DNA from: a virus
Virus record (IMG/VR): IMGVR_UViG_3300034093_003283
Strand: one strand, 5' to 3'
Length of the DNA: 64,000 nt
Shown: positions 1 through 64,000 of the stretch, one piece after another
Position numbering within the stretch: the first letter of the stretch is position 1
How the letters are laid out: each line of letters opens with the position of its first letter
Notes under the pieces: generated by a model
Database searches by the model: none
Seen by the model: only the letters and a program-made list of their open reading frames with translations
Told to the model about the DNA's origin: nothing
Program-made: the position numbers and the translations under genes

Positions 1-1
1 A

Positions 2-460
2 TTCCATTAATTTTTCTTCAGCAAAATTATTCTGTTTTTGTCTGGCCACAATATCTTCTTCACGGTTCTGCTTCATAAAATCATAAATCTTATTCAACAT
101 TTCATCCATACCAGAAGAACCACCGCCGCCATCTTTTTCCAGTTTACCAATCTTAGTTGATGTTGAAACGGGTCTTGCACGGCCCGTGAAATATTCAACA
201 TCTTTTCTGGAACGACCTGTCATTTTACCAAGAATTGCCGGACCCAATCTGGATCCACCTGTCATAAACTTTGCAATGTTTAACGGATCAAATTTGGCTT
301 TAAGTCTGGTAACTCTGGCTTTTGTTTTTAAACCAATAGCTTTACCAATTGATGCACCATATCCCTCGCCAGAGATAAGTTGGTCAGCAATAACGGAACC
401 AAGAGATTGATTCTTCAACCTCGCAGCCATCTGGTATGACATTTTATTATCTGTAGCCAT
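2..460 (-). CDS. N-terminal part of a gene running off the window edge; candidate tape-measure/baseplate-hub region protein
   Basis: Not in the ORF track. ATG at 460-458, open to the window edge: MATDNKMSYQMAARLKNQSLGSVIADQLISGEGYGASIGKAIGLKTKARVTRLKAKFDPLNIAKFMTGG...SGMDEMLNKIYDFMKQNREEDIVARQ. Starts 1 nt after the stop of the 462-2237 gene. Confidence 0.8.
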   Translation of the reverse strand, partial: MATDNKMSYQMAARLKNQSLGSVIADQLISGEGYGASIGKAIGLKTKARVTRLKAKFDPLNIAKFMTGGSRLGPAILGKMTGRSRKDVEYFTGRARPVSTSTKIGKLEKDGGGGSSGMDEMLNKIYDFMKQNREEDIVARQKQNNFAEEKLME

Positions 461-461
461 T

Positions 462-2237
462 TTATTGTTGTTGCTTTCTTACATGAGGTGGTCTATCGTC
501 AACCTTTTGTTCAGGTTTAACATTGTTTGTCTGGTTGTTTGTCGTAGTGGTATTGTTCGTTGTTTGAGCTGACTTATCTTTATTTAACTTTTCTTTGAGG
601 TTTGCATTTTCTTTGGATGATTCGTCAACTTTGTTACCTGTATCAGAACTCGGTACTGGAGTGGATGAAACTTCCGCTTGATATTTTTCTGCTAATTTTG
701 CTCGATGTTCAGATTCCAACTCACCTGAGGCTAATTTTTTATCCTGAAATCCAACAGCCTTACTGACTGTTCCTATATTTTCCAATTCTTGTGGTTTTTT
801 ACCCTTATATTTTAAAAAGAACCAAGGAATAGATTTTGCAGCAACAGAAGCCTCATTTAATTTATCGGGATCACCCACCAAATCCACACCAATATAATCG
901 CCTAAGGATTTGTATGCATCCTTTCCTGTAATTTGTAAAAAACCTCGACCTCTATATTTAAAACCATCACCATCAGCGGTGTTACCTAAATCTTTTCTTT
1001 TTCCATAAACAGCCTCAGCAATTTTTTCTGGATTTTTTGCTATATCTATTGCTATCTGATTTGGTAAAACTCTACCCTTCTCATTCTTTGAAAGTTTGCC
1101 GTCAGGTCCTTTTTGGCCGAATCTATTTGGCCACGTATTTGCCAAACCGTCAGCTGAATAGTTTAAATTCTCACTTTGTGGAACAAATTTTGATTCAGCT
1201 TCAACTTGTGCCAATACATTTGCCTGAGCCTTTGCTGACAAACCTGCGGCCACCAGTGCAGCAATAACTATACCTTTTCCGCCAGAAATTGGAGGAATTT
1301 TGGCAGTTGGTGCTTTTGGTGGCGGTTTAACTGGTTCTGCCTTTGGTGGAGGCTTTACTTGAGCTGGCTTTGGTGCCGCAGGTGCAGCTTCCGCCTTTGG
1401 TGGTGGTTTGACCTCTGGCGGTTTAACCTGTTCTGATTTTGGTGGTTTGACTTCTGGTGGTTTGACTTGTTCAGCAGTTTTCTTAGCCTTATCATCAGCT
1501 TCTTTTTTAGCTTTATCTTCAGCAGCCTTTTTGGCTTTATCTTCAGCAGCCTTTTTAGCTTTATCTTCAGCAGCCTTTTTGGCTTTATCTTCAGCAGCCT
1601 TTTTAGCTCTATCTTCGGATTCTTTTTTAGCTTTATCTTCAGCAGCTTTCTTGGCTTTATCTTCAGCAGCTTTCTTGGCTTTATCTTCAGCAGCCTTTTT
1701 AGCAGTATCTTCTGCTGGCTTCTTAGCTGGTTCTGCTGGCTTCTTAGCTGGTTCTGCTGGCTTTTTAGCCGGCTCAGGTGGCTTTTTAGCCGGCTCAGGT
1801 GGCTTTTTATCCTGCTCAGGTGGTTTCTTAGCCGTTTCTGCTGGCTTTTTGGCCGGCGCAGTTGGCTTAGCTGGTGCAGTTGGTTTAGCTGCCTCTTTTT
1901 CTTCCGCCTTTTTCTCACGGCGAATGACTCTCTTAGGCTTTGGTCTTCTACGAACCGTTAACGCCTTCAACAATTCTTGGTGGCGTTGTTCTTCTTTTCC
2001 TGTATCAGTTTTTTTATATTTTTCTTCTATTACTCTTTGAGCCAATTCATCTTTGCGATTATCAACCATCAATTGGTAGATTTGACCAAGAACTCCATCC
2101 ATTTCGCCACTATCCGCAAGAGCCTTAGGTGTGGCCTTGGTGGAATTCAGCAATGAAGCTGAAGTTTGTTTTGATTTTTCGGACAATTTACTCATCGATT
2201 GTTGATGAGTAACATCCTTACTGGTGTCTCTTGCCAT
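462..2237 (-). CDS. Virion-associated GH19-family muramidase with long K/A/P/E repeat stalk (tape-measure/gp29-position protein)
   Basis: C-terminal half has phage GH19 motifs: AQVEAES..SENLNYS, YG.RKDLGN...GDGFKYRGRGFLQITGKDAY, DLVGDPDKL, A.WFF. N-terminal half is tandem KKPAEPA and AAEDKAKK repeats. Lies directly downstream of gp26/gp51. Confidence 0.75.
   Translation of the reverse strand: MARDTSKDVTHQQSMSKLSEKSKQTSASLLNSTKATPKALADSGEMDGVLGQIYQLMVDNRKDELAQRVIEEKYKKTDTGKEEQRHQELLKALTVRRRPKPKRVIRREKKAEEKEAAKPTAPAKPTAPAKKPAETAKKPPEQDKKPPEPAKKPPEPAKKPAEPAKKPAEPAKKPAEDTAKKAAEDKAKKAAEDKAKKAAEDKAKKESEDRAKKAAEDKAKKAAEDKAKKAAEDKAKKAAEDKAKKEADDKAKKTAEQVKPPEVKPPKSEQVKPPEVKPPPKAEAAPAAPKPAQVKPPPKAEPVKPPPKAPTAKIPPISGGKGIVIAALVAAGLSAKAQANVLAQVEAESKFVPQSENLNYSADGLANTWPNRFGQKGPDGKLSKNEKGRVLPNQIAIDIAKNPEKIAEAVYGKRKDLGNTADGDGFKYRGRGFLQITGKDAYKSLGDYIGVDLVGDPDKLNEASVAAKSIPWFFLKYKGKKPQELENIGTVSKAVGFQDKKLASGELESEHRAKLAEKYQAEVSSTPVPSSDTGNKVDESSKENANLKEKLNKDKSAQTTNNTTTTNNQTNNVKPEQKVDDRPPHVRKQQQ
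1310..1895 (-). repeat. Coding tandem repeats: 24-bp (AAEDKAKK), 21-bp (KKPAEPA/KKPPEPA) and VKPP-type units
   Basis: Repeated gctttatcttcagcagc(c/t)tt(t/c)tt(a/g) units at about 1490-1710, ttagc(t/c)gg(t/c)tc(t/a)g(c/g)tggc units at about 1710-1860, and VKPPE/VKPPPK units at about 1310-1470. Confidence 0.95.
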
Positions 2238-2423
2238 TTATCTCTTTTGTCGTTCTCTTATTTTTTGATTTTCTTCCTCAATATACTGAATCAACATAGA
2301 GACATAGATATCTCTTTCCCATGGCAACATAGCTTCTAACTCCGTCAAACTATATTTGTGATGCTGCATCAAAGAGAAATTAGTTTTGTAATAATTCCTC
2401 AAGTTATCGTGACGCAGCGTCAA
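2238..2423 (-). CDS. gp51: Baseplate hub assembly protein gp51-like (possibly the C-terminal part of a gp26-gp51 frameshift fusion)
   Basis: NYYKTNFSLMQHHKYSLTELEAMLPWERDIYV.ML motif typical of T4-like gp51. Follows gp26. Only a TTG start upstream of the conserved motif. Confidence 0.85.
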   Translation of the reverse strand: MTLRHDNLRNYYKTNFSLMQHHKYSLTELEAMLPWERDIYVSMLIQYIEEENQKIRERQKR

Positions 2424-3145
2424 CCGAAAAAATTTTCGAGACCTTCTACGTCAATTTTATGATAAAAACCACATTTACTACAAGTCATCTCAACCGTTTC
2501 TTTTAACTTTGGTAAGTTATTAAAGAAGTGTTCAACCTTTTCAAATTGAGCCTGATTCAGACCTTCAACAAACTCCAACATTTCACCAGGTTCGGCCTCA
2601 TGTGCATAATAGAATTGATCGCCGTCATAAATGTGTTCGATACTTTCTGAAATCAAGTTGAAAGTCACCTCAGTAATATCTTCCATGTTGAGAGAATCTT
2701 TGATGATACCAAACTCAGGGTACTTCATCTTAATCATAATCTTGTCAGTCAATTGAATTTCTGGACTAACTTCTTCTTCACGGTATGGTTGAATATTTTG
2801 TAGGTTAACACTTGCTTCCATAATGTTACCACAAACCTTTTCTTCAACCTCATTATTACAACGGTATCTTGTCTCTACAATTTCACCGACAGATTTGCTT
2901 CTGAGATTGATGAAGTAATATTCAACATCAATGATAGGCAATTTGTCAATATTGATATTTTCAGTCAAAGTACAATTGTTCAGTATGTCACGGACATTCT
3001 GCTGAATCGTTGAGGACTCATTTGACTCCAGAGCCATCAATAGATTCTTTTGTTCTTTAACTAGAAACGGTCTATATTTAATTATTTTCTTAGATATAGG
3101 TAATTCAATTTCATATGTTGGCACATCAAGTTTAGGTAAAGCCAT
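2420..3145 (-). CDS. gp26: Baseplate hub subunit / assembly chaperone gp26
   Basis: MALPKL..PTYE..LP, YRPFLVKEQK.LL, D.EY.FINLRSKSVGE, two Cys pairs (C..C), C-terminal EGLENFF. Confidence 0.9.
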   Translation of the reverse strand: MALPKLDVPTYEIELPISKKIIKYRPFLVKEQKNLLMALESNESSTIQQNVRDILNNCTLTENINIDKLPIIDVEYYFINLRSKSVGEIVETRYRCNNEVEEKVCGNIMEASVNLQNIQPYREEEVSPEIQLTDKIMIKMKYPEFGIIKDSLNMEDITEVTFNLISESIEHIYDGDQFYYAHEAEPGEMLEFVEGLNQAQFEKVEHFFNNLPKLKETVEMTCSKCGFYHKIDVEGLENFFG

Positions 3146-3161
3146 AATTTCTCCAATTTAA

Positions 3162-3863
3162 TTATACAAATCCATTAATATTATCAGCACTTTTGCCAAT
3201 CGAATCAATTCCAGAACCAATCGCACCAGTGGCACTATCGGTGATTGCACCAATAGCACCTTTTGCAGTACCACCAAGTCCACCGTACTTGTCGATAACA
3301 TTTCCGACTGCCGAATCCAACAGTTCCATCGCAAGGCCTTGGAGAGAATTGTTCTTCCAGTAAGTGTATGCAAATGTCACTGATAGTTTGTGGTAACCAT
3401 CATTAGACCAATCTAAGTCCATTTGGTTTATTGCAATTGGAAATGCCTCATACAAGTTGCAAGAGTATGATGGTTGATTCGTAACATCATATTGTGTTAT
3501 TGTCAAATCTGTACAATAATCACTTTTATATCTAAAGTTGTTGTTGTACAACGGATTGATAAAGTTCAACCACGCATCAAAGAATACTTTTTGTGACATA
3601 TCATCATCAACAATAAATGTCAAATCAATGTCACTGTATGTGTTTTGATATGGAAACTTCTCAATCGGACCATATGTCTTTTGTTCGATTGTTGCGAGAG
3701 TTCTACCTGGTAGATTTGCGTTCTCACATCTATATTTCAGGTTTCTATTGGTCTTTACATAAGCCAACAGTGTAAAAGGAATAGGAACATCGACCTCAAA
3801 ACGATTCGGTCTAGCCAAATCGCCGGTGAAAGATGATTTAAAACCGCTAATTGAAACTGGCAT
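3162..3863 (-). CDS. gp54: Tail tube-like baseplate-tube initiator (gp54/gp19 fold)
   Basis: LARPNRFEV, CENANLPGRT, TF.VD.DM..K.FFD.W, L.EAFP, VTFAY.YW tube-fold motifs. Position next to gp2/gp4. Has a Gly-rich C-terminal extension. Confidence 0.7.
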   Translation of the reverse strand: MPVSISGFKSSFTGDLARPNRFEVDVPIPFTLLAYVKTNRNLKYRCENANLPGRTLATIEQKTYGPIEKFPYQNTYSDIDLTFIVDDDMSQKVFFDAWLNFINPLYNNNFRYKSDYCTDLTITQYDVTNQPSYSCNLYEAFPIAINQMDLDWSNDGYHKLSVTFAYTYWKNNSLQGLAMELLDSAVGNVIDKYGGLGGTAKGAIGAITDSATGAIGSGIDSIGKSADNINGFV

Positions 3864-3864
3864 C

Positions 3865-4479
3865 TTAGTTCCTTATTTCTTCTATTGAGTCTTTCCAGAC
3901 TTCTTTTGGTTGCGCCTTCTTGAATTGGTGTACAGGCAAATACATTGCAATGTCCCATTCGTTAGGTTCGACAGCCAATATTCTGGATTTAATGTGGCCA
4001 TACAAATAATGTTTGATACATGGTTTGAATTCTTTTAACCTAGACGATGCATCTAACATTGGATATGTGATACGAATTCTTTTAATCTCATCTTCATCAT
4101 TGTAAATTGCAAAATTCATCAACTTCTTCATAAAAATTAATCTATAACGAAGTGGCAAATAATGTATGTTTAACCCAAGAAAACCATCAGATTGTCGTTT
4201 TAAGGGTAAAACAAGTGGAAATCTATCATAATAAGGCAAATCGCTTTTGCCTTTAGGATCATATACGAAGTAGTATAACCCACCCATCAAAAACTTTTGT
4301 CTGTCGGATGGTTTAGTCCAGCGAGACTTTTCTCTTGTTATTGGAATGGCCAGTCGACCAGGGTTTCTTAAATCTGCAATTCGTTTTAATAACCATGTCA
4401 TGGATTCTCGGCTCATCGTTTGATAATTGGCCGAAACCTTTTCTTCTGACAGTGTAGTGAGTATGGATTTTGTTATCAT
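3865..4479 (-). CDS. gp2: DNA end protector protein gp2
   Basis: YDPK.K..LPYYDRFPLV, GFLGLN.HYLP...R, FKPCIKHYL..H..S, W......P..QF. Start moved from 4590 to the in-frame ATG at 4479 to remove the overlap with gp4. Confidence 0.9.
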   Translation of the reverse strand: MITKSILTTLSEEKVSANYQTMSRESMTWLLKRIADLRNPGRLAIPITREKSRWTKPSDRQKFLMGGLYYFVYDPKGKSDLPYYDRFPLVLPLKRQSDGFLGLNIHYLPLRYRLIFMKKLMNFAIYNDEDEIKRIRITYPMLDASSRLKEFKPCIKHYLYGHIKSRILAVEPNEWDIAMYLPVHQFKKAQPKEVWKDSIEEIRN

Positions 4480-4483
4480 CGGA

Positions 4484-4491
4484 TATTTAGT
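4484..4491 (-). promoter_or_regulatory. T4-type late promoter (ACTAAATA) for gp2
   Basis: Near-consensus TATAAATA, 4 nt before ATG 4479. Confidence 0.6.
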
Positions 4492-4925
4492 TATAGTCCG
4501 AGATGGTCTTCCGTGATAAGTTTGAATTCCCAACCACGGTCTAAACAATATTCTGTTGCCGCCTTCCATTTGGCCTGATTGACACCCCATGTTACTACTT
4601 CTTGTATGTATTGTTTTGTGACTTTTTTCTTTTTGTCTGGCTCCATGGTTTGTTTTTTGGGTTTCACTTCAAGCATCATAGTTCTAAGTTTACCATCTTT
4701 ATCACGAACTTTAACGACAAAATCCGGAAAATAACGATGCATACGATTATCCACAGGAGATTTGTATGGAATTATGAGTTCTTCTGAAGCCCAAGACACA
4801 ATATTTGGATTTTTGTCGAGCCAATTCATTACTCGGCATTCCCATGATGAGCGATAAATGATTTTTTTGTAATCCCCTGCGTATTTTTGAGGATTTGAAG
4901 GTCGGAATGTTCCAGAATATGCCAT
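4491..4925 (-). CDS. gp4: Head completion protein gp4 (TnsA-like nuclease fold)
   Basis: MAYSG.F.P.NP.KY.GD...I.YRSSWE, W.SEE..IPY, HRYFPDF, EVKP..QT, N.AKW.AA..YC...GW.F.LITE. Confidence 0.95.
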   Translation of the reverse strand: MAYSGTFRPSNPQKYAGDYKKIIYRSSWECRVMNWLDKNPNIVSWASEELIIPYKSPVDNRMHRYFPDFVVKVRDKDGKLRTMMLEVKPKKQTMEPDKKKKVTKQYIQEVVTWGVNQAKWKAATEYCLDRGWEFKLITEDHLGL

Positions 4926-4930
4926 AAATA
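4923..4930 (+). promoter_or_regulatory. T4-type late promoter (CATAAATA) for the gp48 operon, overlapping the gp4 start codon
   Basis: At the edge of the 33-bp divergent intergenic region. Confidence 0.65.
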
Positions 4931-4958
4931 ATATATATCAATCTTTTTAGAAAAGACC

Positions 4959-5924
4959 ATGGCAATAATTTCAATTCCAACATCAATCGGTGGCGTGTCA
5001 ATTCCTGGAGCTGCACTTAAAGGTCCTTTGGGTAAATTGTTTGGTAACAATAATCAAATAGAAGTTTTATCTTATCCGAGAGATTTGCAGTCTGCAACAA
5101 GAAACCATGTGGTACAATTCACAATTAATGAAGTACAGCCCACCGGTTATCAACAAGGTAAATCATACACATTGAGTGATGCTTGGAATGGTGTAAAGAA
5201 TAGTACAGAAGAATTAACCAGTGCAGTTACAAAAGGATTTGCCGGTGACGGTATAGTAGACAAAGGAATCGGTTCTATTTCAGCTTTTTCAAGTCAAGCA
5301 CAAATAACATTTAAACAAAAAAAATCAAAGATTAAAGCTGCAATAAACTTATACATGCCAGACACACTAGAATTTACCAATGCAGCAGGATACAATCAAA
5401 CAAGTCTACTTGAGGTTGCAGAATCAATTCTAACAAAAATTCCTTATGTAAAAGAAGTGGCAACGCCAGCATTCTCCGCAGTACAATCAAATGCTGGTAA
5501 ATTAGCTCTATCATCACAAGGCCTTGCACTCAATCCACAACAACAATTGATGTTTGATGGTATAGATTTTAGATCATTTCAAATGTCTTTCACTTTTACA
5601 CCTTTCTCAAAAGATGAAGCAACCGCAGTGAAAAATATTGTGAAGATGTTTAAGACACACGCTGCACCAAGGATTGTTTCTGGTTCTGCTGGTATGCTTT
5701 TTGTACCGCCATCAACATTTAATTTGAAATTTATGTCCAATGGTGCAGAAAATAAAAACATTGGTAAAGTTGCTGAATGTGTTATCGAAACCATCGATGT
5801 AAACTATGCACCAAACGGATGGTCTGCACATACAGATGGTGCACCAATTCAAACTACAATGTCTATTAGTTTCAAAGAAATAGAATTGATAGACAGAGAA
5901 AAAATAGAAAAGGATGGTTATTGA
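4959..5924 (+). CDS. gp48: Baseplate tail-tube cap gp48
   Basis: L.YP.DL, I.LYMP, NP....MF.G..FR.F...F.F.P....EA..V..I...FK, CVI..I.VNYAPNG, F.E.E. Precedes gp53. Confidence 0.85.
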   Translation: MAIISIPTSIGGVSIPGAALKGPLGKLFGNNNQIEVLSYPRDLQSATRNHVVQFTINEVQPTGYQQGKSYTLSDAWNGVKNSTEELTSAVTKGFAGDGIVDKGIGSISAFSSQAQITFKQKKSKIKAAINLYMPDTLEFTNAAGYNQTSLLEVAESILTKIPYVKEVATPAFSAVQSNAGKLALSSQGLALNPQQQLMFDGIDFRSFQMSFTFTPFSKDEATAVKNIVKMFKTHAAPRIVSGSAGMLFVPPSTFNLKFMSNGAENKNIGKVAECVIETIDVNYAPNGWSAHTDGAPIQTTMSISFKEIELIDREKIEKDGY

Positions 5925-5925
5925 A

Positions 5926-6543
5926 ATGCAATATTTTGATACACTCCCAAAAATAATTCACACAAATAATAATGGTATTTCCACCATTATGACTAATCTT
6001 ATGGCCAGAGTTAGTATTCTACCAGAAATTTTGAAGAATCCAATGGTATATTACAAATATGATGTACAAGATGGTGATACACCAGAAATTGTTGCATACA
6101 AATACTATGATGATCCATATCGTTATTGGATAGTATTGTTTGCAAACAAGATGTTGGATCCACAATGGGATTGGCCACTCAATTCAATACAGTTTAATGA
6201 GTATGTAAACGACAAATATGGTAACACATTGAGTAATTTACATCACTATGAAAAGGTAATTACCAAAACTACCCGTGGCACTGATGATGACCAAACAGTA
6301 ATAGAAAAATTTACTATTACTGGTGAAGAATTTTTGGGTCTACTTTACTCACATCCATTTGGTATTGATCCAGTTAGAACATTTTCATTACCAACGGGAG
6401 TTGTGGATATAACAATACAACCAACACCTATAACGAATTATGAGTATGAAATGAATTTAAATGAATCAAAAAGAAACATTAACATATTGAATTCAAAATA
6501 TGTTGACCAATTGGAAACTGAATTTCAAGATTTGATGAGTTAA
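5926..6543 (+). CDS. gp53: Baseplate wedge subunit gp53 (LysM-like)
   Basis: YF...P, Y.VQDGDTPE.VA.KYY.DP...WIVL..N...DP..DWP, HHYE, TNYEYE..LNE.KR.I. Start placed at ATG 5926 (AAGGA upstream) rather than 5914. Confidence 0.9.
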   Translation: MQYFDTLPKIIHTNNNGISTIMTNLMARVSILPEILKNPMVYYKYDVQDGDTPEIVAYKYYDDPYRYWIVLFANKMLDPQWDWPLNSIQFNEYVNDKYGNTLSNLHHYEKVITKTTRGTDDDQTVIEKFTITGEEFLGLLYSHPFGIDPVRTFSLPTGVVDITIQPTPITNYEYEMNLNESKRNINILNSKYVDQLETEFQDLMS

Positions 6544-6544
6544 T

Positions 6545-7918
6545 ATGGCCACAAATAATCCCACTCCAGTTGAAGCTTCTGGTGCTTATTCACCACAAGA
6601 CTATTCTTTAAAGACACTTAATTTTTTAACATCGAATGGTAAAAGAATAGAACTTAAAAAAATAATGATGGAGTTTTCATATTATGAAGATATCTACACA
6701 TTTGCAGCATCTGGTTATGTGACTGTGGTTGATGGACAAGGTTTCATTGAACTTCTACAGTTAACTGGCAACGAATATCTTGAAGTAAATTTTGGTAAAG
6801 TGAAAAATGGTCCTAATGCTAATGACCAAATTTTTAGGGTGTATAAGATTGGTGATAGAAAACCAGGTGGAAATCATAACACTGAGGTCTACACACTACA
6901 TTTCTGTTCCGAAGAATTGATGCTTTCAGAGCAGACAAAGATAAGTAAGTCATATTCTGGCCAAAAGGTTTCTGAAATTGTTAAAGATGTATTGACAGAA
7001 AAACTTAAAGTCAAACCAAAAAACATCAATGTAATAGAAGAAACAACTGGTGTTTATGATTTTGTTGTACCAAAATTAAAACCATTTGAAACCATTAGTT
7101 GGGTATCAACATATGCAAGACCAAAGAAACAAAACAGTACCGCTGATATGTTATTCTTTGAAACAAAAGAAGGTTTCAACTTCAGGTCACTACAATCTAT
7201 GTACAAAGACAAGGTTTATGCAACATATAAGTATGAACCGATGAACTTAGATAACAAGAAACAAGATTTCCAAGAAAAAGCATACAATGTGATTGAATAC
7301 GAATTTTCCAAAACATATGATGCACTACAAGAGATTACATCCGGTTCGTTTGCAAATAGGTTAATTTCAATTGACCCATTAACTCGGTCATTCAACGTGA
7401 CAGATTTTGATTATAACAAGATGAAAGACACAATGGAAAAGTTGAATCCTGGTGGTATTTTGAATGAATTGAAAAATAGATTTGATAAAGCATTGAATCA
7501 ATCACCAGAAGGTGTGTTAAAAGTTGCAACAGGCAATTCAAACCACGGAAATGTACCTTACATCAAAGAAAAAGAAGGCGGATTTGCAAAAGACATTTTC
7601 ATTGAAACAATCTTACCACTTAGAACCGCTGCAATTTCATTGGCTAATTTTACCGCATTAAAGATGGCCGTGCCTGGTGATCCAGGACTAACAGCAGGTA
7701 AAGTTGTTGAATTTAACCTTTTCACACTAAAACCAACAAACAATACAAAAGAACTAGATAAAGCTTATTCAGGTAAGTACCTTGTCACTGCGGTTCGACA
7801 CATTATCAAACAAACTGCATATCAGACAATTTTGGAAATGGCCAAAGAAAGCTTACCAAAAGCACAAGAAGGTGCAAATAACTCAGACAAGAACATTAGA
7901 CAGGCGATTACAGCATGA
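6545..7918 (+). CDS. Baseplate hub protein (gp27-like position)
   Basis: Between gp53 and gp5. Motifs YEDI....SG...V.D, LP/LTGNE.L, FFET..GFNF.S, VPGD..L.AG.VV, SGKYLVTAVRH.I are typical of contractile-tail hub proteins. Confidence 0.7.
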   Translation: MATNNPTPVEASGAYSPQDYSLKTLNFLTSNGKRIELKKIMMEFSYYEDIYTFAASGYVTVVDGQGFIELLQLTGNEYLEVNFGKVKNGPNANDQIFRVYKIGDRKPGGNHNTEVYTLHFCSEELMLSEQTKISKSYSGQKVSEIVKDVLTEKLKVKPKNINVIEETTGVYDFVVPKLKPFETISWVSTYARPKKQNSTADMLFFETKEGFNFRSLQSMYKDKVYATYKYEPMNLDNKKQDFQEKAYNVIEYEFSKTYDALQEITSGSFANRLISIDPLTRSFNVTDFDYNKMKDTMEKLNPGGILNELKNRFDKALNQSPEGVLKVATGNSNHGNVPYIKEKEGGFAKDIFIETILPLRTAAISLANFTALKMAVPGDPGLTAGKVVEFNLFTLKPTNNTKELDKAYSGKYLVTAVRHIIKQTAYQTILEMAKESLPKAQEGANNSDKNIRQAITA

Positions 7919-8871
7919 TGAACAATTTTATTGGTAAAGACGGTTTTCATTGGTGGTTAGGTGTTGTTGAAGATAGAACCGACCCACTAGGATTAGGCCG
8001 GGTGCGTGTCCGTATGTTCGGTCACCACACAGACAACCTTGAAGAATTGCCTACGGATGGTCTATCTTGGGCGTTACCTTGTCTGCCACCAAATGTGTCG
8101 ATGACTGATGGTGCACCATTATTGGGTGACTATGCATTTGGTTTCTTCACTGATGGTGAATCTAGTCAAGCACCTATCATCATTGGTATATTTCCAGGTA
8201 TACCAAAAAATGGACCAAATACATCCAAAGGTTTTTCAGAAGGAACGTTTTATCCATTAGGTGAACCTACCAGTAGCAGATTACACAGAAATGAAAAAAT
8301 TGAAGAAACTGCAATTGGTTACCACAATAGTAACCTAGATACCAGTGTGCCTACGGCTAGTGGTGGTACCTGGAGTGAACCAGAATCCCAATATGATGCA
8401 AAAATCCCATACAATCGGGTGACACAGACTGAAGCAGGACATGTATTTGAATTGGATGACACGCCTGGCGCTGAGAGGATACACCTCCACCATAAGGCCA
8501 ATACATTCTTTGAGATTGCACCTGACGGGTCAAAGGTTACCAAAGTATCTGGAAAGAACTATGAGGTTTATCTTTCCGACAATAATATTCATATAAAAGG
8601 TGTTTGTAATATTACAGTCGATGGCAATGCAAACTTATATGTCAAAGGAAGTGTACAAGAAAAGGTTGCTGGTAACTATTCTTTGAATGTGACTGGAGAT
8701 ATAGTTATGAATGGTAAAACCATCAATTTGAATCACGGTACTATGGGTGCTGCAAGAATTGGAGATACGGCTGATACTGGGGACGATGGTACTGGTAGCC
8801 ACTTTGATTCTAATCCACCAGGCACCAATGTTATCGAAACTGGTTCGGGTACAGTATTCATTGGAGATTAA
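7915..8871 (+). CDS. gp5: Baseplate spike gp5 (OB-fold plus short beta-helix, no lysozyme domain, PAAR-like C-terminus)
   Basis: WW.GVVEDR.DPL.LGRVRVR.FG.H OB-fold, PYN.V..TE.GHVFE.DDTPG.ERI..HH, then V.G repeats. Only 318 aa. Confidence 0.9.
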   Translation: MMNNFIGKDGFHWWLGVVEDRTDPLGLGRVRVRMFGHHTDNLEELPTDGLSWALPCLPPNVSMTDGAPLLGDYAFGFFTDGESSQAPIIIGIFPGIPKNGPNTSKGFSEGTFYPLGEPTSSRLHRNEKIEETAIGYHNSNLDTSVPTASGGTWSEPESQYDAKIPYNRVTQTEAGHVFELDDTPGAERIHLHHKANTFFEIAPDGSKVTKVSGKNYEVYLSDNNIHIKGVCNITVDGNANLYVKGSVQEKVAGNYSLNVTGDIVMNGKTINLNHGTMGAARIGDTADTGDDGTGSHFDSNPPGTNVIETGSGTVFIGD

Positions 8872-8958
8872 AATTTCGAAATTTCTTATTCCGGCCCAAG
8901 AATTTTCACCGGCACATCTCAGATTCCAAAAAACGCATTTACTTTTAGCTCATAAATA
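8871..8958 (+). repeat. Conserved non-coding element, copy 1, ending in late promoter CATAAATA
   Basis: 8871-8948 aligns without gaps to 30177-30254 (61/78 identical by hand count). Starts with the perfect palindrome AAATTTCGAAATTT. Confidence 0.85.
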
Positions 8959-8962
8959 AAAG

Positions 8963-9355
8963 ATGACAACTTTAAACAAAATATACTCAGACATAGACTT
9001 TACTTTCACCAAGAAGCCGGTGACAGGTGATGTTGCTTTAAGTTTTGATAATAAGGCTGTAATCCGTTCGATCCGAAATCTGTTGTCAACAAGAAAGTAT
9101 GAGAGACCATTCGATCCTGATTTGGGATCGAATATCGATGCACTTTTGTTTGAAAATTTTTCACCTCTTGTTGCGAGCTTAATTGAAAGAGAAGTTATTG
9201 ATACTATAAACAACTATGAGCCAAGAGCATTAGTGGATAGTGTTAAAGTTTCTGCAAATCCAGATTCCAATCAATATGATGTTACAATAACATTTTACAT
9301 AGAAAATGCAACATTACCGACAACAGTAACACTTCTTTTAGAGAGAAATAGATAA
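8963..9355 (+). CDS. gp25: Baseplate wedge subunit gp25
   Basis: YSDID..F...PVTGD, A...SIRNL..T...ERPF.P..GS....LFE, I.NYEPR. Confidence 0.95.
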   Translation: MTTLNKIYSDIDFTFTKKPVTGDVALSFDNKAVIRSIRNLLSTRKYERPFDPDLGSNIDALLFENFSPLVASLIEREVIDTINNYEPRALVDSVKVSANPDSNQYDVTITFYIENATLPTTVTLLLERNR

Positions 9356-9356
9356 G

Positions 9357-11435
9357 ATGGCTGCAAATACTGGTTTAAACATAACAGAACTAGATTTTAA
9401 TCAAATAAAAACTAGCCTGAAGAACTTTCTTCAGTCACAAGATACTTTAAAAGATTATAATTATGATGGTTCTGCACTTTCAACACTGTTGGACATTCTA
9501 GCATACAATACACAATATAATGCTTATTACTTGAACATGGTGGCCAATGAAACATTCTTGGACACCGCTTTACAGAGAGCATCTGTTGTTTCACATGCAA
9601 AAACATTGGATTATGTACCAAAATCTTCAATTGCACCAACAGCCACAATCAATTTGAAGGTCAATCAAGTTACTGATACATCATTGACATTACCTAAATT
9701 TACATCATTTTTGTCAGAATCTATCGATGGCATCAGTTATATGTTTGTTACAACCGAAAATACCACAGTTACGGTATTAAATAATACTGCAAACTTTGAT
9801 GGTGTAACATTGAAACAAGGTACACCAGTATCTTTGTCTTTCACCTACGATAGTACAACAAATTCAAAATCCATATTTCAAATACCTGAAATAAATGTGG
9901 ACACAACTACGTTAACAGTTTCGGTGCGTGAGTCATCTTCGAACAATTACTTTAACATCTACAATCACGGGAAAAATTATTTAACACTTTCCGGTTCTTC
10001 TTTGGTTTATTTCTTACAAGAGAATGTAAAAGGTTTTTATGATGTGAGCTTTGGTAATGGCATACTCGGTAAAAAATTAACCAACGGTAATATTGTTACA
10101 CTATCATATGTTGTAACAAATGGCTCGGCCTCTACCGCTGCAAACAATTTTGTGTTGATGGATTCAATCTCAGGTTATTCAAACACAAGAATTTTTCCAC
10201 TAACCTCTGCAACTCAAGGTGGTGATAGAGAATCAATAGAATCAATCAAGTTTCAAGCACCTAAGTCCTATTCTGCACAAGGTCGTGCAGTAACTAAAGA
10301 AGATTACATTACAGCAATCCAACAGAATAACCTTGGTTACTCCTTTGATTCGGTGAATGTTTGGGGTGGTCAAGAGAATGATCCACCGGTATATGGGCAA
10401 GTGTTCATTGCAATGAAACCATCTGGTGCATATATGTTGACAGAAAATCAAAAATCAAAATTGATTAAAGATGTTTTGAGACCTATATCAGTATTGACTG
10501 TGGAACCTACGATTGTTGATCCAGATTACACATATATTCAAATTACTGCAAATGTGTTGTATGATCCTAAGAAAACAAGATTAACTGCAAGTGAAATAAA
10601 AACAAATGTCAAAACTGCAATTAACAATTATGCAAAAACAACATTGAATAGTTTCAATTCGACATTTAGATCATCTGAATTTAATAATCAAATCAATTCA
10701 GTCGATTCTTCTATCATCACAAATGAAATATCAATACAATTACAGAAGAAATTTTATCCAAACCTATCAACACCAACAACATACAAGTTGTATTACGGTG
10801 CACCACTAAAACGTGGTTTATTTTTGAGTGGCATCACTAGTTTACCTTCTGTTGTGTATAGAAACCCATTAAATTTTGCATTATCAGTTGATGGGCTTTA
10901 CATTGAAGAAGTACCATCATCAACAGGTGGTGTGGAATCTATTACAATAACAAATCCTGGTTTTAGTTATCAAGGCCAACCAACAGTCACCATATTAGGT
11001 GATGGAACTGGTGCAACAGTCGAAGCCGTTATGACAAATAATGGTACAATAAAACAAATTAATGTTTTGACAAAAGGAACAGGATACACATCCGCCATAC
11101 TTAAAATTACTCCGGCCGCAGGAGATACTACAGGTTCATCAGGTGCAGGTATAATTACACTTGAAGGTCGTTATGGTATATTAAGATTATACTACAATGA
11201 TACAACAAATGTCAAGACTGTGTTCAAAGGTAATATTGGTATTGTGGATTACAATCTAGGTGTAGTCACACTAAATGCATTCTCACCACTTAATGTAAAT
11301 AATGATTTGGGATTATTAACTGTAACTACTAACCCAACAACAACAATTATTTCATCTACATATAATAGAGTTATCACTGTAGATGAATTTGATCCACAGT
11401 CTATTATTGTTAATGTTACTGCCAAATCAACATGA
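9357..11435 (+). CDS. gp6: Baseplate wedge subunit gp6
   Basis: ELDF..IK..L..FL..Q....DY.Y.GS.LS.LLD.LAYNT.YN.YY.NM..NE.FLDTA..R.SVVS.AK.L.Y.P.S; ESIESIK..AP..Y.AQ.RAVT..DY. Confidence 0.95.
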   Translation: MAANTGLNITELDFNQIKTSLKNFLQSQDTLKDYNYDGSALSTLLDILAYNTQYNAYYLNMVANETFLDTALQRASVVSHAKTLDYVPKSSIAPTATINLKVNQVTDTSLTLPKFTSFLSESIDGISYMFVTTENTTVTVLNNTANFDGVTLKQGTPVSLSFTYDSTTNSKSIFQIPEINVDTTTLTVSVRESSSNNYFNIYNHGKNYLTLSGSSLVYFLQENVKGFYDVSFGNGILGKKLTNGNIVTLSYVVTNGSASTAANNFVLMDSISGYSNTRIFPLTSATQGGDRESIESIKFQAPKSYSAQGRAVTKEDYITAIQQNNLGYSFDSVNVWGGQENDPPVYGQVFIAMKPSGAYMLTENQKSKLIKDVLRPISVLTVEPTIVDPDYTYIQITANVLYDPKKTRLTASEIKTNVKTAINNYAKTTLNSFNSTFRSSEFNNQINSVDSSIITNEISIQLQKKFYPNLSTPTTYKLYYGAPLKRGLFLSGITSLPSVVYRNPLNFALSVDGLYIEEVPSSTGGVESITITNPGFSYQGQPTVTILGDGTGATVEAVMTNNGTIKQINVLTKGTGYTSAILKITPAAGDTTGSSGAGIITLEGRYGILRLYYNDTTNVKTVFKGNIGIVDYNLGVVTLNAFSPLNVNNDLGLLTVTTNPTTTIISSTYNRVITVDEFDPQSIIVNVTAKST

Positions 11436-14400
11436 TAGACAACAATCAAAAAACATCCAATCTGGTTTTATCACAGTTACCCGAGTATGTTCGGGATAAT
11501 CCAGACTATGCCAACTTCAATCTATTCCTAAAGGCTTACTATGAATGGATGGAAACAACTGGTAAAGTAACAGATAGATCAAAAAACCTATTGAATTACA
11601 AAGATGTTGATGCAACAACGGAAGAATTCATAGACTATTTCAACAACGAATTCTTACCTTTCTTTCCTAGAGAATCTTTAGTAAGTCAAGAACAAGCTGT
11701 AAAAGTTGCAAGGCAATTATATCAAAGTAAAGGTACACCAGGATCATATGAATTCCTTTTTCGTGTATTATACAACACCGATGTTGAAATATTTAACACC
11801 AAAGATTCAGTGTTCAAGGCATCTGCCGGAACATGGTATATTTCAAAGAGTTTAAAACTATTATCGGCTAATCCTTATTTCTTACAAACAAAAAACTATA
11901 GAATTTTTGGTGAAGCTTCAAAATCTATTGCAACAATTGAAGCTGCGGTATTAGTTGGAAACAAAACAGAAATATTCATATCAAATATTGAAAGATTATT
12001 TAATTCTGGTGAAACTGTTAGAATTGTTGATTCAAATAATCAAGATGTTTTATTTGGTGGTAATGTTCTTAGTGCAAAAATTGTTGGCCAAATTAGTCAG
12101 ATTAAAATTAATCCAACAAGCCGTGGTTTGACATATCAACCTGGTGACCCCGTTGTTGTTTATGGTGGGTTAAACGCAAACGTTGCAAATCCAATTGGTG
12201 CAACAGCAAAAATTGGTGAGATTACAAAAGGTTCTATACAACGTATCAATGTGGTTAGTGGAGGTTATGGTTATTCTGAGAAACCAAATACTATTATTTT
12301 AATTGAAGATTCAGCTACAAGTGGTGCAAGAGCAAACGTTGCATCTATATCACCATATCTACCACCAACATTTAAAATAGTTAATGCGGGTAAAGGTTAC
12401 AAAATAAATGATACACTTGTATATGAAGAATCTACTTTTGCATATGTTTCCGAGGTTGATATAGAAGGTGCTATACTTAACATCAAGTATAGCACAACAG
12501 TAAATGCACAAGCGATTGTTGGTGTGACAGCATCAGTTTTTTCTTCAAATAATCAAGCTTCAGGTGCAATCATACAAACCGCCACAGCTGTTGGTAATGC
12601 AAGAGCAAACGTAGCTTTCATACCAATGGATGTTATTGGTTTTAAAAAGAATATTCAATTAAGTAATGCAAATTTCTTTTTTGCTAATGCTGCAACGTCT
12701 ACTAAAGATACAACTCTTGCAAATGCGTTCACTTTTGGATCAATAACAACATATCCTATATCTTCCATTTTTGTTGATAATGGTGGTGGTGGAATAACTA
12801 AGATTCCAGAAATAACTGCACTATCCACATATAGAACAGAAGATTCTTTTGATGAATTTGCTGTGAATTCTTCGTTACAATCTCTTGGTATATTAGGACC
12901 AATTCAAATCAGTAACGGTGGTTCTGGTTATCTAGTTAATGATAAAATTGTTTTCACTGGCGGCCGTGGTCGTGGTCCATATGCAAATGTTATAGGTGTA
13001 AATGCAAATGGAGCAATCACATCAATCGATTACTTTATTGATCCACAGTATCGTAAATATCCAAAATATCCATTAGGTGGAACAGGTTATGTTAATGAGT
13101 TTTTACCCGCATTATCGGTAGATTCTGCAAATGCACAAGCATTTGGCGCAAGTTTATTTGTTCCAGGTATTCTTGGCACTGGCGCAACCTTTTCTCCAGT
13201 TGTGGATAGAGCAGGTTCAATAACATCAATTGCAATTGAAAATTATGGTGAGGATTATGAATTCAAACCTAATGTGTCTATACGAATACAAGATATTGTG
13301 GTATCTAATGTTGCAATTGAAAATTTACCTCAAAAGGATGATGTAATATACCAAGGACCAACAATTAATCTTGCATCATATAGTGCAAAAGTTGATTCTG
13401 TTTCTATATTATCTGCGGATGCAAACTCACAACTATCATTATACAGTTTAAGAGTTTACAATTATAACTCTCAACCAAATCCAAAATTACCTTTGGTGAT
13501 TGATGGTAAATACATCAGCCTACCAATGGCCAACTCCACATTCCCACAATTTGTACAAACTTACAATTATTTTGATGCAGTTGGAAATCGAACAGTGTAT
13601 TCCAGAAATTATGACAAGTCTGGTGTTATAAGTTACGGTGATGGATCCGCAAAGGCCAATGCAACATTCTTAAATGGTCTTGTGATTGGTGATGGACAGT
13701 ATTTGACTTCACAAGGGCAACCAAGTTCATACGATGTATTGCAAAGTACTAAGTACAACAATTTCACATATCAAATTACACTTGAAAAAGAAATTTCAAA
13801 GTATAGAGAAGTGTTATTGAACCTATTACACCCAACTGGAACAAATGTAATTGGTCGTTATGCACTAAAATCAAACAACGAAGTTTTCCACCACGCACAA
13901 CAAGGTTTTGAAAGTGGTCAAAAACTATCTTATTATTTGGGTGAACACGTTTCTGATGCACTTAGTATCACCACAAGTTTTACCAATAAGAGTAACAATG
14001 TAATCAAATTTAACAATAAACTTGGTTCCAATCTTGCAGGATTTATTTTTCCTAATGTAAGTACAATTGAAATTAAGAATGATCGTGGTGTTAATATCAA
14101 ATCTTTGGTCATTGGTGTTGATAATACTGCAAATTCAATAACAATTGCAAGTAATGTTTGGTTAACATTTGGTAATGTGGCGGATGTCACTGGCACCTCT
14201 GGTACCAACACACTAAATATTACAGCATTGACTGGTCAATTTGATTATGAAAATGGTGGTGTTTATAGTAACACAAGTTATCCATTAAAAGATATTGTTT
14301 ACACTGGTGATTCTATCAAAGTAAACAATAATATATACACAGTTAAATCTGTGAATTATTCGGAAGATAAAATTGTTTTAACAACCAACTTATCATCCAA

Positions 14401-14569
14401 TGAAAACACTTTACTATCTGTTAAGAGAAACTTCATTGCAAATAGTACACCAGTATCAAATCAAATTAAAATATTTGGTCCTATTGGTGTACAATATGTA
14501 CCAGAAATTGCCACAGAAAATGATATCACATTAATAACAGAAGATGGTAGAACAATCCTATTGGGGTAA
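11432..14569 (+). CDS. gp7: Baseplate wedge initiator, gp7-like
   Basis: SQLPE.V...Y..F..FL.AYYEW, Y.SKGT..SY.FLFR.LY, LQ...Y.NF.Y, Y...L..LLHP.G. Follows gp6. Contains GGSGY-type repeat modules. Confidence 0.7.
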   Translation: MIDNNQKTSNLVLSQLPEYVRDNPDYANFNLFLKAYYEWMETTGKVTDRSKNLLNYKDVDATTEEFIDYFNNEFLPFFPRESLVSQEQAVKVARQLYQSKGTPGSYEFLFRVLYNTDVEIFNTKDSVFKASAGTWYISKSLKLLSANPYFLQTKNYRIFGEASKSIATIEAAVLVGNKTEIFISNIERLFNSGETVRIVDSNNQDVLFGGNVLSAKIVGQISQIKINPTSRGLTYQPGDPVVVYGGLNANVANPIGATAKIGEITKGSIQRINVVSGGYGYSEKPNTIILIEDSATSGARANVASISPYLPPTFKIVNAGKGYKINDTLVYEESTFAYVSEVDIEGAILNIKYSTTVNAQAIVGVTASVFSSNNQASGAIIQTATAVGNARANVAFIPMDVIGFKKNIQLSNANFFFANAATSTKDTTLANAFTFGSITTYPISSIFVDNGGGGITKIPEITALSTYRTEDSFDEFAVNSSLQSLGILGPIQISNGGSGYLVNDKIVFTGGRGRGPYANVIGVNANGAITSIDYFIDPQYRKYPKYPLGGTGYVNEFLPALSVDSANAQAFGASLFVPGILGTGATFSPVVDRAGSITSIAIENYGEDYEFKPNVSIRIQDIVVSNVAIENLPQKDDVIYQGPTINLASYSAKVDSVSILSADANSQLSLYSLRVYNYNSQPNPKLPLVIDGKYISLPMANSTFPQFVQTYNYFDAVGNRTVYSRNYDKSGVISYGDGSAKANATFLNGLVIGDGQYLTSQGQPSSYDVLQSTKYNNFTYQITLEKEISKYREVLLNLLHPTGTNVIGRYALKSNNEVFHHAQQGFESGQKLSYYLGEHVSDALSITTSFTNKSNNVIKFNNKLGSNLAGFIFPNVSTIEIKNDRGVNIKSLVIGVDNTANSITIASNVWLTFGNVADVTGTSGTNTLNITALTGQFDYENGGVYSNTSYPLKDIVYTGDSIKVNNNIYTVKSVNYSEDKIVLTTNLSSNENTLLSVKRNFIANSTPVSNQIKIFGPIGVQYVPEIATENDITLITEDGRTILLG

Positions 14570-14572
14570 ACA

Positions 14573-16375
14573 ATGTCAACAGTAAAAATTTCTCAATTAC
14601 CAATTCTAACACGTTTAGATAGTAACACATCCAACACAATATTGGTTGGTATTGATAACTTAACCAGTGTTACCAGTCAGTTTACAGCTAGAACATTGGC
14701 TGAAAGTCTCTATTCCAATACTGCACTGAATGTTGGTAATAACGCAATCATTCTACCAAATGTTATTGCACAGTTTGTTGGTAACAGTTCAGCATACTTA
14801 CAAACAAACTTGCAAAATAAAACACCTTCTGGTGCAGCTGACCATGTTATCACCGCTGATGTTGGTACGGATGAAAAAGATTATATTGACTTGGGTATAC
14901 ATGGTTCTACCAGCTCTGATGCAATATTCACTTCCATACTACCACTAGATGGTTACTTGTTTGTGCAAGGTAACACCGCAACATCGACAGGTGGTAATCT
15001 AATCATAGGTACAACAACCGCAGGTAGAACAGTTAACATTATTGCGGGTGGTCCAGGTTCCGACAAACTTCAAGTAAAAATTTCAACGGATGGTGTAAAT
15101 TTGGTTGCAAAACCATTGAAGTTTGCTGACGGATCTTCACAAAATACTTCTATGGATTCTGCCGGAACATTTGCAAACGGTGCATTTGTTAAAGCAAATT
15201 CTGGTTATACAACAGCAAACTCCGCTGGTCTATATGCCAACGGAGCATTTGGTGCTTCCAATTCTGCAAGTTCATATGCAAATAGTGGATTCAGTGCAGC
15301 GAATTCCGCAGGTTCATATGCGAACGGTGCTTTTGATGCCGCAAACTCGGCCAGTTCTTATGCTAATGGTGCATTTGGTTCTTCCAATTCAGCCAGTTTA
15401 TATGCCAACGGTGCATTTATACAAGCCAATGCTGTGTTTAGTCTTTCAAACAATCAAGTATGGCCACAAGCTAATGCTGCATTTGTATCCGCAAATTCTG
15501 GTTCACTATATGCGAATGCAGCTTTTATCCATGCTAATGCAGCCTTTGATCTTTCCAATAACCAAGTATGGCCTCAAGCTAATGCGGCTTTTGTAGCAGC
15601 AAATTCATCAGGTATATTTGCCAATAGTGCATTTATACGAGCTAATGCATCTTTTGGTGCAGCCAATTCTGCGAGTTTGTATGCCAACGGTGCATTTACG
15701 GCTGCAAACACAGCAACCTCAGCAGCACTATATGCCAACGGAGCATTTGGCGCAGCAAACTCAGCCGGTTCATATGCGAACAGTGCATTTGCCGTAGCAA
15801 ATACAGTCAGTTCAGCCAGTTTGTATGCCAACGGAGCATTTGGTGCAGCAAACTCTGCTGGTCAATATGCTAACTCAGCGTTTACAAAAGCAAACACCGC
15901 ATCGACTTTGGCTGGCACACAAGCGGGTCGTTTGGACATTATTGAACCAATTGCACAGGCAGCCTTTACAAATGCTGCAGCTGCGTTAGCAAATACAAGC
16001 GGCGCAGTTTTTGATGGTGATTTAATTGTTTCTGGAATCTTTTCTGCAAACAACGGATACACATTTAAACCAAGGCTGCCAGTAGGAAATCAAACAACAA
16101 TCACAATCAATTATGCAACAGATAGTATGATTAAGGCTAATTTGGTTGCAGACTTAACAGTTTCACATAGTAATTTTATAGCAGGTAAAGTTGTTGAACT
16201 ATGGTTGGTGAATTCTGATGGAACACAAAGAACAGTTACACACGGCCTTTCTGCATTAAATTCAACAACAAATTCCACAACATTCAACATACCGGCAACA
16301 AGTTGTGCTCATATAAGGTACTTTGTTGCTAACGGTGACCTTGCAAATACTTTCGTTAAAGTTTCAAAAGCATAA
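14573..16375 (+). CDS. Baseplate-associated fibre protein with Asn/Ala heptad coiled-coil stalk
   Basis: N-terminal MSTVKISQLP, central (AN.A..F/Y-ANGAF..) 7/14-aa repeats, small C-terminal beta domain. Inserted between gp7 and gp8. Confidence 0.65.
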   Translation: MSTVKISQLPILTRLDSNTSNTILVGIDNLTSVTSQFTARTLAESLYSNTALNVGNNAIILPNVIAQFVGNSSAYLQTNLQNKTPSGAADHVITADVGTDEKDYIDLGIHGSTSSDAIFTSILPLDGYLFVQGNTATSTGGNLIIGTTTAGRTVNIIAGGPGSDKLQVKISTDGVNLVAKPLKFADGSSQNTSMDSAGTFANGAFVKANSGYTTANSAGLYANGAFGASNSASSYANSGFSAANSAGSYANGAFDAANSASSYANGAFGSSNSASLYANGAFIQANAVFSLSNNQVWPQANAAFVSANSGSLYANAAFIHANAAFDLSNNQVWPQANAAFVAANSSGIFANSAFIRANASFGAANSASLYANGAFTAANTATSAALYANGAFGAANSAGSYANSAFAVANTVSSASLYANGAFGAANSAGQYANSAFTKANTASTLAGTQAGRLDIIEPIAQAAFTNAAAALANTSGAVFDGDLIVSGIFSANNGYTFKPRLPVGNQTTITINYATDSMIKANLVADLTVSHSNFIAGKVVELWLVNSDGTQRTVTHGLSALNSTTNSTTFNIPATSCAHIRYFVANGDLANTFVKVSKA

Positions 16376-16381
16376 TAAATA
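16374..16381 (+). promoter_or_regulatory. T4-type late promoter (AATAAATA) for gp8
   Basis: At the gene junction, 4 nt before ATG 16386. Confidence 0.6.
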
Positions 16382-16385
16382 AATC

Positions 16386-17753
16386 ATGGCAAATAAAAAT
16401 ATACTCACAAACGGTTCAAAGCTTTCTCAGATAGAACTGATGTATTATGCACCGGTGGCCGTGGTACCACCATATCTGACTGAACCTATCAATGTATTCT
16501 ATTGCTTTCTAGCAAAACCATTGCCTTGGGATGATAATATAAACCCACCTGTCCCTGCAACCGATTTGAAATCACTCAAAGCAGTGTATAGGAATATGTT
16601 TATTGTGAAGAAAATAAAAACAAATGATATATCACCAGTCATACAACGTATAGATTGGACTTCAGGAGTAATGTATAATTATTTCCAAGATGATGGTGAT
16701 ATGTTTGAAAAAGATCAAAATGGTTATATAACTTACATATTTTATGTGAAAAACAAATATGACCAAGTTTTCAAATGTTTGTGGAATAATAATGACCAGC
16801 CGTCAACTGTAGAACCATATTTTGAACCAGGCACTTACGCCGCAAACAAAATGTTTCAAGGTGTAGATGGTTATAAATGGAAATTTATGTACACCATTGA
16901 CACCGGGCTTAAACTCAAGTTTATGGACAAAGAATGGATGCCAGTTGCAGTTAGTTCAAACACTCCAAACCCGTTGGTTACAACGGCCGGTGCAGGTAGT
17001 ATAGATGTTATCAATGTGAATGATGGTGGTTCAGGATACGATCCTGGTAACTCCGTGGTGCAAGTGGTCATAACTGGTGATGGAACTGGTGCGGCCGCAA
17101 CCGCCAATGTACAAAACGGAATTATACATGATATTGTTGTTACCAATCCTGGTAGTAATTATAGCTATGCAAGTGCTGTTATTGAGTCTGGTTTTGGTGC
17201 CAATGCTGTACTAACACTTTCAACATCACCTGTTGGTGGCCACAGTTTTGATCCATTTTCTGAATTAGGTTGCGCTCATGTGATGTTAACTTGTGAGTTT
17301 GAGGGCACGGAAAATGGTTTATTGCCTACAGATATTGACTTCCACCAGTTGGGATTGATAATCAATCCAACGACAAGAGAATACAATCCATCATATGCAA
17401 ATGGTGTCGCATACAGTACAACAACAGATATTGTTGTTGCATCAGGTTCAGACATTGGTTTCCAAATGGATGAAATCATTTATCAAGGTGCTTCTAATAA
17501 TCCATCATTTACTGCAACTGTTTTGTATTTTAATCAATCTACCAACCTATTAAAGCTAATAAATACAAAAGGTGTTCCAGTAATTAATAGTCCTATTTTT
17601 GGACAAACATCAAATTCAACAAGAACTGTACTATCATATAATCTTCCAAATTTTGCAATATATTCTGGTCATTTGGCTTATATTGAAAATAGAACTGGTG
17701 TTCAAAGAAGTGATGACGGAATAGAACAACTCAAATTTGTATTAGGTTTCTAA
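16386..17753 (+). CDS. gp8: Baseplate wedge subunit gp8
   Basis: KKI...D...VI.R.DW..G..Y, FYV.N....VFKCL.N, STVEP, DGYKWKFMYTI, P.GGH..DP..EL, SG...YIENR..V.R.....EQ.K.VL.F. Confidence 0.9.
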   Translation: MANKNILTNGSKLSQIELMYYAPVAVVPPYLTEPINVFYCFLAKPLPWDDNINPPVPATDLKSLKAVYRNMFIVKKIKTNDISPVIQRIDWTSGVMYNYFQDDGDMFEKDQNGYITYIFYVKNKYDQVFKCLWNNNDQPSTVEPYFEPGTYAANKMFQGVDGYKWKFMYTIDTGLKLKFMDKEWMPVAVSSNTPNPLVTTAGAGSIDVINVNDGGSGYDPGNSVVQVVITGDGTGAAATANVQNGIIHDIVVTNPGSNYSYASAVIESGFGANAVLTLSTSPVGGHSFDPFSELGCAHVMLTCEFEGTENGLLPTDIDFHQLGLIINPTTREYNPSYANGVAYSTTTDIVVASGSDIGFQMDEIIYQGASNNPSFTATVLYFNQSTNLLKLINTKGVPVINSPIFGQTSNSTRTVLSYNLPNFAIYSGHLAYIENRTGVQRSDDGIEQLKFVLGF

Positions 17754-17762
17754 GGGAAAAAA

Positions 17763-20700
17763 ATGGCTCTAAATTTTAACGTTGATCCTTACTATGATGA
17801 TTTCGATGATACAAAAAACTTTCATCGAATTCTTTTCAAACCAGGTAAGGCTGTACAGGCCAGAGAATTAACACAGGCACAAACAATCCTACAGGATCAA
17901 ATTACTAAGTTTGCCAATAATATATTCAAAGAGAATTCTCCCGTAACTGGTGGACAAATTACAAGTAATTTTAGTTGTTTTTATATCAAACTACAAAGCA
18001 CATATAATGGTGCAACAATTGATGTTACCGATTTTAATGGTCTATTGTTAACTAATGCATCAGGCACAATTAAAGCAAAAGTTCTTGCTGTTGCACAAGC
18101 AACAGGTACCGCAGGTGATGGTGATCCACCAACATTGATTGTTGTTTATAAATCAGGTACACAATTTACCGACAATGATATTATCTATGATGTAAATTCA
18201 AATAAAGCTTGTCAAGCAATTACAAATAGTTCAACAGGTCAATCTTCTGTTGTTTCTATTGCCAAAGGTGTTTTCTATGTTCTTGGTAATTTTGTACAAA
18301 TTGAACCAACAACAATTATATTGAGTAAATATGACAGTACACCATCCAGAAGGGTTGGTCTGGAAATTACCGAAACAATTTATGATTATGCAAATGACGC
18401 ATCGTTGTTGGATCCTGCGGTCGGTGCATCAAACTATCAGGCACCAGGTGCAGACAGATATGTGATTAGCCTGGAACTTACAGCAAAGCCATTATATTTT
18501 GGTGATGACCAATTTTTCATTGAATTACTTCGTGTTGAAGAAGGCAATATTTTCAAAATGGTTGACGGTTCAGTTTATGCGGTAATTGATGATTATTTTG
18601 CAAAACGTGACTATGAAACAAATGGTGACTACATTGTAAACGATTTCAGTATAACACCAAAAGTTGATTCGGCTGATGAGGACAAGTATATAATAGGTGT
18701 TGGTAAAGGCCTTGCATATGTACATGGTTATCGTGTAGAAAATCCTTCACCTGTTAATATATCATCCAATCGTGCAAGAACAGTAGATTCAAAAGGAAAT
18801 GATTCAACAGTTATAAACTATGGCAGTTATTTTATTGTGTCCAATGTTCATGGCGCAAACTCAAAAACATTTGATGTAACAACAGCAAACACAATAGATT
18901 TTCACTGTGTTACAACAGATAATGTACACACAGCCAACGCAACAACCTATAATTCCACATTGGTGGCCAGAGGTTATATTCGTGGTTTAGATTATCAAAG
19001 CGCACCAACAGCCAATGCAAATACACATATTTTTAAGGCAATGGTATATGATTTACAGAATCAAGCTCTAACTGGTACAGTTGCTTCAGCATCATCAACA
19101 ACCGTAGTTCTACCAGCCGCAAACGGACAAACATCTTCATTTGATGATGCATATGTTGGTGTTGACATTTCAATTACATCAGGAACAAATGCAGGTGAGA
19201 CAAGAACAATTACAGCATACGTAGGTTCCACAAGAACTGCAACTGTAAACAGGTCTTGGAGTGTAACACCAGATGCAACATCTATTTTTGTAATGAATTT
19301 TGATACTACTGATGTAGAATCTATGTTGCAAATTAGTAGTAGTGGATACACCGTATATGGTAAAGCAAAAATAGATAACACAGGAAAAGTCAATGGATTA
19401 GCTTCTGGTGATGCAATTTTTGAAAATCCAAACAAACCAGAATTAATATTCCCAATAGGACTACCTTATGTTTCATCTGTTTCCGATGCATTCTATACAT
19501 CTTTTATTGAAATTAGAGGTGTTCCTTTTGGTATTTCTGGTGGCACATTATCCGCAACAGTAGACCTTACAAGTTATAGTGATAAAATTTCACATATAGG
19601 TACACCAGGATTGGCTTTAAGCACAGATTTGGTTAGAGAAAACTTCACAATCATTGTGACAAATGCCCAATCAAATTCAAAATTTGCGGCCGGTGACATT
19701 GTTAATTGGTCAGTATCTCCTAGAGAAATTACAATGAATGGTGATTTATCTGTTGCGACATTGACAACCACAACAGCAGATTTGGCTTCTGCATTTACAG
19801 CAACAATTATATTTAAAGTTGATGTGCCTGTTGCAACAGATTCTGGTGTAGTTTTGAAAATTAAAAGTTTAGTTACTGCAAATGTACAAAGAGCCGTGAT
19901 TGATGGTACACAAGTTAATACCTACACATATGTTGATGATAGTGGAACTTCTAGTGGCCAAGTTTACATTAATGCATCAGGCGTTGCTGGACCCGGTGTA
20001 AAGCAATCACTCTATTTGTCTGATGTAAAACAAATTGTAAAAATTATTGACACAAAAAATAATTCCACACCACCAAATATAACAATGTATAGTGATCCAA
20101 CATACAATGTTACAAATAATTATATATTTGATAATGGTCAAAGAGATGGTTATTACGACCATGCTTCCATTTTATTAAAACCTGGCGCACCAAAACCAGG
20201 TGGCCACTTACACATATTGCTTGATTATTATAAACATTCCGGTGGTGATGGTTATTTCAATCAATCATCTTATACAGGTTTTTCATCACCAGAAAATTAC
20301 AGGGAAATTCCAAATTACACAAGTAAAAGTGGAACAACATATTCATTAAGAGATTGTTTAGATTTTAGGCCATCGAGACAAAATGCTCAAGCAGATTTTG
20401 TTTTCCGTTATTCTAATCCTTCAGACTCAAGATTTGGATTTTTATTGCCTGTAGATTCAACAAGTTTTATCTGTGATTATGAATATTATCTTGGTCGTAA
20501 AGATAAATTGATTCTAACTAAAGATAGAAGCCTACAAATAATTGAAGGTGCACCATCAGTAAATCCAATTCTACCCAGTGAACCAGATTCTTCATTAACA
20601 ATTGCCAATATCACACATAATCCATATACTGGATATGTGACAACAGAAGTTCCACCAGGTAAATTACCAGATTTATCAATCGATAAGGTACAACACCGCC

Positions 20701-23700
20701 GTTACACAATGGCTGATATTGCAGGACTTGACACAAGAATTAACCGTGTTGAATACTACACATCCTTAAATTCACTTGAACAAAATGCAAATTCATTGCA
20801 AATTTCAGATGCATATGGATTAAACAGATTCAAAAATGGTATCATGGTGGATGATTTCTCCGGTTTTTCAGCATCAGACGCCGGTGTTACAGACTTTAAT
20901 GCAAACATTAATAGAAGAACCAGACAATTAACTGCTGGCCAAATTGTTAAAAATTTCCCATTGAAGAATTTGGCAATGGTCTATAACATGAATTCACCAA
21001 CAGCAGCAACTATTTCTGCATTGAATTTCAATGTTAGTCGAGATGGTTCAGTAAACTATTTTACACTACCATATACAACAACCAACATTTTTTCACAAAA
21101 ATTAGCAAGTAGAACAACCAATGTAAACCCATTCAATACTCCTTTTTCAAAAGGTAGTTTGTCATTATCTCCAAACATGGACACTTGGGTAGACACAACA
21201 TATTCACCAGCCCTATTGGTTGTTGATCCTAATCTACAAGTGTATCAAAGAGGAAATGTTGATAACACATTGGCTTTTGGTGACTGGCAAACAGTTCCTG
21301 GAACATCAGCAACAAGTTTACAGTCACAGAAATCTAGTCCTTGGGCAACCATTTCAAATTCTGTTGGATGGACCGGTGGAACAACTGGATTGCAACAAAC
21401 AACAATACAGAATTCCACACTATCTTCAACTTACATTACAAAGTTTAAAGAACAACAAAGTAATTTAGTTGGACCATACAATAAAATAGATAACACGTAT
21501 GCATTGAACAATGGTTACATAAATGACATTAGTATTCTTCCATGGATCAAACCACAACAAATTACAATCATAGCTTCTAATTTGTTGATTAAAACAAAAC
21601 TAAATGCTTTCTTTGATAATATAAATGTTAATACTTATGTTCGCAAATTAAACACAATTGAAGTTGCGTCAGTTACAGGTATATTTAAAGCAGGTGAAAT
21701 TATTGGATATTATTCATCCGGAACATTTACACCTACAGCTAAAATTGTTGGTGTGTATAATTATACTGACACAACAAAGATGCGTTTGTATGTTTCAAAC
21801 GATTTTAAGACAACAACATACAATAATAGTTTAACGTTACAAAACGGTTTCTTTAATGCATCAGGTGTTTACCAATCATCTACTGCTTCCGGCACTGTTG
21901 TTGCAACACAATTTAACAACTCCAGTGAACACTATAGTGGTACATTGAAAGATTCAACATCTCTTACATCAATACAATTATCACCATTAGCATCAAGTGT
22001 AAATGATTTTTACAATGGTTTAACGATTTATATAACATCTGGTACAGGTGCTGGCCAGTCAGCTGTGATTTCAGATTATGTCGGATCAACAAAAGTAGCA
22101 ACACTTGCGACACCTATAGCAGTAGCTTCAATTGTTGGATTGCCAGATAGAGAAACATATTCCATTGGTTCAAACACAGGTTCAATTGAAACTAATGAAC
22201 GTGGTGATTTCTTTGGTGTGTTTACGGTACCAGCAAATACTTTCCACACTGGCCAAAAAGTCTTCCGTTTAGACAATCGCATCAATAATAATGCTGCTAC
22301 AGTATCAACATATGCAGAAGGTACCTTCTATGCAGAAGGACTCCAAGTCAATAAACAAAATATTGATTTTGGTGCATCACCATCTGGAGCAAAAGATACT
22401 TTCAGACAAACATTGTATAAAGATTCTTCTTATACAACCAATACATCAGAAGTACAATCAAGAAGAATAGTTACAGATTTGGAACCTCCACCACCTCCAT
22501 CAGGTGATCCTGTTGCTCAAACTTTTCAAATTGATCCAACAAACTTTCCAAATGGTGCGTTCCTTTCTTCAATCAGAGTGTTCTTTGCAGCAAAACCAAC
22601 ATCAACAAATGATGGTTCACCAATAACACTTTCAATTGTTGGTACACTGAATGGTTATCCAAACGGAGCAACATTGGATCATTCAGTAGTTACTTTGGAT
22701 CCAACTAAAATTAAGGTTTCTTCAACACCACAATTTGTAGATTCAACAACATACACCGAATTTACATTCAGTGCGCCAGTTTACATCGAATCTGGTGTGT
22801 TGTATGCATTTATTGTTAAATCTTTGTCAAATGAATACACATTGTGGACTGCATCAAACAATGAGGAAGCATTACCATCAACGGTAAAAAATCTTCCGAC
22901 CGATCCATATCCAAGTTCAATTACAAAAATATCAGCCGCACACTATGTTGGTGGTATGTTTATTTCTCAAAACTCACAAACCTGGGAAGCAGATCAAAAT
23001 CAAAGTGTGATGTTTACAGCTGAACGTTGTGTGTTTAACACTGCTGTTACACCATCAATTAGAATGGTTATACCTAAAAAATTACCACAAAGAACTTTGG
23101 TTGATTCTGAAATTGATTTTTACAAAAATGCAAACACAATGACAGATTTGATTTCAACAACATCAAATTCTGATATGTTGGTGGATGCATTTAACATATC
23201 AACAACCGATTTTGTACCATCATCAACGTCAATCAATTACAATTACGATGCAACTTTACAAAGCGGCAGTTCTGCTGGCCAGGTCGCAATAAATCCAGGC
23301 AAATATGGTACAACAATGTATGAACATATACATTTAGATGATAATCAAGGTGAAAGATTGTTAATTGCTAATTCAGAAACATCTTTCTCATTATATGGTC
23401 AACTTTATTCAGTAGACAATGCTGTTTCTCCAGTTATTTCTGATGCTGGAACAACTGTATTTACAGTGCAGTATAATATCAACAACTGCCCTCTGTCAAA
23501 CAGTTTAATATCACTTGTTTCTCAAGGATCCAGTTACAATATAAGTAATACCACAGTAAGTATTTCCGCACCAACAGGTAAAAATGGTATTCAAGCTTAT
23601 GCTTCACCTGTTATTGTAGGTGGTAATGTAACTTCAATCTACATTACAACACCAGGTTCTGGTTATATTGAAACACCAACAGTTTCAATTGTTGTGGGTA

Positions 23701-24191
23701 GTGGTTCTGCTTCTGGTGCATCTGCAATCATAACAGGTGAAACTTCCAAGAATGGTGGTCCTGCTGCAACAAGATATATAACCAAGAAGGTTGTATTGGA
23801 TGCAGGATTCGATTCTGGTGATTTGAATGTTTATTTGTCTGCTTATCGTCCAAATGGGACAGATATATTGGTATATTACAAAATTTTGAATAGAAATGAT
23901 ACTCAAGGTTTTGCTGACGGTTCTTGGAAGTTGATGACAAAAACTAGAAGTTCGGATACATTATATTCTAAATTTAGAAATGATCTACATGAATATACTT
24001 TTGCGCCAGGAAGTTTGGGTGCCGAACAAGGTTATGTTTCTTATACTTCAACTAATGGCCAAACATACAATTCGTTCAATCAATTTGCAATCAAGATCGT
24101 TTTGGTCACCACAGATAATACTGTAGTTCCACACTTAACAGACATGAGATGTATTGCACTTCCTTCCAACATCAATAGTTCAATCGGTTAA
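17763..24191 (+). CDS. Large virion structural protein (DUF4815/VrlC-like)
   Basis: N-terminal NV.PYYDDFD..KNFHRILFKPG.AVQARELTQ.Q.ILQ, APGADRY, GKG.AYV.GY, DFRP, RRYTM.DI..L..RI..VEYYTSL, RFKNG..VDDF, DPVAQTF, C-terminal F..FAIKIV. Confidence 0.8.
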   Translation: MALNFNVDPYYDDFDDTKNFHRILFKPGKAVQARELTQAQTILQDQITKFANNIFKENSPVTGGQITSNFSCFYIKLQSTYNGATIDVTDFNGLLLTNASGTIKAKVLAVAQATGTAGDGDPPTLIVVYKSGTQFTDNDIIYDVNSNKACQAITNSSTGQSSVVSIAKGVFYVLGNFVQIEPTTIILSKYDSTPSRRVGLEITETIYDYANDASLLDPAVGASNYQAPGADRYVISLELTAKPLYFGDDQFFIELLRVEEGNIFKMVDGSVYAVIDDYFAKRDYETNGDYIVNDFSITPKVDSADEDKYIIGVGKGLAYVHGYRVENPSPVNISSNRARTVDSKGNDSTVINYGSYFIVSNVHGANSKTFDVTTANTIDFHCVTTDNVHTANATTYNSTLVARGYIRGLDYQSAPTANANTHIFKAMVYDLQNQALTGTVASASSTTVVLPAANGQTSSFDDAYVGVDISITSGTNAGETRTITAYVGSTRTATVNRSWSVTPDATSIFVMNFDTTDVESMLQISSSGYTVYGKAKIDNTGKVNGLASGDAIFENPNKPELIFPIGLPYVSSVSDAFYTSFIEIRGVPFGISGGTLSATVDLTSYSDKISHIGTPGLALSTDLVRENFTIIVTNAQSNSKFAAGDIVNWSVSPREITMNGDLSVATLTTTTADLASAFTATIIFKVDVPVATDSGVVLKIKSLVTANVQRAVIDGTQVNTYTYVDDSGTSSGQVYINASGVAGPGVKQSLYLSDVKQIVKIIDTKNNSTPPNITMYSDPTYNVTNNYIFDNGQRDGYYDHASILLKPGAPKPGGHLHILLDYYKHSGGDGYFNQSSYTGFSSPENYREIPNYTSKSGTTYSLRDCLDFRPSRQNAQADFVFRYSNPSDSRFGFLLPVDSTSFICDYEYYLGRKDKLILTKDRSLQIIEGAPSVNPILPSEPDSSLTIANITHNPYTGYVTTEVPPGKLPDLSIDKVQHRRYTMADIAGLDTRINRVEYYTSLNSLEQNANSLQISDAYGLNRFKNGIMVDDFSGFSASDAGVTDFNANINRRTRQLTAGQIVKNFPLKNLAMVYNMNSPTAATISALNFNVSRDGSVNYFTLPYTTTNIFSQKLASRTTNVNPFNTPFSKGSLSLSPNMDTWVDTTYSPALLVVDPNLQVYQRGNVDNTLAFGDWQTVPGTSATSLQSQKSSPWATISNSVGWTGGTTGLQQTTIQNSTLSSTYITKFKEQQSNLVGPYNKIDNTYALNNGYINDISILPWIKPQQITIIASNLLIKTKLNAFFDNINVNTYVRKLNTIEVASVTGIFKAGEIIGYYSSGTFTPTAKIVGVYNYTDTTKMRLYVSNDFKTTTYNNSLTLQNGFFNASGVYQSSTASGTVVATQFNNSSEHYSGTLKDSTSLTSIQLSPLASSVNDFYNGLTIYITSGTGAGQSAVISDYVGSTKVATLATPIAVASIVGLPDRETYSIGSNTGSIETNERGDFFGVFTVPANTFHTGQKVFRLDNRINNNAATVSTYAEGTFYAEGLQVNKQNIDFGASPSGAKDTFRQTLYKDSSYTTNTSEVQSRRIVTDLEPPPPPSGDPVAQTFQIDPTNFPNGAFLSSIRVFFAAKPTSTNDGSPITLSIVGTLNGYPNGATLDHSVVTLDPTKIKVSSTPQFVDSTTYTEFTFSAPVYIESGVLYAFIVKSLSNEYTLWTASNNEEALPSTVKNLPTDPYPSSITKISAAHYVGGMFISQNSQTWEADQNQSVMFTAERCVFNTAVTPSIRMVIPKKLPQRTLVDSEIDFYKNANTMTDLISTTSNSDMLVDAFNISTTDFVPSSTSINYNYDATLQSGSSAGQVAINPGKYGTTMYEHIHLDDNQGERLLIANSETSFSLYGQLYSVDNAVSPVISDAGTTVFTVQYNINNCPLSNSLISLVSQGSSYNISNTTVSISAPTGKNGIQAYASPVIVGGNVTSIYITTPGSGYIETPTVSIVVGSGSASGASAIITGETSKNGGPAATRYITKKVVLDAGFDSGDLNVYLSAYRPNGTDILVYYKILNRNDTQGFADGSWKLMTKTRSSDTLYSKFRNDLHEYTFAPGSLGAEQGYVSYTSTNGQTYNSFNQFAIKIVLVTTDNTVVPHLTDMRCIALPSNINSSIG

Positions 24192-24193
24192 TT

Positions 24194-24415
24194 ATGTCAT
24201 ATTTGAAGGTTGAAGGTACAAAATTGGTGAGAGATACCAGAAGCGGTGCAATTATAAATCAAGATAAAAATGGTTTAGATGAGTATTTGAATAAACGCCG
24301 AGCATTAGAGTCTCAAAAAAATGAAATAAATAATGTTAAGTCTGAGGTTAAAGAACTCAGAGAAGATATAACGGAAATAAAAAGTTTGTTATTAAAACTA
24401 TTAGAAAAAGGTTAA
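24194..24415 (+). CDS. Small conserved coiled-coil virion protein
   Basis: YLKVEG..LVRD..SGAIIN followed by a heptad coil (E.N.VK.E..E....I.EIK.LL). Directly follows the DUF4815-like gene. Confidence 0.75.
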   Translation: MSYLKVEGTKLVRDTRSGAIINQDKNGLDEYLNKRRALESQKNEINNVKSEVKELREDITEIKSLLLKLLEKG

Positions 24416-24416
24416 A

Positions 24417-27400
24417 ATGGCTAATACAGTATCCTCATTAAGTTATGCCAATACATTTGGTGATTGGATGGTTGCGACCAACAATTTAGTTATAGAAAAT
24501 AACATTATTGCCAAAGAAAATTATGTCAAAGATTCTGGAACTTTATATCTTTCAGAAAGTTCACAAACAGCTCTTCAATCAAATGGTAATGTTATTATAC
24601 AGAAAGTATTTTCTGTTGTGGGTATTGGTTCATCTGCAACCATTCAAAACAATTTAGATGTTCAGGGTCAAGGTTATTTTTCAAATGCATATTTAAGTCT
24701 TGCAACAACAGGAAGTGCAAACGTTGGTAATGTATTACATGTTTTAGGATCAGGCACAGCATTAAGAGTTGCAAACAATTCTCAATTTAATGGAAATATT
24801 TCTGTAGTAGGTGGAACATTTACAGAAACATTACAATCAAACAATTCTGTTAACACATCAAATGCTTCAATATACAATACTGTATACACAAATAAAGTAC
24901 AAGCAAATACTAATATTGTAACAGGCACACTTACTGCAAACAATAAAGTATTCACCAATGATGTACAGGCAAACACAAGTATACTTACATCAACAATTCA
25001 GGCCAATACACACGTTACTACAACATCTGTTGGTGTAAGTGGCACAGCTTGGGTAAATGTATTACAAGCCAATACATCAACAAATACATCCAATGCATCT
25101 GTCATACACACATTATATGCAAATGTGGTGCAAGCCAATATATCTACAAATACAATAACTGCTTCGGTCACTGGTACCACATTCACTGATGTATTGCAGG
25201 CTAACACTTCAGCCAATACCAGAACTCTATCAGTAACTGGTACTGCATTTACTGATGTTCTACAAGCTAATTCTTCATCCAATACAGCAAATGCATCAGT
25301 TTATTGGACATTATATGCAAATGTTGTGCAAGCAAATGTATCAACCAATACAACGACAGCTTCAGTTACTGGTACCACATTTACAGATGTTCTACAAGCC
25401 AATACATCTGCAAACACAACAACATTATCTGTAACTGGTACTTCTCTTACAGATATATTGCAGGCAAATACATCTGCAAACACAACAACATTATCTGTAA
25501 CTGGTACTTCTCTTACAGATGTTCTACAAGCCAATACATCAGCCAATACCAGAACCATGTCGGTTACTGGTGTCACACACACTGATGTGTTACAAGCTAA
25601 TACATCCACAAATACCAGAACCATGTCGGTTACTGGTGTCACACACACTGATGTGTTACAAGCTAATACATCAGCCAATACTAGAACTTTATCGGTTACT
25701 GGTACCACATTTACTGATGTTCTACAAGCTAACACATCAGCCAATACTAGAACTCTATCAGTAACTGGTACTGCATTTACTGATGTATTGGTAGCAAATA
25801 ACAGAGTTAATGTAGTAAATGTTTGGTCGACTCACACAGTAACGGCAAATACAATAAGAGCAAATACCGATGTTTATACACCAAATGTTAGAGTTTCACA
25901 ATTAATTGATGCTGAAAATGCTGAAGCAAGAGTTTACAACCTACAGGTGGGTGAAGGTGGTTTAAGTATTGAAGGTAATTTTACACTTAATGGAAGAACG
26001 GTATTCAATTCAAATGAATTTATAATAAGTCAAGGAACACCAAATCAAACATCAAAATTTAGTACTTTTAGAACAGCTAATGGTGCAACAAATGGAGTTG
26101 CAGCGAATGCGTCCATTCGTTGGAATGAAACAGATAATTATTTTGATCTAAATGATGTTGATACTGGAACATATTACAGAATTATTACCGAACAGCAACT
26201 TAGTGATTCTACAGTTACAGTAGATGGATCAAGAGCAGCTTCATTGACAGCCGCAAACACATTAAATGACGCAATTCAAACTGCAAATACTTTCCTAAGA
26301 AGTCGTTCAGATTCATCATCCGTATATGCAAATGGTGCTTTTGCTGCATCTAATTCAGCTTCCAATTACGCTAATGGCGCTTTCGATGCAGCTAATTCTG
26401 CAAGTCTATATGCTAACGGTGCTTTCGCAGCAGCAAACAATGTTGGACCACAAATTGAACCAGCACACGCAAAAGCCAATGCGGCTTTTGCAAAGGCAAA
26501 TGCTGCCACTTCCGAAATTAAAGGAACAACTGGTTCAATATCACCAACCAATGCGTCATTAACATTCACCTCAAACAATGGTGTGCAAATTTATGCAACC
26601 ACTGCAAACACCTTAGCAATCAGCACATCACAAGATTTGCGGACTACTGCAACTCCGTCATTTTCTTCATTGACATTACCTGGAACTCCATTGCCAACAT
26701 CATCTGGTGGTACTGGTTCAACATCTGCATCATCAGCCTTCAATACACTGGTTGCGGCTGCTACAGGCACGGCAAGTGGAACTTCAGGTTATGTACTTGC
26801 AACTGGTGGAGCAGGTAGCTTCTACTGGACTGCTGCAGGTGCAGGCGGTGCAGGTACGCAACCCGGCACTAGAATTACATCTAATAGATTGTCTTATACT
26901 GGTGATGGTACAACAACACTATTTGACACACCAACATTCAGTCAAGCCAACCAAGTCAGAGTGTATATTAACGGTGTTCGTCAATTAGAATCTGAGTATA
27001 GTTTAAATTCTGGTACATCTAAAGTAACAATGAGTGTTGCACCAGTTCTTAATGATAAAATGTTGGTCGAAGTTGATGGTTATGCAGTATATGAATATTT
27101 TGCAAACAATATTGTATACGGACCAGCAACAGGTGCTCTTACAACAGGCACAATTCAAAGTGCAATTGATGCATTAGAATCTGGTAAGATGCCAAAAAGT
27201 GGCGGTACATTTACTGGCCAAGTTATTGGTCAAACAATTCCCACAGCAACAGCAAACACTTCACTAGCAACCACAACATATGTACACAATTTAGCAAACT
27301 CTAGCTGGACCTTTTCACACAGTATAACAGGTAATGCAGGTACAGTGACAAATGGTGTGTATACAACATCAAGTCTTGCAGATCCAGCATTTATAACATC

Positions 27401-28820
27401 GTTAAGTGCAAGTAAGTTATCTGGTGGCACAATTAGTAGTGCAATACTAGGCAATTCATCCGTCTTTATTGGCACAACTTCTATTCCACTCAATCGTGCA
27501 TCGGGTGGTTCACACACATTGAGTGGCGTAAGTATTTCTGGTGATGCGGGAACAGTTGGCACTTTATCGGTTCATACTGGTGTTAACAACGAAGCAAATA
27601 AAATTGTAAGAACAGATGCGGCAGGAAACACCTCTATAAAATATTTAATTACTTCTGCACACGAAAAAATTGCAGCAAGTCCAGTTTATGTCATGGCTTC
27701 AAATAGTAGTAGTACGACTGCTACTGTTACATCATATCAAACCTCTTCATTGAGTGTTGCATATGCATCGGCGGCTGGATCAGCTACAACTGCTGGATCA
27801 GCTACAACCGCAGGATCATTTGGAACAAATCGAACCAATTATAAAGGTACAACAGATGGCGCAGTAGCTGGCCAAATGATGTGGAAAAATTATGGTAATG
27901 GCCATACAATTTTCGATGCTTCTAACAGTACAAGCCCAGGTGGCGGAGCAGTTGACAATACCAATGCTGCTGTTGCGTGGTCATCAACATACCCAACATT
28001 AATGGGATGGAATGGTTCCAGCACATATGGTGTTCGTGTTGACTCTGCCAGAGTTGCAGACAGTGCAGGTAACGCAACTACAGCCGGTGGACTAAACGTA
28101 CATGCTAATAGAAATAATGAAGCCAATAAAATTGTAAGGACTGATGGTAGCGGTTATATACAAGCGGGTTATATTAATTCTAGTAGTGGTAATGAAGGCA
28201 ATAACTCTAGCCCAGCGAGAGTGTGGGGAGCAGCAAGCGAGACCGATCATTACCTACGAACATACTTAACAAGTGCGTTGAGTGTTAGTTATGCGGCCAC
28301 AGCAGGTTCTGCACCTGCAAATGGTGGAACATCAACATATGTCACCATCAACTATGACAACAATTCAAATTCCACTTATCAAGTGCTTTGGGGTTCGGGT
28401 AATGCTGTTTATGGTACTGCTGGCATCTATGTTAATCCTTATACCGACTCTCTTTTCACAACAGGTAACATTACTGCATACGCTTCTGATAAACGACTAA
28501 AAGGAAATATCAAAACAATTCAAAATGCATTGTATAAGGTATGCCAAATTTCGGGTGTTACATATGATTGGAATAAGAACACTAAAGACCTTGGTTTTAA
28601 ACCAACTTTAGAATCTGAAACAGGTGTTCTTGCACAAGAAATTCAAAAAGTTATACCTGATGCAGTAACTATTGCACCTTTTGATATGAATAGTGACGGT
28701 ACTTCAAAATCTGGTGAAAACTATTTGACTGTTAATTATGAAAAGATTATTCCATTGTTGATTGAAGCTATTAAAGAATTGAAAGCTGAAGTGGAAACAT
28801 TAAAGGGACAAATTAAATGA
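24417..28820 (+). CDS. Long tail fibre with C-terminal intramolecular chaperone (peptidase S74-like)
   Basis: N-terminal NTF..W...TN anchor, 22-aa tandem repeats, C-terminal ITAYASDKRLK.NI..I.NAL..V..I.GVTYDW...GVLAQEIQ.V.P.AV...YLTV.YEK..PLLIEAIKEL. Confidence 0.85.
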   Translation: MANTVSSLSYANTFGDWMVATNNLVIENNIIAKENYVKDSGTLYLSESSQTALQSNGNVIIQKVFSVVGIGSSATIQNNLDVQGQGYFSNAYLSLATTGSANVGNVLHVLGSGTALRVANNSQFNGNISVVGGTFTETLQSNNSVNTSNASIYNTVYTNKVQANTNIVTGTLTANNKVFTNDVQANTSILTSTIQANTHVTTTSVGVSGTAWVNVLQANTSTNTSNASVIHTLYANVVQANISTNTITASVTGTTFTDVLQANTSANTRTLSVTGTAFTDVLQANSSSNTANASVYWTLYANVVQANVSTNTTTASVTGTTFTDVLQANTSANTTTLSVTGTSLTDILQANTSANTTTLSVTGTSLTDVLQANTSANTRTMSVTGVTHTDVLQANTSTNTRTMSVTGVTHTDVLQANTSANTRTLSVTGTTFTDVLQANTSANTRTLSVTGTAFTDVLVANNRVNVVNVWSTHTVTANTIRANTDVYTPNVRVSQLIDAENAEARVYNLQVGEGGLSIEGNFTLNGRTVFNSNEFIISQGTPNQTSKFSTFRTANGATNGVAANASIRWNETDNYFDLNDVDTGTYYRIITEQQLSDSTVTVDGSRAASLTAANTLNDAIQTANTFLRSRSDSSSVYANGAFAASNSASNYANGAFDAANSASLYANGAFAAANNVGPQIEPAHAKANAAFAKANAATSEIKGTTGSISPTNASLTFTSNNGVQIYATTANTLAISTSQDLRTTATPSFSSLTLPGTPLPTSSGGTGSTSASSAFNTLVAAATGTASGTSGYVLATGGAGSFYWTAAGAGGAGTQPGTRITSNRLSYTGDGTTTLFDTPTFSQANQVRVYINGVRQLESEYSLNSGTSKVTMSVAPVLNDKMLVEVDGYAVYEYFANNIVYGPATGALTTGTIQSAIDALESGKMPKSGGTFTGQVIGQTIPTATANTSLATTTYVHNLANSSWTFSHSITGNAGTVTNGVYTTSSLADPAFITSLSASKLSGGTISSAILGNSSVFIGTTSIPLNRASGGSHTLSGVSISGDAGTVGTLSVHTGVNNEANKIVRTDAAGNTSIKYLITSAHEKIAASPVYVMASNSSSTTATVTSYQTSSLSVAYASAAGSATTAGSATTAGSFGTNRTNYKGTTDGAVAGQMMWKNYGNGHTIFDASNSTSPGGGAVDNTNAAVAWSSTYPTLMGWNGSSTYGVRVDSARVADSAGNATTAGGLNVHANRNNEANKIVRTDGSGYIQAGYINSSSGNEGNNSSPARVWGAASETDHYLRTYLTSALSVSYAATAGSAPANGGTSTYVTINYDNNSNSTYQVLWGSGNAVYGTAGIYVNPYTDSLFTTGNITAYASDKRLKGNIKTIQNALYKVCQISGVTYDWNKNTKDLGFKPTLESETGVLAQEIQKVIPDAVTIAPFDMNSDGTSKSGENYLTVNYEKIIPLLIEAIKELKAEVETLKGQIK
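24980..25800 (+). repeat. 66-bp (22-aa) tandem repeat VLQANTSANT(R/T)TLSVTG..FTD
   Basis: About a dozen consecutive units visible in DNA (gatgt(t/g)(c/t)tacaagc(c/t)aa(t/c)acatc...) and protein, degenerating towards the N-terminus. Confidence 0.95.
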
Positions 28821-30178
28821 CAACAAAGATTACACCATCAGTTCTAGAAAATACGGCTGTTACAGCAGCCACACATGGTACTGCTGCTGCAATACCAGTT
28901 ATAGTTGTTGATCCACAAGGTAGAATTACTGGTGTCACCAACACTTCTATTAGTATAGGCACAAGTCAAATTGGTAGTGGCACACTGGATGATGCAAGAT
29001 TGCCTGCTCAGGCGGGTTTGACTGCTGCAAACTATTATGGTGGTGCAACCAAGACTGTTGCAATTGTTACTGATGCAAAAGGTAGAATTAAATCAGCAGC
29101 CAACGTTACAATTGCAATTGCTTCTAGTGCAGTTTCTGGTTTAGCAACCTCGGCAACCACGGATACTACGAATGCTGATAACATCGGTTCAGGCACATTA
29201 GCTACAGCAAGATTGGCAGACTCTGGTGTCGTTGCAAGAACATATGGTACCGCTTCAAGTGTAAGTCAAGTTGTTGTTGATGCAAAAGGTAGAATTACTG
29301 GTATTTCAAACGTTGCAATACAAATTGCAACTTCTCAAATCACAAGTTGGCCAACATTTGTAGCCTCAGCAACCACAGATACTACGAATGCGGGTAATAT
29401 CGGTTCAGGTACTTTACTTGCAGCAAGACTTCCAACTTCTGGTGTGTCAGCAGGAACATATGGGTCATCATCAGCAGTTCCTGCAATATCAGTAGATTCT
29501 ACAGGTAGAATTACATCCGCAACATCAACTGCCATTTCAATTAGTTCTGGTGCAGTTACTGGATTAGCAGGTGTTGCAACATCTGGAAGATATGATGCAT
29601 TGTTAGCAGGTTCGGGGCAACCAACCATACCAACCACATTACCAGCTTCTGATGTGTATGCTTGGGCAAAAGCAGCAACAAAGCCAACATATGCATATTC
29701 AGAAATAACTAGTCCACCTACAATACCAACCACGTTACCAGCTTCTGATGTATACGCATGGGCCAAGGCTGCAACAAAGCCATCATATGCATATTCAGAA
29801 ATATCTAGTCCACCTACAAATGTAAGTTCATTTAGTAACGACTCAGGGTTTTTAACTGCTTCCAGTTTTCTAAAATCTTTAAATGCTAATGGTTACATAA
29901 AGTTACCAGGAAATATAGTAATAGTATGGGGTTCGACAACTGCTTCAATAGGAGGTTCAACCGGCGGAACTGTGACTGCATCTTATGCAGCAGGCAATGG
30001 CATGTCAACACTTTATCAAGTTCTTTATAACATCTATCCGTCTACCACTGATGGTGGTGCTTATTTTGTGGAAAGATTAACTGCAAAAAGTGCAAGTTCA
30101 CTTTCAGTACTTATTCGGTCAAGTAATGGCCTCACATTCACTTATGTGTTGAACTATATTGCTATTGGAACTTACTAA
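28817..30178 (+). CDS. Tail fibre protein with VD.KGRIT repeats and a GYIKLPG..I.WG C-terminal tip domain
   Basis: Four repeats of the (SGTL..ARL)..G..A.TYG....V..I.VD..GRIT unit, a duplicated ASDVYAWAKAATKP.YAYSEI unit, and a fibre-tip motif NGYIKLPGNIVIVWG. Confidence 0.75.
   Translation: MTTKITPSVLENTAVTAATHGTAAAIPVIVVDPQGRITGVTNTSISIGTSQIGSGTLDDARLPAQAGLTAANYYGGATKTVAIVTDAKGRIKSAANVTIAIASSAVSGLATSATTDTTNADNIGSGTLATARLADSGVVARTYGTASSVSQVVVDAKGRITGISNVAIQIATSQITSWPTFVASATTDTTNAGNIGSGTLLAARLPTSGVSAGTYGSSSAVPAISVDSTGRITSATSTAISISSGAVTGLAGVATSGRYDALLAGSGQPTIPTTLPASDVYAWAKAATKPTYAYSEITSPPTIPTTLPASDVYAWAKAATKPSYAYSEISSPPTNVSSFSNDSGFLTASSFLKSLNANGYIKLPGNIVIVWGSTTASIGGSTGGTVTASYAAGNGMSTLYQVLYNIYPSTTDGGAYFVERLTAKSASSLSVLIRSSNGLTFTYVLNYIAIGTY
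29627..29818 (+). repeat. 93-bp tandem duplication (PTTLPASDVYAWAKAATKP.YAYSEI.SPPT)
   Basis: Two adjacent near-identical copies in DNA and protein. Confidence 0.9.
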
Positions 30179-30262
30179 ATTTCGAATTTTTGCGTTCCGG
30201 CCCGAGAATTTTCTCCGACAGCTCCAAAAGTCCAAAAAGCGAATTTACTTTCAGTATAAATA
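30177..30262 (+). repeat. Conserved non-coding element, copy 2, ending in consensus late promoter TATAAATA
   Basis: Gapless match to 8871-8948. TATAAATA at 30255-30262. Confidence 0.85.
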
Positions 30263-30282
30263 CCTCTAAAAGGGGTTAAATA

Positions 30283-30624
30283 ATGCCAGCTGGTTACCAA
30301 GAATTATTTCTAGAACAAGGTTCAAACTTTAGTACATCCATTTCTTTGGACCAGGCTGATGGTTCACCTTTTGTTTTGACTGGTAGCCAAGTAAAAGCTG
30401 CCATGAAAAAATCATATTATTCTAGTAATACAACCGCAAATTTTGTAGTAACAGTAAATGATCCAACAGAAGGTGTTATACTTTTAACTTTACCTTATGC
30501 AAATACGGCAAATATTTTAGCCGGCCGTTATGTGTATGATGTACTTATCAAAGATTCTTCAAACACAGTGATACGTGTTTTAGAAGGAGTTGTGAACGTT
30601 TTACCTCAAGTTACAGTATTTTAA
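30283..30624 (+). CDS. Small Ig-like virion/fibre-attachment protein
   Basis: L.LEQG..F...I......GSP..LTG....A.M.KSY, G.I.L.L....TA....GRYVYDV.I......V.RV.EG.V.V.P.VT. First gene after a late promoter. Confidence 0.6.
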   Translation: MPAGYQELFLEQGSNFSTSISLDQADGSPFVLTGSQVKAAMKKSYYSSNTTANFVVTVNDPTEGVILLTLPYANTANILAGRYVYDVLIKDSSNTVIRVLEGVVNVLPQVTVF

Positions 30625-30633
30625 AGGAATAAA

Positions 30634-31167
30634 ATGGCGACCGTAACTGTTACACAACCAGCAACCATAAAAGTTAGAGTTGAAGGTCAGAAAACTAAAG
30701 TACAGACGTTATCCTATGGTACCAAAACACTTAGGAGTTTAACTGACCTTAGTTTAGTTGGTGCAAACACGGGTGATGTGATTGTATACAACTCACAAAC
30801 CAAAACATTTTCTGCAAAAGGCCTTGGTACCGATACTCCTGTACATGGAAATCTATTACCAACAACTTCAAGAACATTCGACCTGGGTAGTAGAACACAA
30901 AAATTCCGAAGTCTTTATCTAAGTGGTAATACAATTGACTTGGATGGTACAGTTATTAAAGCTGATGAAGTTTCTGGTGCAATATCTTTTGCTGCACGTC
31001 CAACTGAAACACAACCAAATCCAATCGCTATTGTTGTATCTCCAATTGGTGGTTTTGTGCCTGTTCAAACTGTTGCTGGTGTAATTCCAGAAGCAGCAAT
31101 TCAGGCCGCAATAGCAAACTCAATAACGTATTTGGCTTTCCAAGGTGCTGATTCCGGTTTCTTTTAA
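30634..31167 (+). CDS. Fibre-associated protein, ends in ADSGFF
   Basis: L..LTD.......TGD.IVYN, GNLLP..S.TFDLGS...KFR.LYLSG.TI fibre motifs. RBS AAGGA. Confidence 0.6.
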   Translation: MATVTVTQPATIKVRVEGQKTKVQTLSYGTKTLRSLTDLSLVGANTGDVIVYNSQTKTFSAKGLGTDTPVHGNLLPTTSRTFDLGSRTQKFRSLYLSGNTIDLDGTVIKADEVSGAISFAARPTETQPNPIAIVVSPIGGFVPVQTVAGVIPEAAIQAAIANSITYLAFQGADSGFF

Positions 31168-31380
31168 ATGGCAAATACATCAATACAAATTCTCCGTTCA
31201 TATGCGAACACAGCACCTTCATCATTAGCAGACGGGGAACTTGCATATTCTTTTCTTTCCAACACACTTTTTATTGGAAATACCACTAATCATGTAATAC
31301 CGATAGCCGGTTTGAATTATATTGAATCCGTTCCAGGACCAGTTACCGAAAATTCCACTTTTGACGGTGGCACGTTTTAA
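31168..31380 (+). CDS. 70-aa protein: Mtd N-terminal-like domain plus C-terminal DGGTF
   Basis: IQILRS....APSSL.DGELAYS.....LFIG resembles the trimeric Mtd/hyaluronidase N-terminal domain. Confidence 0.7.
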   Translation: MANTSIQILRSYANTAPSSLADGELAYSFLSNTLFIGNTTNHVIPIAGLNYIESVPGPVTENSTFDGGTF

Positions 31381-31386
31381 TAAATA
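31379..31386 (+). promoter_or_regulatory. T4-type late promoter (AATAAATA)
   Basis: At the gene junction upstream of 31429. Confidence 0.6.
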
Positions 31387-31428
31387 GATCATAGGATTTA
31401 AATCCAATTAACAACAAGGATAATAATA

Positions 31429-33345
31429 ATGGCAAATACAGCACTAAGAATTAGACGTTCTCTTACCACAGGCATGCCGGGCAGTTTGGTAGCTGGTGAA
31501 ATAGCGTACTCATATCAATCCAATACCATGTTTATTGGCTCACCTGCTGGCACAGGTGTACTCAATATTGGTGGGCAATATTACACCTCAACTATAGATA
31601 GTGCAACCAGTTCAAATACTGGAGGCACACTTGTCCAACGTAGTGCAACTGGTAATATCTTTGTTGGCCACGCAAACGTTAGAAGTATTAGCTTCTCTGA
31701 CGGTGGTGTGTTAAGCACAACTTCATTCTCGGGTAATGCAAACTCTGCAACTCAATTCCAGACCAACAGATTTATTGATATTACTGGTGGTGATATTACT
31801 GCTTCTGCACAATTGTATGATGGTACTGCAAATGCAACATTAAGTGCAGCATTAAATACAGTTGCTGGTCTTTCTGCGGGTACATACGGTGGTTCAACAG
31901 TCATACCTATCATTCAAGTAGCTGCAAACGGTCGTGTTATGGTCATTGCCAATTCGGCAACAATCTCTACATCATTGAGTGTTGCTGCTGACTCTGGTAC
32001 AACTGACGTAGTTAATTTAGCAACTGACACATTTACAATTGCTGGTGGTGCAGGCCTTACATCAACTGTAACAAACAATCAAGTAACTATTGATGTTGAC
32101 ACTACAGTCATTCGTGCAAATACACCAAGTATGAGACAAACCATTGATGGTGACCTTATCATCAGTGGTAACGTATCCATTTTAGGTAACTCTACAGTAT
32201 ACAACGTTGAAACACTTAGTGTTGAAGACTCATTGATTGCACTTGGTAAAAACAACACATCAGATGCAGTTGATATTGGTTTCTACGGTCACTACAATAA
32301 TGGTGCAGACCGTCATGCAGGTTTGATGCGTAATGCTGGTGATGGTTTCTTCTATTTGTTTGACAACTATAACATAGAACCAACAGGTAACGTCATCAAC
32401 GTTGCAGATGCAAGCTTCCGTCAAGCAAACTTGAAATCTAATTTAATTGCAGCATATGCCAATACAACTCAAGCAAACGTTGGAAATCTATTTGTTGCCG
32501 GCACCGCACAAATTAAATCATTAACTTTAACTGATGATTTAACAGTACCTAACGGTGGTACTGGCGCAAGTACATTCACTATTGGTTCTATCCTTGTTGG
32601 TGATGGCACAGATTCATTAAAAGAACTTTCTAACACAACATTTACTGCAACTGGTAGTGGTGCTCAAAATAACACCATCACTTCTGTAACTGTTGATTCA
32701 TATGGTAGAACAACTGCTGCAACATTCCAAGCAATTAATGGTCTAACAGTTGGCCAAGGCGGTACAGGTAAATCTACTTTTGCTTCAGGTAAAGTTGTTA
32801 TTGGTAACGGTACAGGCGCTCTAGTAGAACTTGCAAACGTTACTTACACACTTACCGGTTCATTAAGTGCAGCTAAAACAATCACATCGTTGACTGTAGA
32901 TGATTATGGTCGTGTAAGTGCTGCAACAGCAGCAGACATTTCTGGTCTAACCGTTACACAAGGCGGTACCGGTGCATCCACATTAAGTGCTGGTGGTTTG
33001 TTAATTGGTAATGGAACAGGTGCAATTTCTACACTTGCAAATACCACCTACACACTAACCGGTTCATTAGGTGCTGCAAAAACAATTACATCATTGACTG
33101 TTGATGCATACGGCCGTGTAAGTGCTGCAACTGCGGCTGATATTGCAGGTCTGACTGTTGCACAAGGCGGTACTGGCGCTTCTACATTCACTTCAAAAGG
33201 TATCGTTTACGGTGACGGCACAAATGCACTAGCAGTTACCTCTGCTGCAGGCACATCGGATCAAACATGGTCTAATCAGATTCTTACAACCACAGATGCA
33301 GGTGTACCAGTTTGGTCATCCTCAATAGATGGAGGACAATTCTAA
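31429..33345 (+). CDS. Fibre protein: Mtd N-terminal-like domain, repeat shaft, C-terminal DGGQF
   Basis: LRIRRS.....P.SL.AGE.AYS, VEDSLI.L....D.GFYG.Y module, and tandem L.V.QGGTG.ST...ITS.TVD.YGR repeats (about 32540-33240). Confidence 0.75.
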   Translation: MANTALRIRRSLTTGMPGSLVAGEIAYSYQSNTMFIGSPAGTGVLNIGGQYYTSTIDSATSSNTGGTLVQRSATGNIFVGHANVRSISFSDGGVLSTTSFSGNANSATQFQTNRFIDITGGDITASAQLYDGTANATLSAALNTVAGLSAGTYGGSTVIPIIQVAANGRVMVIANSATISTSLSVAADSGTTDVVNLATDTFTIAGGAGLTSTVTNNQVTIDVDTTVIRANTPSMRQTIDGDLIISGNVSILGNSTVYNVETLSVEDSLIALGKNNTSDAVDIGFYGHYNNGADRHAGLMRNAGDGFFYLFDNYNIEPTGNVINVADASFRQANLKSNLIAAYANTTQANVGNLFVAGTAQIKSLTLTDDLTVPNGGTGASTFTIGSILVGDGTDSLKELSNTTFTATGSGAQNNTITSVTVDSYGRTTAATFQAINGLTVGQGGTGKSTFASGKVVIGNGTGALVELANVTYTLTGSLSAAKTITSLTVDDYGRVSAATAADISGLTVTQGGTGASTLSAGGLLIGNGTGAISTLANTTYTLTGSLGAAKTITSLTVDAYGRVSAATAADIAGLTVAQGGTGASTFTSKGIVYGDGTNALAVTSAAGTSDQTWSNQILTTTDAGVPVWSSSIDGGQF

Positions 33346-33393
33346 AGGCTGACTATATAATGTAATAGATTTTTTTTATGATAGGAGTTTGAA

Positions 33394-34149
33394 ATGGCAA
33401 ATGAGAAGTATTTAAATTATTATATTGAGACAATGACAAGCACATTAACAGATTGTGTGGTTCGAAATATCTCAATGCAAGCAAATGCAAAAATAACTGA
33501 TGAGGTTGTTAAAGAACAGACTGAGAAAATTGATAATTTAAAGTTGATGAATAGTGAACTACAATCTATGATTGTGGAACTAAAAGATACCAATGCATCA
33601 AGTGAAAGCACAGCTGTTCTAGAACTGAAAAATACATTGTTAGAAAGTGAAAAACTTGTAACAAAATTAAGCAACGATGTTGGTGAATTAGGTACCAAAC
33701 ATCGTGCCGAAATTGATGAATTGACAAGTAAGTTTCGTGATTATGATAGTGTTAAGAATCAAGCTGGTCATGTGGAAACATTTAAAGGTGAATTGATTAA
33801 AGCAAGAGAAGAGGTTAGTCGGGTTCGTTCAGAACTTGAAAACAAAATCAATTCTCTTACATCTGAAAATACTGGAAAAATTAATGCAATGAATGAACAG
33901 AATGAAAAAACTGTTGCATCATTATTGAAACAAAATGAAGATACTGTTAACAATTTGATTCAGAAACATGAAACTGAAAAGAGTGAATACAACAATAAGA
34001 TAGACGATCTACTTGCTAAAATTGATTACTTACAACTACCTCCTTCCAAAAGAAAAAAAATTGATGAGCTGAATAAAGAAGTGGAACCAACAACTTTAAC
34101 AAGTTTAATTGGTACCAATGGCCCAATCAAAGATGGTGGAACGTTTTAA
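33394..34149 (+). CDS. Long charged coiled-coil protein ending in DGGTF
   Basis: E/K/L/N-rich heptads over about 200 aa. RBS AGGAG. Confidence 0.7.
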   Translation: MANEKYLNYYIETMTSTLTDCVVRNISMQANAKITDEVVKEQTEKIDNLKLMNSELQSMIVELKDTNASSESTAVLELKNTLLESEKLVTKLSNDVGELGTKHRAEIDELTSKFRDYDSVKNQAGHVETFKGELIKAREEVSRVRSELENKINSLTSENTGKINAMNEQNEKTVASLLKQNEDTVNNLIQKHETEKSEYNNKIDDLLAKIDYLQLPPSKRKKIDELNKEVEPTTLTSLIGTNGPIKDGGTF

Positions 34150-34153
34150 GTAA

Positions 34154-34633
34154 ATGTCAAACACAGCAATACAGTTAAAAAAATCAGGCGCAACGGGAAA
34201 CACACCATCAGGACTATCCTATGGTGAGTTAGCACTCAACTACGCCGATGGTAAACTGTATTATAAAAATGGTTCTGGTGGTACTTCTTACATAAGTAAC
34301 CAATTCTCTTTCGATACAATCAATGCCAATAGTTCTTTAATATTGGCCACAAGTGGTTCGGACACACTGTCTTTTATTGCTGGTAATAATATAACCATCA
34401 GTACAAATACAACCACAAAAACAATCACAATCAATGCATCAGTGTCTGGAGGAAGTGATCCTGGTCCTGCGTTTGACAGGGCCAATGCAGCATATGCATC
34501 ACAAAACATCACAGCGGTGTTTGCTAATGCAGCTTTCATTCATGCCAATGCTGCCTTTGATAAGGCCAACACAGGCACGACCGCACTTGATGTAAATGCC
34601 GACATTGTTGCTTTCACTATCGCATTTAGTTGA
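34154..34633 (+). CDS. Short fibre connector: Mtd N-terminal-like domain, AN heptads, hydrophobic C-terminal peptide AFTIAFS
   Basis: IQLKKS......P..L.YGELA.NYADGKLYYK, then A..SDTL.F.AG.NITI, then ANAAF repeats. Confidence 0.7.
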   Translation: MSNTAIQLKKSGATGNTPSGLSYGELALNYADGKLYYKNGSGGTSYISNQFSFDTINANSSLILATSGSDTLSFIAGNNITISTNTTTKTITINASVSGGSDPGPAFDRANAAYASQNITAVFANAAFIHANAAFDKANTGTTALDVNADIVAFTIAFS

Positions 34634-34636
34634 TAA

Positions 34637-34644
34637 AATAAATA
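34637..34644 (+). promoter_or_regulatory. T4-type late promoter (AATAAATA)
   Basis: Intergenic, upstream of adaptor 34663. Confidence 0.6.
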
Positions 34645-34662
34645 GAAGATAAGGAAATTTAA

Positions 34663-34989
34663 ATGGCAAATACTTTTAAAAATCAACTACAAGCAGCAGT
34701 CGGAACTTCACCTACAACCATATACACTGCTGGCGCAGGCGTATCTACCACAGTTATTGGTATGACTATTGCAAATATATTGAACACATCAATAACTGCA
34801 AATGTTATAGTAACTTCTAGTGCATCAGATTATTATATGGTTAAGATGGCTACAATTGATCCAGGTAATTCTTTAATCACCATTGGTGGTGAACAAAAAT
34901 TAGTATTGGAAGCCGGTGATATACTTAAAGTTTCAACAAGTAATGCTTCAGCAGCAGACGTTATTGTAAGTTTATTAGAAATAACGTAA
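34663..34989 (+). CDS. Small beta-sandwich adaptor, type 1 (MANTFKN)
   Basis: T.IYT.......TVIGM.IAN, I.PG.SL......K.VLE.GD.L.V, DV.VS.LEI. Similar to 41155 and 44152. Confidence 0.65.
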   Translation: MANTFKNQLQAAVGTSPTTIYTAGAGVSTTVIGMTIANILNTSITANVIVTSSASDYYMVKMATIDPGNSLITIGGEQKLVLEAGDILKVSTSNASAADVIVSLLEIT

Positions 34990-34990
34990 T

Positions 34991-35722
34991 ATGCAATTCA
35001 CTTACATTGGCAATCAAGGAAGTAAGGATGTAAGGTTAGCCAGTTCATTTGCCAATGGTGCATTTGTAACTGCTAACTCAGCAGCCTCTTTCGCCAATGG
35101 TGCTTTTGGTGCAGCCAATTCGGGTGCTAGTTTCGCTAATGCGGCTTTTGCTCATGCTAATGCAGCCTTTGCTGCAGCAAATACTGGAGGTGGTGGAGGA
35201 GCATTAACAGGATATGTTGATGTGTTTACTGGTGACGGTTCAACGTCAGCTTTCACATTATCAACCACACCAACAAGTGCTAATATAACTTTTGTTGCTG
35301 TACAGGGTGTCTTGCAACCTAAAGCTTCATATAGTTTAACTGGGAACTTATTAACTTTTGATTCAAATCCACCGAGCACATCATATATTGAAGTAACCAC
35401 ATTGACTGGTGCTGGTGGTGCTGGTTCATCAATCACATGGTATATTGCAAATGCAAACACTACAATGACTGTCAGTTCTGGTTACTTTGTAAATACTATG
35501 GGTGGTCCATTAACAATGACTTTACCCGTAAGTGCAACTTTAGGAGACACTATCAGACTCAATGATTTGGCCGGAACATTTAGTGCAAATAATTTAACCA
35601 TTAATAGAAATTCACACAAAATACAAGGCAATACAAACGATTTAATAGTTAACGTAGACCAAAGTAGTTTTGGTTTAGTATACAGTAATAGCACATATGG
35701 TTGGAAAGTATTGGAGTTATAA
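34991..35722 (+). CDS. Fibre connector: YIGN N-terminus, AN heptads, GDGST beta domain, gp9/gp10/gp34-like C-terminal attachment domain
   Basis: C-terminal GYFVNT.GG..T.TLP.SA..GD.I...D..GTF..NNLTI.RN..KI.G...DL......FGLVY.....GW. Confidence 0.65.
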   Translation: MQFTYIGNQGSKDVRLASSFANGAFVTANSAASFANGAFGAANSGASFANAAFAHANAAFAAANTGGGGGALTGYVDVFTGDGSTSAFTLSTTPTSANITFVAVQGVLQPKASYSLTGNLLTFDSNPPSTSYIEVTTLTGAGGAGSSITWYIANANTTMTVSSGYFVNTMGGPLTMTLPVSATLGDTIRLNDLAGTFSANNLTINRNSHKIQGNTNDLIVNVDQSSFGLVYSNSTYGWKVLEL

Positions 35723-38541
35723 TGGCAACAACAAATCTAACAAACCTAAAAGCAAATGCTTTATCCAATGTTGTAAGTACAGTACTGTCTACAACAGGAG
35801 TTTCTTCTGTTCCAAAAATTACAACGATTACTTATCCTGGAGATGATACTGCCGCAAATACTGGTGGCAATCAAACGATTTCAATATCTGGAACTGGATT
35901 TAATACAGGTGCCTCTGTTATTGTTAATGGTACACCAGCAAGTGTTGTGAGTGTTGTGAGTCCTACAAGTTTGACGTTCACTGCACCTGCACAATCTTCG
36001 GGAACATACACACTTTATGTTGTGAACACAGATGGTGGTACGGCGATTGCAGTTCCTGGTATTAGTTATAGTGGCACACCAACATGGAGTACTGCTTCAG
36101 GAAGTCTTGGTACAGTATATGAAACTAACGCAGTAAGTAATACTGTAACAGCAACAGGTGATGCAACAATCGCATACAGTCTATTTTCAGGTACACTACC
36201 TACAGGTAGTACACTGAACACAGCGAACGGATTAATATCTGGAACTTCGGTGGCCACAGAAAGTCCGACAACATACAGTTTCACCATTCGTGCAACTGAC
36301 GGTCAAAATCAAGATACGGACCGTGCATTTAGTATAACAATTAGTCCTGATACGGTTACATGGAGTAGTCCAGCGGATCAATATTCAACTTCATTGGCAC
36401 AAGATACCGCAATGAGCGCATTCACTATGAGTGCAAGTAGTGCTGCAGGTAAAAGTATCACATATACTGCAAATAGTTTACCAACAGGATTAAGTATCAG
36501 TGGTGCAACTATCGTGGGTACTCCAACTGTAACGGGAACTAGTGGCAGTTTAATCACAGCAACAGCAGCCACAACAGGTCGCACTGCAACAAGGACATTT
36601 AATTGGGTAGTGAGTGTGTCAATTGATACATATTGGCCTTATACTGTTTTATTATTAAACGGCGAAGGTACTAATGCAACTGATAATGCACAAAATATTA
36701 CAGTCATAGACAGCAGTACTAATGCTTTTACAATTACTAAACAAGCTGGTACAACAAGACAAGGTACATTCAGCCCATTCAGTGCTAGGGGATGGAGTAA
36801 TTATTTTCCAGCAGGTGCATTAACTACACCCGCTTCAGCAGTACATAATTTAGGTACAGGTGACTTTACGGTGGAATTATGGTACAACCAAGTGGGTGCA
36901 GTTGGCTATGGTGGATTGTTTATGTTGGGACAATATAATACAGGCATTCATATATCCCTAAACAATTCAACTTATACTGTTTATTGTCTAACCGGTTCTG
37001 AAGCATTTAATGGGGTTAGTGGTCCAGTAGTAAATGGTGAATGGAATCACGTAGCTTTAACAAGGTCCGGTACAACCCTTACGTTGTGGCACAATGGTGT
37101 GTCGAAAGGATCCGTTTCGAGTTCAGCTACAATAAGTCCAACAGCAGGAATTACCATTGGTGCAACTGGACATAATCCAGGCAGTGAAAGGTTTAATGGT
37201 TATATTTCCAACGTTCGGTTGGTTAAAGGAACTTGTTTATACACTTCAACATTTACTCCATCAACGACAGAATTAACAGCAATAACAGGCACAACTATAT
37301 TAGCATGTCAATCAAATGGATTCAAGGACAACAGTGAAAATAATTGGACATTTACAGTATCTGGCACCGTAAGTGTAAAAAAATTCAGTCCATTCAATGG
37401 CACCGCAGAATACGGTACAACAACTCATGGTGGCAGTTTATATTTTGATGCCAGTACATATTATACATTGCCGTATAATGCAGCCTTTGGTGCAGGTACC
37501 GGCGATTTCACTTTAGAAGCCTGGGTATATCCCACATCTAGTGCTGGAAATATGGCTGTTGTTGATGGTGGGAATGGGTCTGGCGGTCGAGCCAGTACCG
37601 GGCATTTTATATATTTCCAAGATGCCATGCAAGCAACTTACTTTACAAATGGTGGTAATCAAATCACCGGAGCTGCAATAGTTGCCAATGTATGGACACA
37701 CATAGCTGTAGTTAGAAGTAGTGGTAGCACTAAAATGTATATCAATGGTACTCAATCAGGAAGTACATATACGGACAGTACAAACTATGGTACACAACAA
37801 CCATACATAGGAAGAAACAGTGATTCAAACGGAAATCTTTGGACTGGATATATTTCTGGTTTAAGATTTGTTAAAGGTACAGGAGTTTATACAACCACAT
37901 TTACTCCACCTACAGCTCCATCAACAGCGATATCAGGTACTTCATATTTACTAAATGGATCTAATGCGGGTATTATTGACCAAACTGGTATGTCTAGTTT
38001 TGTCAATCAAGGAACTACTGCAAAAATTACCACTGCTAATAAAAAATACGGTAGTGGAAGTATGTCATTTACAGCATCTAATGGAGATTACTTCACCTAT
38101 TCTCATCCGATTCCATTTCCTACTGCATTTACTATTGAGCTTTGGTTCTACCCCACTATTAGTCAATCAGACAAATATCTATTTTGTGGCCAAGCTAGTC
38201 CGATGATTAATATTAATGGTACTATGGGATTGGGATTTGCACATCAGGGTGCATTTGTGGCTTATACTTCGGCTAATTATATTACTACAAACACTTGGTA
38301 TCATCTTGCATACGTCCGTGAAGGTCTTGGAAGCAATCAAACAAAATTATATTTAAACGGCACAGTTGCTCTTATGGGAACAGAATCGGCCACCTTTGAT
38401 GGAGGTGGAATAACTGCAATAGGTGCGGGCGATAATGGTACACAAGTTTTTACCGGATATATTGATGATCTTAGAATCACTTATTATCCAAGATATACAA
38501 CAACATTTACGCCGCCATCAGCTGCATTCCTTTTGAGATGA
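35722..38541 (+). CDS. Adhesin-like protein: IPT/TIG plus Ig-like domains plus 3 LamG/ConA-like lectin domains
   Basis: I.GTGF..GA.V...., LPTG..L....G.ISGT Ig repeats, GTGDFT.E.W...W.H.A..R.G...NG...F.GYI..LR modules. Start moved from TTG 35701 to ATG 35722 (overlaps upstream TAA, GGAG RBS). Confidence 0.8.
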   Translation: MATTNLTNLKANALSNVVSTVLSTTGVSSVPKITTITYPGDDTAANTGGNQTISISGTGFNTGASVIVNGTPASVVSVVSPTSLTFTAPAQSSGTYTLYVVNTDGGTAIAVPGISYSGTPTWSTASGSLGTVYETNAVSNTVTATGDATIAYSLFSGTLPTGSTLNTANGLISGTSVATESPTTYSFTIRATDGQNQDTDRAFSITISPDTVTWSSPADQYSTSLAQDTAMSAFTMSASSAAGKSITYTANSLPTGLSISGATIVGTPTVTGTSGSLITATAATTGRTATRTFNWVVSVSIDTYWPYTVLLLNGEGTNATDNAQNITVIDSSTNAFTITKQAGTTRQGTFSPFSARGWSNYFPAGALTTPASAVHNLGTGDFTVELWYNQVGAVGYGGLFMLGQYNTGIHISLNNSTYTVYCLTGSEAFNGVSGPVVNGEWNHVALTRSGTTLTLWHNGVSKGSVSSSATISPTAGITIGATGHNPGSERFNGYISNVRLVKGTCLYTSTFTPSTTELTAITGTTILACQSNGFKDNSENNWTFTVSGTVSVKKFSPFNGTAEYGTTTHGGSLYFDASTYYTLPYNAAFGAGTGDFTLEAWVYPTSSAGNMAVVDGGNGSGGRASTGHFIYFQDAMQATYFTNGGNQITGAAIVANVWTHIAVVRSSGSTKMYINGTQSGSTYTDSTNYGTQQPYIGRNSDSNGNLWTGYISGLRFVKGTGVYTTTFTPPTAPSTAISGTSYLLNGSNAGIIDQTGMSSFVNQGTTAKITTANKKYGSGSMSFTASNGDYFTYSHPIPFPTAFTIELWFYPTISQSDKYLFCGQASPMININGTMGLGFAHQGAFVAYTSANYITTNTWYHLAYVREGLGSNQTKLYLNGTVALMGTESATFDGGGITAIGAGDNGTQVFTGYIDDLRITYYPRYTTTFTPPSAAFLLR

Positions 38542-38545
38542 CTAG

Positions 38546-38553
38546 ACTAAATA
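38546..38553 (+). promoter_or_regulatory. T4-type late promoter (ACTAAATA)
   Basis: Intergenic, upstream of 38578. Confidence 0.6.
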
Positions 38554-38577
38554 TAGAATACAAACAATAAAAAGAAA

Positions 38578-41145
38578 ATGGCATTATTAAAAATAAAACC
38601 CTTTATCATAGATGAAACTAATAGTAGTTCATTTAATAAAGCCAATTCTGCTTTTGATGCAGCCAACTCTGCGGCATCTTTTGCTAATGGTGCCTTTGCA
38701 CATGCTAATGCAGCTTACAATGCAGCCAATACTGGTGCTTCTAGTACAGATGCATATGCAAGAGATACTGCCAATGCTTCTTTTGTAACAGCCAATTCAG
38801 GTGCATCGTTTGCTAATGGTGCTTTTGTTGCAGCCAACTCATCATCATCTTTTGCTAATGGCGCTTTCGATAGAGCCAATGCGGCCTATAATGCTGCGAA
38901 TACTGCAACAGATTCTTGGGTAAGAACTCAAGCAAATAATGCATATGACAAGGCAAACTCCGCCGGTTCATTTGCTAATGGTGCTTTTGATGCAGCTAAT
39001 ACGGCTGATGGTAAATCCGTTAGTTCGGGTTCTTTTGCTAATGGTGCCTTTGATAGAGCTAACGCCGCATACAATGCAGCCAATACCGCCACAGACCCAT
39101 GGGTAAGAACACAAGCAAATAATTCTTATGATACTGCAAACTCGGCTGGTTCATTTGCCAACGGAGCTTTTGTAACAGCCAACTCTGGTGCATCATTTGC
39201 TAATGGTGCTTTCACCAAGGCCAATTCTGCAAATGTATTGGCGCAGGCAGCATTCGATGTTGCCAATTCGGCAGCCAGTTTTGCCAATGGCGCTTTCACT
39301 ACAGCAAACTTAAAATTTAATACATCAGGTGGTACAATTTCTGGTGATGTTTCTATTACCGGTAACCTAAATGTGCAAGGTAATACATTTAGTACCAGTG
39401 CAACTCAAATTGTTGCTAATGATACTATGTTCATTATGGGTACAGGCAATTATTCTGGTGATGTGTTAGACATTGGATTTGCTGCACACTATAATAATGG
39501 TATTAATGCACATACTGGATTGATAAGAGATTCAGGTACCAAAGAATGGCAGTTGTTTGAAGAATATACTCCAGAAGTTGGTTCAAACAACAACATCAAC
39601 ATTGCGGATGCATCATTCAAACTTGCCACTCTAAATGCAAATGTAAAATCAACAACTATATTGATAAAAAATATAGATGTATTGCCTTATATAAACAATG
39701 CATATGCAGCTGCAAATTCTGGTGCATCGTTTGCTAATAGTGCTTTTGATGCAGCCAACTCTGCTTCTAATTATGCCAACGGAGCATTTACAGCAGCCAA
39801 TACCGCTGATGGTAAAGCAACTAGTGTCGGTCTATATGCTAATGGTGCTTTTAGTTCTTCTAACTCAGCATCTAGTTACGCTAATGGTGCTTTTGGTACG
39901 GCTAACTCAGCAGCACTGTATTCTAATGGTGCCTTTTTACAATCCAATTCATCTTTTGGTGCCGCAAATTCAGCCAGTTTGTATGCTAATGCGGCTTTCG
40001 CTGCAGCAAATTCTGGATCAAGTGCAGGGTTTGCTTTTAGTCAGGCTAATGCGGCTTTTGGTGCCGCAAACTTGGCCAGTTCATTTGCTAATAGTGCTTT
40101 CTCTCAAGCCAATTTGGCATACAATGCAATTATCACCAGTAGTAATACCGCATCATTATATTATTTAACAAGAACATTTGCTGGTGATGGTAGTACCACC
40201 GCATTTACAGTAACAGCAAACACCACATCAAACAGCATTCTTGTTTTTGATAATGGTATTACACAAAATCCAATAGTTGATTATAGTGTAAGTGGTACAA
40301 CATTAACTTTCACAACGGCACCAAGTAACGGGTCAGTAATACAAGTTCGTGAAATGTTGAGTAACGTACCAGTAGTTACAGACAACTCAAACTCAGCATT
40401 TGATAGAGCAAATGCGGCTTTTGCTGCAGCAAATACTGCCACAGATTCATGGGTAAGAACACAGGCCAATAATGCATATGATACAGCCAACTCGGCAGGT
40501 TCATTTGCTAACGGAGCTTTTGTAACTGCAAACTCTAATTCAAGTTTTGCCAATGGTGCTTTCGATAGAGCTAATGCATCATATGGCGTAGCAAATTCTG
40601 GTTCATCATTTGCTAATGGTGCTTTTACTACTGCCAATTCTGGTGCAACATTTGCTAATGCATCTTTTGATAGAGCCAACTCAGCAGCTAGCTTTGCTAA
40701 CAGTGCTTTTATAACTGCTAATGCATCCTATGCATCACAAAACACTACGGCTGGTTTTGCCAATTCGGCATATGCTCACGCTAATGCAGCTTACTTAGCA
40801 GCAAACACAAGTGGCGGTGCTGACACTTATGCCAGAGATACAGCTAACGCATCTTTCTTACAGGCTAATTCGGCAGCTAGCTTTGCTAATGGTGCCTTTA
40901 CAACAGCCAATGCATCATTTACAAAAGCAAATACAGCTACAATATATACAGCATCGTCTACTGCGCCATCATCATCAAAACCTGGAGACCATTGGTATTT
41001 AACTACAACAGATATTCTTTATGAATATATAAATGATGGCACAAGCAATAATTGGGTAGATATAACTTCACCAACAATTTCAAACGGTACAACTAGCAGT
41101 GCATCCACAGAAACAATTAGTCCATTCTTGTTAATGGGTGCATAA
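38578..41145 (+). CDS. Long Asn/Ala coiled-coil fibre stalk, ends in SPFLLMGA
   Basis: Dozens of ANxAxxF/ANGAF heptads, a central DIGF..HYN module, a GDGSTT domain, and an AP....GD.WY....LY.Y..DG....WV module near the C-terminus. Confidence 0.75.
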   Translation: MALLKIKPFIIDETNSSSFNKANSAFDAANSAASFANGAFAHANAAYNAANTGASSTDAYARDTANASFVTANSGASFANGAFVAANSSSSFANGAFDRANAAYNAANTATDSWVRTQANNAYDKANSAGSFANGAFDAANTADGKSVSSGSFANGAFDRANAAYNAANTATDPWVRTQANNSYDTANSAGSFANGAFVTANSGASFANGAFTKANSANVLAQAAFDVANSAASFANGAFTTANLKFNTSGGTISGDVSITGNLNVQGNTFSTSATQIVANDTMFIMGTGNYSGDVLDIGFAAHYNNGINAHTGLIRDSGTKEWQLFEEYTPEVGSNNNINIADASFKLATLNANVKSTTILIKNIDVLPYINNAYAAANSGASFANSAFDAANSASNYANGAFTAANTADGKATSVGLYANGAFSSSNSASSYANGAFGTANSAALYSNGAFLQSNSSFGAANSASLYANAAFAAANSGSSAGFAFSQANAAFGAANLASSFANSAFSQANLAYNAIITSSNTASLYYLTRTFAGDGSTTAFTVTANTTSNSILVFDNGITQNPIVDYSVSGTTLTFTTAPSNGSVIQVREMLSNVPVVTDNSNSAFDRANAAFAAANTATDSWVRTQANNAYDTANSAGSFANGAFVTANSNSSFANGAFDRANASYGVANSGSSFANGAFTTANSGATFANASFDRANSAASFANSAFITANASYASQNTTAGFANSAYAHANAAYLAANTSGGADTYARDTANASFLQANSAASFANGAFTTANASFTKANTATIYTASSTAPSSSKPGDHWYLTTTDILYEYINDGTSNNWVDITSPTISNGTTSSASTETISPFLLMGA
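39262..39764 (+). repeat. ~500-bp dispersed duplication, copy 1 (copy 2 at 42790-43292)
   Basis: Colinear at an offset of 3528 bp. Includes 50 identical bp (39541-39590 = 43069-43118). Confidence 0.9.
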
Positions 41146-41154
41146 GGAAAAAAC

Positions 41155-41484
41155 ATGGCAACAGCATACAAAGTTTTAGGTCAATCAAATCCAGCAGCAA
41201 ACACAGCAACAACTCTTTATACTGTACCTGCGGCAACAAGTACAATTATTTCCACACTTTCTATTTGCAATCAGTCTGCAACTGGTGGCACAGTTAAAGT
41301 GGCTATTCGTCCAGCAGGAGCAACATTGGCTACACAACACTATTTGGCATTTGACGCACCTGTACCAGCAAATGATATGTTATCATTGACACTTGGTTTA
41401 ACTTTAGCAGCAACTGATGTTGTCACAGTAAATGCAAGTAGTGCATTAATAAGTTTTCATGCTTATGGTAGTGAGATAACATAA
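41155..41484 (+). CDS. Small beta-sandwich adaptor, type 2 (MATAYKVLGQ)
   Basis: TTLYTVP....TIIST..ICN, V.AND...LTLG.TL...DV.TV, SF..YG.EI. Confidence 0.65.
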   Translation: MATAYKVLGQSNPAANTATTLYTVPAATSTIISTLSICNQSATGGTVKVAIRPAGATLATQHYLAFDAPVPANDMLSLTLGLTLAATDVVTVNASSALISFHAYGSEIT

Positions 41485-41485
41485 T

Positions 41486-42415
41486 ATGTCTGTTAAAAAA
41501 TTATCTAACAGTACATTATCCACTAAGAATACTTCTTTAAGTGGTGATTTAATAACAGTTGAGATGTTACTGGTTGGAGGAGGTGGAGGAGGTGGATCAG
41601 CAGGAGGTGGTGCTGGTGGTTATAATTATCAGAGCACATTTATTTTTAAAAAAAATGTAACCTATACAGTAATCGTTGGTAACGGTGGTGCTGGCGCCGC
41701 AGGAGTCTTCAGTGCGAGTTCTTCAAATGGAGAACGAGGTGGTGACACTTCAATCACATCAACTGGTTTTTCTTTGTATGCATATGGCGGTGGATGGGGC
41801 ATTGGAGGTTACACAGATCCAAAAAAGGCAGGAAGTGGCGCCTCAGGCGGCGGTGGAGTTAGTAGCTCCACAACAGACCACTTGGGCGGGGAACCAATCA
41901 CAGGTCAAGGAAATGCTGGAGGTGATGCATTTATATCAGGCACTGCTTTAGCAGGTGCCGGCGGTGGCGGCGCAGGTGCTGTTGGTGGAAATAGTGTAAG
42001 CGCCACAGTGGCAGGTTCAGGTGGTATTGGATTACAAAATTCCATAACAGGCACTGCAACATATTATTGCGGCGGTGGCGGTGGCGGCAGCAGCGGCGCC
42101 GGCACAGCGGGCAACGGTGGTGCAGGTGGTGGTGGTGGAGGAAGTTCAACAGCTGGAGGCACAGGAGGTTCAAACGGCGGCCAGAATGGAACAAATACAG
42201 TTGGTGGGAATGGCGGAACAAATTCCGGCGGTGGCGGTGGTGGTATGAAAAACTCCGCCGGCACTAATGCAGGTAACGGTGGTTCAGGTATTGCAGTCAT
42301 CAAGTACCCAACCGGTTACGCAGCAGCCACAACAACAGGTACAGTTACATATTCAATACTATCTGGTTTTAGAATATATACCTTTACAGGTTCAGGAACA
42401 ATTAAATTTAATTAA
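41486..42415 (+). CDS. Glycine-rich adhesin-like tip protein
   Basis: VE.L.VGGGGGGG...GGGAGG, YTV.VG.GG, G.G....ITG...YY.GGGGG, GGSG...I.YP, IYTFT.SG. Polyglycine composition as in T-even gp38-type adhesins. Confidence 0.7.
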   Translation: MSVKKLSNSTLSTKNTSLSGDLITVEMLLVGGGGGGGSAGGGAGGYNYQSTFIFKKNVTYTVIVGNGGAGAAGVFSASSSNGERGGDTSITSTGFSLYAYGGGWGIGGYTDPKKAGSGASGGGGVSSSTTDHLGGEPITGQGNAGGDAFISGTALAGAGGGGAGAVGGNSVSATVAGSGGIGLQNSITGTATYYCGGGGGGSSGAGTAGNGGAGGGGGGSSTAGGTGGSNGGQNGTNTVGGNGGTNSGGGGGGMKNSAGTNAGNGGSGIAVIKYPTGYAAATTTGTVTYSILSGFRIYTFTGSGTIKFN

Positions 42416-42417
42416 AA

Positions 42418-44142
42418 ATGGCATTTCCAATATCACCAACCAACGGCCAAACGGCCACAGTAAACGGTATAACATATACCTACAGTGACACTTATGGCAC
42501 ATGGACAAGGTTGCGTACGGATGCTAACGTAATAACATCTTTGGCGAACGCAGCATTTGATAGAGCAAATGCGGCCTATAATGCTGCAAATACTGCCACA
42601 GATCCATGGGTAAGAACACAAGCTAATAATGCATATGATAAAGCCAATTCAGGTGCAACATTTGCTAATGGTGCTTTTGTAACTGCTAATGCGGCATTTA
42701 CATCACAAAATACAACAGCTGATTTTGCCAACGGTGCATTTGTAGCAGCCAACTCTGGTGCATCTTTTGCTAATGCAGCTTTCTTAACAGCCAACTCAGC
42801 AGCCAGTTTTGCTAACGGTGCATTTACCACAGCAAACTTAAAATTCAACACTTCAGGTGGTACAATTTCTGGCGATGTTAATATTACAGGCAATCTTTCC
42901 ATAACAGGAAACACATTCAGCACCAGTGCCACACAGATTGTTGCTAATGATACTCTGTTCATCATGGGTACCGGAAACTATTCAGGTGATGTACTTGATA
43001 TTGGTTTTGCGGCACACTATAATAATGGTATCAATGCACACACAGGTTTGATACGTGATGCTGGTACTAAAGAATGGCAGTTGTTTGAAGAATATACTCC
43101 AGAAGTTGGTTCAAACAATAACATCATTATAACAGATGGTTCATTTAAGATTGCAACATTAAATGCAAATCTAAAATCTACATCAATTACAATCAAGGGC
43201 ATAGATTTATTGCCATATGTGAATAATGCTTTTGATAAGGCAAATTCTGGTGCATCGTTTGCTAATGGTGCTTTTGATGCAGCCAACTCTGCGGCATCTT
43301 TTGCTAATGCAGCATTTGGTTCATCCAATTCAGCCAGTTTGTATGCCAATGGTGCATTCACGGCAGCCAATACTGCCGATGGTAAAGCCACAAGTGCTGG
43401 TCTGTATGCCAATGCAGCTTTTGCTGCAGCCAATACTGGTGCTTCTTCAACAGATTCCTATGCAAGAAGTACCGCAAATGCAGCTTTTGTTCAAGCTAAT
43501 GCTGCATTTAATCAAGCAAATACTGGTGGTACAGATACATGGGTAAGAACACAAGCTAATAATGCATATGACAAAGCTAATTCTGGTGCATCTTTCGCTA
43601 ATGGAGCTTTCACCACAGCCAATTCTGGTGCAATATTTGCAAATGCAGCCTTTGATAGAGCCAATGCTGCTTATGCTCAGGCAAATACAGGTAGCGCCGG
43701 ATCAGGAACACCAGTAGTAATTTATTCTGATAGATTCACCGCAAGCGGCGCAACAACAACATTCACTTTAAGCACATCACCAACAAGTGAAAATTATATA
43801 ATTGTTGTTGTTGACGGTATCACACAACTCAGAGACACATATAGTGTTTCTGGTAATGTGGTAACATTTGATACTACATTTGAAAATGGTGCGAATGTTG
43901 AAGTCACTGCAATAACTGGTGGCGGCAGTCTCGACCCTTATGCCGCAAACACAGCAAACTTGGCATACACACAAGCTAATGCGGCCTTTGCTGCAGCTAA
44001 TAGTGCTGGCGGTGCGGATACATATGCTAGAACAACCGCAAATGCAGCATTCATTACAGCCAACGCAGCATTCATCCAAGCAAATACAGGTGGTACATCA
44101 TTATCAAAGGCGATTGCAATGTCAATTGTTTTTGGATTCTAA
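42418..44142 (+). CDS. Asn/Ala coiled-coil fibre stalk with MAFP.SPTNGQ N-terminus, ends in KAIAMSIVFGF
   Basis: Heptad repeats, DIGF..HYN module duplicated from 38578, GDGSTT-like domain. Confidence 0.75.
   Translation: MAFPISPTNGQTATVNGITYTYSDTYGTWTRLRTDANVITSLANAAFDRANAAYNAANTATDPWVRTQANNAYDKANSGATFANGAFVTANAAFTSQNTTADFANGAFVAANSGASFANAAFLTANSAASFANGAFTTANLKFNTSGGTISGDVNITGNLSITGNTFSTSATQIVANDTLFIMGTGNYSGDVLDIGFAAHYNNGINAHTGLIRDAGTKEWQLFEEYTPEVGSNNNIIITDGSFKIATLNANLKSTSITIKGIDLLPYVNNAFDKANSGASFANGAFDAANSAASFANAAFGSSNSASLYANGAFTAANTADGKATSAGLYANAAFAAANTGASSTDSYARSTANAAFVQANAAFNQANTGGTDTWVRTQANNAYDKANSGASFANGAFTTANSGAIFANAAFDRANAAYAQANTGSAGSGTPVVIYSDRFTASGATTTFTLSTSPTSENYIIVVVDGITQLRDTYSVSGNVVTFDTTFENGANVEVTAITGGGSLDPYAANTANLAYTQANAAFAAANSAGGADTYARTTANAAFITANAAFIQANTGGTSLSKAIAMSIVFGF
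42790..43292 (+). repeat. ~500-bp dispersed duplication, copy 2
   Basis: See 39262-39764. Confidence 0.9.
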
Positions 44143-44151
44143 GGATTTAAA

Positions 44152-44511
44152 ATGGCAAACCCAAACATAGCAGCACTAACAACAATTAATGGAAATACAC
44201 AGGTACAAGCAGTCACCACATCGGCTGCAGCTATTGCAGTCAATCCATCATCTAGTGGTATGATATTGAAAATCAACTCATTGATTATTTCCAATATTCA
44301 TGCAACGAATGCACAAGATATAACAGTTGATTTGTTTAGAAGTGCAACAGCCTATAAAATAATTAGCACAGTTTCGGTGGCCGCAGACACTTCGTTTACA
44401 GCCATTGATAAAACACTTTCCATTTATTTGTTAGAAGGTGATACTTTGAGATTGACAGCCAGCAACAACAGCACACTACAAGCAATCTGTTCGTTTGAGG
44501 AGATCAGTTAA
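44152..44511 (+). CDS. Small beta-sandwich adaptor, type 3 (MANPNI)
   Basis: N..SSG...KINS...SN, T.SV.AD......DK...IYL.EGD.L, S.EEI. Confidence 0.65.
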   Translation: MANPNIAALTTINGNTQVQAVTTSAAAIAVNPSSSGMILKINSLIISNIHATNAQDITVDLFRSATAYKIISTVSVAADTSFTAIDKTLSIYLLEGDTLRLTASNNSTLQAICSFEEIS

Positions 44512-47500
44512 TGTTTAATGCCGGTGTTAGAGGCAAAAGATCAAAAGACACAACAGGTATTATTACAGTTGGTGAACATTTTAACCAACAAAATTTCCTA
44601 GTACCTACTGTTACCCGGTTTGCGGTAACTGATGGATCTTATGTTGACACAAATGATGCCGCAGCAGACACAGCAGGCAGTCAAACCATCGTCTTATATG
44701 GGTCAGGTTTCGCACCTGGTGCGACCGTTTTGGTTGGGTCTACTACGATAGGTGCAGTAACATTCCTGGATTCTGGACGCCTGGCATTTAGTTCTCCTGC
44801 ATTAGGTTCTGGTAGTTATACCATTTTCGTTACCAATGCAAATGGTGGTACTGGTATTCTTGTACCAGGTTTGGTATATTCTGGTGTACCAACATTCACA
44901 ACGTCAGCTGGTTCATTGGGTTCTGTATATGAAACAACTGCAATCAGTACAACAGTTGTTGCAACAGGCGATGCACCAATTACATATGCAATATCTTCTG
45001 GTTCTTTACCAACAGGTTCAACACTAAGTTCTAGTGGTACAATTTCAGGTACTGCACCTGTGGATGGTTCAAGTACAACATATTCATTTACTGTACAAGC
45101 CACGGATGCAGATAATCAGGACTCAGTTCGTTCTTTTTCACTTACAATTAATACAGATGTTGTTTCATTCTCATCACCAGCAAACAACACAACAACTACT
45201 GTAACACAAAATTCACCAATATCAAATGTGACACCTGCTGCAACTTCTGCGGCCGGTTATGGTGTACTGTATACTTCTAGTGGATTGCCAACTGGTCTAT
45301 CAATGAATACCTCCACAGGTATAATTTCTGGTACACCAACTGTTGTTGCAAGTAACACATCAATCATAACTGCAACTGCAAATACAACAAGTAGAACTGC
45401 GGCACTATATTTGAACTGGACAATCAATCTTCCTGGTGACTTGTTCTGGAAGTATGCATCATTATTAATGAGTGCAAATTCTGCGCCAAACGGAAACACA
45501 TTCAACACAGATGCAAGTACAATCAATAATGAAATTGTGGTTGTTGCAGATACAAAGCCAAATGAGTTCCATCCTTTTAAAGAAGGTTATTACAGCAACT
45601 TCTTTGATGGTACGGGGGATTATTTGGCCATATTGACCAGTTCCGCTTTCAACATTGCTACCAATAGTTTTACGGTAGAAGCATGGATCAATACCAGTTC
45701 AGCAACACAACAAACAATTTTTAACATTTCAGATACCGCCAGTTCAGGGTATGGAGCTGTTCGTGTTCAAGTATTAGCCGATAAAACTGTACAATGGTTA
45801 ATGGGTCCAGGTGGTTCTTGGGGTGTGGCAGTAACCGCAGGATCAATTGTTTTGGGAGCATGGAACCACATCGCAATTACTCGCAACGGATCATCTGTAT
45901 ATTTCTTTGTTAATGGATTGCAAGTGGGTACAACACAAACTTATGCAACTTCTTTAACAACGGGTGGCACAACATACATTGGCTACAATAGCGGCACAGC
46001 ATATGGATTTAACGGTTATATTTCCAATCTTAGATTTGTAAATGGCACCGCATTATATACCGCAAATACAACTTTATCAACTGCACCACTAACATATGTG
46101 GCCAACACATCTTTGTTGACATGTCAATCTAATAGACTGATTGACAATTCAAATAATAACTTTACAATCGTAAAGGGTGGTGATACAAGAGTTAATCCAT
46201 TTAGCCCATTCAATGGCACACCAACAACAGTCACTGTGCCTGGTGCAAATAATTACAGTGTATATTTTGATGGTACTGGAGATTATTTGACTACCGCAGC
46301 AACTTCGGTTTGGGCAAATTTATGGTTTGGTGATGTAACAGTAGAATGTTGGGTATATTTTAATTCTGTTGCAAGCACGCCGCACATTTGGTCATTTAGT
46401 GAATCATCATCTATAAGAGTAACTTTGTATGTAGATTCTTCTGTGTTTAAATTATATACTACAGTAAGCACAGGTAGTGTTATTATTACCTCAGCTACAA
46501 CACTTACTACTGGTCGTTGGTATCATGTAGCTATAACTAAAAATAGTGGTACTTGGACAATGTGGTTAAATGGTGTATCTCAAGGTACATCTACGAGTAC
46601 GAATAGACCATATGGTGTAAATGAAATGTTAGCAGTAGGAACTCAAAACTATTCACCCGGCGCAGGTGATTATTTAAACGGTTATATTTCCAATTTTCGT
46701 GCAGTATCTAATACCGCAGTATACACCTCAGCCTTTACACCAAGTACAACACCACTCACCGCAATTGCCAACACCAGTTTGTTAACAGCACAAGCAAACA
46801 CTATAATTGACAATTCTAGTAATGCACTTACTATTACCACAAATGGTAATGCAGGTCCAGCAAGAAACGGACCTTTTGCAAACACAACAACAGTTACTTT
46901 AATTGGCAATGAAGGATCAGCATATTTTGATGGTACTGGTGATCTTTTAACAATACCAAATCATCCCTCACATGCTGCATTGGGAACATCAAATTTCACT
47001 TTAGAGTTATGGTTTAATCAAACTGTTTTAAATGCTCGTGACAATTACCTTATTTCCCATCGTGTAGGTGGTTATGCACCATTTTTATTCTGGATCAACA
47101 GTTCGGGTTCATTAAGATCGTATGCAAGTACCAGTTTAGGTAGTTGGGATACAATGAATGATACCGCTTTGGCTACAATATCTCTTAATACATGGTATCA
47201 TCTTGCATACACTCGGAGTGGATCTACATTTAAAATATTTTTAAATGGTGCTCAAGTACATTCATTTACATCATCTGCAACATTTACCACAGCAACTACT
47301 GCACTTAACATAGGTGGTCAAGTTGGAGGCACTGATAACTTTACTGGATATGTTTCTAATGCTCGGTTTGTCAAAGGCACCGCATTATACACCAGTGCAT
47401 TCGTTCCTTCTTTTGCACCACTAACACCTGTGGCCAATACAGTATTGTTGACAGCACAAACAAACCTATCTTCAAATACAAAAGTGATAGTTGATGAAAG

Positions 47501-50500
47501 TAATTTAAACAATATAGTTTCAGGATTTGGAAACTCAAACTTAGGCACATTCAGCCCATTTGGCAGTTCACGGAGTGTATATTTTGATGGTACTGGTGAT
47601 TATTTGGACGTACCTAGTAACGCTGTTTTTACATTGGGTACAGGTGATTTCACAATTGAAGGTTGGATGTATATGAATTCGGTGACAACCGGCACATTAT
47701 ATGATAGTAGAACCGGTGTATCTTCTGTATCTCCTGTAATTTATTTAACTAGCGGAGTGTTAGTATATTATGTTGCTGGATCAAATGTAATAACTGGACC
47801 AACATTATTAACAGGTCAATGGTATCATATCGCAGTAGTTAGAAATTCTGGTTCTACTAAAATGTATTTAAATGGTACTCAAACTGGATCAACTTACACA
47901 GATAGTAACAATTATGTAATTGGAGGACCTAAAATAGGTGCAGGTTACAGTAATGTAAATTTATTAACTGGTTACATTTCTAACCTTCGTGTTGTTAAAG
48001 GAACCGCAGTTTACACCGCAAATACAACTGCGCCAACCACACCATTAGTATCAGTAGCTAACACAGTATTACTAACTTGTAACTCAAATCAATTTGTTGA
48101 TTATGCTGCGGCCAATAATGTTATCACAAGAAACGGTGATGCTGTTGTGTCTGAATTCAGCCCATTCAGTACAGTCACAGTAACGCCTGCAAGTTATAGT
48201 GGTTACTTTGATGGTAATGGAGATTATTTGAGTGTACCCACTAATGCTGCATTTTCTATTGGTACTGGTGATTATACAGTTGAAACATGGTTATACTTAA
48301 CTGGAAGTGCCGCAAACATGACATTTTTTGCTGGAGGTGTTACTGGCACACCCGTATTTAATATTGGATTAACACGAACTACTATAAGTATTAATCCGTA
48401 CGGCTCAGGGCCGGTTAATGAAACACAAGGATGTGTTCAGTATTTTAATTTTAATTTAAATACATGGTATCATGTGGCAATTACTAGAGCAAGTGGCACC
48501 ACTAAAATATTTTTGAACGGAACGCAACTTGGTACAAATGTAAATGATCCATATGGTTATGTACAAGGTGCAATGGGTATCGGTGCAACTCAAGATAATG
48601 TTCAACCTTTTACTGGTTATATCTCAAACCTTAGATACGTGAAAGGCACCGCATTATACACTTCAAACTTCACACCATCCACAACACCACTAACAGCCGT
48701 TGCAAACACCAGTTTGTTAGCTTGCCAGTCTACAACATTTGTTGACACCAGTAATAATGCATTTGCAATCACAGTCAACGGTAATGCAAAGCCAGTGATA
48801 CAAAATCCGTTTACTGATACTGTTAGTACTGCATCAAATTATTCTGCAAACACTTTTGGTAACAGCGTGTACTTTGATGGCACTGGAGATTATGCAAGCT
48901 ACACTGCATCATTATTAATTCCAGGTCCATTTACTGCGGAGTGTTGGTTCTACAATACAAGTACTTCGGGCGCACAACAAACACTTTTTGCATTTAATTC
49001 TACTTCTGGTGCATATGCATCAGTTAGAGTTGACTGTGATGGAAGTAACGCTTCAAATCAGATGCAAGCTCTTTTAAGTACCAGCGGTTCTGCATGGACC
49101 ACAAACATAGGAGTGACTAGTGCTTATGTAAAGGGTGTTTGGAACCATATAGCTGTTACCCGTGACAGTTCAAATTTAGTTAGATTTTTTGTGAATGGTG
49201 TGGTGATCGGCACCGCAACACAAACGGGAACGTTATATAACACATCAACCATTCACGGAATTGGTACGGCAAGCTTGCCCGGTGCTATAAGCGGTCCATT
49301 CCAAGGGTATATTTCAAACCTCAGAATGATTAATGGTCAAGCACTATACACCGGACCATTTATACCTTCTGGTCAACCATTACCAGTAACATCAAACACA
49401 ACATTGTTGCTTGCAAGCACAGTAGGTCCATCAACAGCAGATGCAACAAGAAACCACAATATAGAAACTTTTGGTACTGCAAGACAAGTGGCCAACAATT
49501 CACCATACTATGATACATACAGTGCATACTTTAAGGGTAGCTCGGATTTGCTGTCAATACCGGGAAATTCAGCATTTGCATTTGGTACAGGAGATTTTAC
49601 TGTTGAATTTTGGTTATATAATAATGTTTCATGGGCTTCACAAACTAATCCGGGTGTTGTTGGACAAAAACAGGATGATGGAACAGCCGGTTGGCAAATC
49701 TATAGAAACGGCGGTTCAAATGATATGTATGTTAGAATCGTTAACACCAATGATTATGGTTCCGGAGTAACTCCAGCAACACAGGTTTGGGAACATTGGG
49801 CTTTAGTTAGATCCGGTAGCAATTTAACTTGGTATAGAAATGGTACTGCTACTTATACACATACTGGATTTAGCCAGAATATAACTGATACAGCAGGTTT
49901 ATTGTATATTGGATATACGCAAACATGGGGTGGATATCTCAATGCAATAATTTCAAATTTACGTATTGTAAAGGGTACCGCAGTATACACCTCAAATTTT
50001 ACACCAAGTACCACACCACTAACCGCAATAGCAAACACAGTATTATTAACATGCCAATCAAATAGATTCATTGATGGATCCACGAATGCATTTACTATTA
50101 CCAAAGCAGGTGACGCAAAGATAACCGCATTTGTACCTTTTGCGAACAGCAATAACTCAAGATTTAATTCTGTGTATTTCCCAACCAAAACAGATTATCT
50201 TGGTATAAGACCACAACCAAATGTTATAACATTTCCAGGTGACTTCACATTCGAATGCTGGGTGTATCCAACAGACACTACACTAAGTTCTACTTGGGGT
50301 ATTTGGGATTCCAGACAAGCTGGCGGAACTGCAAACCCAATGATATTCTTTTTGACGGCTTTAGCATCACCAGTTACCGGTTCATGGAGATTGTCTTATT
50401 ATAATGGAACACAATATTATGGTACAGGAACAGTTTTATGGAATCAATGGACACATGTGGCTTGGGCTCGTAGTGGTACGACAATGACTTTCTATGTCAA

Positions 50501-50693
50501 TGGTGTTGCAGGTGGAACAGCAACAATTTCTGGAACACAAACTGGCAATGCAACTACTGCTCCAATATACATTGGTTCAAAAGACAGTGGAACAAGTGGT
50601 TACGGAACAATTGGATACATTGCAGATTTGAGAGTCACAAATGGTGATGCAAGAACCATAATTTTACCAACAGCCCCATACGATATCAAATAA
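44511..50693 (+). CDS. Giant adhesin-like protein: IPT/TIG plus Ig-like domains plus 8 tandem LamG/ConA-like domains
   Basis: Eight modules starting S.YFDG.GDYL-like at about 45600, 46260, 46920, 47580, 48200, 48870, 49525 and 50170, each with FT.E.W, W.H.A and GYIS/A.LR. N-terminal region is paralogous to 35722. Confidence 0.85.
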   Translation: MFNAGVRGKRSKDTTGIITVGEHFNQQNFLVPTVTRFAVTDGSYVDTNDAAADTAGSQTIVLYGSGFAPGATVLVGSTTIGAVTFLDSGRLAFSSPALGSGSYTIFVTNANGGTGILVPGLVYSGVPTFTTSAGSLGSVYETTAISTTVVATGDAPITYAISSGSLPTGSTLSSSGTISGTAPVDGSSTTYSFTVQATDADNQDSVRSFSLTINTDVVSFSSPANNTTTTVTQNSPISNVTPAATSAAGYGVLYTSSGLPTGLSMNTSTGIISGTPTVVASNTSIITATANTTSRTAALYLNWTINLPGDLFWKYASLLMSANSAPNGNTFNTDASTINNEIVVVADTKPNEFHPFKEGYYSNFFDGTGDYLAILTSSAFNIATNSFTVEAWINTSSATQQTIFNISDTASSGYGAVRVQVLADKTVQWLMGPGGSWGVAVTAGSIVLGAWNHIAITRNGSSVYFFVNGLQVGTTQTYATSLTTGGTTYIGYNSGTAYGFNGYISNLRFVNGTALYTANTTLSTAPLTYVANTSLLTCQSNRLIDNSNNNFTIVKGGDTRVNPFSPFNGTPTTVTVPGANNYSVYFDGTGDYLTTAATSVWANLWFGDVTVECWVYFNSVASTPHIWSFSESSSIRVTLYVDSSVFKLYTTVSTGSVIITSATTLTTGRWYHVAITKNSGTWTMWLNGVSQGTSTSTNRPYGVNEMLAVGTQNYSPGAGDYLNGYISNFRAVSNTAVYTSAFTPSTTPLTAIANTSLLTAQANTIIDNSSNALTITTNGNAGPARNGPFANTTTVTLIGNEGSAYFDGTGDLLTIPNHPSHAALGTSNFTLELWFNQTVLNARDNYLISHRVGGYAPFLFWINSSGSLRSYASTSLGSWDTMNDTALATISLNTWYHLAYTRSGSTFKIFLNGAQVHSFTSSATFTTATTALNIGGQVGGTDNFTGYVSNARFVKGTALYTSAFVPSFAPLTPVANTVLLTAQTNLSSNTKVIVDESNLNNIVSGFGNSNLGTFSPFGSSRSVYFDGTGDYLDVPSNAVFTLGTGDFTIEGWMYMNSVTTGTLYDSRTGVSSVSPVIYLTSGVLVYYVAGSNVITGPTLLTGQWYHIAVVRNSGSTKMYLNGTQTGSTYTDSNNYVIGGPKIGAGYSNVNLLTGYISNLRVVKGTAVYTANTTAPTTPLVSVANTVLLTCNSNQFVDYAAANNVITRNGDAVVSEFSPFSTVTVTPASYSGYFDGNGDYLSVPTNAAFSIGTGDYTVETWLYLTGSAANMTFFAGGVTGTPVFNIGLTRTTISINPYGSGPVNETQGCVQYFNFNLNTWYHVAITRASGTTKIFLNGTQLGTNVNDPYGYVQGAMGIGATQDNVQPFTGYISNLRYVKGTALYTSNFTPSTTPLTAVANTSLLACQSTTFVDTSNNAFAITVNGNAKPVIQNPFTDTVSTASNYSANTFGNSVYFDGTGDYASYTASLLIPGPFTAECWFYNTSTSGAQQTLFAFNSTSGAYASVRVDCDGSNASNQMQALLSTSGSAWTTNIGVTSAYVKGVWNHIAVTRDSSNLVRFFVNGVVIGTATQTGTLYNTSTIHGIGTASLPGAISGPFQGYISNLRMINGQALYTGPFIPSGQPLPVTSNTTLLLASTVGPSTADATRNHNIETFGTARQVANNSPYYDTYSAYFKGSSDLLSIPGNSAFAFGTGDFTVEFWLYNNVSWASQTNPGVVGQKQDDGTAGWQIYRNGGSNDMYVRIVNTNDYGSGVTPATQVWEHWALVRSGSNLTWYRNGTATYTHTGFSQNITDTAGLLYIGYTQTWGGYLNAIISNLRIVKGTAVYTSNFTPSTTPLTAIANTVLLTCQSNRFIDGSTNAFTITKAGDAKITAFVPFANSNNSRFNSVYFPTKTDYLGIRPQPNVITFPGDFTFECWVYPTDTTLSSTWGIWDSRQAGGTANPMIFFLTALASPVTGSWRLSYYNGTQYYGTGTVLWNQWTHVAWARSGTTMTFYVNGVAGGTATISGTQTGNATTAPIYIGSKDSGTSGYGTIGYIADLRVTNGDARTIILPTAPYDIK

Positions 50694-50696
50694 ATA
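50689..50696 (+). promoter_or_regulatory. T4-type late promoter (AATAAATA)
   Basis: Overlaps the stop of 44511, upstream of 50717. Confidence 0.6.
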
Positions 50697-50716
50697 GTAT
50701 GAAAAGGCTATAACTA

Positions 50717-51994
50717 ATGTCAACACAAGTACCTCCATCAAGATTAGATTCAACCAAAGATTTTTCATCTTTGGTACCCTCTGCATTTGGCCGAGCAAAT
50801 CTTGCTTTTGCACAAGCTAATGCTGCGTTTGCACAAGCAAATACTGGCGGTTCTGGTGCAGATGCATATGCAAGAGATACGGCCAATGCGGGATTCATTA
50901 CTGCAAACTCAGCGTCAGTATTTGCGAATGGTGCATTTGATAGAGCCAATGCATCTTATGGTGTTGCAAATTCCGGTTCATCATTTGCAAATAGTTCTTT
51001 TGACCGTGCTAATGCAGCATACAATGCAGCTAATACAGCAACAGATTCATGGGTAAGAACTCAGGCAAACAATGCTTATGATAAAGCAAATTCGGCTGGT
51101 TCTTTTGCAAACGGTGCTTTTGATAGAGCTAATGCATCTTATGCATCACAAAACACTACGGCGGGTTTTGCCAATTCGGCATTTGCACACGCAAATGCGG
51201 CCTTTGCATCTGCTAATATAGCTAGTGGAAGTAATAACACAATATCGATTCAAACGGATAAATTTGTAGCAAATGGATCAACAACAACATTTAATTTAAG
51301 TGTAACACCTTTAAGTGAAGATTTTGTTACGGCAGTTGTTGAGGGTGCTGTTCAACTGAGAGACACATATACAGTATCAAGCAATGTGATATATTTTGAT
51401 TCAACATTCGAAAACGGTGCAAATATTGAAGTAACCATTTTGTCCGGAAATTCTTATTTGAGTGTATCAAGCACGGATACATATGCTAGAGGTACAGCAA
51501 ATGCAGCATTTGCAAAAGCAAATAATAATCTAACAGCCGCAACAGCTCAATCAGGCAGCGGAACAGCTGTAGACTTTACTAGTATTCCAAGTTGGGTTAA
51601 AAGAATAACTCTAATGTTTGCATTAGTTAGTACCAACGGAAATTCATTTCCTTTGGTTCAATTGGGAAATGGTGGATCAGCAACCACTTCGGGATACAAC
51701 TCAGTAGGCACAGCACTAACGGCTAGTGCCACAGGTGTATCAACAAGCACCGCTGGATTTATTATAAGAAACACTGGACAGTCAACTAGTTCTATGCATG
51801 GAAGTGTAGTTTTTAGTAATATAAATGGCAACCGTTGGGTGGCTTCCGGAACTTTTATAGATACTCAAGACAGTAGAACAATGTGGTGTGTTGGCCAAGT
51901 GGATTTGGGTGGCACTCTTGATATGCTCAGAGTTACCACAGTTAACGGATCAGACTCATATGATACCGGTACCATTAACATATTATATGAGTAA
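50717..51994 (+). CDS. Fibre protein: PSRLDSTKD N-peptide, AN heptads, GSTT domain, C-terminal globular tip
   Basis: C-terminal SGT.VDFT.IPSWVKRIT.MF..VST.G......QLG domain. Confidence 0.7.
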   Translation: MSTQVPPSRLDSTKDFSSLVPSAFGRANLAFAQANAAFAQANTGGSGADAYARDTANAGFITANSASVFANGAFDRANASYGVANSGSSFANSSFDRANAAYNAANTATDSWVRTQANNAYDKANSAGSFANGAFDRANASYASQNTTAGFANSAFAHANAAFASANIASGSNNTISIQTDKFVANGSTTTFNLSVTPLSEDFVTAVVEGAVQLRDTYTVSSNVIYFDSTFENGANIEVTILSGNSYLSVSSTDTYARGTANAAFAKANNNLTAATAQSGSGTAVDFTSIPSWVKRITLMFALVSTNGNSFPLVQLGNGGSATTSGYNSVGTALTASATGVSTSTAGFIIRNTGQSTSSMHGSVVFSNINGNRWVASGTFIDTQDSRTMWCVGQVDLGGTLDMLRVTTVNGSDSYDTGTINILYE

Positions 51995-52002
51995 ACAATA
52001 AA

Positions 52003-53751
52003 ATGCCAACAAAATTAAGTCCGTCAAGATTAGATTCAACCAAAGATTTTTCATCGTTGGTGCCTTCTGCCTTTGACCAAGCCAACTCTGCCGCTTCATT
52101 TGCAAACGGTGCTTTTACGGCAGCTAATACATCGGACTCAAAAGCTACAAGTGCTGGTGTATTTGCCAATAACGCATTTGATAGAGCTAATTCTGCCTAT
52201 GAAACGGCTAATGCAAGTTCTGGTACCTATGCAACGGCAGCTTTTGGTCAAGCCAATTCGGCAGCCAGTTTTGCTAATGGTGCTTTTACAACAGCCAATT
52301 CTAGTGCATCTTTTGCCAACGGAGCCTTTACTAAAGCAAACAATGCACTTGCAAATACCAGTGGTGCCACATTTAATGGAATTTTAAATGTTACAGGAAC
52401 ACTTAGAGCTCTATCTCAAGGTGGAGATGAAGGTGGTGAAATATTCTTAGACAAAGCCTCAACCAATACAACTTTGTCAGCTGGTGTAACAATTGACATT
52501 TATCAAAATAAACTTAGAATTTTTGAAACTGGTGGTTCTGTACGTGGTGCATTCATTGACATGTCTGCTGCAGGTGCAGGTGTTAGTAGTGATTTGTTAT
52601 CTGGTGGCGGAGGTGGTACAGTAGACACTACTGCTAGAGCTTCGGCGGCCACAGCAGATGCAAAAGCAGTCTCAGCAGCAGAATTTGCCAATGGTGCATT
52701 TGATAGAGCCAATGCTGCATATAATACTGCAAATAATGCAACAGATTCATGGGTGAGAAATCAGGCTAACAATGCCTATGATACAGCCAACTCGGCAGGT
52801 TCATATGCCAACGGAGCATTTACAACCGCAAACTCAGCCGCATCGTTTGCTAACGGAGCTTTCACGGCAGCCAATACGGCTGATGATAAAGCCACAAGTG
52901 CTGGTTCATTTGCTAATGGTGCTTTTGTAACTGCTAATAGTGGCGCAACATTTGCCAATGCAGCCTTTGATAGAGCCAATGCAGCATATGCACAGGCAAA
53001 TACAGGTGGTGGCGGTGGCGCTGATGCTTATGCCAGAGATACAGCAAACGCAGCTTTCTTGCAAGCCAACTCGGCAGCCAGTTTTGCTAATGGTGCTTTC
53101 GTAACAGCCAATGCATCCTATGCATCACAAAACACCACAGCATCTTTTGCAAACGGAGCATTTACAGCAGCCAATACGGCTGATGATAAAGCCGTTAGTG
53201 CTGGTTCATTTGCTAATGGTGCTTTTGATAGAGCCAACGCATCATATACTGCACAGAATACGACAGCAGGATTTGCCAACTCGGCATATGCACACGCCAA
53301 CGCAGCTTACTTAGCAGCAAATACAGGTGGTGGAGGTGGCGGCGGTGCTGATGCTTATGCCAGAGATACAGCAAATGCGGCTTTCTTAAAAGCAAATACA
53401 AATGTACTTATTGTTTCAATTGTAGAAGATTCAACATTTGTCACAGTAGGATCAGCTAAAGCAACATTTAGAGCACCATATGCCATGACATTGACAGGTT
53501 TACCTAGAGCTACATTAAATGTGGCATCAACTAGCGGAGTTGTTAACGTTGATGTTAAGTTAAGTGGCACAACAATATTAGGTGCAAATAAATTAACACT
53601 TGATGCAACAGAAAAAACAAGTACAACTGCGGCCGCAGCAACAAGTTATGTAACCACATCTATTGCTGACGATGCAGAAATTTCAATAGATGTTTTTTCT
53701 GCTGGTGTAAATGCTAAAGGATTAAAAGTAATTTTTTATTATACAAGTTAA
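52003..53751 (+). CDS. Fibre stalk: PSRLDSTKD N-peptide, AN heptads, C-terminal connector domain
   Basis: Internal GGDEGGEI.L...IDIYQNKLRIFE.GG..RG module. C-terminal G.AK.TFR.PYAMTL..LPRA.L..ASTSG...VD...KGLKV domain shared with 56266. Confidence 0.7.
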   Translation: MPTKLSPSRLDSTKDFSSLVPSAFDQANSAASFANGAFTAANTSDSKATSAGVFANNAFDRANSAYETANASSGTYATAAFGQANSAASFANGAFTTANSSASFANGAFTKANNALANTSGATFNGILNVTGTLRALSQGGDEGGEIFLDKASTNTTLSAGVTIDIYQNKLRIFETGGSVRGAFIDMSAAGAGVSSDLLSGGGGGTVDTTARASAATADAKAVSAAEFANGAFDRANAAYNTANNATDSWVRNQANNAYDTANSAGSYANGAFTTANSAASFANGAFTAANTADDKATSAGSFANGAFVTANSGATFANAAFDRANAAYAQANTGGGGGADAYARDTANAAFLQANSAASFANGAFVTANASYASQNTTASFANGAFTAANTADDKAVSAGSFANGAFDRANASYTAQNTTAGFANSAYAHANAAYLAANTGGGGGGGADAYARDTANAAFLKANTNVLIVSIVEDSTFVTVGSAKATFRAPYAMTLTGLPRATLNVASTSGVVNVDVKLSGTTILGANKLTLDATEKTSTTAAAATSYVTTSIADDAEISIDVFSAGVNAKGLKVIFYYTS

Positions 53752-53753
53752 TT

Positions 53754-55805
53754 ATGACTATAACATATATTAATCAAGCAATCAGATATGTTCCACCTTC
53801 AGGTGAACAAGATTTCACCTCATTTGCTGGAGCTATTGATTGGATAGTGCCAAGAGGAGTCCACACAATTTCTGTTTTTGTCTGTGGTGGAGGCGGCGGA
53901 GGAGCTTGTTCTAGTACCAATGCTGCAACAGGTGGTGGTGGAGGAGATACAGCTTGGGGTAACAACATAAATGTAACTCCAGGTGAAGTTTTGTATGTAC
54001 AGATAGGTGCCGGCGGTGGCCAAGGTTCTGGTTCTGGTTCCGCTGGTGGTGCTGGCGGCGAATCATTTATTTCAAGAGATGGTATTAGATTAATAAGTGC
54101 AGCCGGCGGAGGCGGAGGCGTGATTGGACCAAGTGGATGTACATCTCCAAGCGGCACAACATCAACTTATAGTTTACCTTCGTCTGATTATGGATTAGGT
54201 GGTTATTCAGCTTCTACAGCAAGCGCAGCAAGTGAAAGAAGCACTGGCGGCGGAGGCGCAGGCGGATATGAAAGCACTTATCGTGGCGGTAGCGCTGTTG
54301 GTACAACAACTTATGCTTCGGGCGGTGGCGCTGGCGGCGCTGGGCGTTCCCAAGGCGGCGGTGGAGGTGTTGGTCCTTGGGGCCAAGGTAGCAGTGGAGC
54401 CGCAGGAGCATCTGGAAATGCCAACGGAAATGGAGGATCAGGAGGATCTCCAGTAACAAGTTATATCACATCAGTAGGTAACGTTGGAGCCACCGCATGG
54501 TCACCACATGGATGGTGTCTACATGGAGCATTATTTGGTGGCGGAGGAGGAGGAGGTCAAGGGGAAAACTCTGGCACTAGAGGTGGTATTGGTGCTAGAG
54601 GTTGTGTGAGAATTATTTGGGGAGAAAATAGAAGTTATCCAAGCACTAACACAGGACCCCAATATAATGGTATATCAGGATCAACAGGTGGTGCAGGATT
54701 TACTGGACCCGGCACTACTTCTTGGACTGTTCCTGATGGTATATCAACTTTTTCTGTATGTTGTATTGGTGGCGGCGGTGCAGGAATGCAAGGGACTTCA
54801 ACAACAGGTAAAGGATCAGGAGCTGGAGGAGGTTTAGGTTGGGCTTTTTTTAATTGTATTCCAGGAGAAACATTTACGGTTGTCGTTGGTGCCGGAGGAC
54901 AATCTACAGCAGTAAATACTGTTACGCAAGGCAGTTCCAGTTCTATAACACGCAACGTACAGTTTAAAGGATTTATTACAGGAACAACACTACACGTAGT
55001 TGAAATGATTTCAGGATTAATTACAACAGGTCAAACAATAACAGCTGCAGCAGGCGTAACTGCATGTGGTATAGATCAATTTATATCAGGTGCCCAAACA
55101 ACATATAAGTATGGTGGAGTGGGTGCATACACAGTTGGTGTATCACAAACTGTAGGTTCATTCACAAATTTAACCACATTCAATGCAACTGACATATTGT
55201 TGACAGCAACTGCTGGAGAATCTGCCAGAGCTGTTAGTGGCGGCAACCCAGTTGGAGGATCATATTCAGTAAGTGGCCGGGCTTTAGGTAGCGGTGGAGG
55301 TAATGGTGGAATCGGCGGAATAAGCAGTTCATCAACCACAGCTCGAGGCGGCGGCGGCGGTGGCGCCGGTGGGTACAATGGTACCGGCGGAAATGGAAGA
55401 GGTGCATCTGCAACGACGGCGGGAGGGAATTGGCCTGTATCAGCAGGCAATCCAACAACCACTCTTAGTGGTGCAGCTACCGGCGGCGCAACTGGGGCCA
55501 CGGCGCTTAGTGCTGGCGCAGGCGGCGGCGGAACTGGTTTTGGTGGACAAGGACCCGACGGTAATGCGTACTCCGGAACAGGTAGTTATTATTCATCTGC
55601 GTCACAACCATCAGTAATAGCGGGTCTCCCTGGTAGTTTTGGATCATATGGAGCAACTAGAGCAGGCAGTGCTGCAGGTGGTAATTACGGCGGCGGCGCA
55701 GGTGGTGCAGGAGGTGGTTTTTCAAGTGGAAGATGTAATGGTGGTGAAGGCGCTGTAGGTATCTTTTATGGTGCAAGACAACCGTATCCAGATCCTGGGT
55801 TATAA
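53754..55805 (+). CDS. Glycine-rich adhesin-like tip protein with two tandem Gly-rich domains
   Basis: Two W.VP.G....SV...GGGG.G ... V.PGE.....G.GG ... G.V.I.W/Y units. Locally GC-richer. Confidence 0.7.
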   Translation: MTITYINQAIRYVPPSGEQDFTSFAGAIDWIVPRGVHTISVFVCGGGGGGACSSTNAATGGGGGDTAWGNNINVTPGEVLYVQIGAGGGQGSGSGSAGGAGGESFISRDGIRLISAAGGGGGVIGPSGCTSPSGTTSTYSLPSSDYGLGGYSASTASAASERSTGGGGAGGYESTYRGGSAVGTTTYASGGGAGGAGRSQGGGGGVGPWGQGSSGAAGASGNANGNGGSGGSPVTSYITSVGNVGATAWSPHGWCLHGALFGGGGGGGQGENSGTRGGIGARGCVRIIWGENRSYPSTNTGPQYNGISGSTGGAGFTGPGTTSWTVPDGISTFSVCCIGGGGAGMQGTSTTGKGSGAGGGLGWAFFNCIPGETFTVVVGAGGQSTAVNTVTQGSSSSITRNVQFKGFITGTTLHVVEMISGLITTGQTITAAAGVTACGIDQFISGAQTTYKYGGVGAYTVGVSQTVGSFTNLTTFNATDILLTATAGESARAVSGGNPVGGSYSVSGRALGSGGGNGGIGGISSSSTTARGGGGGGAGGYNGTGGNGRGASATTAGGNWPVSAGNPTTTLSGAATGGATGATALSAGAGGGGTGFGGQGPDGNAYSGTGSYYSSASQPSVIAGLPGSFGSYGATRAGSAAGGNYGGGAGGAGGGFSSGRCNGGEGAVGIFYGARQPYPDPGL

Positions 55806-55822
55806 AATTGTAAGGAGAAAAT

Positions 55823-56263
55823 ATGATTAGTAATTTTAATTTATACATAGAAATTAAAGATGGAGAACCAATTGGGCATCCATATTTAAAATCAAATTTG
55901 GAAGAATTTAATCCAAACTTTCTTGATCCGAATGCAGAAAGAAAGTTTTGTCAATTTGTGAGGGTACCAAAGCCTCTTCCACAAAAATGGGATGAAATTG
56001 TATTAGACAGTGTGGAGTATAAAATTATTGACGGCATTTGTTATGATGTTTGGACTATTCGTGATTTAACATCAGAAGAAAGACAAGAAAGATTAGATAA
56101 CTTAGCCGCATCCAATCCTTATTCATCTTGGACTGTAGATGAAGTAAATTATGATTTAATTCCACCAACACCAAGGCCTAGTGAAGGTTCATGGGAATGG
56201 AATGAAGAATCGTTAAGTTGGATTCCTTATGTTGAACCAGAAGAACCCGAAACAACAGAATAA
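55823..56263 (+). CDS. Small acidic fibre-associated protein (possible tip chaperone or cap)
   Basis: C-terminal PY.SW........PPTP.P.....W.WNE....W motif. Follows a Gly-rich tip gene. RBS AAGGAG. Confidence 0.55.
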   Translation: MISNFNLYIEIKDGEPIGHPYLKSNLEEFNPNFLDPNAERKFCQFVRVPKPLPQKWDEIVLDSVEYKIIDGICYDVWTIRDLTSEERQERLDNLAASNPYSSWTVDEVNYDLIPPTPRPSEGSWEWNEESLSWIPYVEPEEPETTE

Positions 56264-56265
56264 AA

Positions 56266-56754
56266 ATGACAACACAAATAAAGTTACCTAATATAGACTC
56301 CTCGATTGATTATTCATCGTTGGTTGGTTCAGCATATGTTAAAGCAAACTCTGGTGCAACATTTGCTAATGCGGCTTTTACAACAGCAAATTCATCCGCA
56401 AACCTTTCAATGACGGTAGCTTTGAGTGATGAAACAACGGCGATAACTACGGGTACTGCCAAGGTAACTTTTAGAGTTCCATATGCAATGACGTTGTATC
56501 AACTACCAAGAGCATCATTGGCTACTGCAAGTACATCAGGTAATCCTACAGTTGATATAGATAAAAATGGAGTGTCGATTTTTAGTACACTTTTAAGTAT
56601 AGATGCAAATGAAAAAACAAGCGTAACTGCTGCAACGCCAGCTGTTTTGTCTACAACTACTTTTGCAGATGATGATGAAATAACTATGGATATTTCTACA
56701 GCTGGAACGGCCGCAAAAGGATTAAAAGTTACTCTTTATTATAGAAGAACATGA
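56266..56754 (+). CDS. Short connector, minimal paralogue of 52003
   Basis: N-peptide DSS.DYSSLV.SA, a few AN heptads, same C-terminal domain as 52003. Confidence 0.7.
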   Translation: MTTQIKLPNIDSSIDYSSLVGSAYVKANSGATFANAAFTTANSSANLSMTVALSDETTAITTGTAKVTFRVPYAMTLYQLPRASLATASTSGNPTVDIDKNGVSIFSTLLSIDANEKTSVTAATPAVLSTTTFADDDEITMDISTAGTAAKGLKVTLYYRRT

Positions 56755-57830
56755 GTTATCTTGTAAATTCTTACATTCTTGGACCAACCGGTATTGCTCC
56801 AGGGCAACAAGAATATACTACACCGGGCACATATTCATGGGTTGCACCTGAAGGTGTTACAAGTGTGAGTGTGGTTACAATTGGTGGTGGCGGTGCAGGT
56901 GGAGCTATGTGTCAAAATCAAACTTTACCATTCAGAATGGCCGGTGGCGGTGGCGGCGGCACAGGATGGAAAAATAATATTCCAGTTACGCCAGGAGTAT
57001 CGTATACTGTAGTTGTTGGTGCAGGACAATCAAGTGTATCAGCCAACGTTACAATTAATGTATATCCAGGAAGACACACAACAGGTAATAGTTATTTTAT
57101 TGATTTGTCTACAGTAGCCGGTTTCGGTGGATCAGGACCAACAAGTGCTGCAAGTGCCAATTCAGTTGGTGGCATCTTTGTTGGTGATGGTGGTGGTAAT
57201 GGTGGTGGTGCAAGTTCAACTAATTCACCATCTAGTGCCAACTCTGGTGTTTGGGGTGGTGGCGGTGCTGGCGGCATGATTTCTACTGGAGGAGCTCCAG
57301 GTGTACAAGGTAGATCATGGCCAAGTCCTGGTGGCGGAACATTTGGTGGTTCTGCCGGTGGGCAATCTGATGCATCAGGACCCACTGTCACCGATGGTGT
57401 AACATATGGCGGCGCAGCTGGTGGTGGAGGATCCTCAGGTGTGGAAAACGGACCTTCATCAAGAGGTGGTGGCGGCGGCGGTCAAAGTCTAAACCGAATA
57501 GTGAGTGGCAGTGGTGGCGCTGCAATATACACCATTAGTGGCGTCAAAACTGGTACCATTTCGTATGGTGGTGCAACCAGCGGCACTTCAACCGGAAGTG
57601 GATCTACCAATGGTGATAATGGTACCACAAATGCATTTACAGCTGCTGGTGGATATGGTGGAAATTATGGTGGCGGCGGCGCAGCAGTGCGTAAAGGTCC
57701 CGGTGTGGTTGGTGGATTACCTGTGGTTAGTGGGTATGGCGCTGGAGGTGCAGTAAGAATTATCTGGGCAGGCACAAGACCAGGTGATGTGTCTCGTTCT
57801 TTCCCAGAAACAAATCTTAGCAATTTATAA
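56751..57830 (+). CDS. Glycine-rich adhesin-like tip protein
   Basis: GQQEYTTPGTYSW.AP.GVTSVSVV.IGGGG.G, NNIPVTPG.SYTVVVG.G, G..GAVRIIW. Paralogous to 53754. Confidence 0.7.
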   Translation: MSYLVNSYILGPTGIAPGQQEYTTPGTYSWVAPEGVTSVSVVTIGGGGAGGAMCQNQTLPFRMAGGGGGGTGWKNNIPVTPGVSYTVVVGAGQSSVSANVTINVYPGRHTTGNSYFIDLSTVAGFGGSGPTSAASANSVGGIFVGDGGGNGGGASSTNSPSSANSGVWGGGGAGGMISTGGAPGVQGRSWPSPGGGTFGGSAGGQSDASGPTVTDGVTYGGAAGGGGSSGVENGPSSRGGGGGGQSLNRIVSGSGGAAIYTISGVKTGTISYGGATSGTSTGSGSTNGDNGTTNAFTAAGGYGGNYGGGGAAVRKGPGVVGGLPVVSGYGAGGAVRIIWAGTRPGDVSRSFPETNLSNL

Positions 57831-57848
57831 AACGCAAGTGGAACGAAA

Positions 57849-57856
57849 CATAAATA
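57849..57856 (+). promoter_or_regulatory. T4-type late promoter (CATAAATA) for the neck/terminase operon
   Basis: Intergenic, upstream of gp13. Confidence 0.7.
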
Positions 57857-57875
57857 TCCTTATTAGGGGGATATA

Positions 57876-58652
57876 ATGGCAAAAACAATCATAACAAGAA
57901 CGGCATTCAAAGATTATTGCTTGCGTAGGTTAGGATTTCCAGTAATCGAAATCAACGTTGATGATGACCAGGTAGAAGACCGTATTGATGATGCACTTCA
58001 ATACTGGCAGGATTACCATTTTGATGGTCTACAAAAAGTATATTATATTAAAAAAATTGACCAAACAGATATAGACAATAGATACTTGAACATATCTCAG
58101 GCCAAAGATTCATCAAACAATGCATTACAGATTGCTGGTATAACCAGAATATTTCCTATTTCCGATTCACTATCTCAGGTCAATATGTTTGATTTGAGGT
58201 ATCAACTACGTTTAAATGAATTGTATGATTTCACCTCAGCATCATACATCAACTATACAATGACATTGCAACATCTACGTATGTTGGAACAATTGTTCTC
58301 CGGTGAGGTTCCTATTAGATTCCAAAGACATATGCAAAGACTGTATATTGATTGGAGTTGGGGTCGCAGTGAGGCACCAATTGGTACAACAGTCATTGCA
58401 GAGTGTTATGCAGTGATTGATCCAGAAGTGTACACACAGGCTTGGAACGACCGTTGGTTGAAAGAGTATGCAACAGCACTTATCAAACGTTCATGGGGCA
58501 ACAACCTTAAAAAGTTTAGTGGCATTCAATTGCCCGGTGGTGTTATGTTGAATGGTGATAAGATTTACGAAGAAGCCAAATCAGAGATTGATGCACTACA
58601 TGCAGAAATTGGTGACAAATATGGTGCACCATTAGAATTTATGATGAACTAA
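57876..58652 (+). CDS. gp13: Neck protein gp13
   Basis: DYCLRRLG.PVIEINVDDDQ.EDRIDDALQY...YHFDG, W.DRWLK.YATALIK..WG.NL.KF.G.QLPGGV.LNG. Confidence 0.95.
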   Translation: MAKTIITRTAFKDYCLRRLGFPVIEINVDDDQVEDRIDDALQYWQDYHFDGLQKVYYIKKIDQTDIDNRYLNISQAKDSSNNALQIAGITRIFPISDSLSQVNMFDLRYQLRLNELYDFTSASYINYTMTLQHLRMLEQLFSGEVPIRFQRHMQRLYIDWSWGRSEAPIGTTVIAECYAVIDPEVYTQAWNDRWLKEYATALIKRSWGNNLKKFSGIQLPGGVMLNGDKIYEEAKSEIDALHAEIGDKYGAPLEFMMN

Positions 58653-58653
58653 T

Positions 58654-59535
58654 ATGGCAACCAGTGTATACTTCAATAACTACAACTCTCTTGCTGAACA
58701 GAGGGTAATTGAAGACTTGATTGTTGAATCAATCAAGATTATGGGTTTTGACGCATACTATTTACCTATTGAGAATGAGGAAGATAGAGACATTCTTTAT
58801 GGTGAAGATCCAATTAAGAAATTTAGTTCTGCATTTCCAATTGAATTCTATCTATCCAGTTCAATGGAATACGGTGGTGAAAAAGAATTCTTCTCAAAAT
58901 TTGGGCTCGAGATTAAAAACAATATTAATATTATATTGTCAAAGCGTTCTTTCTCTCAAAGAGTACCACAAGACAGATTCAATAGACCCCGTGAAGGTGA
59001 TTTGGTCTATGTACCATTTTTAAATGGCACTGGTGAATTGTTTGAGATTAAATTTACTAATCAAACTAAAGATTTCTTTATGTTAGGCCGCAAGATTCCA
59101 TATTTCTATGAATTGGAACTAGAGAAATTCAAGTACTCACAAGAAGTTATCGACACTGGTGTGGAAGATATTGATGATGTGATGATTCAATCAAGTTACA
59201 CAATTGACCTGAATACTGGCACTGGCACAGGAACATATGTTCCTAGAGAAATTGTATTTCAATCTACTGACCGCACACAAGCAAACGCATCTGTGGTTGC
59301 AATAGTACAAGACTGGAACACTGTTAATGATATATTGAAAGTAACAAATGTTGCTGGTGAATTTGCCAATAACGTTGCAATCATTGGTGCAACAAGCAAT
59401 GCACAATACTATCTATCATCATACAATCCATTAAAAGATAGTACAAGAAATGAAGCCTATGATAATGAATATCTGTTTGATAATGCAAATAATATTATAG
59501 ATTTCACAGAAACTAATCCGTTTGGAAAAATATAA
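58654..59535 (+). CDS. gp14: Neck protein gp14
   Basis: EQ...EDL..ESI...G.D.YYLP, D...GED...KF, FSKFGLEI, RPREGDL.Y.P, F.YS.E.IDTG, DF.E.NPFG. Confidence 0.95.
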   Translation: MATSVYFNNYNSLAEQRVIEDLIVESIKIMGFDAYYLPIENEEDRDILYGEDPIKKFSSAFPIEFYLSSSMEYGGEKEFFSKFGLEIKNNINIILSKRSFSQRVPQDRFNRPREGDLVYVPFLNGTGELFEIKFTNQTKDFFMLGRKIPYFYELELEKFKYSQEVIDTGVEDIDDVMIQSSYTIDLNTGTGTGTYVPREIVFQSTDRTQANASVVAIVQDWNTVNDILKVTNVAGEFANNVAIIGATSNAQYYLSSYNPLKDSTRNEAYDNEYLFDNANNIIDFTETNPFGKI

Positions 59536-60554
59536 TGTCAACATATAATCGTGTCATCAGAAAATTAGTTGTTGGATTTGGTAATCTTTTTGACAACATA
59601 ACACTATACAGATTCAAAATAGATGAGACCGAATCTGAGAGGTTCATTGTTCCTATTACATATGCAACCAAAGAACGTTATGTTATGAGACTTGAAGCGG
59701 ATTCAGAACTAGACAAAAAGGTACAAATAACTCTACCAAGAATGTCATTTGAAATGGCCGGGCTTACATATGATGCTAGTAGAAAACAAAATACCAACAT
59801 CAAAAATTTTAAAGGAACAAATTCTGCAACCGGAGTTATTGCACAATACAATCCTGTACCATATAATTTTGATTTTAATCTATACATCTATGTAAGAAAT
59901 ATTGAAGACGGTACACAAATTATCGAACACATACTACCATTCTTTACACCAGACTACACAATCAAATTAAATTTGATTCCTGAAATGGGTATTGTTAAAG
60001 AAGTACCAATAATTTTGAATTCAACTTCACATGATATTATTTACGAAGGCGGTAGAGAAAATGAAACCAGAATGATAATCTGGACATTAAACTTTACAGT
60101 CAAAGGTTTTGTATTTGGTAAGACCACCGAAACTGGTGTTATTAATCGTGCATTTGTTTCGGTGTACAATCTAATTACCGAAGAAGATGTTGTTGAATTT
60201 AATTTGAATTTAGATTCTGGTTTTGGTACATACAAAGTTGGTGAAAAAGTATATCAAGGATATACATCAGATGATGTATCAGCAACAGGAATTGTTGTGC
60301 AATTTAAAGACAACCTACTTAGATTAAAAGCACTAACAGGAAACTTTGTATCCGATAAACCTATATACGGTATTAATACTTTGGCAAACTATAAATTCAC
60401 CACATACAATCTGAACCCATTGAAATTTGTTGAAGTGGATGCTGTTGGTAGAGTATCTACAGATATCGACTTTATGACTGTTGATAAAGTTGACGCTAAG
60501 GTTGACAACACACTAAATGAAGTCTTGACAATTAACAAGGCTGCAAACCAATAA
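59535..60554 (+). CDS. gp15: Tail sheath stabiliser / terminator gp15 with C-terminal extension
   Basis: IRK.VV.FG.LF..I, VPI.Y..KE, LPRMSFE.....YD..RK, PVPY...F.L.I......DG.QI.E.ILPFF.P, WTL.FT.KG. Confidence 0.95.
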   Translation: MSTYNRVIRKLVVGFGNLFDNITLYRFKIDETESERFIVPITYATKERYVMRLEADSELDKKVQITLPRMSFEMAGLTYDASRKQNTNIKNFKGTNSATGVIAQYNPVPYNFDFNLYIYVRNIEDGTQIIEHILPFFTPDYTIKLNLIPEMGIVKEVPIILNSTSHDIIYEGGRENETRMIIWTLNFTVKGFVFGKTTETGVINRAFVSVYNLITEEDVVEFNLNLDSGFGTYKVGEKVYQGYTSDDVSATGIVVQFKDNLLRLKALTGNFVSDKPIYGINTLANYKFTTYNLNPLKFVEVDAVGRVSTDIDFMTVDKVDAKVDNTLNEVLTINKAANQ

Positions 60555-60574
60555 ACATCAAATGAGAGAAATAA

Positions 60575-62302
60575 ATGGCTAAACAAACAATCAATATTGG
60601 TATTAGAGCAAATGATGGTAAAGGCGATACACTAAGAACCGCATTTGTTAAATCAAATGACAACTTTACTGAGTTGTATACCAACGTTTCCAATAATGCC
60701 AATACCTCAAACTCATTATCAGCAAACAATGCCGCTACAGCACAAGGGGCTTTCAACAAAGCCAATTCTGTTTTCTTAGGTGATATCAGTTTTACCGATA
60801 CCATAATGTATAGTAATACAAAAGTGGAAATTGGTAATGATCGCCACAACGAAAAAGCTTGGGGTTTATTGTATGGCCAATTAACAACTCAAGCAGCAAA
60901 TACATATGGGCACAGTGTTGCATACGATTCAGCCAATAACATTTATGTTGCACTGACAACACAGAATCTATCTACAGGTTTCCCGCAATCAACAATTGTG
61001 AAATTTGATGCAACAGGTGAAATATTCTGGTCACGTTCTGTGCCAGCAAACACCTCATATGGCAGTTTTGCCGAATCATTAGACATTGATGCAAACAACA
61101 ATGTTTATTTGTTAACAAATATTCCAGGTAATTTTTCAACTTTAGTTACCAAATTTAATTATCTTGGCCAAAATGTTTGGAGTTCCATGGTTGAAGATGC
61201 CATGGGTTCTGTGGACATTACTGTTGATGACCAAGGATTTCCATACTTTGTTGGTGAACATAACCTGTTAACTGGTCTTGATAATACAGGTGAACTATTG
61301 TTTACCTACTTTACCTCACAAACAGAATCCACAAATGCATTTTGTTGTTTAGCATTACCAAATGAATATGGTGTTTTAGTTGGTTCTGCAAATGGAAAAG
61401 TTCATAAGTTTGATACAGAAGGTGTTTATATTTGGACAAACAATGTTGATGTAAATGGCAATACAATTATAAGTTTGACTTCTGATACATCAAATAATTG
61501 GTACGCAGCATCAAATACTAACATTTATAAATTTAGATCCAATAATCAATTGTTATGGGAAAAAAGTATAACTGGTATCACAACACCAAAAATAAATTGG
61601 ATCAAACATAAAGACGATTATCTATATGTGAATGGTGCAACAGTAGATGCAAACAATCAGGCAGCATTCATTACTTACAAAATTGATGCAAATGGTGCAT
61701 TGGTTTGGGCCAAGGCATTAGAAATTGCAAATGCAAATCAAACAATTAGATTTGGACACAGACAACTAGATGTTTCTGGTGATTATTTTGTTGGTATTGG
61801 TTATAACAAATCATCAAGTGTCGCAAACACAAATGCAGTTGTTTATCAATTACCTGTAGATGGTTCTCTATCGGGCACATACCTTGGTGCAAATGGTAGT
61901 TCTTGGGGTGATTTTACATATGTCGGTATACCCGAAGCAAACACGGCAACAAGTACAACTGTTGGTAGTGGCAACACAACCGTAACGATTGCAGAAAATA
62001 CAGACTATACAGAAACAATGAATGTAATTGTCTATACAAGTCCTGATGGACGATATGGAAAATCTGTAACGCAGCTGAAACAAAAATGGCAATTCAATTC
62101 TAATGGTAAAATAATACTACCGTCTTCTGGTGATCCAACAGGCGTAGATTTGAGCGGTAAAAATATTGTAAATACAGGAAATGTTATATTTACAAATGGC
62201 ACAACACAAAGAGCTGCAGCACTACCTCTTGCAAACTTGAAAGTAATTGTTGCTGCATCATCCAGTTTTGCCGATTTTCAGAGTAGAATTGCAGCATTAT
62301 AA
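60575..62302 (+). CDS. Virion protein with gp9/gp10-like N-terminal anchor and beta-propeller
   Basis: KQ.INIG..ANDG.GD.LR.AF.K.N.NF.ELY resembles the T4 gp10/gp9 N-terminus. Repeated D..NN.Y....., KFD..G...W blades follow. Confidence 0.7.
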   Translation: MAKQTINIGIRANDGKGDTLRTAFVKSNDNFTELYTNVSNNANTSNSLSANNAATAQGAFNKANSVFLGDISFTDTIMYSNTKVEIGNDRHNEKAWGLLYGQLTTQAANTYGHSVAYDSANNIYVALTTQNLSTGFPQSTIVKFDATGEIFWSRSVPANTSYGSFAESLDIDANNNVYLLTNIPGNFSTLVTKFNYLGQNVWSSMVEDAMGSVDITVDDQGFPYFVGEHNLLTGLDNTGELLFTYFTSQTESTNAFCCLALPNEYGVLVGSANGKVHKFDTEGVYIWTNNVDVNGNTIISLTSDTSNNWYAASNTNIYKFRSNNQLLWEKSITGITTPKINWIKHKDDYLYVNGATVDANNQAAFITYKIDANGALVWAKALEIANANQTIRFGHRQLDVSGDYFVGIGYNKSSSVANTNAVVYQLPVDGSLSGTYLGANGSSWGDFTYVGIPEANTATSTTVGSGNTTVTIAENTDYTETMNVIVYTSPDGRYGKSVTQLKQKWQFNSNGKIILPSSGDPTGVDLSGKNIVNTGNVIFTNGTTQRAAALPLANLKVIVAASSSFADFQSRIAAL

Positions 62303-62316
62303 TTAATTTAAAAACT

Positions 62317-62730
62317 ATGAATACATTTGACAAGAACATGGAAAAATTATTTGATGTAACACCGGTAGAACAAAAAGAAAAACCTTTGTTGCCGGTGGTT
62401 ACAAAATCTGAAAACGGTCCAGATTTAAAAAATGATTTGGAAGATGCATATAACCAAACAAAAGATAATCTACAGGAATTAATTGACCAAGGCAAAGAAG
62501 CCATGGAAGAAATACTCAACATTGCGAAAGCAGGACAACATCCTAGGGCATTTGAGGTATATGGTACACTGTTGAAAAATGTGGTAGATGCAAATAAGGA
62601 ACTACTTGCAGTACAAAAACAAATGCGTACAATGGATGGTAAACCAAAAGAAGGTGATACCAAGATTGACAAAGCCATCTTTGTTGGTTCAACCGCAGAA
62701 CTGAACAAGTTACTTAAAGGTAAAGAATGA
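62317..62730 (+). CDS. gp16: Terminase small subunit gp16
   Basis: D....Y.....NL..LI..G..A......A....HPRAFEV...L.K...D.N..LL, IFVGSTAEL.K.L. Confidence 0.95.
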   Translation: MNTFDKNMEKLFDVTPVEQKEKPLLPVVTKSENGPDLKNDLEDAYNQTKDNLQELIDQGKEAMEEILNIAKAGQHPRAFEVYGTLLKNVVDANKELLAVQKQMRTMDGKPKEGDTKIDKAIFVGSTAELNKLLKGKE

Positions 62731-64000
62731 GTGGTGATTTAAGATTTGGTGAAGCGTATAGAGATAATCCTTTACTTAAAAAAGCTGGCGTCAAGGTAGA
62801 ATATACTCAAGAACAAGTTGATGAATACATTAAGTGTAAAAACGACCCAATCTATTTTGCAAAAAATTATATCAAAATTGTGAACGTTGATGAGGGTTTG
62901 ATTAATTTTAGTATGTGGCCGTTTCAAGAGGAAATGCTTAAATTATTTGCAAGCAATCGTTTTGTTATTACCAAATGTCCCCGTCAGGTTGGTAAGACAA
63001 CCACAACTGTTGCATATATGTTGTGGGAAACTATCTTCAAAGATACACAAAACTGTGCAGTATTGGCCAACAAAGGTTCTTTGGCAAGAGATATTTTGGC
63101 CAAGTATCAACTTGCATATGAAAATCTACCTATGTGGTTGCAACAAGGTGTGGTTACCTGGAACAAAGGTAACGTAGAACTAGAGAATGGTTCTAAGATT
63201 ATTGCTGCATCCACATCAAGTTCCGCCATTCGTGGTGGTGCATTTAACATTGTATTCTTGGACGAATTTGCTTTCGTTCCAACAAATATTGCGGAAGAAT
63301 TCTTTAACTCTGTTTACCCTGTAATTTCATCAGGTAAAAAGACAAAAATTATTATTGTGTCTACACCTAATGGTATGAATCTATTCTACAAACTGTGGAT
63401 GGATTCAATCAACAAGAAGAATGATTATAAACCATTTGAAATTCACTGGTCTATGGTACCAGGTCGTGACGAAAAATGGAAAGAAGAAACAATCCGAAAC
63501 ACCTCAGAGAGACAATTCAAACAAGAGTTTGAAACCGAGTTCTTGGGTTCTTCTAACACATTGGTTTCGGGTTACAAGTTGCAACAATTGGTCTATGTAG
63601 ATCCAGTTGCCAACCACGATTTGTTAAAAATCTATGAACATCCAGTCAAAGAAGGTGTCAACGAATCTAAATCCGACCACCTATATTGTATAACAGTGGA
63701 TGTATCTGAGGGTAAGAACCTAGACAGTTCAGCGTTTTCTGTTATTGACATTTCGCAGACACCATACAAACAGGTGGCCACATATAAGAGTTCGTCTATC
63801 ACACCAATATTGTTTCCTACGGTCATCTACAATACAGCCAGATACTACAACGATGCATATATTCTGGTAGAAATTAATAACAATCCACAAGTGGCAGACT
63901 CTTTACACTCGGATTTTGAATATGAGAATCTGTGGAAAATATTTACAGGCAACAAGAAACCCCAACAATTGTCTGCTGGTTTTGCTCGGGGCATTCAAAT
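62727..64000 (+). CDS. gp17: Terminase large subunit gp17 (3'-truncated by the window)
   Basis: Not in the ORF track. ATG at 62727 overlaps the gp16 stop. Translation gives Y..NP.LKKA, KC..DPIYF..NY.KI, Walker A PRQVGKTT, Walker B FLDEFAF, STPNG.N.FY, QEFE..F.GS and the nuclease VDVSEG...D.S. Confidence 0.97.
   Translation, partial: MSGDLRFGEAYRDNPLLKKAGVKVEYTQEQVDEYIKCKNDPIYFAKNYIKIVNVDEGLINFSMWPFQEEMLKLFASNRFVITKCPRQVGKTTTTVAYMLWETIFKDTQNCAVLANKGSLARDILAKYQLAYENLPMWLQQGVVTWNKGNVELENGSKIIAASTSSSAIRGGAFNIVFLDEFAFVPTNIAEEFFNSVYPVISSGKKTKIIIVSTPNGMNLFYKLWMDSINKKNDYKPFEIHWSMVPGRDEKWKEETIRNTSERQFKQEFETEFLGSSNTLVSGYKLQQLVYVDPVANHDLLKIYEHPVKEGVNESKSDHLYCITVDVSEGKNLDSSAFSVIDISQTPYKQVATYKSSSITPILFPTVIYNTARYYNDAYILVEINNNPQVADSLHSDFEYENLWKIFTGNKKPQQLSAGFARGIQ

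Follow-up and report, generated by a model that had tools for sequence, protein, structure and literature searches.

Conserved gene-end signatures point to a modular host-recognition apparatus in an uncultured T4-like phage

A block of stalk, adaptor and tip genes

How might a T4-like phage build its host-recognition apparatus from a long row of consecutive genes, and do the ends of those genes indicate which proteins join? The question is raised by a 64,000-nt stretch of an uncultured T4-like phage (IMG/VR record IMGVR_UViG_3300034093_003283; hereafter the window), in which positions 30283-57830 hold 21 ORFs, all on the plus strand and with intergenic gaps of -4 to 48 nt (Table 1). A first-pass annotation had placed this block between gp8 and gp13 and described recurring classes of stalk, adaptor and tip. 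The classes were borne out by residue autocorrelation, a common adaptor profile and Pfam LamG and Gly_rich_2 matches: alongside Ala/Asn stalks with heptad repeats, the block has three adaptors of ~110 aa, two proteins with LamG arrays, three that are Gly-rich, and others. The placement holds with a qualification, in that gp8 lies at 16386-17753 (phrog_438, E = 5e-84) but the interval contains additional genes before 30283: g2 and those for a protein of 2142 aa and for a fibre of 1467 aa that carries a Peptidase_S74 chaperone domain.

The stalks (g8, g12, g15, g18, g19 and the N-terminal parts of g10 and g22) are A/N/S-rich, with autocorrelation peaks at lags 7, 14 and 21, and the same set gives weak Alanine_zipper matches; residues 16-43 of g22 form a helix in the AF2 prediction. 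To each of the distal proteins we assign the candidate role of receptor-binding tip. Laminin_G_3 (PF13385) matched g11 at 163.7 bits (3 stretches) and g17 at 455.9 bits (8 stretches), over the gathering cut-off, and Gly_rich_2 (PF21722) matched g14, g20 and g23 at 59.1, 49.9 and 38.4 bits, all over the cut-off of 24.3. At the start of the block, g3 matched phrog_3304, named 'L-shaped tail fiber protein assembly', and more weakly PDB 7qg9 (p132); distant p132/LtfC-like membership is likely given the PHROG match, despite a Pfam LtfC (PF23926) score of 18 bits, under the gathering cut-off of 27. A Pfam search with g21 gave no hit, and its Atlas feature score against Caudo_TAP clusters (0.77) is a weak lead.

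Table 1. Features of the 30283-57830 block, with window coordinates
Feature	Coordinates	Strand	Length (aa)	Description	Evidence or remark
TATAAATA	30255..30262	+		T4-type late-promoter-like	5' of g3; sole exact match in window
g3	30283..30624	+	113	T5 p132 / LtfC-like beta-sandwich, candidate fibre anchor	phrog_3304 E 1e-16
g4	30634..31167	+	177	putative first J4 plug	C-terminal ADSGFF (31147-31164)
g5	31168..31380	+	70	Mtd_N-like head and FDGGTF tail, no other part	Mtd_N E 0.14 (sub-cut-off)
g6	31429..33345	+	638	Mtd_N-like head, globular insert common to g12/g15, C-terminal IDGGQF	
g7	33394..34149	+	251	E/K-rich helical, C-terminal KDGGTF	
g8	34154..34633	+	159	Mtd_N-like head, short heptad stalk, hydrophobic tail ..AFTIAFS (34601-34630)	
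g9	34663..34989	+	108	jelly-roll adaptor subfamily 1	adaptor profile E 2e-12
g10	34991..35722	+	243	head MQFTYIGNQ, heptad stalk, XD2-like (35219-35452), XD1-like (35411-35719)	
g11	35722..38541	+	939	TIG, He_PIG and 3 LamG	head follows XD1-like end in relatives
g12	38578..41145	+	855	heptad stalk, tail ..SPFLLMGA (41116-41142)	
g13	41155..41484	+	109	jelly-roll adaptor subfamily 2	AF2 pLDDT 96.4
g14	41486..42415	+	309	Gly_rich_2 candidate tip	Pfam E 9e-16
g15	42418..44142	+	574	heptad stalk, XD2-like insert, tail ..AMSIVFGF (44110-44139)	
g16	44152..44511	+	119	jelly-roll adaptor subfamily 3	adaptor profile E 5e-8
g17	44511..50693	+	2060	He_PIG and 8 LamG, head MFNAGVRGKR	
g18	50717..51994	+	425	shared head (..SRLDSTKDF..), stalk, XD2-like insert, globular end	repeat family D14
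g19	52003..53751	+	582	g18-type head, stalk, C-terminal jelly-roll knob (53371-53748)	
g20	53754..55805	+	683	Gly_rich_2, head MTITYINQ	
g21	55823..56263	+	146	acidic, W-rich	possible Tfa-like assembly chaperone, weak lead
g22	56266..56754	+	162	g18/g19-type head, one helix, C-terminal jelly-roll knob (56398-56751)	
g23	56751..57830	+	359	Gly_rich_2, head MSYLVNSY	4-nt overlap with g22 stop

Terminal signatures and the adaptor family

At gene boundaries, a distinctive C-terminal end is paired with a motif at the N terminus of the next gene product, as first described, and in related phages this adjacency is conserved well above chance across hundreds of diverged loci. In those loci the terminal signatures track the identity of the neighbouring gene and not the body of their own protein. 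Part of the adjacency signal, chiefly in junction type J4 and the g3-g9 core, is phylogenetic, because neighbouring genes are co-inherited, and the motif patterns were composed after inspection of the data. The signatures, which we group into four putative junction types (J1-J4), probably mark the points at which pieces join.

J1 is read as a hydrophobic C-terminal tail, a jelly-roll adaptor and an N-terminal motif, and comes in three flavours. The three adaptor types were preceded by their own tail class at 42/46, 57/64 and 36/56 junctions and by that of another type at 0, and the flavours gave zero cross-matches in about 166 non-redundant junctions. Upstream of g13-type adaptors, 64 of 70 ORFs (80 loci) ended in [FL][LM]L[MGIS]G[AGM], compared with ~15 of 1347 other ORFs; the tail reads ..AF.IA[FL][SG] ahead of g9-type adaptors (78 related loci plus 48 isolate records) and ..AIA.S...G[FLG] ahead of g16-type adaptors (80 related loci). 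All 33 non-redundant proteins after g9-type adaptors start M.{1,3}[YF][ILV]G. Upstream proteins, with bodies of 42 to 1462 aa that include collagen-like and coiled-coil proteins, had pairwise identities of 37-48% over the last 8 residues versus 16-19% in the preceding 40, and downstream proteins 42-44% over the first 8 residues versus 10-22% further in.

Relatives retain the g3-g9 core and have recombined everything downstream of g9, keeping without exception the successions of tail, adaptor type and tip head, and of XD1-like end and g11-type head. Strict adjacency of tail and adaptor is not obligatory, since a 117-aa gene stands between the tailed stalk and the g13 adaptor in one close relative (L165). 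Some loci have three adaptor-bearing genes behind one tailed stalk.

By profile, g9, g13 and g16 are one family without a Pfam name: a single HMM (alignment A2) recovers them at E = 2.4e-12, 7.1e-50 and 4.8e-8, respectively. The family comprises 2491 unannotated clusters at 50% identity. Its members are currently labelled hypothetical or mislabelled 'OpcA'. AF2 predicts for g13 a confident jelly roll of 8-9 strands. It resembles jelly rolls that form oligomers, among them nucleoplasmin, Ena and the trimeric cement protein of KHP40 (Z 9.5); Z values of 8-10 are of the size that common folds give and single out no family. At E 0.01, g9, g13 and g16 matched no Pfam family, the tail fibre assembly chaperones (Caudo_TAP, PF02413) included.

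Among the best 150 representative clusters, the adaptor is stand-alone in 105, tandem in 24, N-terminal in a longer protein in 17 and C-terminal in 4. The long fusions bear Gly_rich_2, LamG, TIG/He_PIG or RCC1 domains; one natural fusion with Gly_rich_2 (P0192) corresponds to the separate g13 and g14 here. A fused adaptor form still has a fibre ending ..FLLMGA ahead of it (L369), and fibres that carry the adaptor as a covalent fusion (P0230, P0176, P0206) have lost the tail. Adaptors also occur in cultured phages (pelagiphages, HMO-2011 and rhizobiophages; the carriers include HTVC010P, CRP-9, Melnitz and RHph phages), where, by the label of the isolate records, they are virion (structural) proteins. 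In HMO-2011, a side-fibre-like protein with an ..AMAIAL tail is followed by an adaptor ('putative structural protein') and a tail-collar protein starting MPYIG; in HTVC010P, an ..ALAIALG tail precedes an adaptor ('virion structural protein').

Putative knob, XD and D[GS]GxF junctions

In the putative J2 junction, a C-terminal TNF/C1q-like knob is followed by an '..INPY'-type head, an arrangement found in 27/32 loci with gaps of -4 to +2 nt and very different bodies. The knob is C-terminal in 117/120 longer homologues, and those of g19 and g22 are 50% identical. In the AF2 model of g22 (pLDDT 85.8), the knob matched 9rkv_M, a jelly roll at the C terminus of the long fibre of phage 7-7-1, at a VIA Z of 10.0, and 4-1BBL, C1q and BclA at Z of 6-7. 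This resemblance to terminal receptor-binding knobs means that the Gly-rich proteins might not sit on the J2 knob.

The J3 junction appears to join domains like XD2 and XD1 of CBA120 TSP4-N to a g11-type head. A phmmer search of the PDB with g10 gave TSP4-N (7REJ/7RFO/7RFV, E = 8.6e-13) in two aligned stretches, g10 141-240 with TSP4 75-174 (XD1) and g10 82-154 with TSP4 196-270 (XD2), using published domain limits (PMC8825819); further matches were to Pfam DUF4183 and PHROG tail-spike N-terminal regions. TSP4-N domains mediate TSP assembly in CBA120 (PMC8825819). In g10 they lie C-terminal behind a heptad stalk, in the order XD2 then XD1, and not in the N-terminal tailspike position behind a baseplate anchor. 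The succession of XD1-like end and g11-type head recurs in 5 relatives whose bodies differ.

J4 would pair a D[GS]GxF-COOH end with an Mtd_N-like head. Among non-redundant plug-ended ORFs, 55/85 are followed by an Mtd_N-like ORF (background 1.7%), the pairing is retained in distant loci, and the ADSGFF-type ending of g4 persists in relatives at just 43% identity. The g5 match to Mtd_N (PF18454; 12.6 bits, E = 0.14) is under the cut-off of 26.3 and is a resemblance only. Fused forms of J2 or J4 partners were not found among the homologues examined.

Proposed assembly and alternatives

From the observed anatomy, homologies, conserved adjacency and fusions, we infer binding, stoichiometry or oligomeric state, and chain topology (serial, branched or both). 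We consider it reasonably probable that the region encodes a distal host-recognition apparatus built from a kit of parts, each translated separately, in which gene junctions would be protein joints. Trimeric, heptad-repeat stalks would end in one of several short signatures recognized by the product of the next gene. In J1, the last 8-10 residues of the upstream protein, a hydrophobic tail, would enter the ~110-aa jelly-roll adaptor, which would grip the N-terminal peptide of the following stalk or tip, with g9, g13 and g16 as three mutually exclusive versions within one virion. In J2, the TNF/C1q-like knob of g19 or g22 would be capped by a protein starting ..[FLY][IL]N[PSQ][YF], here the Gly-rich g20 or g23; in J3, the XD2/XD1 end of g10 (T4 gp9/gp10-like and CBA120 TSP4-N-like) would hold the g11-type head; and in J4, the D[GS]GxF-COOH ends of g4, g5, g6 and g7 would pair with the Mtd_N-like heads of g5, g6 and g8. 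With specificity in the termini, recombination could swap stalk lengths and tips freely, and the outcome would be fibres of several types, whose tips are LamG, Gly-rich or knob proteins. The earlier proposal of a modular tree with orthogonal plug/socket pairs gains partial support, from termini that track the neighbouring gene, tails conserved at the protein level, natural fusions and the XD1/XD2 homologues of g10. A broader generalization is speculative and, in our judgement, rather unlikely: that the adaptor with its cognate tail and head peptides is a general, orthogonal connector by which aquatic phages in their thousands, spanning the three tail morphotypes and counting the abundant HTVC010P-type pelagiphages among them, snap interchangeable tips onto stalks, and that three adaptor genes behind one stalk form a heterotrimeric hub with three tips per fibre.

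A quite possible alternative is that the genes form no single branched tree and encode several independent serial fibres, resembling T4 gp34-gp35-gp36-gp37 with its small joint protein; in its detailed form, which we rate equally, each fibre attaches separately to the baseplate or neck and the adaptors are in-line knees. Relatives in which one stalk links the g9 and g16 adaptors and a LamG tip comes next (L169/L093), a purely serial chain, favour this arrangement, as does the N-terminal head common to g18, g19 and g22, which fits three parallel fibres on one kind of attachment site, and as do the heads of g12 and g15, each distinct. It is harder to reconcile with the XD2-like jelly-roll inserts in g10, g15 and g18, given the side-docking role of XD2 in CBA120 and T4 gp10 (PMC8825819), or with three adaptor-bearing genes after one tailed stalk, which suggest more than one partner per end.

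Improbable, to our mind, is that the ~110-aa proteins are non-structural chaperones of the upstream fibre (Tfa or T4 gp38-like), with the tails as recognition tags. They are small, chaperone genes typically lie just 3' of fibre genes, and some neighbouring genes carry PHROG names such as 'tail fiber assembly'. Yet the adaptor occurs as the N-terminal domain fused to tip-type domains, every adaptor subfamily has its own conserved downstream N-terminal motif, isolate records call members structural, and g21 is the better Tfa-like candidate, albeit a weak lead. We give very little credence to the idea that the conserved ends are recombination or linker sequences for module exchange or translational coupling, devoid of a docking role. 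Relatives do differ precisely at junctions, gaps are tiny or overlapping, and Gly at tail position -2 favours a GGA codon that could add to a ribosome-binding site. Against this, synonymous variation in the tail codons is wide and free (Leu -4 is encoded by all six codons), which places tail conservation at the protein level; the same tails precede adaptors in phages as unrelated as siphovirus phiPsal1, podoviruses HMO-2011 and HTVC010P, and myoviruses; and adaptor-fibre fusions lack the tail.

Comparison with known systems

A kit of separately translated parts has several partial precedents. Like the branched tailspikes of CBA120 (TSP1-4) and G7C (gp63.1/gp66), which use T4 gp10-like XD domains, the locus predicts several receptor-binding proteins per virion, and g10 shares the TSP4-N XD1 and XD2 homology; small beta-jelly-roll modules serve CBA120 as trimer-to-trimer assembly surfaces (PMC8825819), as predicted here. 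The XD domains, however, end a coiled-coil stalk here and start the tailspike there, the tips are LamG-array, Gly-rich and knob proteins in place of depolymerase spikes, and most joints here would be 110-aa adaptors and terminal peptides without detectable XD homology.

The statement in the first-pass annotation that no such system had been described was too strong: the Klebsiella jumbo phages RaK2 and phiK64-1 have published hyperbranched multi-RBP complexes with gp10-like domains and conserved N-terminal anchors (PMC10253068), and phiKp24, as cited in PMC12796354, is a further example. CBA120, G7C and Klebsiella jumbo phages already provide known branched multi-RBP systems in which anchor peptides are used, and what is new is the connector modules. 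RaK2/phiK64-1, phiKp24 and the KP32-type anchor-branch RBP pairs resemble the locus in having at least 10 fibre or spike genes in a row open to modular exchange, and their conserved N-terminal anchor peptides on branching domains can be likened to the present junctions. These systems differ in hosts, in tip chemistry and in docking by gp10-like domains. We know of no description of a tail-adaptor-head joint in any of them.

The T-even long fibre (gp34-gp35-gp36-gp37) is likewise assembled from the products of successive genes, a small joint protein among them, gene order there being assembly order, and T2/S16-type phages have a separately encoded glycine-rich distal protein, the gp38 adhesin, at the tip. 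No sequence similarity to T-even long tail fibre proteins was found, and predicted jelly-roll adaptors, three parallel joint versions and short terminal peptides marking joints set the locus apart. As in the L-shaped fibres of T5/DT57C (p132 collar, branched LtfA-LtfB), a protein in a p132-like PHROG, g3, opens the module as a fibre anchor would; its LtfC Pfam match is sub-cut-off and the remaining system is unrelated. In Bordetella phage BPP-1, the Bbp9 fibre ends ..DLGGIA directly ahead of Mtd, comparable to D[GS]GxF ahead of MANT.IQ.R heads, but here the Mtd_N match is sub-cut-off, there is no DGR and the motif occurs in four successive proteins.

Should the terminal signatures prove to be real docking codes, the sequences of uncultured phages could reveal fibre architecture and RBP partners, and the ~2500-cluster adaptor family (50% identity) would gain a function. 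Changes of host range among the abundant phages of fresh and marine waters could then be tracked as module exchange at defined joints, and small orthogonal plug/socket pairs could yield engineered phages with chosen tip sets.

Late-promoter-like sites

Of the three late promoters proposed earlier at module boundaries, those at 30255 (TATAAATA) and 50689 (AATAAATA) are consensus-like, and 38546 does not fit the consensus. Besides 30255, ATAAATA sites occur at 31380, 34638, 50690 and 57850. The whole window holds 10, 10/10 of them on the plus strand, and the majority sit just 5' of a gene start.

Gene content and surroundings of the cassette

The window comes from an uncultured T4-like phage. 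On the + strand, the 21 genes g3 to g23 are preceded by gp48, gp53, gp5, gp25, gp6, gp7, a 600-aa fibre and gp8, with a 2142-aa protein, a 1467-aa fibre bearing a Peptidase_S74 chaperone domain and g2 lying between gp8 and g3, and are followed by gp13, gp14 and gp15. The neck genes share about 70% DNA identity with those of pelagimyophages and cyanomyoviruses, and Pfam returned zero matches to T4 gp9, gp10, gp11, gp12 or fibritin among the scanned window genes. All gene classes described in the first-pass annotation (stalks, ~110-aa adaptors, two LamG arrays and three Gly-rich proteins) were found. Ala/Asn/Ser-rich stalk repeats with a strict 7/14/21-residue period occur in g8, g10, g12, g15, g18, g19 and g22, broken up by globular inserts common to paralogues, and the g22 copy is predicted to be helical (AF2). 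The LamG arrays, with TIG/He_PIG, are g11 and g17, while g14, g20 and g23 exceed the Gly_rich_2 Pfam cut-off and g3 falls in the PHROG of T5 p132-like fibre-anchor proteins. Searching PDB sequences (phmmer) with g3, g6, g11, g14 and g18 gave nothing useful. The 600-aa protein between gp7 and gp8 has Ala/Asn heptad repeats like those of the cassette stalks, so the stalk family reaches into the baseplate gene block.

Late-promoter-like ATAAATA sites lie 5' of g3, g6, g9, g18 and gp13; the site that the first-pass annotation placed at 38546 departs from the consensus. A ~78-bp non-coding element is present in two copies, about 80% identical with the common block TTCCGGCCC.AGAATTTTC.CCG, each running up to a late-promoter-like site, one 5' of gp25 and the other 5' of g3.

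Coordinates of features in the window and in related loci
Feature	Coordinates	Strand	Remark
Non-coding element, copy 1	8871-8948		
600-aa stalk-like protein	14573-16375	+	
gp8	16386-17753	+	Baseplate block
Non-coding element, copy 2	30177-30254		
g3 to g23	30283-57830	+	21-gene cassette
Direct repeat in g12	39378-39677		Family D12; 300 bp, 82% identical, offset 3528 bp
Direct repeat in g15	42906-43205		Family D12
Terminal strand of Gly-rich tip, g14	42368-42412		
g18 head	50716-50844		Family D14
g19 head	52002-52130		Family D14
g22 head	56265-56393		Family D14
Acidic Trp-rich protein, g21	55823-56263		
Acidic Trp-rich proteins, related loci	L165:8617-8970; L371:8217-8597; L004:5303-5620		
Three successive adaptor-bearing genes, related loci	L369:899-7474; L371:2798-7149; L367/L368		Fused adaptor-tip loci

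Adaptors and their flanking signatures

The adaptors g9, g13 and g16 (108-119 aa) resemble one another at only about 30% and are picked up by a single profile. Their family comprises >7900 significant clusters at 90% identity among the matches listed and 2491 clusters at 50% identity; it is without any Pfam entry and carries the wrong label 'OpcA' in some sources. AF2 modeled the adaptor very confidently (pLDDT 96.4) as a small jelly roll, which Foldseek and VIA likened to oligomeric jelly rolls (the KHP40 trimeric cement protein, nucleoplasmin, Ena subunits and XepA/YomS), all generic matches with no specific family named. An ESM Atlas search with g13 yielded viral hypothetical clusters only.

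For each of the three adaptors of the window, we gathered about 80 loci with single proteins as queries. A ..[FL][LM]L[MGIS]G[AGM] tail ends 64 of the 70 ORFs 5' of g13-type adaptors, compared with roughly 1% of other ORFs, and distinct tail classes stand 5' of g9-type and of g16-type adaptors. Zero tail classes crossed between adaptor types in these loci. The tailed proteins are otherwise unrelated (42 to 1462 aa, including collagen-like and coiled-coil proteins). Proteins 3' of the adaptors likewise have highly diverse bodies behind subfamily-specific heads: M.(F.)Y[IL]G where the adaptor is g9-type, MS.RY.GG or MFN.G.RGKR where it is g16-type. This tail-adaptor-head triplet (junction type J1) is also found in the siphovirus phiPsal1, the podoviruses HMO-2011 and HTVC010P and many myoviruses; isolate records label these adaptors as virion structural proteins and, by that annotation, they would be present in virions.

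Among the best 150 representative clusters, the adaptor is N-terminal in a longer protein in 17, C-terminal on a fibre in 4 and a tandem double of about 215-240 aa in 24 (P0121-P0141 and others). The further domains of the long forms are Gly_rich_2, LamG, TIG/He_PIG or RCC1, and one protein (P0192) corresponds to g13 and g14 joined. In one locus (L369), a fibre ending in ..FLLMGA still stands 5' of a fused adaptor-tip gene. The C-terminal fusions have no hydrophobic tail, as expected if the tail serves non-covalent docking only.

The most economical reading of the terminal signatures, which we consider probable from these sequence patterns, is docking: gene junctions would be protein joints whose specificity is written in the protein termini, and three non-cross-matching J1 sets within one genome would avert mis-assembly. 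The tails are two to three times as conserved as the preceding 40 residues. Their codons vary synonymously, which favours selection on the peptide over a DNA signal and makes it unlikely that the conserved gene ends are a pure recombination signal. That the ~110-aa adaptors are assembly chaperones is also unlikely, given their fusions to fibres and tips and the conserved motifs downstream. A complex prediction of three copies of the last 60 residues of g12 with three copies of g13, the latter supplied with an alignment, scored 0.00 with no controls run and speaks neither for nor against binding.

Other junction types

At the J2 junction, a C-terminal knob precedes a gene with an ..INPY-type head. 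In g19 and g22, the final 115 residues are a predicted jelly roll preceded by a helix (AF2 model of g22). The best structural match (Z 10.0) is the jelly roll at the C terminus of the long fibre of Agrobacterium phage 7-7-1 (PMC12796354), and TNF/C1q-type knobs rank next. The domain is C-terminal in 117 of 120 longer homologues, on many kinds of stalk, with tandem knobs in three of the 120. An M..[FL][LFI][IL]N[PS][YF] head begins at -4 to +2 nt after the knob gene in 27/32 loci, leading into Gly-rich or unrelated bodies, and fusion of a knob into an ..INPY protein was seen in 0 of the 120 longer homologues. Profile-profile comparison gave no sign of homology between the knob and adaptor families (probability 2%), and each profile had zero matches to PDB sequences. 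The N-terminal head shared by g18, g19 and g22 is similar among them in DNA too (64-75%), with no conserved plug 5' of them.

J3 combines XD2/XD1 domains with a following g11-type head. Residues 141-240 and 82-154 of g10 match XD1 and XD2, respectively, of CBA120 TSP4-N (E 8.6e-13). This N-terminal region builds the branched tailspike complex of that phage; in it, the XD2/XD3 jelly rolls are trimer-binding surfaces and XD1 is more spacer-like (PMC8825819). XD2-like inserts are present in g15 and g18 as well and make the strongest candidates for genuine branch points.

In J4, a D[GS]GxF C terminus (g4, g5, g6 and g7) precedes an Mtd_N-like head (g5, g6 and g8) whose Pfam match is under the cut-off; g5, at 70 aa, consists of such a head and end and nothing more. 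The pairing is kept in distant loci despite very different bodies and is strongly enriched (55/85 cases versus a 1.7% background), but much of this signal comes from a syntenic block, so J4 is more weakly supported than J1. Fused forms were found in none of the gathered loci. In BPP-1, the end of Bbp9, directly before Mtd, is loosely similar to the J4 plug.

Serial chains or branches

In 14 related contigs, g3-g9 and every terminal signature are kept, with bodies down to 42-43% identical, and 3' of g9 these contigs differ completely. There, a stalk of 88 to 1417 aa carries the g9-cognate head. Where its tail is g13-cognate, a g13-type adaptor and a Gly-rich protein come next; where it is g16-cognate, a g16-type adaptor and a LamG array or Gly-rich protein; and where the stalk ends in an XD1-like domain, a protein with a g11-type head. 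Serial fibre chains are directly suggested by relatives: in one (L093/L169), a single 1334-aa stalk joins the g9 adaptor directly to the g16 adaptor and a LamG tip, making the chain purely serial. The window looks like such a chain with extra modules inserted; residues 8-154 of g10 and 368-511 of g15 are 50% identical. Branching is suggested by the XD2-like inserts, as well as by loci where three successive adaptor-bearing genes lie behind one tailed stalk; their products may, speculatively, form a heterotrimeric hub. At least three adaptor domains occur in only 8/184 loci.

The first-pass annotation knew of no mechanistic description of such a system. Branched and multi-component receptor-binding complexes that use gp10-like docking domains and conserved anchor peptides are, however, established in CBA120, G7C, KP32-type and Klebsiella jumbo phages (PMC10253068, PMC12796354), and the principle is therefore already known. 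New are the adaptor family, the three-part signature that goes with it, the family's spread over phage morphotypes and among abundant aquatic phages, and the occurrence of at least four joint types together within one 27-kb cassette. We also considered the chain-like fibres of phage A1002, which dock by beta-sheet augmentation and are unrelated to the window system (PMC13730344).

Recombination over the direct repeat shared by g12 and g15 would remove the g13-g14 cassette and join both stalks. Gly-rich tips, in g14 and in related loci, close with the strand Y.[IV]Y.[FW]T.SG[ST]I.F, which is conserved; next comes either a further adaptor-bearing gene or a stalk that begins MAFP.SP.NG, and this strand may mark an additional junction type. 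Small acidic, Trp-rich proteins such as g21 recur in related loci, in one case (L165) encoded between a tailed stalk and a g13 adaptor. A weak lead (Atlas score 0.77) connects g21 to Caudo_TAP tail-fibre assembly proteins, and many of these small proteins begin MAHFA../MSHFA.. and end ..W.E.

Follow-up and report, generated by a model that had tools for sequence, protein, structure and literature searches.

Repeated C-terminal plugs and N-terminal sockets in a gene module of an uncultured T4-like phage suggest a segmented fibre with gp36-gp37-type joints

The 64-kb stretch of viral DNA analyzed here, referred to below as the window, comes from an uncultured T4-like (Kyanoviridae-related) myophage and carries a conserved gene module encoded on the plus strand. 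The first gene of this module (30283-30624) encodes a small LtfC-like beta-sandwich protein of 113 aa that matches phrog_1084 (E 8e-22) and phrog_3304, annotated as 'L-shaped tail fiber protein assembly' (E 1.2e-16); its similarity to the Pfam family LtfC is sub-threshold (18 bits for a cut-off of 27, E 0.0045). The proteins encoded downstream share two short terminal features that we call plug and socket: the plug is the C-terminal sequence hydrophobic-D-[G/A/S]-G-x-F-COOH, and the socket is an N-terminal domain of the pattern NT.I..(K/R)(K/R)S..P..L..GE.A. Protein A (30634-31167, 177 aa) carries only a plug, DSGFF, encoded at 31150-31164 within the C-terminus ADSGFF. Protein S (31168-31380), of only 70 aa, begins with MANTSIQILRS and consists of a socket (31168-31338), a short linker and the plug DGGTF (31363-31377) of the C-terminus FDGGTF. 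Protein F (31429-33345, 638 aa) likewise combines a socket beginning with MANTALRIRRS (31429-31599) and a plug, DGGQF (33328-33342), at its C-terminus IDGGQF. Protein C (33394-34149, 251 aa) is a coiled-coil protein ending in the plug KDGGTF (34132-34146), without a socket. Protein T (34154-34633, 159 aa) has a socket that begins with MSNTAIQLKKS (34154-34324) and no plug: its C-terminus in the window is ..FTIAFS, after which a protein of 108 aa is encoded, and its C-terminal part is variable among relatives (134-1759 aa).

These features are confined to the module. Among the ORFs of 40 aa or more, scanned on both strands across the window, D[GS]G.F stands at the C-terminus of exactly four, which are consecutive (30634, 31168, 31429 and 33394) and match the four described in the initial annotation; no fifth was found. 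A socket HMM searched against the six frames of the window matched only 31168, 31429 and 34154 (E 1e-25 to 1e-29, the next-best match having an E of 0.4), and the socket spans residues 1-58 in all three genes. The N-termini and the P..L..GE.A pattern described earlier for these three genes are borne out by an alignment of 46 socket N-termini, in which N3, T4, S11, P18, G24 and E25 are invariant and I6, L21 and A27 nearly so. Plug, socket and gene order are kept across 78 related contigs of viral origin, even where identity falls to about 40%. Across 79 loci, a plug C-terminus occurs in 279 module genes and in 0/562 other genes, and the gene after these 279 plug genes is almost always a socket gene or a coil gene. 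This pattern is far beyond chance. In the related loci, class F proteins always end in [LIM]DGG[QTS]F, and the residue before the plug is mostly hydrophobic in classes A, S and F.

The same arrangement extends to other viruses. A socket profile search retrieved 8,810 cluster representatives at E <= 1e-3; among the 150 matches listed out of these 8,810, the socket lies at the N-terminus in all and a strict plug is found at the C-terminus in 43. The order plug then socket occurs in 12 isolate phages comprising myo-, sipho- and podoviruses, T4 included. Colwellia siphophage 9A, for example, has the C-terminus ..MDGGVF followed by a socket, and the same order is found in Vibrio podophage 1.293.O, Prochlorococcus phage P-HM2, Limnohabitans phage DC31 and contig ctpbd312. 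In P-HM2, the protein annotated 'gp7' begins with a fibre-type socket. S-CAM7 and DSL-LC02 have a socket gene without an adjacent plug gene, and S-CBS2 has a degenerate plug only. This distribution bears on the idea that the shared ends reflect the common descent of duplicated fibre genes, or form a generic trimer cap, and have no docking function. Duplication has clearly taken place, since the three sockets are paralogous and protein S, which is kept in 54 loci with 23 invariant positions, is a shortened duplicate of F; one variant of S (locus L057) has an extra F-like segment, so that S looks like a truncated F. Proteins A and C, however, have only their last five residues in common with S or F, the motif is invariant where the adjoining sequence varies freely, and the pairing recurs in unrelated phages. 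Common descent without a docking role thus appears highly improbable.

The identity of the socket was addressed by profile and fold comparisons. Our socket alignment and residues 1-60 of T4 gp37 were matched by hhalign with a probability of 97% (E 7.8e-11, 40% identity over 42 columns), the match covering residues 6-50 of gp37, and the socket of protein T is the N-terminus of the window closest to T4 gp37. On this comparison, socket and gp37 N-terminus are homologues. It had been labelled Mtd-N-like in the initial annotation, for which the backing is weak: 5/46 members of the socket family match Pfam Mtd_N (PF18454) weakly, with a best E of 0.0023, the sockets of the window do not reach the gathering threshold, and hhalign aligned the socket with bona fide Mtd_N sequences in register at a non-significant probability of 4% (E 0.01). 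As a positive control, 7/7 classical Mtd_N N-termini from related loci matched Mtd_N (best E 1.7e-15). None of the three socket proteins of the window has a Pfam match at E <= 0.1. Fold comparisons used an AF2 monomer model of the socket (pLDDT 69.5), for which Foldseek returned no significant match. With VIA-align, Mtd (1yu0) gave a weak match of Z 3.2 (rmsd 2.9 A over 42 residues, model 6-48 on Mtd 5-48), ranking 6 of 48,161 chains and aligned N-terminus to N-terminus, and HylP (6x3m) gave a Z of 2.8; the best matches of any kind reached a Z of about 4, all being below 5. In related loci, the proteins encoded ahead of classical Mtd_N genes end in D[YMFL]G... The socket is possibly a relative of Mtd_N, at most a distant one, and is better described as T4 gp37-N-like.

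The plug varies with the socket that comes next. Plugs ahead of S-class sockets read D[ASM]G[F/E/M/Y]F, with G at position 2 in 0/28, and those ahead of F-class sockets are mostly DGG[small]F (28/32 on S and 10/14 on A). Accordingly, class A proteins have the ending D[SAM]G[FEMY]F in loci where S comes next and D[GA]G[small]F in those where F is the immediate downstream neighbour, this covariation being drawn from few independent lineages in which the S-less loci form essentially one clade. A second independent contrast is provided by L057, a lone S-carrying locus nested in the S-less clade, whose A plug is DAGYF. This match between plug variant and downstream socket class suggests joints that are specific and ordered. 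It had been suggested that S and F could instead chain head to tail with themselves into a homopolymeric filament that can be extended, with 30634 as its starter and 34154 as its cap. Both proteins do carry a socket and a plug, and the plug of F, [LIM]DGG[QTS]F, is similar to those found ahead of F-class sockets, DGG[TS..]F. The S plug DGG.F, however, is unlike the type ahead of S-class sockets, D[ASM]G[F..]F, and suits F-class sockets, not its own; the order A-S-F-C-T is constant in 41 loci; a whole clade lacks S but keeps the remaining module; there is no evident length-control element; and the T4 precedent is a defined, ordered hetero-oligomer. Because the plug variants seem tuned to the socket class that they meet, assembly would be ordered and not an open-ended polymerization, and we regard the extendable filament as very unlikely. 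For the 638-aa protein F, self-chaining would be compatible with the sequence, but nothing points to it.

The joint between S and F was then considered at the residue level, by a prediction of the trimeric N-terminal domain together with its plug that the initial annotation had proposed. Three copies of F(1-120) and three of S were modelled as a complex, trimer on trimer. The model reached a median ipSAE of 0.71, the best of three controls being 0.00; it passes a mark that is passed by 58/80 solved complexes and by 2/110 mismatched pairs. The pLDDT of the partners is at least 82 and the runs have at least 90% of their contacts in common. The modelled interface involves S residues 62-70 and F residues 2-12, 14, 17-18, 21 and 26, the F side corresponding to the conserved motif positions, invariant N-terminal residues included. 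Such a result is unlikely to reflect a structure memorized by the prediction model, since a PDB search found no chain matching gp36, gp37 residues 1-100 or the socket profile. The model thus supports docking of the last nine residues of S on the N-terminal trimer of F. The general proposal that D[GS]GxF docks into the domain that opens the next protein gains support from this prediction as well as from gene order, covariation and gp37 homology.

A different use of the plug can be envisaged, in which D[GS]GxF is a shared tag for one partner, such as a chaperone or a site on the baseplate or collar, and the proteins form parallel appendages and no chain. Plugs outnumber sockets four to three, the coil protein presents its plug on a flexible tether and has no socket, and phage fibres often need dedicated chaperones (PMC3004832). 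A single common partner would nevertheless not be expected from a plug subtype that tracks the socket class of the next gene, from plugs and sockets that meet at gene junctions in unrelated phages, or from a model in which the plug lies on conserved residues of the socket while the controls score zero; moreover, the plug-bearing gp36 of T4 binds the socket-bearing gp37 (PMC3004832). We hold the shared tag to be unlikely, and retain docking of plugs on sockets as the preferred reading.

The count of plugs and sockets, four and three in the window and three and two in Vibrio phage 1.293.O, leaves one plug in surplus, so that one plug or more must bind elsewhere or share a socket; further sockets may also exist outside the 64-kb window. 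The surplus plug, on the coiled-coil protein 33394, was not addressed in the initial annotation. Protein C begins with 40 conserved residues, followed by a coiled coil whose length varies; the motif IDYLQLPPSKRKKIDE comes next and is linked through a variable tether to the plug KDGGTF, a Lys standing just ahead of the plug in 47/54 sequences. Compared with the PDB and the Atlas, it showed generic coiled-coil similarity only, and the socket HMM found no socket homology at its N-terminus. Protein C could be placed in line, with the F plug meeting its N-terminus and its own plug meeting the T socket in a chain A-S-F-C-T. The conserved gene order F-C-T speaks for this arrangement, as do the position of the plug, encoded just before the T gene across a gap of 4 nt, and the 40-aa N-terminus, which is highly conserved and might act as a different type of acceptor. 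That N-terminus, however, is not a socket homologue, and the plug sits on a variable and probably flexible tether, preceded by Lys where the in-line plugs have a hydrophobic residue. Coil-less phages (DC31, Vibrio 1.293.O and T4) join F-like proteins straight to T-like sockets, the P-HM2 coil is 69 aa long with the degenerate end ..DGPDDF, and one related locus (L071) has a coil without a plug and without any frameshift that would restore one. An in-line position is therefore a serious competitor that we consider the less probable of the two. Most likely, protein C is an accessory on the same docking site and not an in-line segment; it could be a second stalk displaying T, a brace or an assembly cap.

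Taken together, the module probably encodes a segmented lateral or tail fibre, in which separate trimers are joined end to end, in a set order, by a repeated plug-socket joint. Trimeric proteins made separately would connect through this one joint, the plug pairing as an additional strand with the first beta-strand in the next protein's small trimeric cap at the N-terminus, and the terminal Phe of the plug entering, in the model, a pocket whose walls are formed by the invariant K/R-S, Pro and Ala. The joint would be of the same kind as that between the C-terminus of gp36 and the N-terminus of gp37 in the long tail fibre of T4. The order judged most likely leads from the LtfC-like anchor (30283) to A, to the 70-aa adaptor S, to the shaft F and to T, which would continue into downstream fibre parts; A is proposed as the first fibre segment and F as the main fibre shaft. 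Nearly all related loci, as well as P-HM2, HTVC008M and Limnohabitans DC31, have an LtfC-like gene ahead of the module, and by analogy its product is likely a collar or anchor holding the N-terminus of protein A. The role of initiator assigned earlier to 30634 is reasonable, because its gene lies downstream of this anchor gene, and so is the place given to 34154, which has a socket without a plug, as the last socket of the series.

We see somewhat less than an even chance that the plug and the gp37-N/Mtd_N-type cap constitute a widespread docking code readable from sequence, in which the subtypes DGGxF, D[ASM]GFF, D[FY]Gx[YF] and K-DGG[ST]F set which piece joins which. Should this code hold, one could predict from sequence alone how fibre pieces connect, where they branch and which accessory tethers they carry, the coiled-coil protein being an example, and could re-wire these links in laboratory phages; the 70-aa socket-and-plug protein would represent a minimal natural adaptor, and the assembly order of multi-gene fibre clusters could be read in many uncultured phages. 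Annotation would improve, as for P-HM2 'gp7', and natural connectors would be at hand for modular fibres in laboratory phages. Our literature search found no paper that names a C-terminal peptide as the joining element of gp36 and gp37. The present locus displays the joint at its barest and most repeated, with a protein that is nearly just two ends, and provides a residue-level model testable with peptides and small domains.

The closest known system is the long tail fibre of phage T4, in which the order of assembly revealed the gp36-gp37 joint decades ago. In its distal half, gp36 binds the N-terminal region of gp37 (PMC3004832; PMC5537660). T4 gp36 ends in DFGYY and gene 37 lies directly downstream; five other gp36 homologues, from four members of the Straboviridae and from Cronobacter phage VP8 (genus Muldoonvirus, with no family in its record), end in D[FY]G.[YFV] and are followed by a socket gene. 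The copy of the PDB searched holds no atomic structure of the T4 gp36-gp37 joint. In both systems, a D-x-G-x-aromatic-COOH plug is encoded directly upstream of a socket gene and two parallel trimers of one fibre would be joined, but the joint occurs once in T4 and three or four times in succession in this module, with the plug DGGxF in place of D[FY]Gx[YF]. Unlike T4, the module includes a 70-aa protein that is little beyond socket and plug, and a coiled-coil protein whose plug is tethered; a gp35-like kneecap gene was not seen among the genes of the module. The plug proteins 30634, 31168 and 31429 match no Pfam family at E <= 0.1 and are not whole-length gp36 homologues: their PHROG matches are unannotated families and the resemblance to gp36 is confined to the last five residues. 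As in the N-terminal domain of BPP-1 Mtd and in streptococcal HylP, the socket would form a small N-terminal trimeric cap with a strand ..Q.RRG/S followed by ..GE... In phage DT57C, the N-terminus of LtfA inserts into a dodecameric LtfC ring at the siphovirus tail tip, and the branched LtfA-LtfB fibre is held by proteins donating beta-strands to their partner (PMC10713586). The module resembles this T5/DT57C type in its opening LtfC-like gene, its fibre of several proteins and, in the model, beta-strand donation; the difference is that DT57C inserts an N-terminus into a ring, whereas here a C-terminal peptide would dock into an N-terminal trimer.

The region belongs to the tail-fibre genes of a T4-like myophage. 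Baseplate wedge genes lie upstream of the fibre module: 9357 is gp6-like (phrog_219), 11432 is gp7-like and 16386 is a phrog_438 member. Among isolates, Pelagibacter phage HTVC008M (42% amino acid identity), Mosig, Methylophilales phage Melnitz and S-PM2 come closest in the gp6-like protein. The module opens with an LtfC-like gene (30283-30624, 113 aa; phrog_3304, E 1e-16, with a Pfam LtfC match below threshold), followed by those of proteins A (30634-31167, 177 aa), S (31168-31380, 70 aa), F (31429-33345, 638 aa), C (33394-34149, 251 aa, a coiled coil) and T (34154-34633, 159 aa). The ORF list agrees with the initial annotation that four consecutive genes end in a common C-terminal peptide, the plug (a hydrophobic residue, then D-[G/A/S]-G-x-F), read as ADSGFF (30634), FDGGTF (31168), IDGGQF (31429) and KDGGTF (33394), and that three N-termini, MANTSIQILRS (31168), MANTALRIRRS (31429) and MSNTAIQLKKS (34154), share a small domain, the socket (NT.I..(K/R)(K/R)S..P..L..GE.A). 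In a regular-expression scan of all ORFs of at least 40 aa on both strands of the window, D[GS]G.F$ was confined to 30634, 31168, 31429 and 33394, and across its six frames a socket HMM matched only 31168, 31429 and 34154 (E 1e-25 to 1e-29; next best 0.4). The plug/socket observation is real and strongly non-random. Pfam searches with nine module proteins returned nothing useful for the plug or socket proteins, and scanning 30100-35100 for promoters and terminators gave results indistinguishable from shuffled sequence.

Gene A ends TTT TAA and the ATG of gene S at 31168 is the very next codon in the same frame (31162-31170). This zero-gap arrangement also occurs in several related loci. Readthrough of a TAA directly preceding an in-frame ATG was considered and dropped because other loci show a 1-nt overlap or an 8-nt gap at this junction, which looks like translational coupling instead.

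Viral contigs searched with F yielded 78 related loci at 38-92% identity, in which the module order is constant throughout: LtfC-like, A, (S), F, C, T. The full ASFCT architecture is found in 41 loci. Each protein class has its own C-terminal consensus: D[SAMG]G.F for A, DGG.F for S (DAGNFS in one subclade), [LIM]DGG[QTS]F for F and KDGG[ST]F for C; T, ranging from 134 to 1759 aa, carries no plug. The gene following a plug-bearing gene (n=279) encodes a socket or the coil in nearly all cases, and the motif is found at the C-terminus of none of the 562 other genes of these loci. In an alignment of 46 sockets from the three classes, N3, T4, S11, P18, G24 and E25 are invariant.

The T-class proteins (34154-34633 in the window, and relatives) mostly have a hydrophobic end, ..FTIAFS in 33 of 63 and otherwise also ..FSIALG or ..SIVFGF, and the next gene product is about 108 aa long; their C-terminus and the 108-aa protein look like a different kind of junction. 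In one locus (L007:5564-8560) the T-class socket is fused to a 998-aa protein ending ..AIAMSIVFGF, while in a close relative (L003:8943-9563 plus 9921-12455) this type of ending sits on a separate downstream 844-aa fibre protein, which shows that fibre segments are shuffled or fused between close relatives.

Protein S is composed of a socket, a short variable linker and a plug. An 88-aa variant (L057:6001-6264), located in a clade otherwise devoid of S, carries between socket and plug an F-like segment, GGQYYT..IDS.TS.NT.ST.V.RD..G. This additional stretch corresponds to F residues about 48-75. S therefore resembles a truncated F, and the variant suggests that it arises from F through a truncating duplication.

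The plug varies with the class of the socket that follows. At non-redundant junctions, plugs before S-class sockets read D[ASM]G[F/E/M/Y]F, with Gly at the second position in 0 of 28 and a final FF in 19 of 28. Before F-class sockets the form is DGG[small]F, with Gly in 28 of 32 cases when S is the carrier and in 10 of 14 when it is A, in loci without S; none of these 14 A plugs ends in FF. The S-less loci group as a single deep clade on the F-protein tree, therefore not many independent events stand behind the covariation. Nested in this clade is a sole S-carrying locus, that of the 88-aa variant, whose A plug is DAGYF as against DGG[A/G/T]F in its neighbours; it is a second independent contrast. 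The dependence of the plug on the next socket class fits specific joints and argues against S chaining onto itself.

The docking proposed in the initial annotation was modelled as a complex of three copies of F(1-120) and three of S, with alignments built for this analysis as input. The trimeric socket domain was predicted to receive the DGGxF end, with a median ipSAE of 0.71 (runs 0.73, 0.70 and 0.71) against 0.00 for the best of three controls; in calibration the ipSAE mark was passed by 58 of 80 solved complexes and 2 of 110 mismatched pairs, counts that apply only roughly to a job of this type. The partner had a pLDDT of at least 82, and at least 90% of contacts were common to the runs. 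The confident interface joins S residues 62-70 (NSTFDGGTF) to F residues 2-12, 14, 17-18, 21 and 26, which are conserved socket positions, and the terminal Phe of S contacts F residues 9-11, 14, 17, 18 and 26. As T4 gp36, gp37 residues 1-100 and the socket profile all lack a matching PDB chain, the result is unlikely to reproduce an already solved structure. The model supports docking of the S plug onto the F socket, and the predicted joint is well supported by the comparative evidence together with this one controlled model. The further proposal of an extendable filament is unsupported, an ordered segmented fibre being the better reading.

In DT57C/T5, the N-terminal strands of the lateral fibre protein are bound through beta-sheet augmentation in a collar ring made of LtfC (PMC10713586). 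In the window, too, an LtfC-like gene opens the module, and the next protein, A, has a conserved, strand-rich N-terminus; by analogy, A would be the segment fixed to the virion via the LtfC-like protein. Protein C has no socket. Its conserved N-terminal 40 aa lead into a coiled coil of varying length, after which come a conserved I(E/D)YLQL.P.KRKK.DE motif, a tether that is itself variable, and KDGG[ST]F. Lys precedes its plug in 47 of 54 sequences; in A, S and F that position is mostly hydrophobic. Against the PDB the similarity of C is to generic coiled coils only, and its Atlas matches are viral clusters without a name. Phages without a coil gene have F-like proteins joined directly to T-like sockets, the coil of Prochlorococcus phage P-HM2 is tiny with a degenerate end, and one coil (L071:7674-8186), the sole plug-less one among the loci examined, ends ..STKDIFKK; a frameshift restoring its plug was looked for and none was found. 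The constant gene order would allow a strictly in-line F-C-T chain, to which we give a minor share of the probability: since C is socket-less, has a tethered, Lys-preceded plug and is absent, degenerate or plug-less in some phages, F to T is ranked as the conserved joint, and C is most likely an accessory on the same docking site, whether it serves as a second T-displaying stalk, as a brace or as an assembly cap.

The socket had been labelled Mtd-N-like. No window protein reaches Pfam Mtd_N and only 5 of 46 family members match it weakly; classical Mtd_N N-termini from the same loci match in 7 of 7 cases. In the profile-profile comparison the socket and classical Mtd_N sets align in register but not significantly (probability 4%). 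The socket profile matches T4 gp37 residues 6-50 with a probability of 97% (E 7.8e-11, 40% identity). An AF2 monomer model of F residues 1-120 comprises four short strands and one helix (pLDDT 69.5), and fold searches with it (Foldseek, VIA-align) yielded nothing that exceeded Z about 4; for Mtd (1yu0), the two N-termini align with each other at rank 6 of 48,161 chains (Z 3.2, rmsd 2.9 A, 42 residues). PDB profile matches of the socket alignment, limited to designed 'Cake' beta-propellers, were rejected as spurious repeat matches with per-domain scores of about 2 bits. Given the strong gp37 match and the weak or non-significant Mtd_N comparisons, the socket is a member of the T4 gp37 N-terminal family, with Mtd_N at most a distant relative.

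A socket profile search retrieved 8,810 representatives at E <= 1e-3; among 150 listed matches, the socket was N-terminal in all 150 and a strict plug stood at the end of 43. Colwellia siphophage 9A encodes a 162-aa protein ending ..MDGGVF and then a socket gene. Vibrio podophage 1.293.O (L081:2318-6049) has two paralogous plug-only proteins (147 and 175 aa; ..DGGDY and ..DGGSF), a socket-plus-plug protein (..DGGSF) and a socket-bearing tailspike. Its three plugs face two sockets, a one-plug surplus also seen in the window, which hints at alternative or branched attachment. P-HM2 carries the whole module: after an LtfC-like protein come proteins of 74 aa (..NGGSF) and 562 aa (a socket, ending ..DGGTF), a 69-aa coil and a large protein with a socket. 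This last protein, PHM2_094 (L082, 3995 onward), annotated 'gp7 baseplate wedge subunit', starts with a clear gp37-N-type socket (MATRIKLKRS..P..L.DGEVALN) and is probably a fibre protein, not gp7. Limnohabitans DC31 has the module without the coil, S-CAM7 and DSL-LC02 a socket gene without an adjacent plug gene, and S-CBS2 a degenerate plug gene.

A second flavour of joint accompanies the classical Mtd_N genes of the related loci and HTVC008M: the preceding protein ends D[YMFL]G[TYS][LIV](S/T/A) and the next gene has a bona fide Pfam Mtd_N N-terminus (..QFRRGNTAQ..), as at L044:8785-9276, L058:8579-9607, L051, L042, L046 and, in HTVC008M, L080:9847-11736. Some T-class proteins have a socket of the first kind at one end and a plug of the second kind at the other.

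Literature searches found no phage paper for the motif strings DGGSF, DGGTF, DGGQF or DFGYY, and no account of a peptide-into-cap joint in work on gp36/gp37 with AlphaFold, head-to-tail fibres or Mtd_N. In the T4 record, gp36 ends ..VQDFGYY and the next gene, 37, starts MATLKQIQFKRS..RP..L.EGELAIN. The gp36 homologues of Pseudomonas PspYZU05 (DFGYY), Acinetobacter Kimel (DYGSF), Cronobacter VP8 (DFGVV), Klebsiella Mineola (DFGTY) and phiKp_19 (DFGSY) likewise lie directly before a socket gene. Assembly of the distal half-fibre starts with the binding of trimeric gp36 to the gp37 N-terminal region (PMC3004832), and this known joint is the one to which the plug/socket docking of the window corresponds. 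New here are its repeated use, a minimal 70-aa adaptor, a coiled coil with a tethered plug and an explicit peptide rule with subtype specificity.
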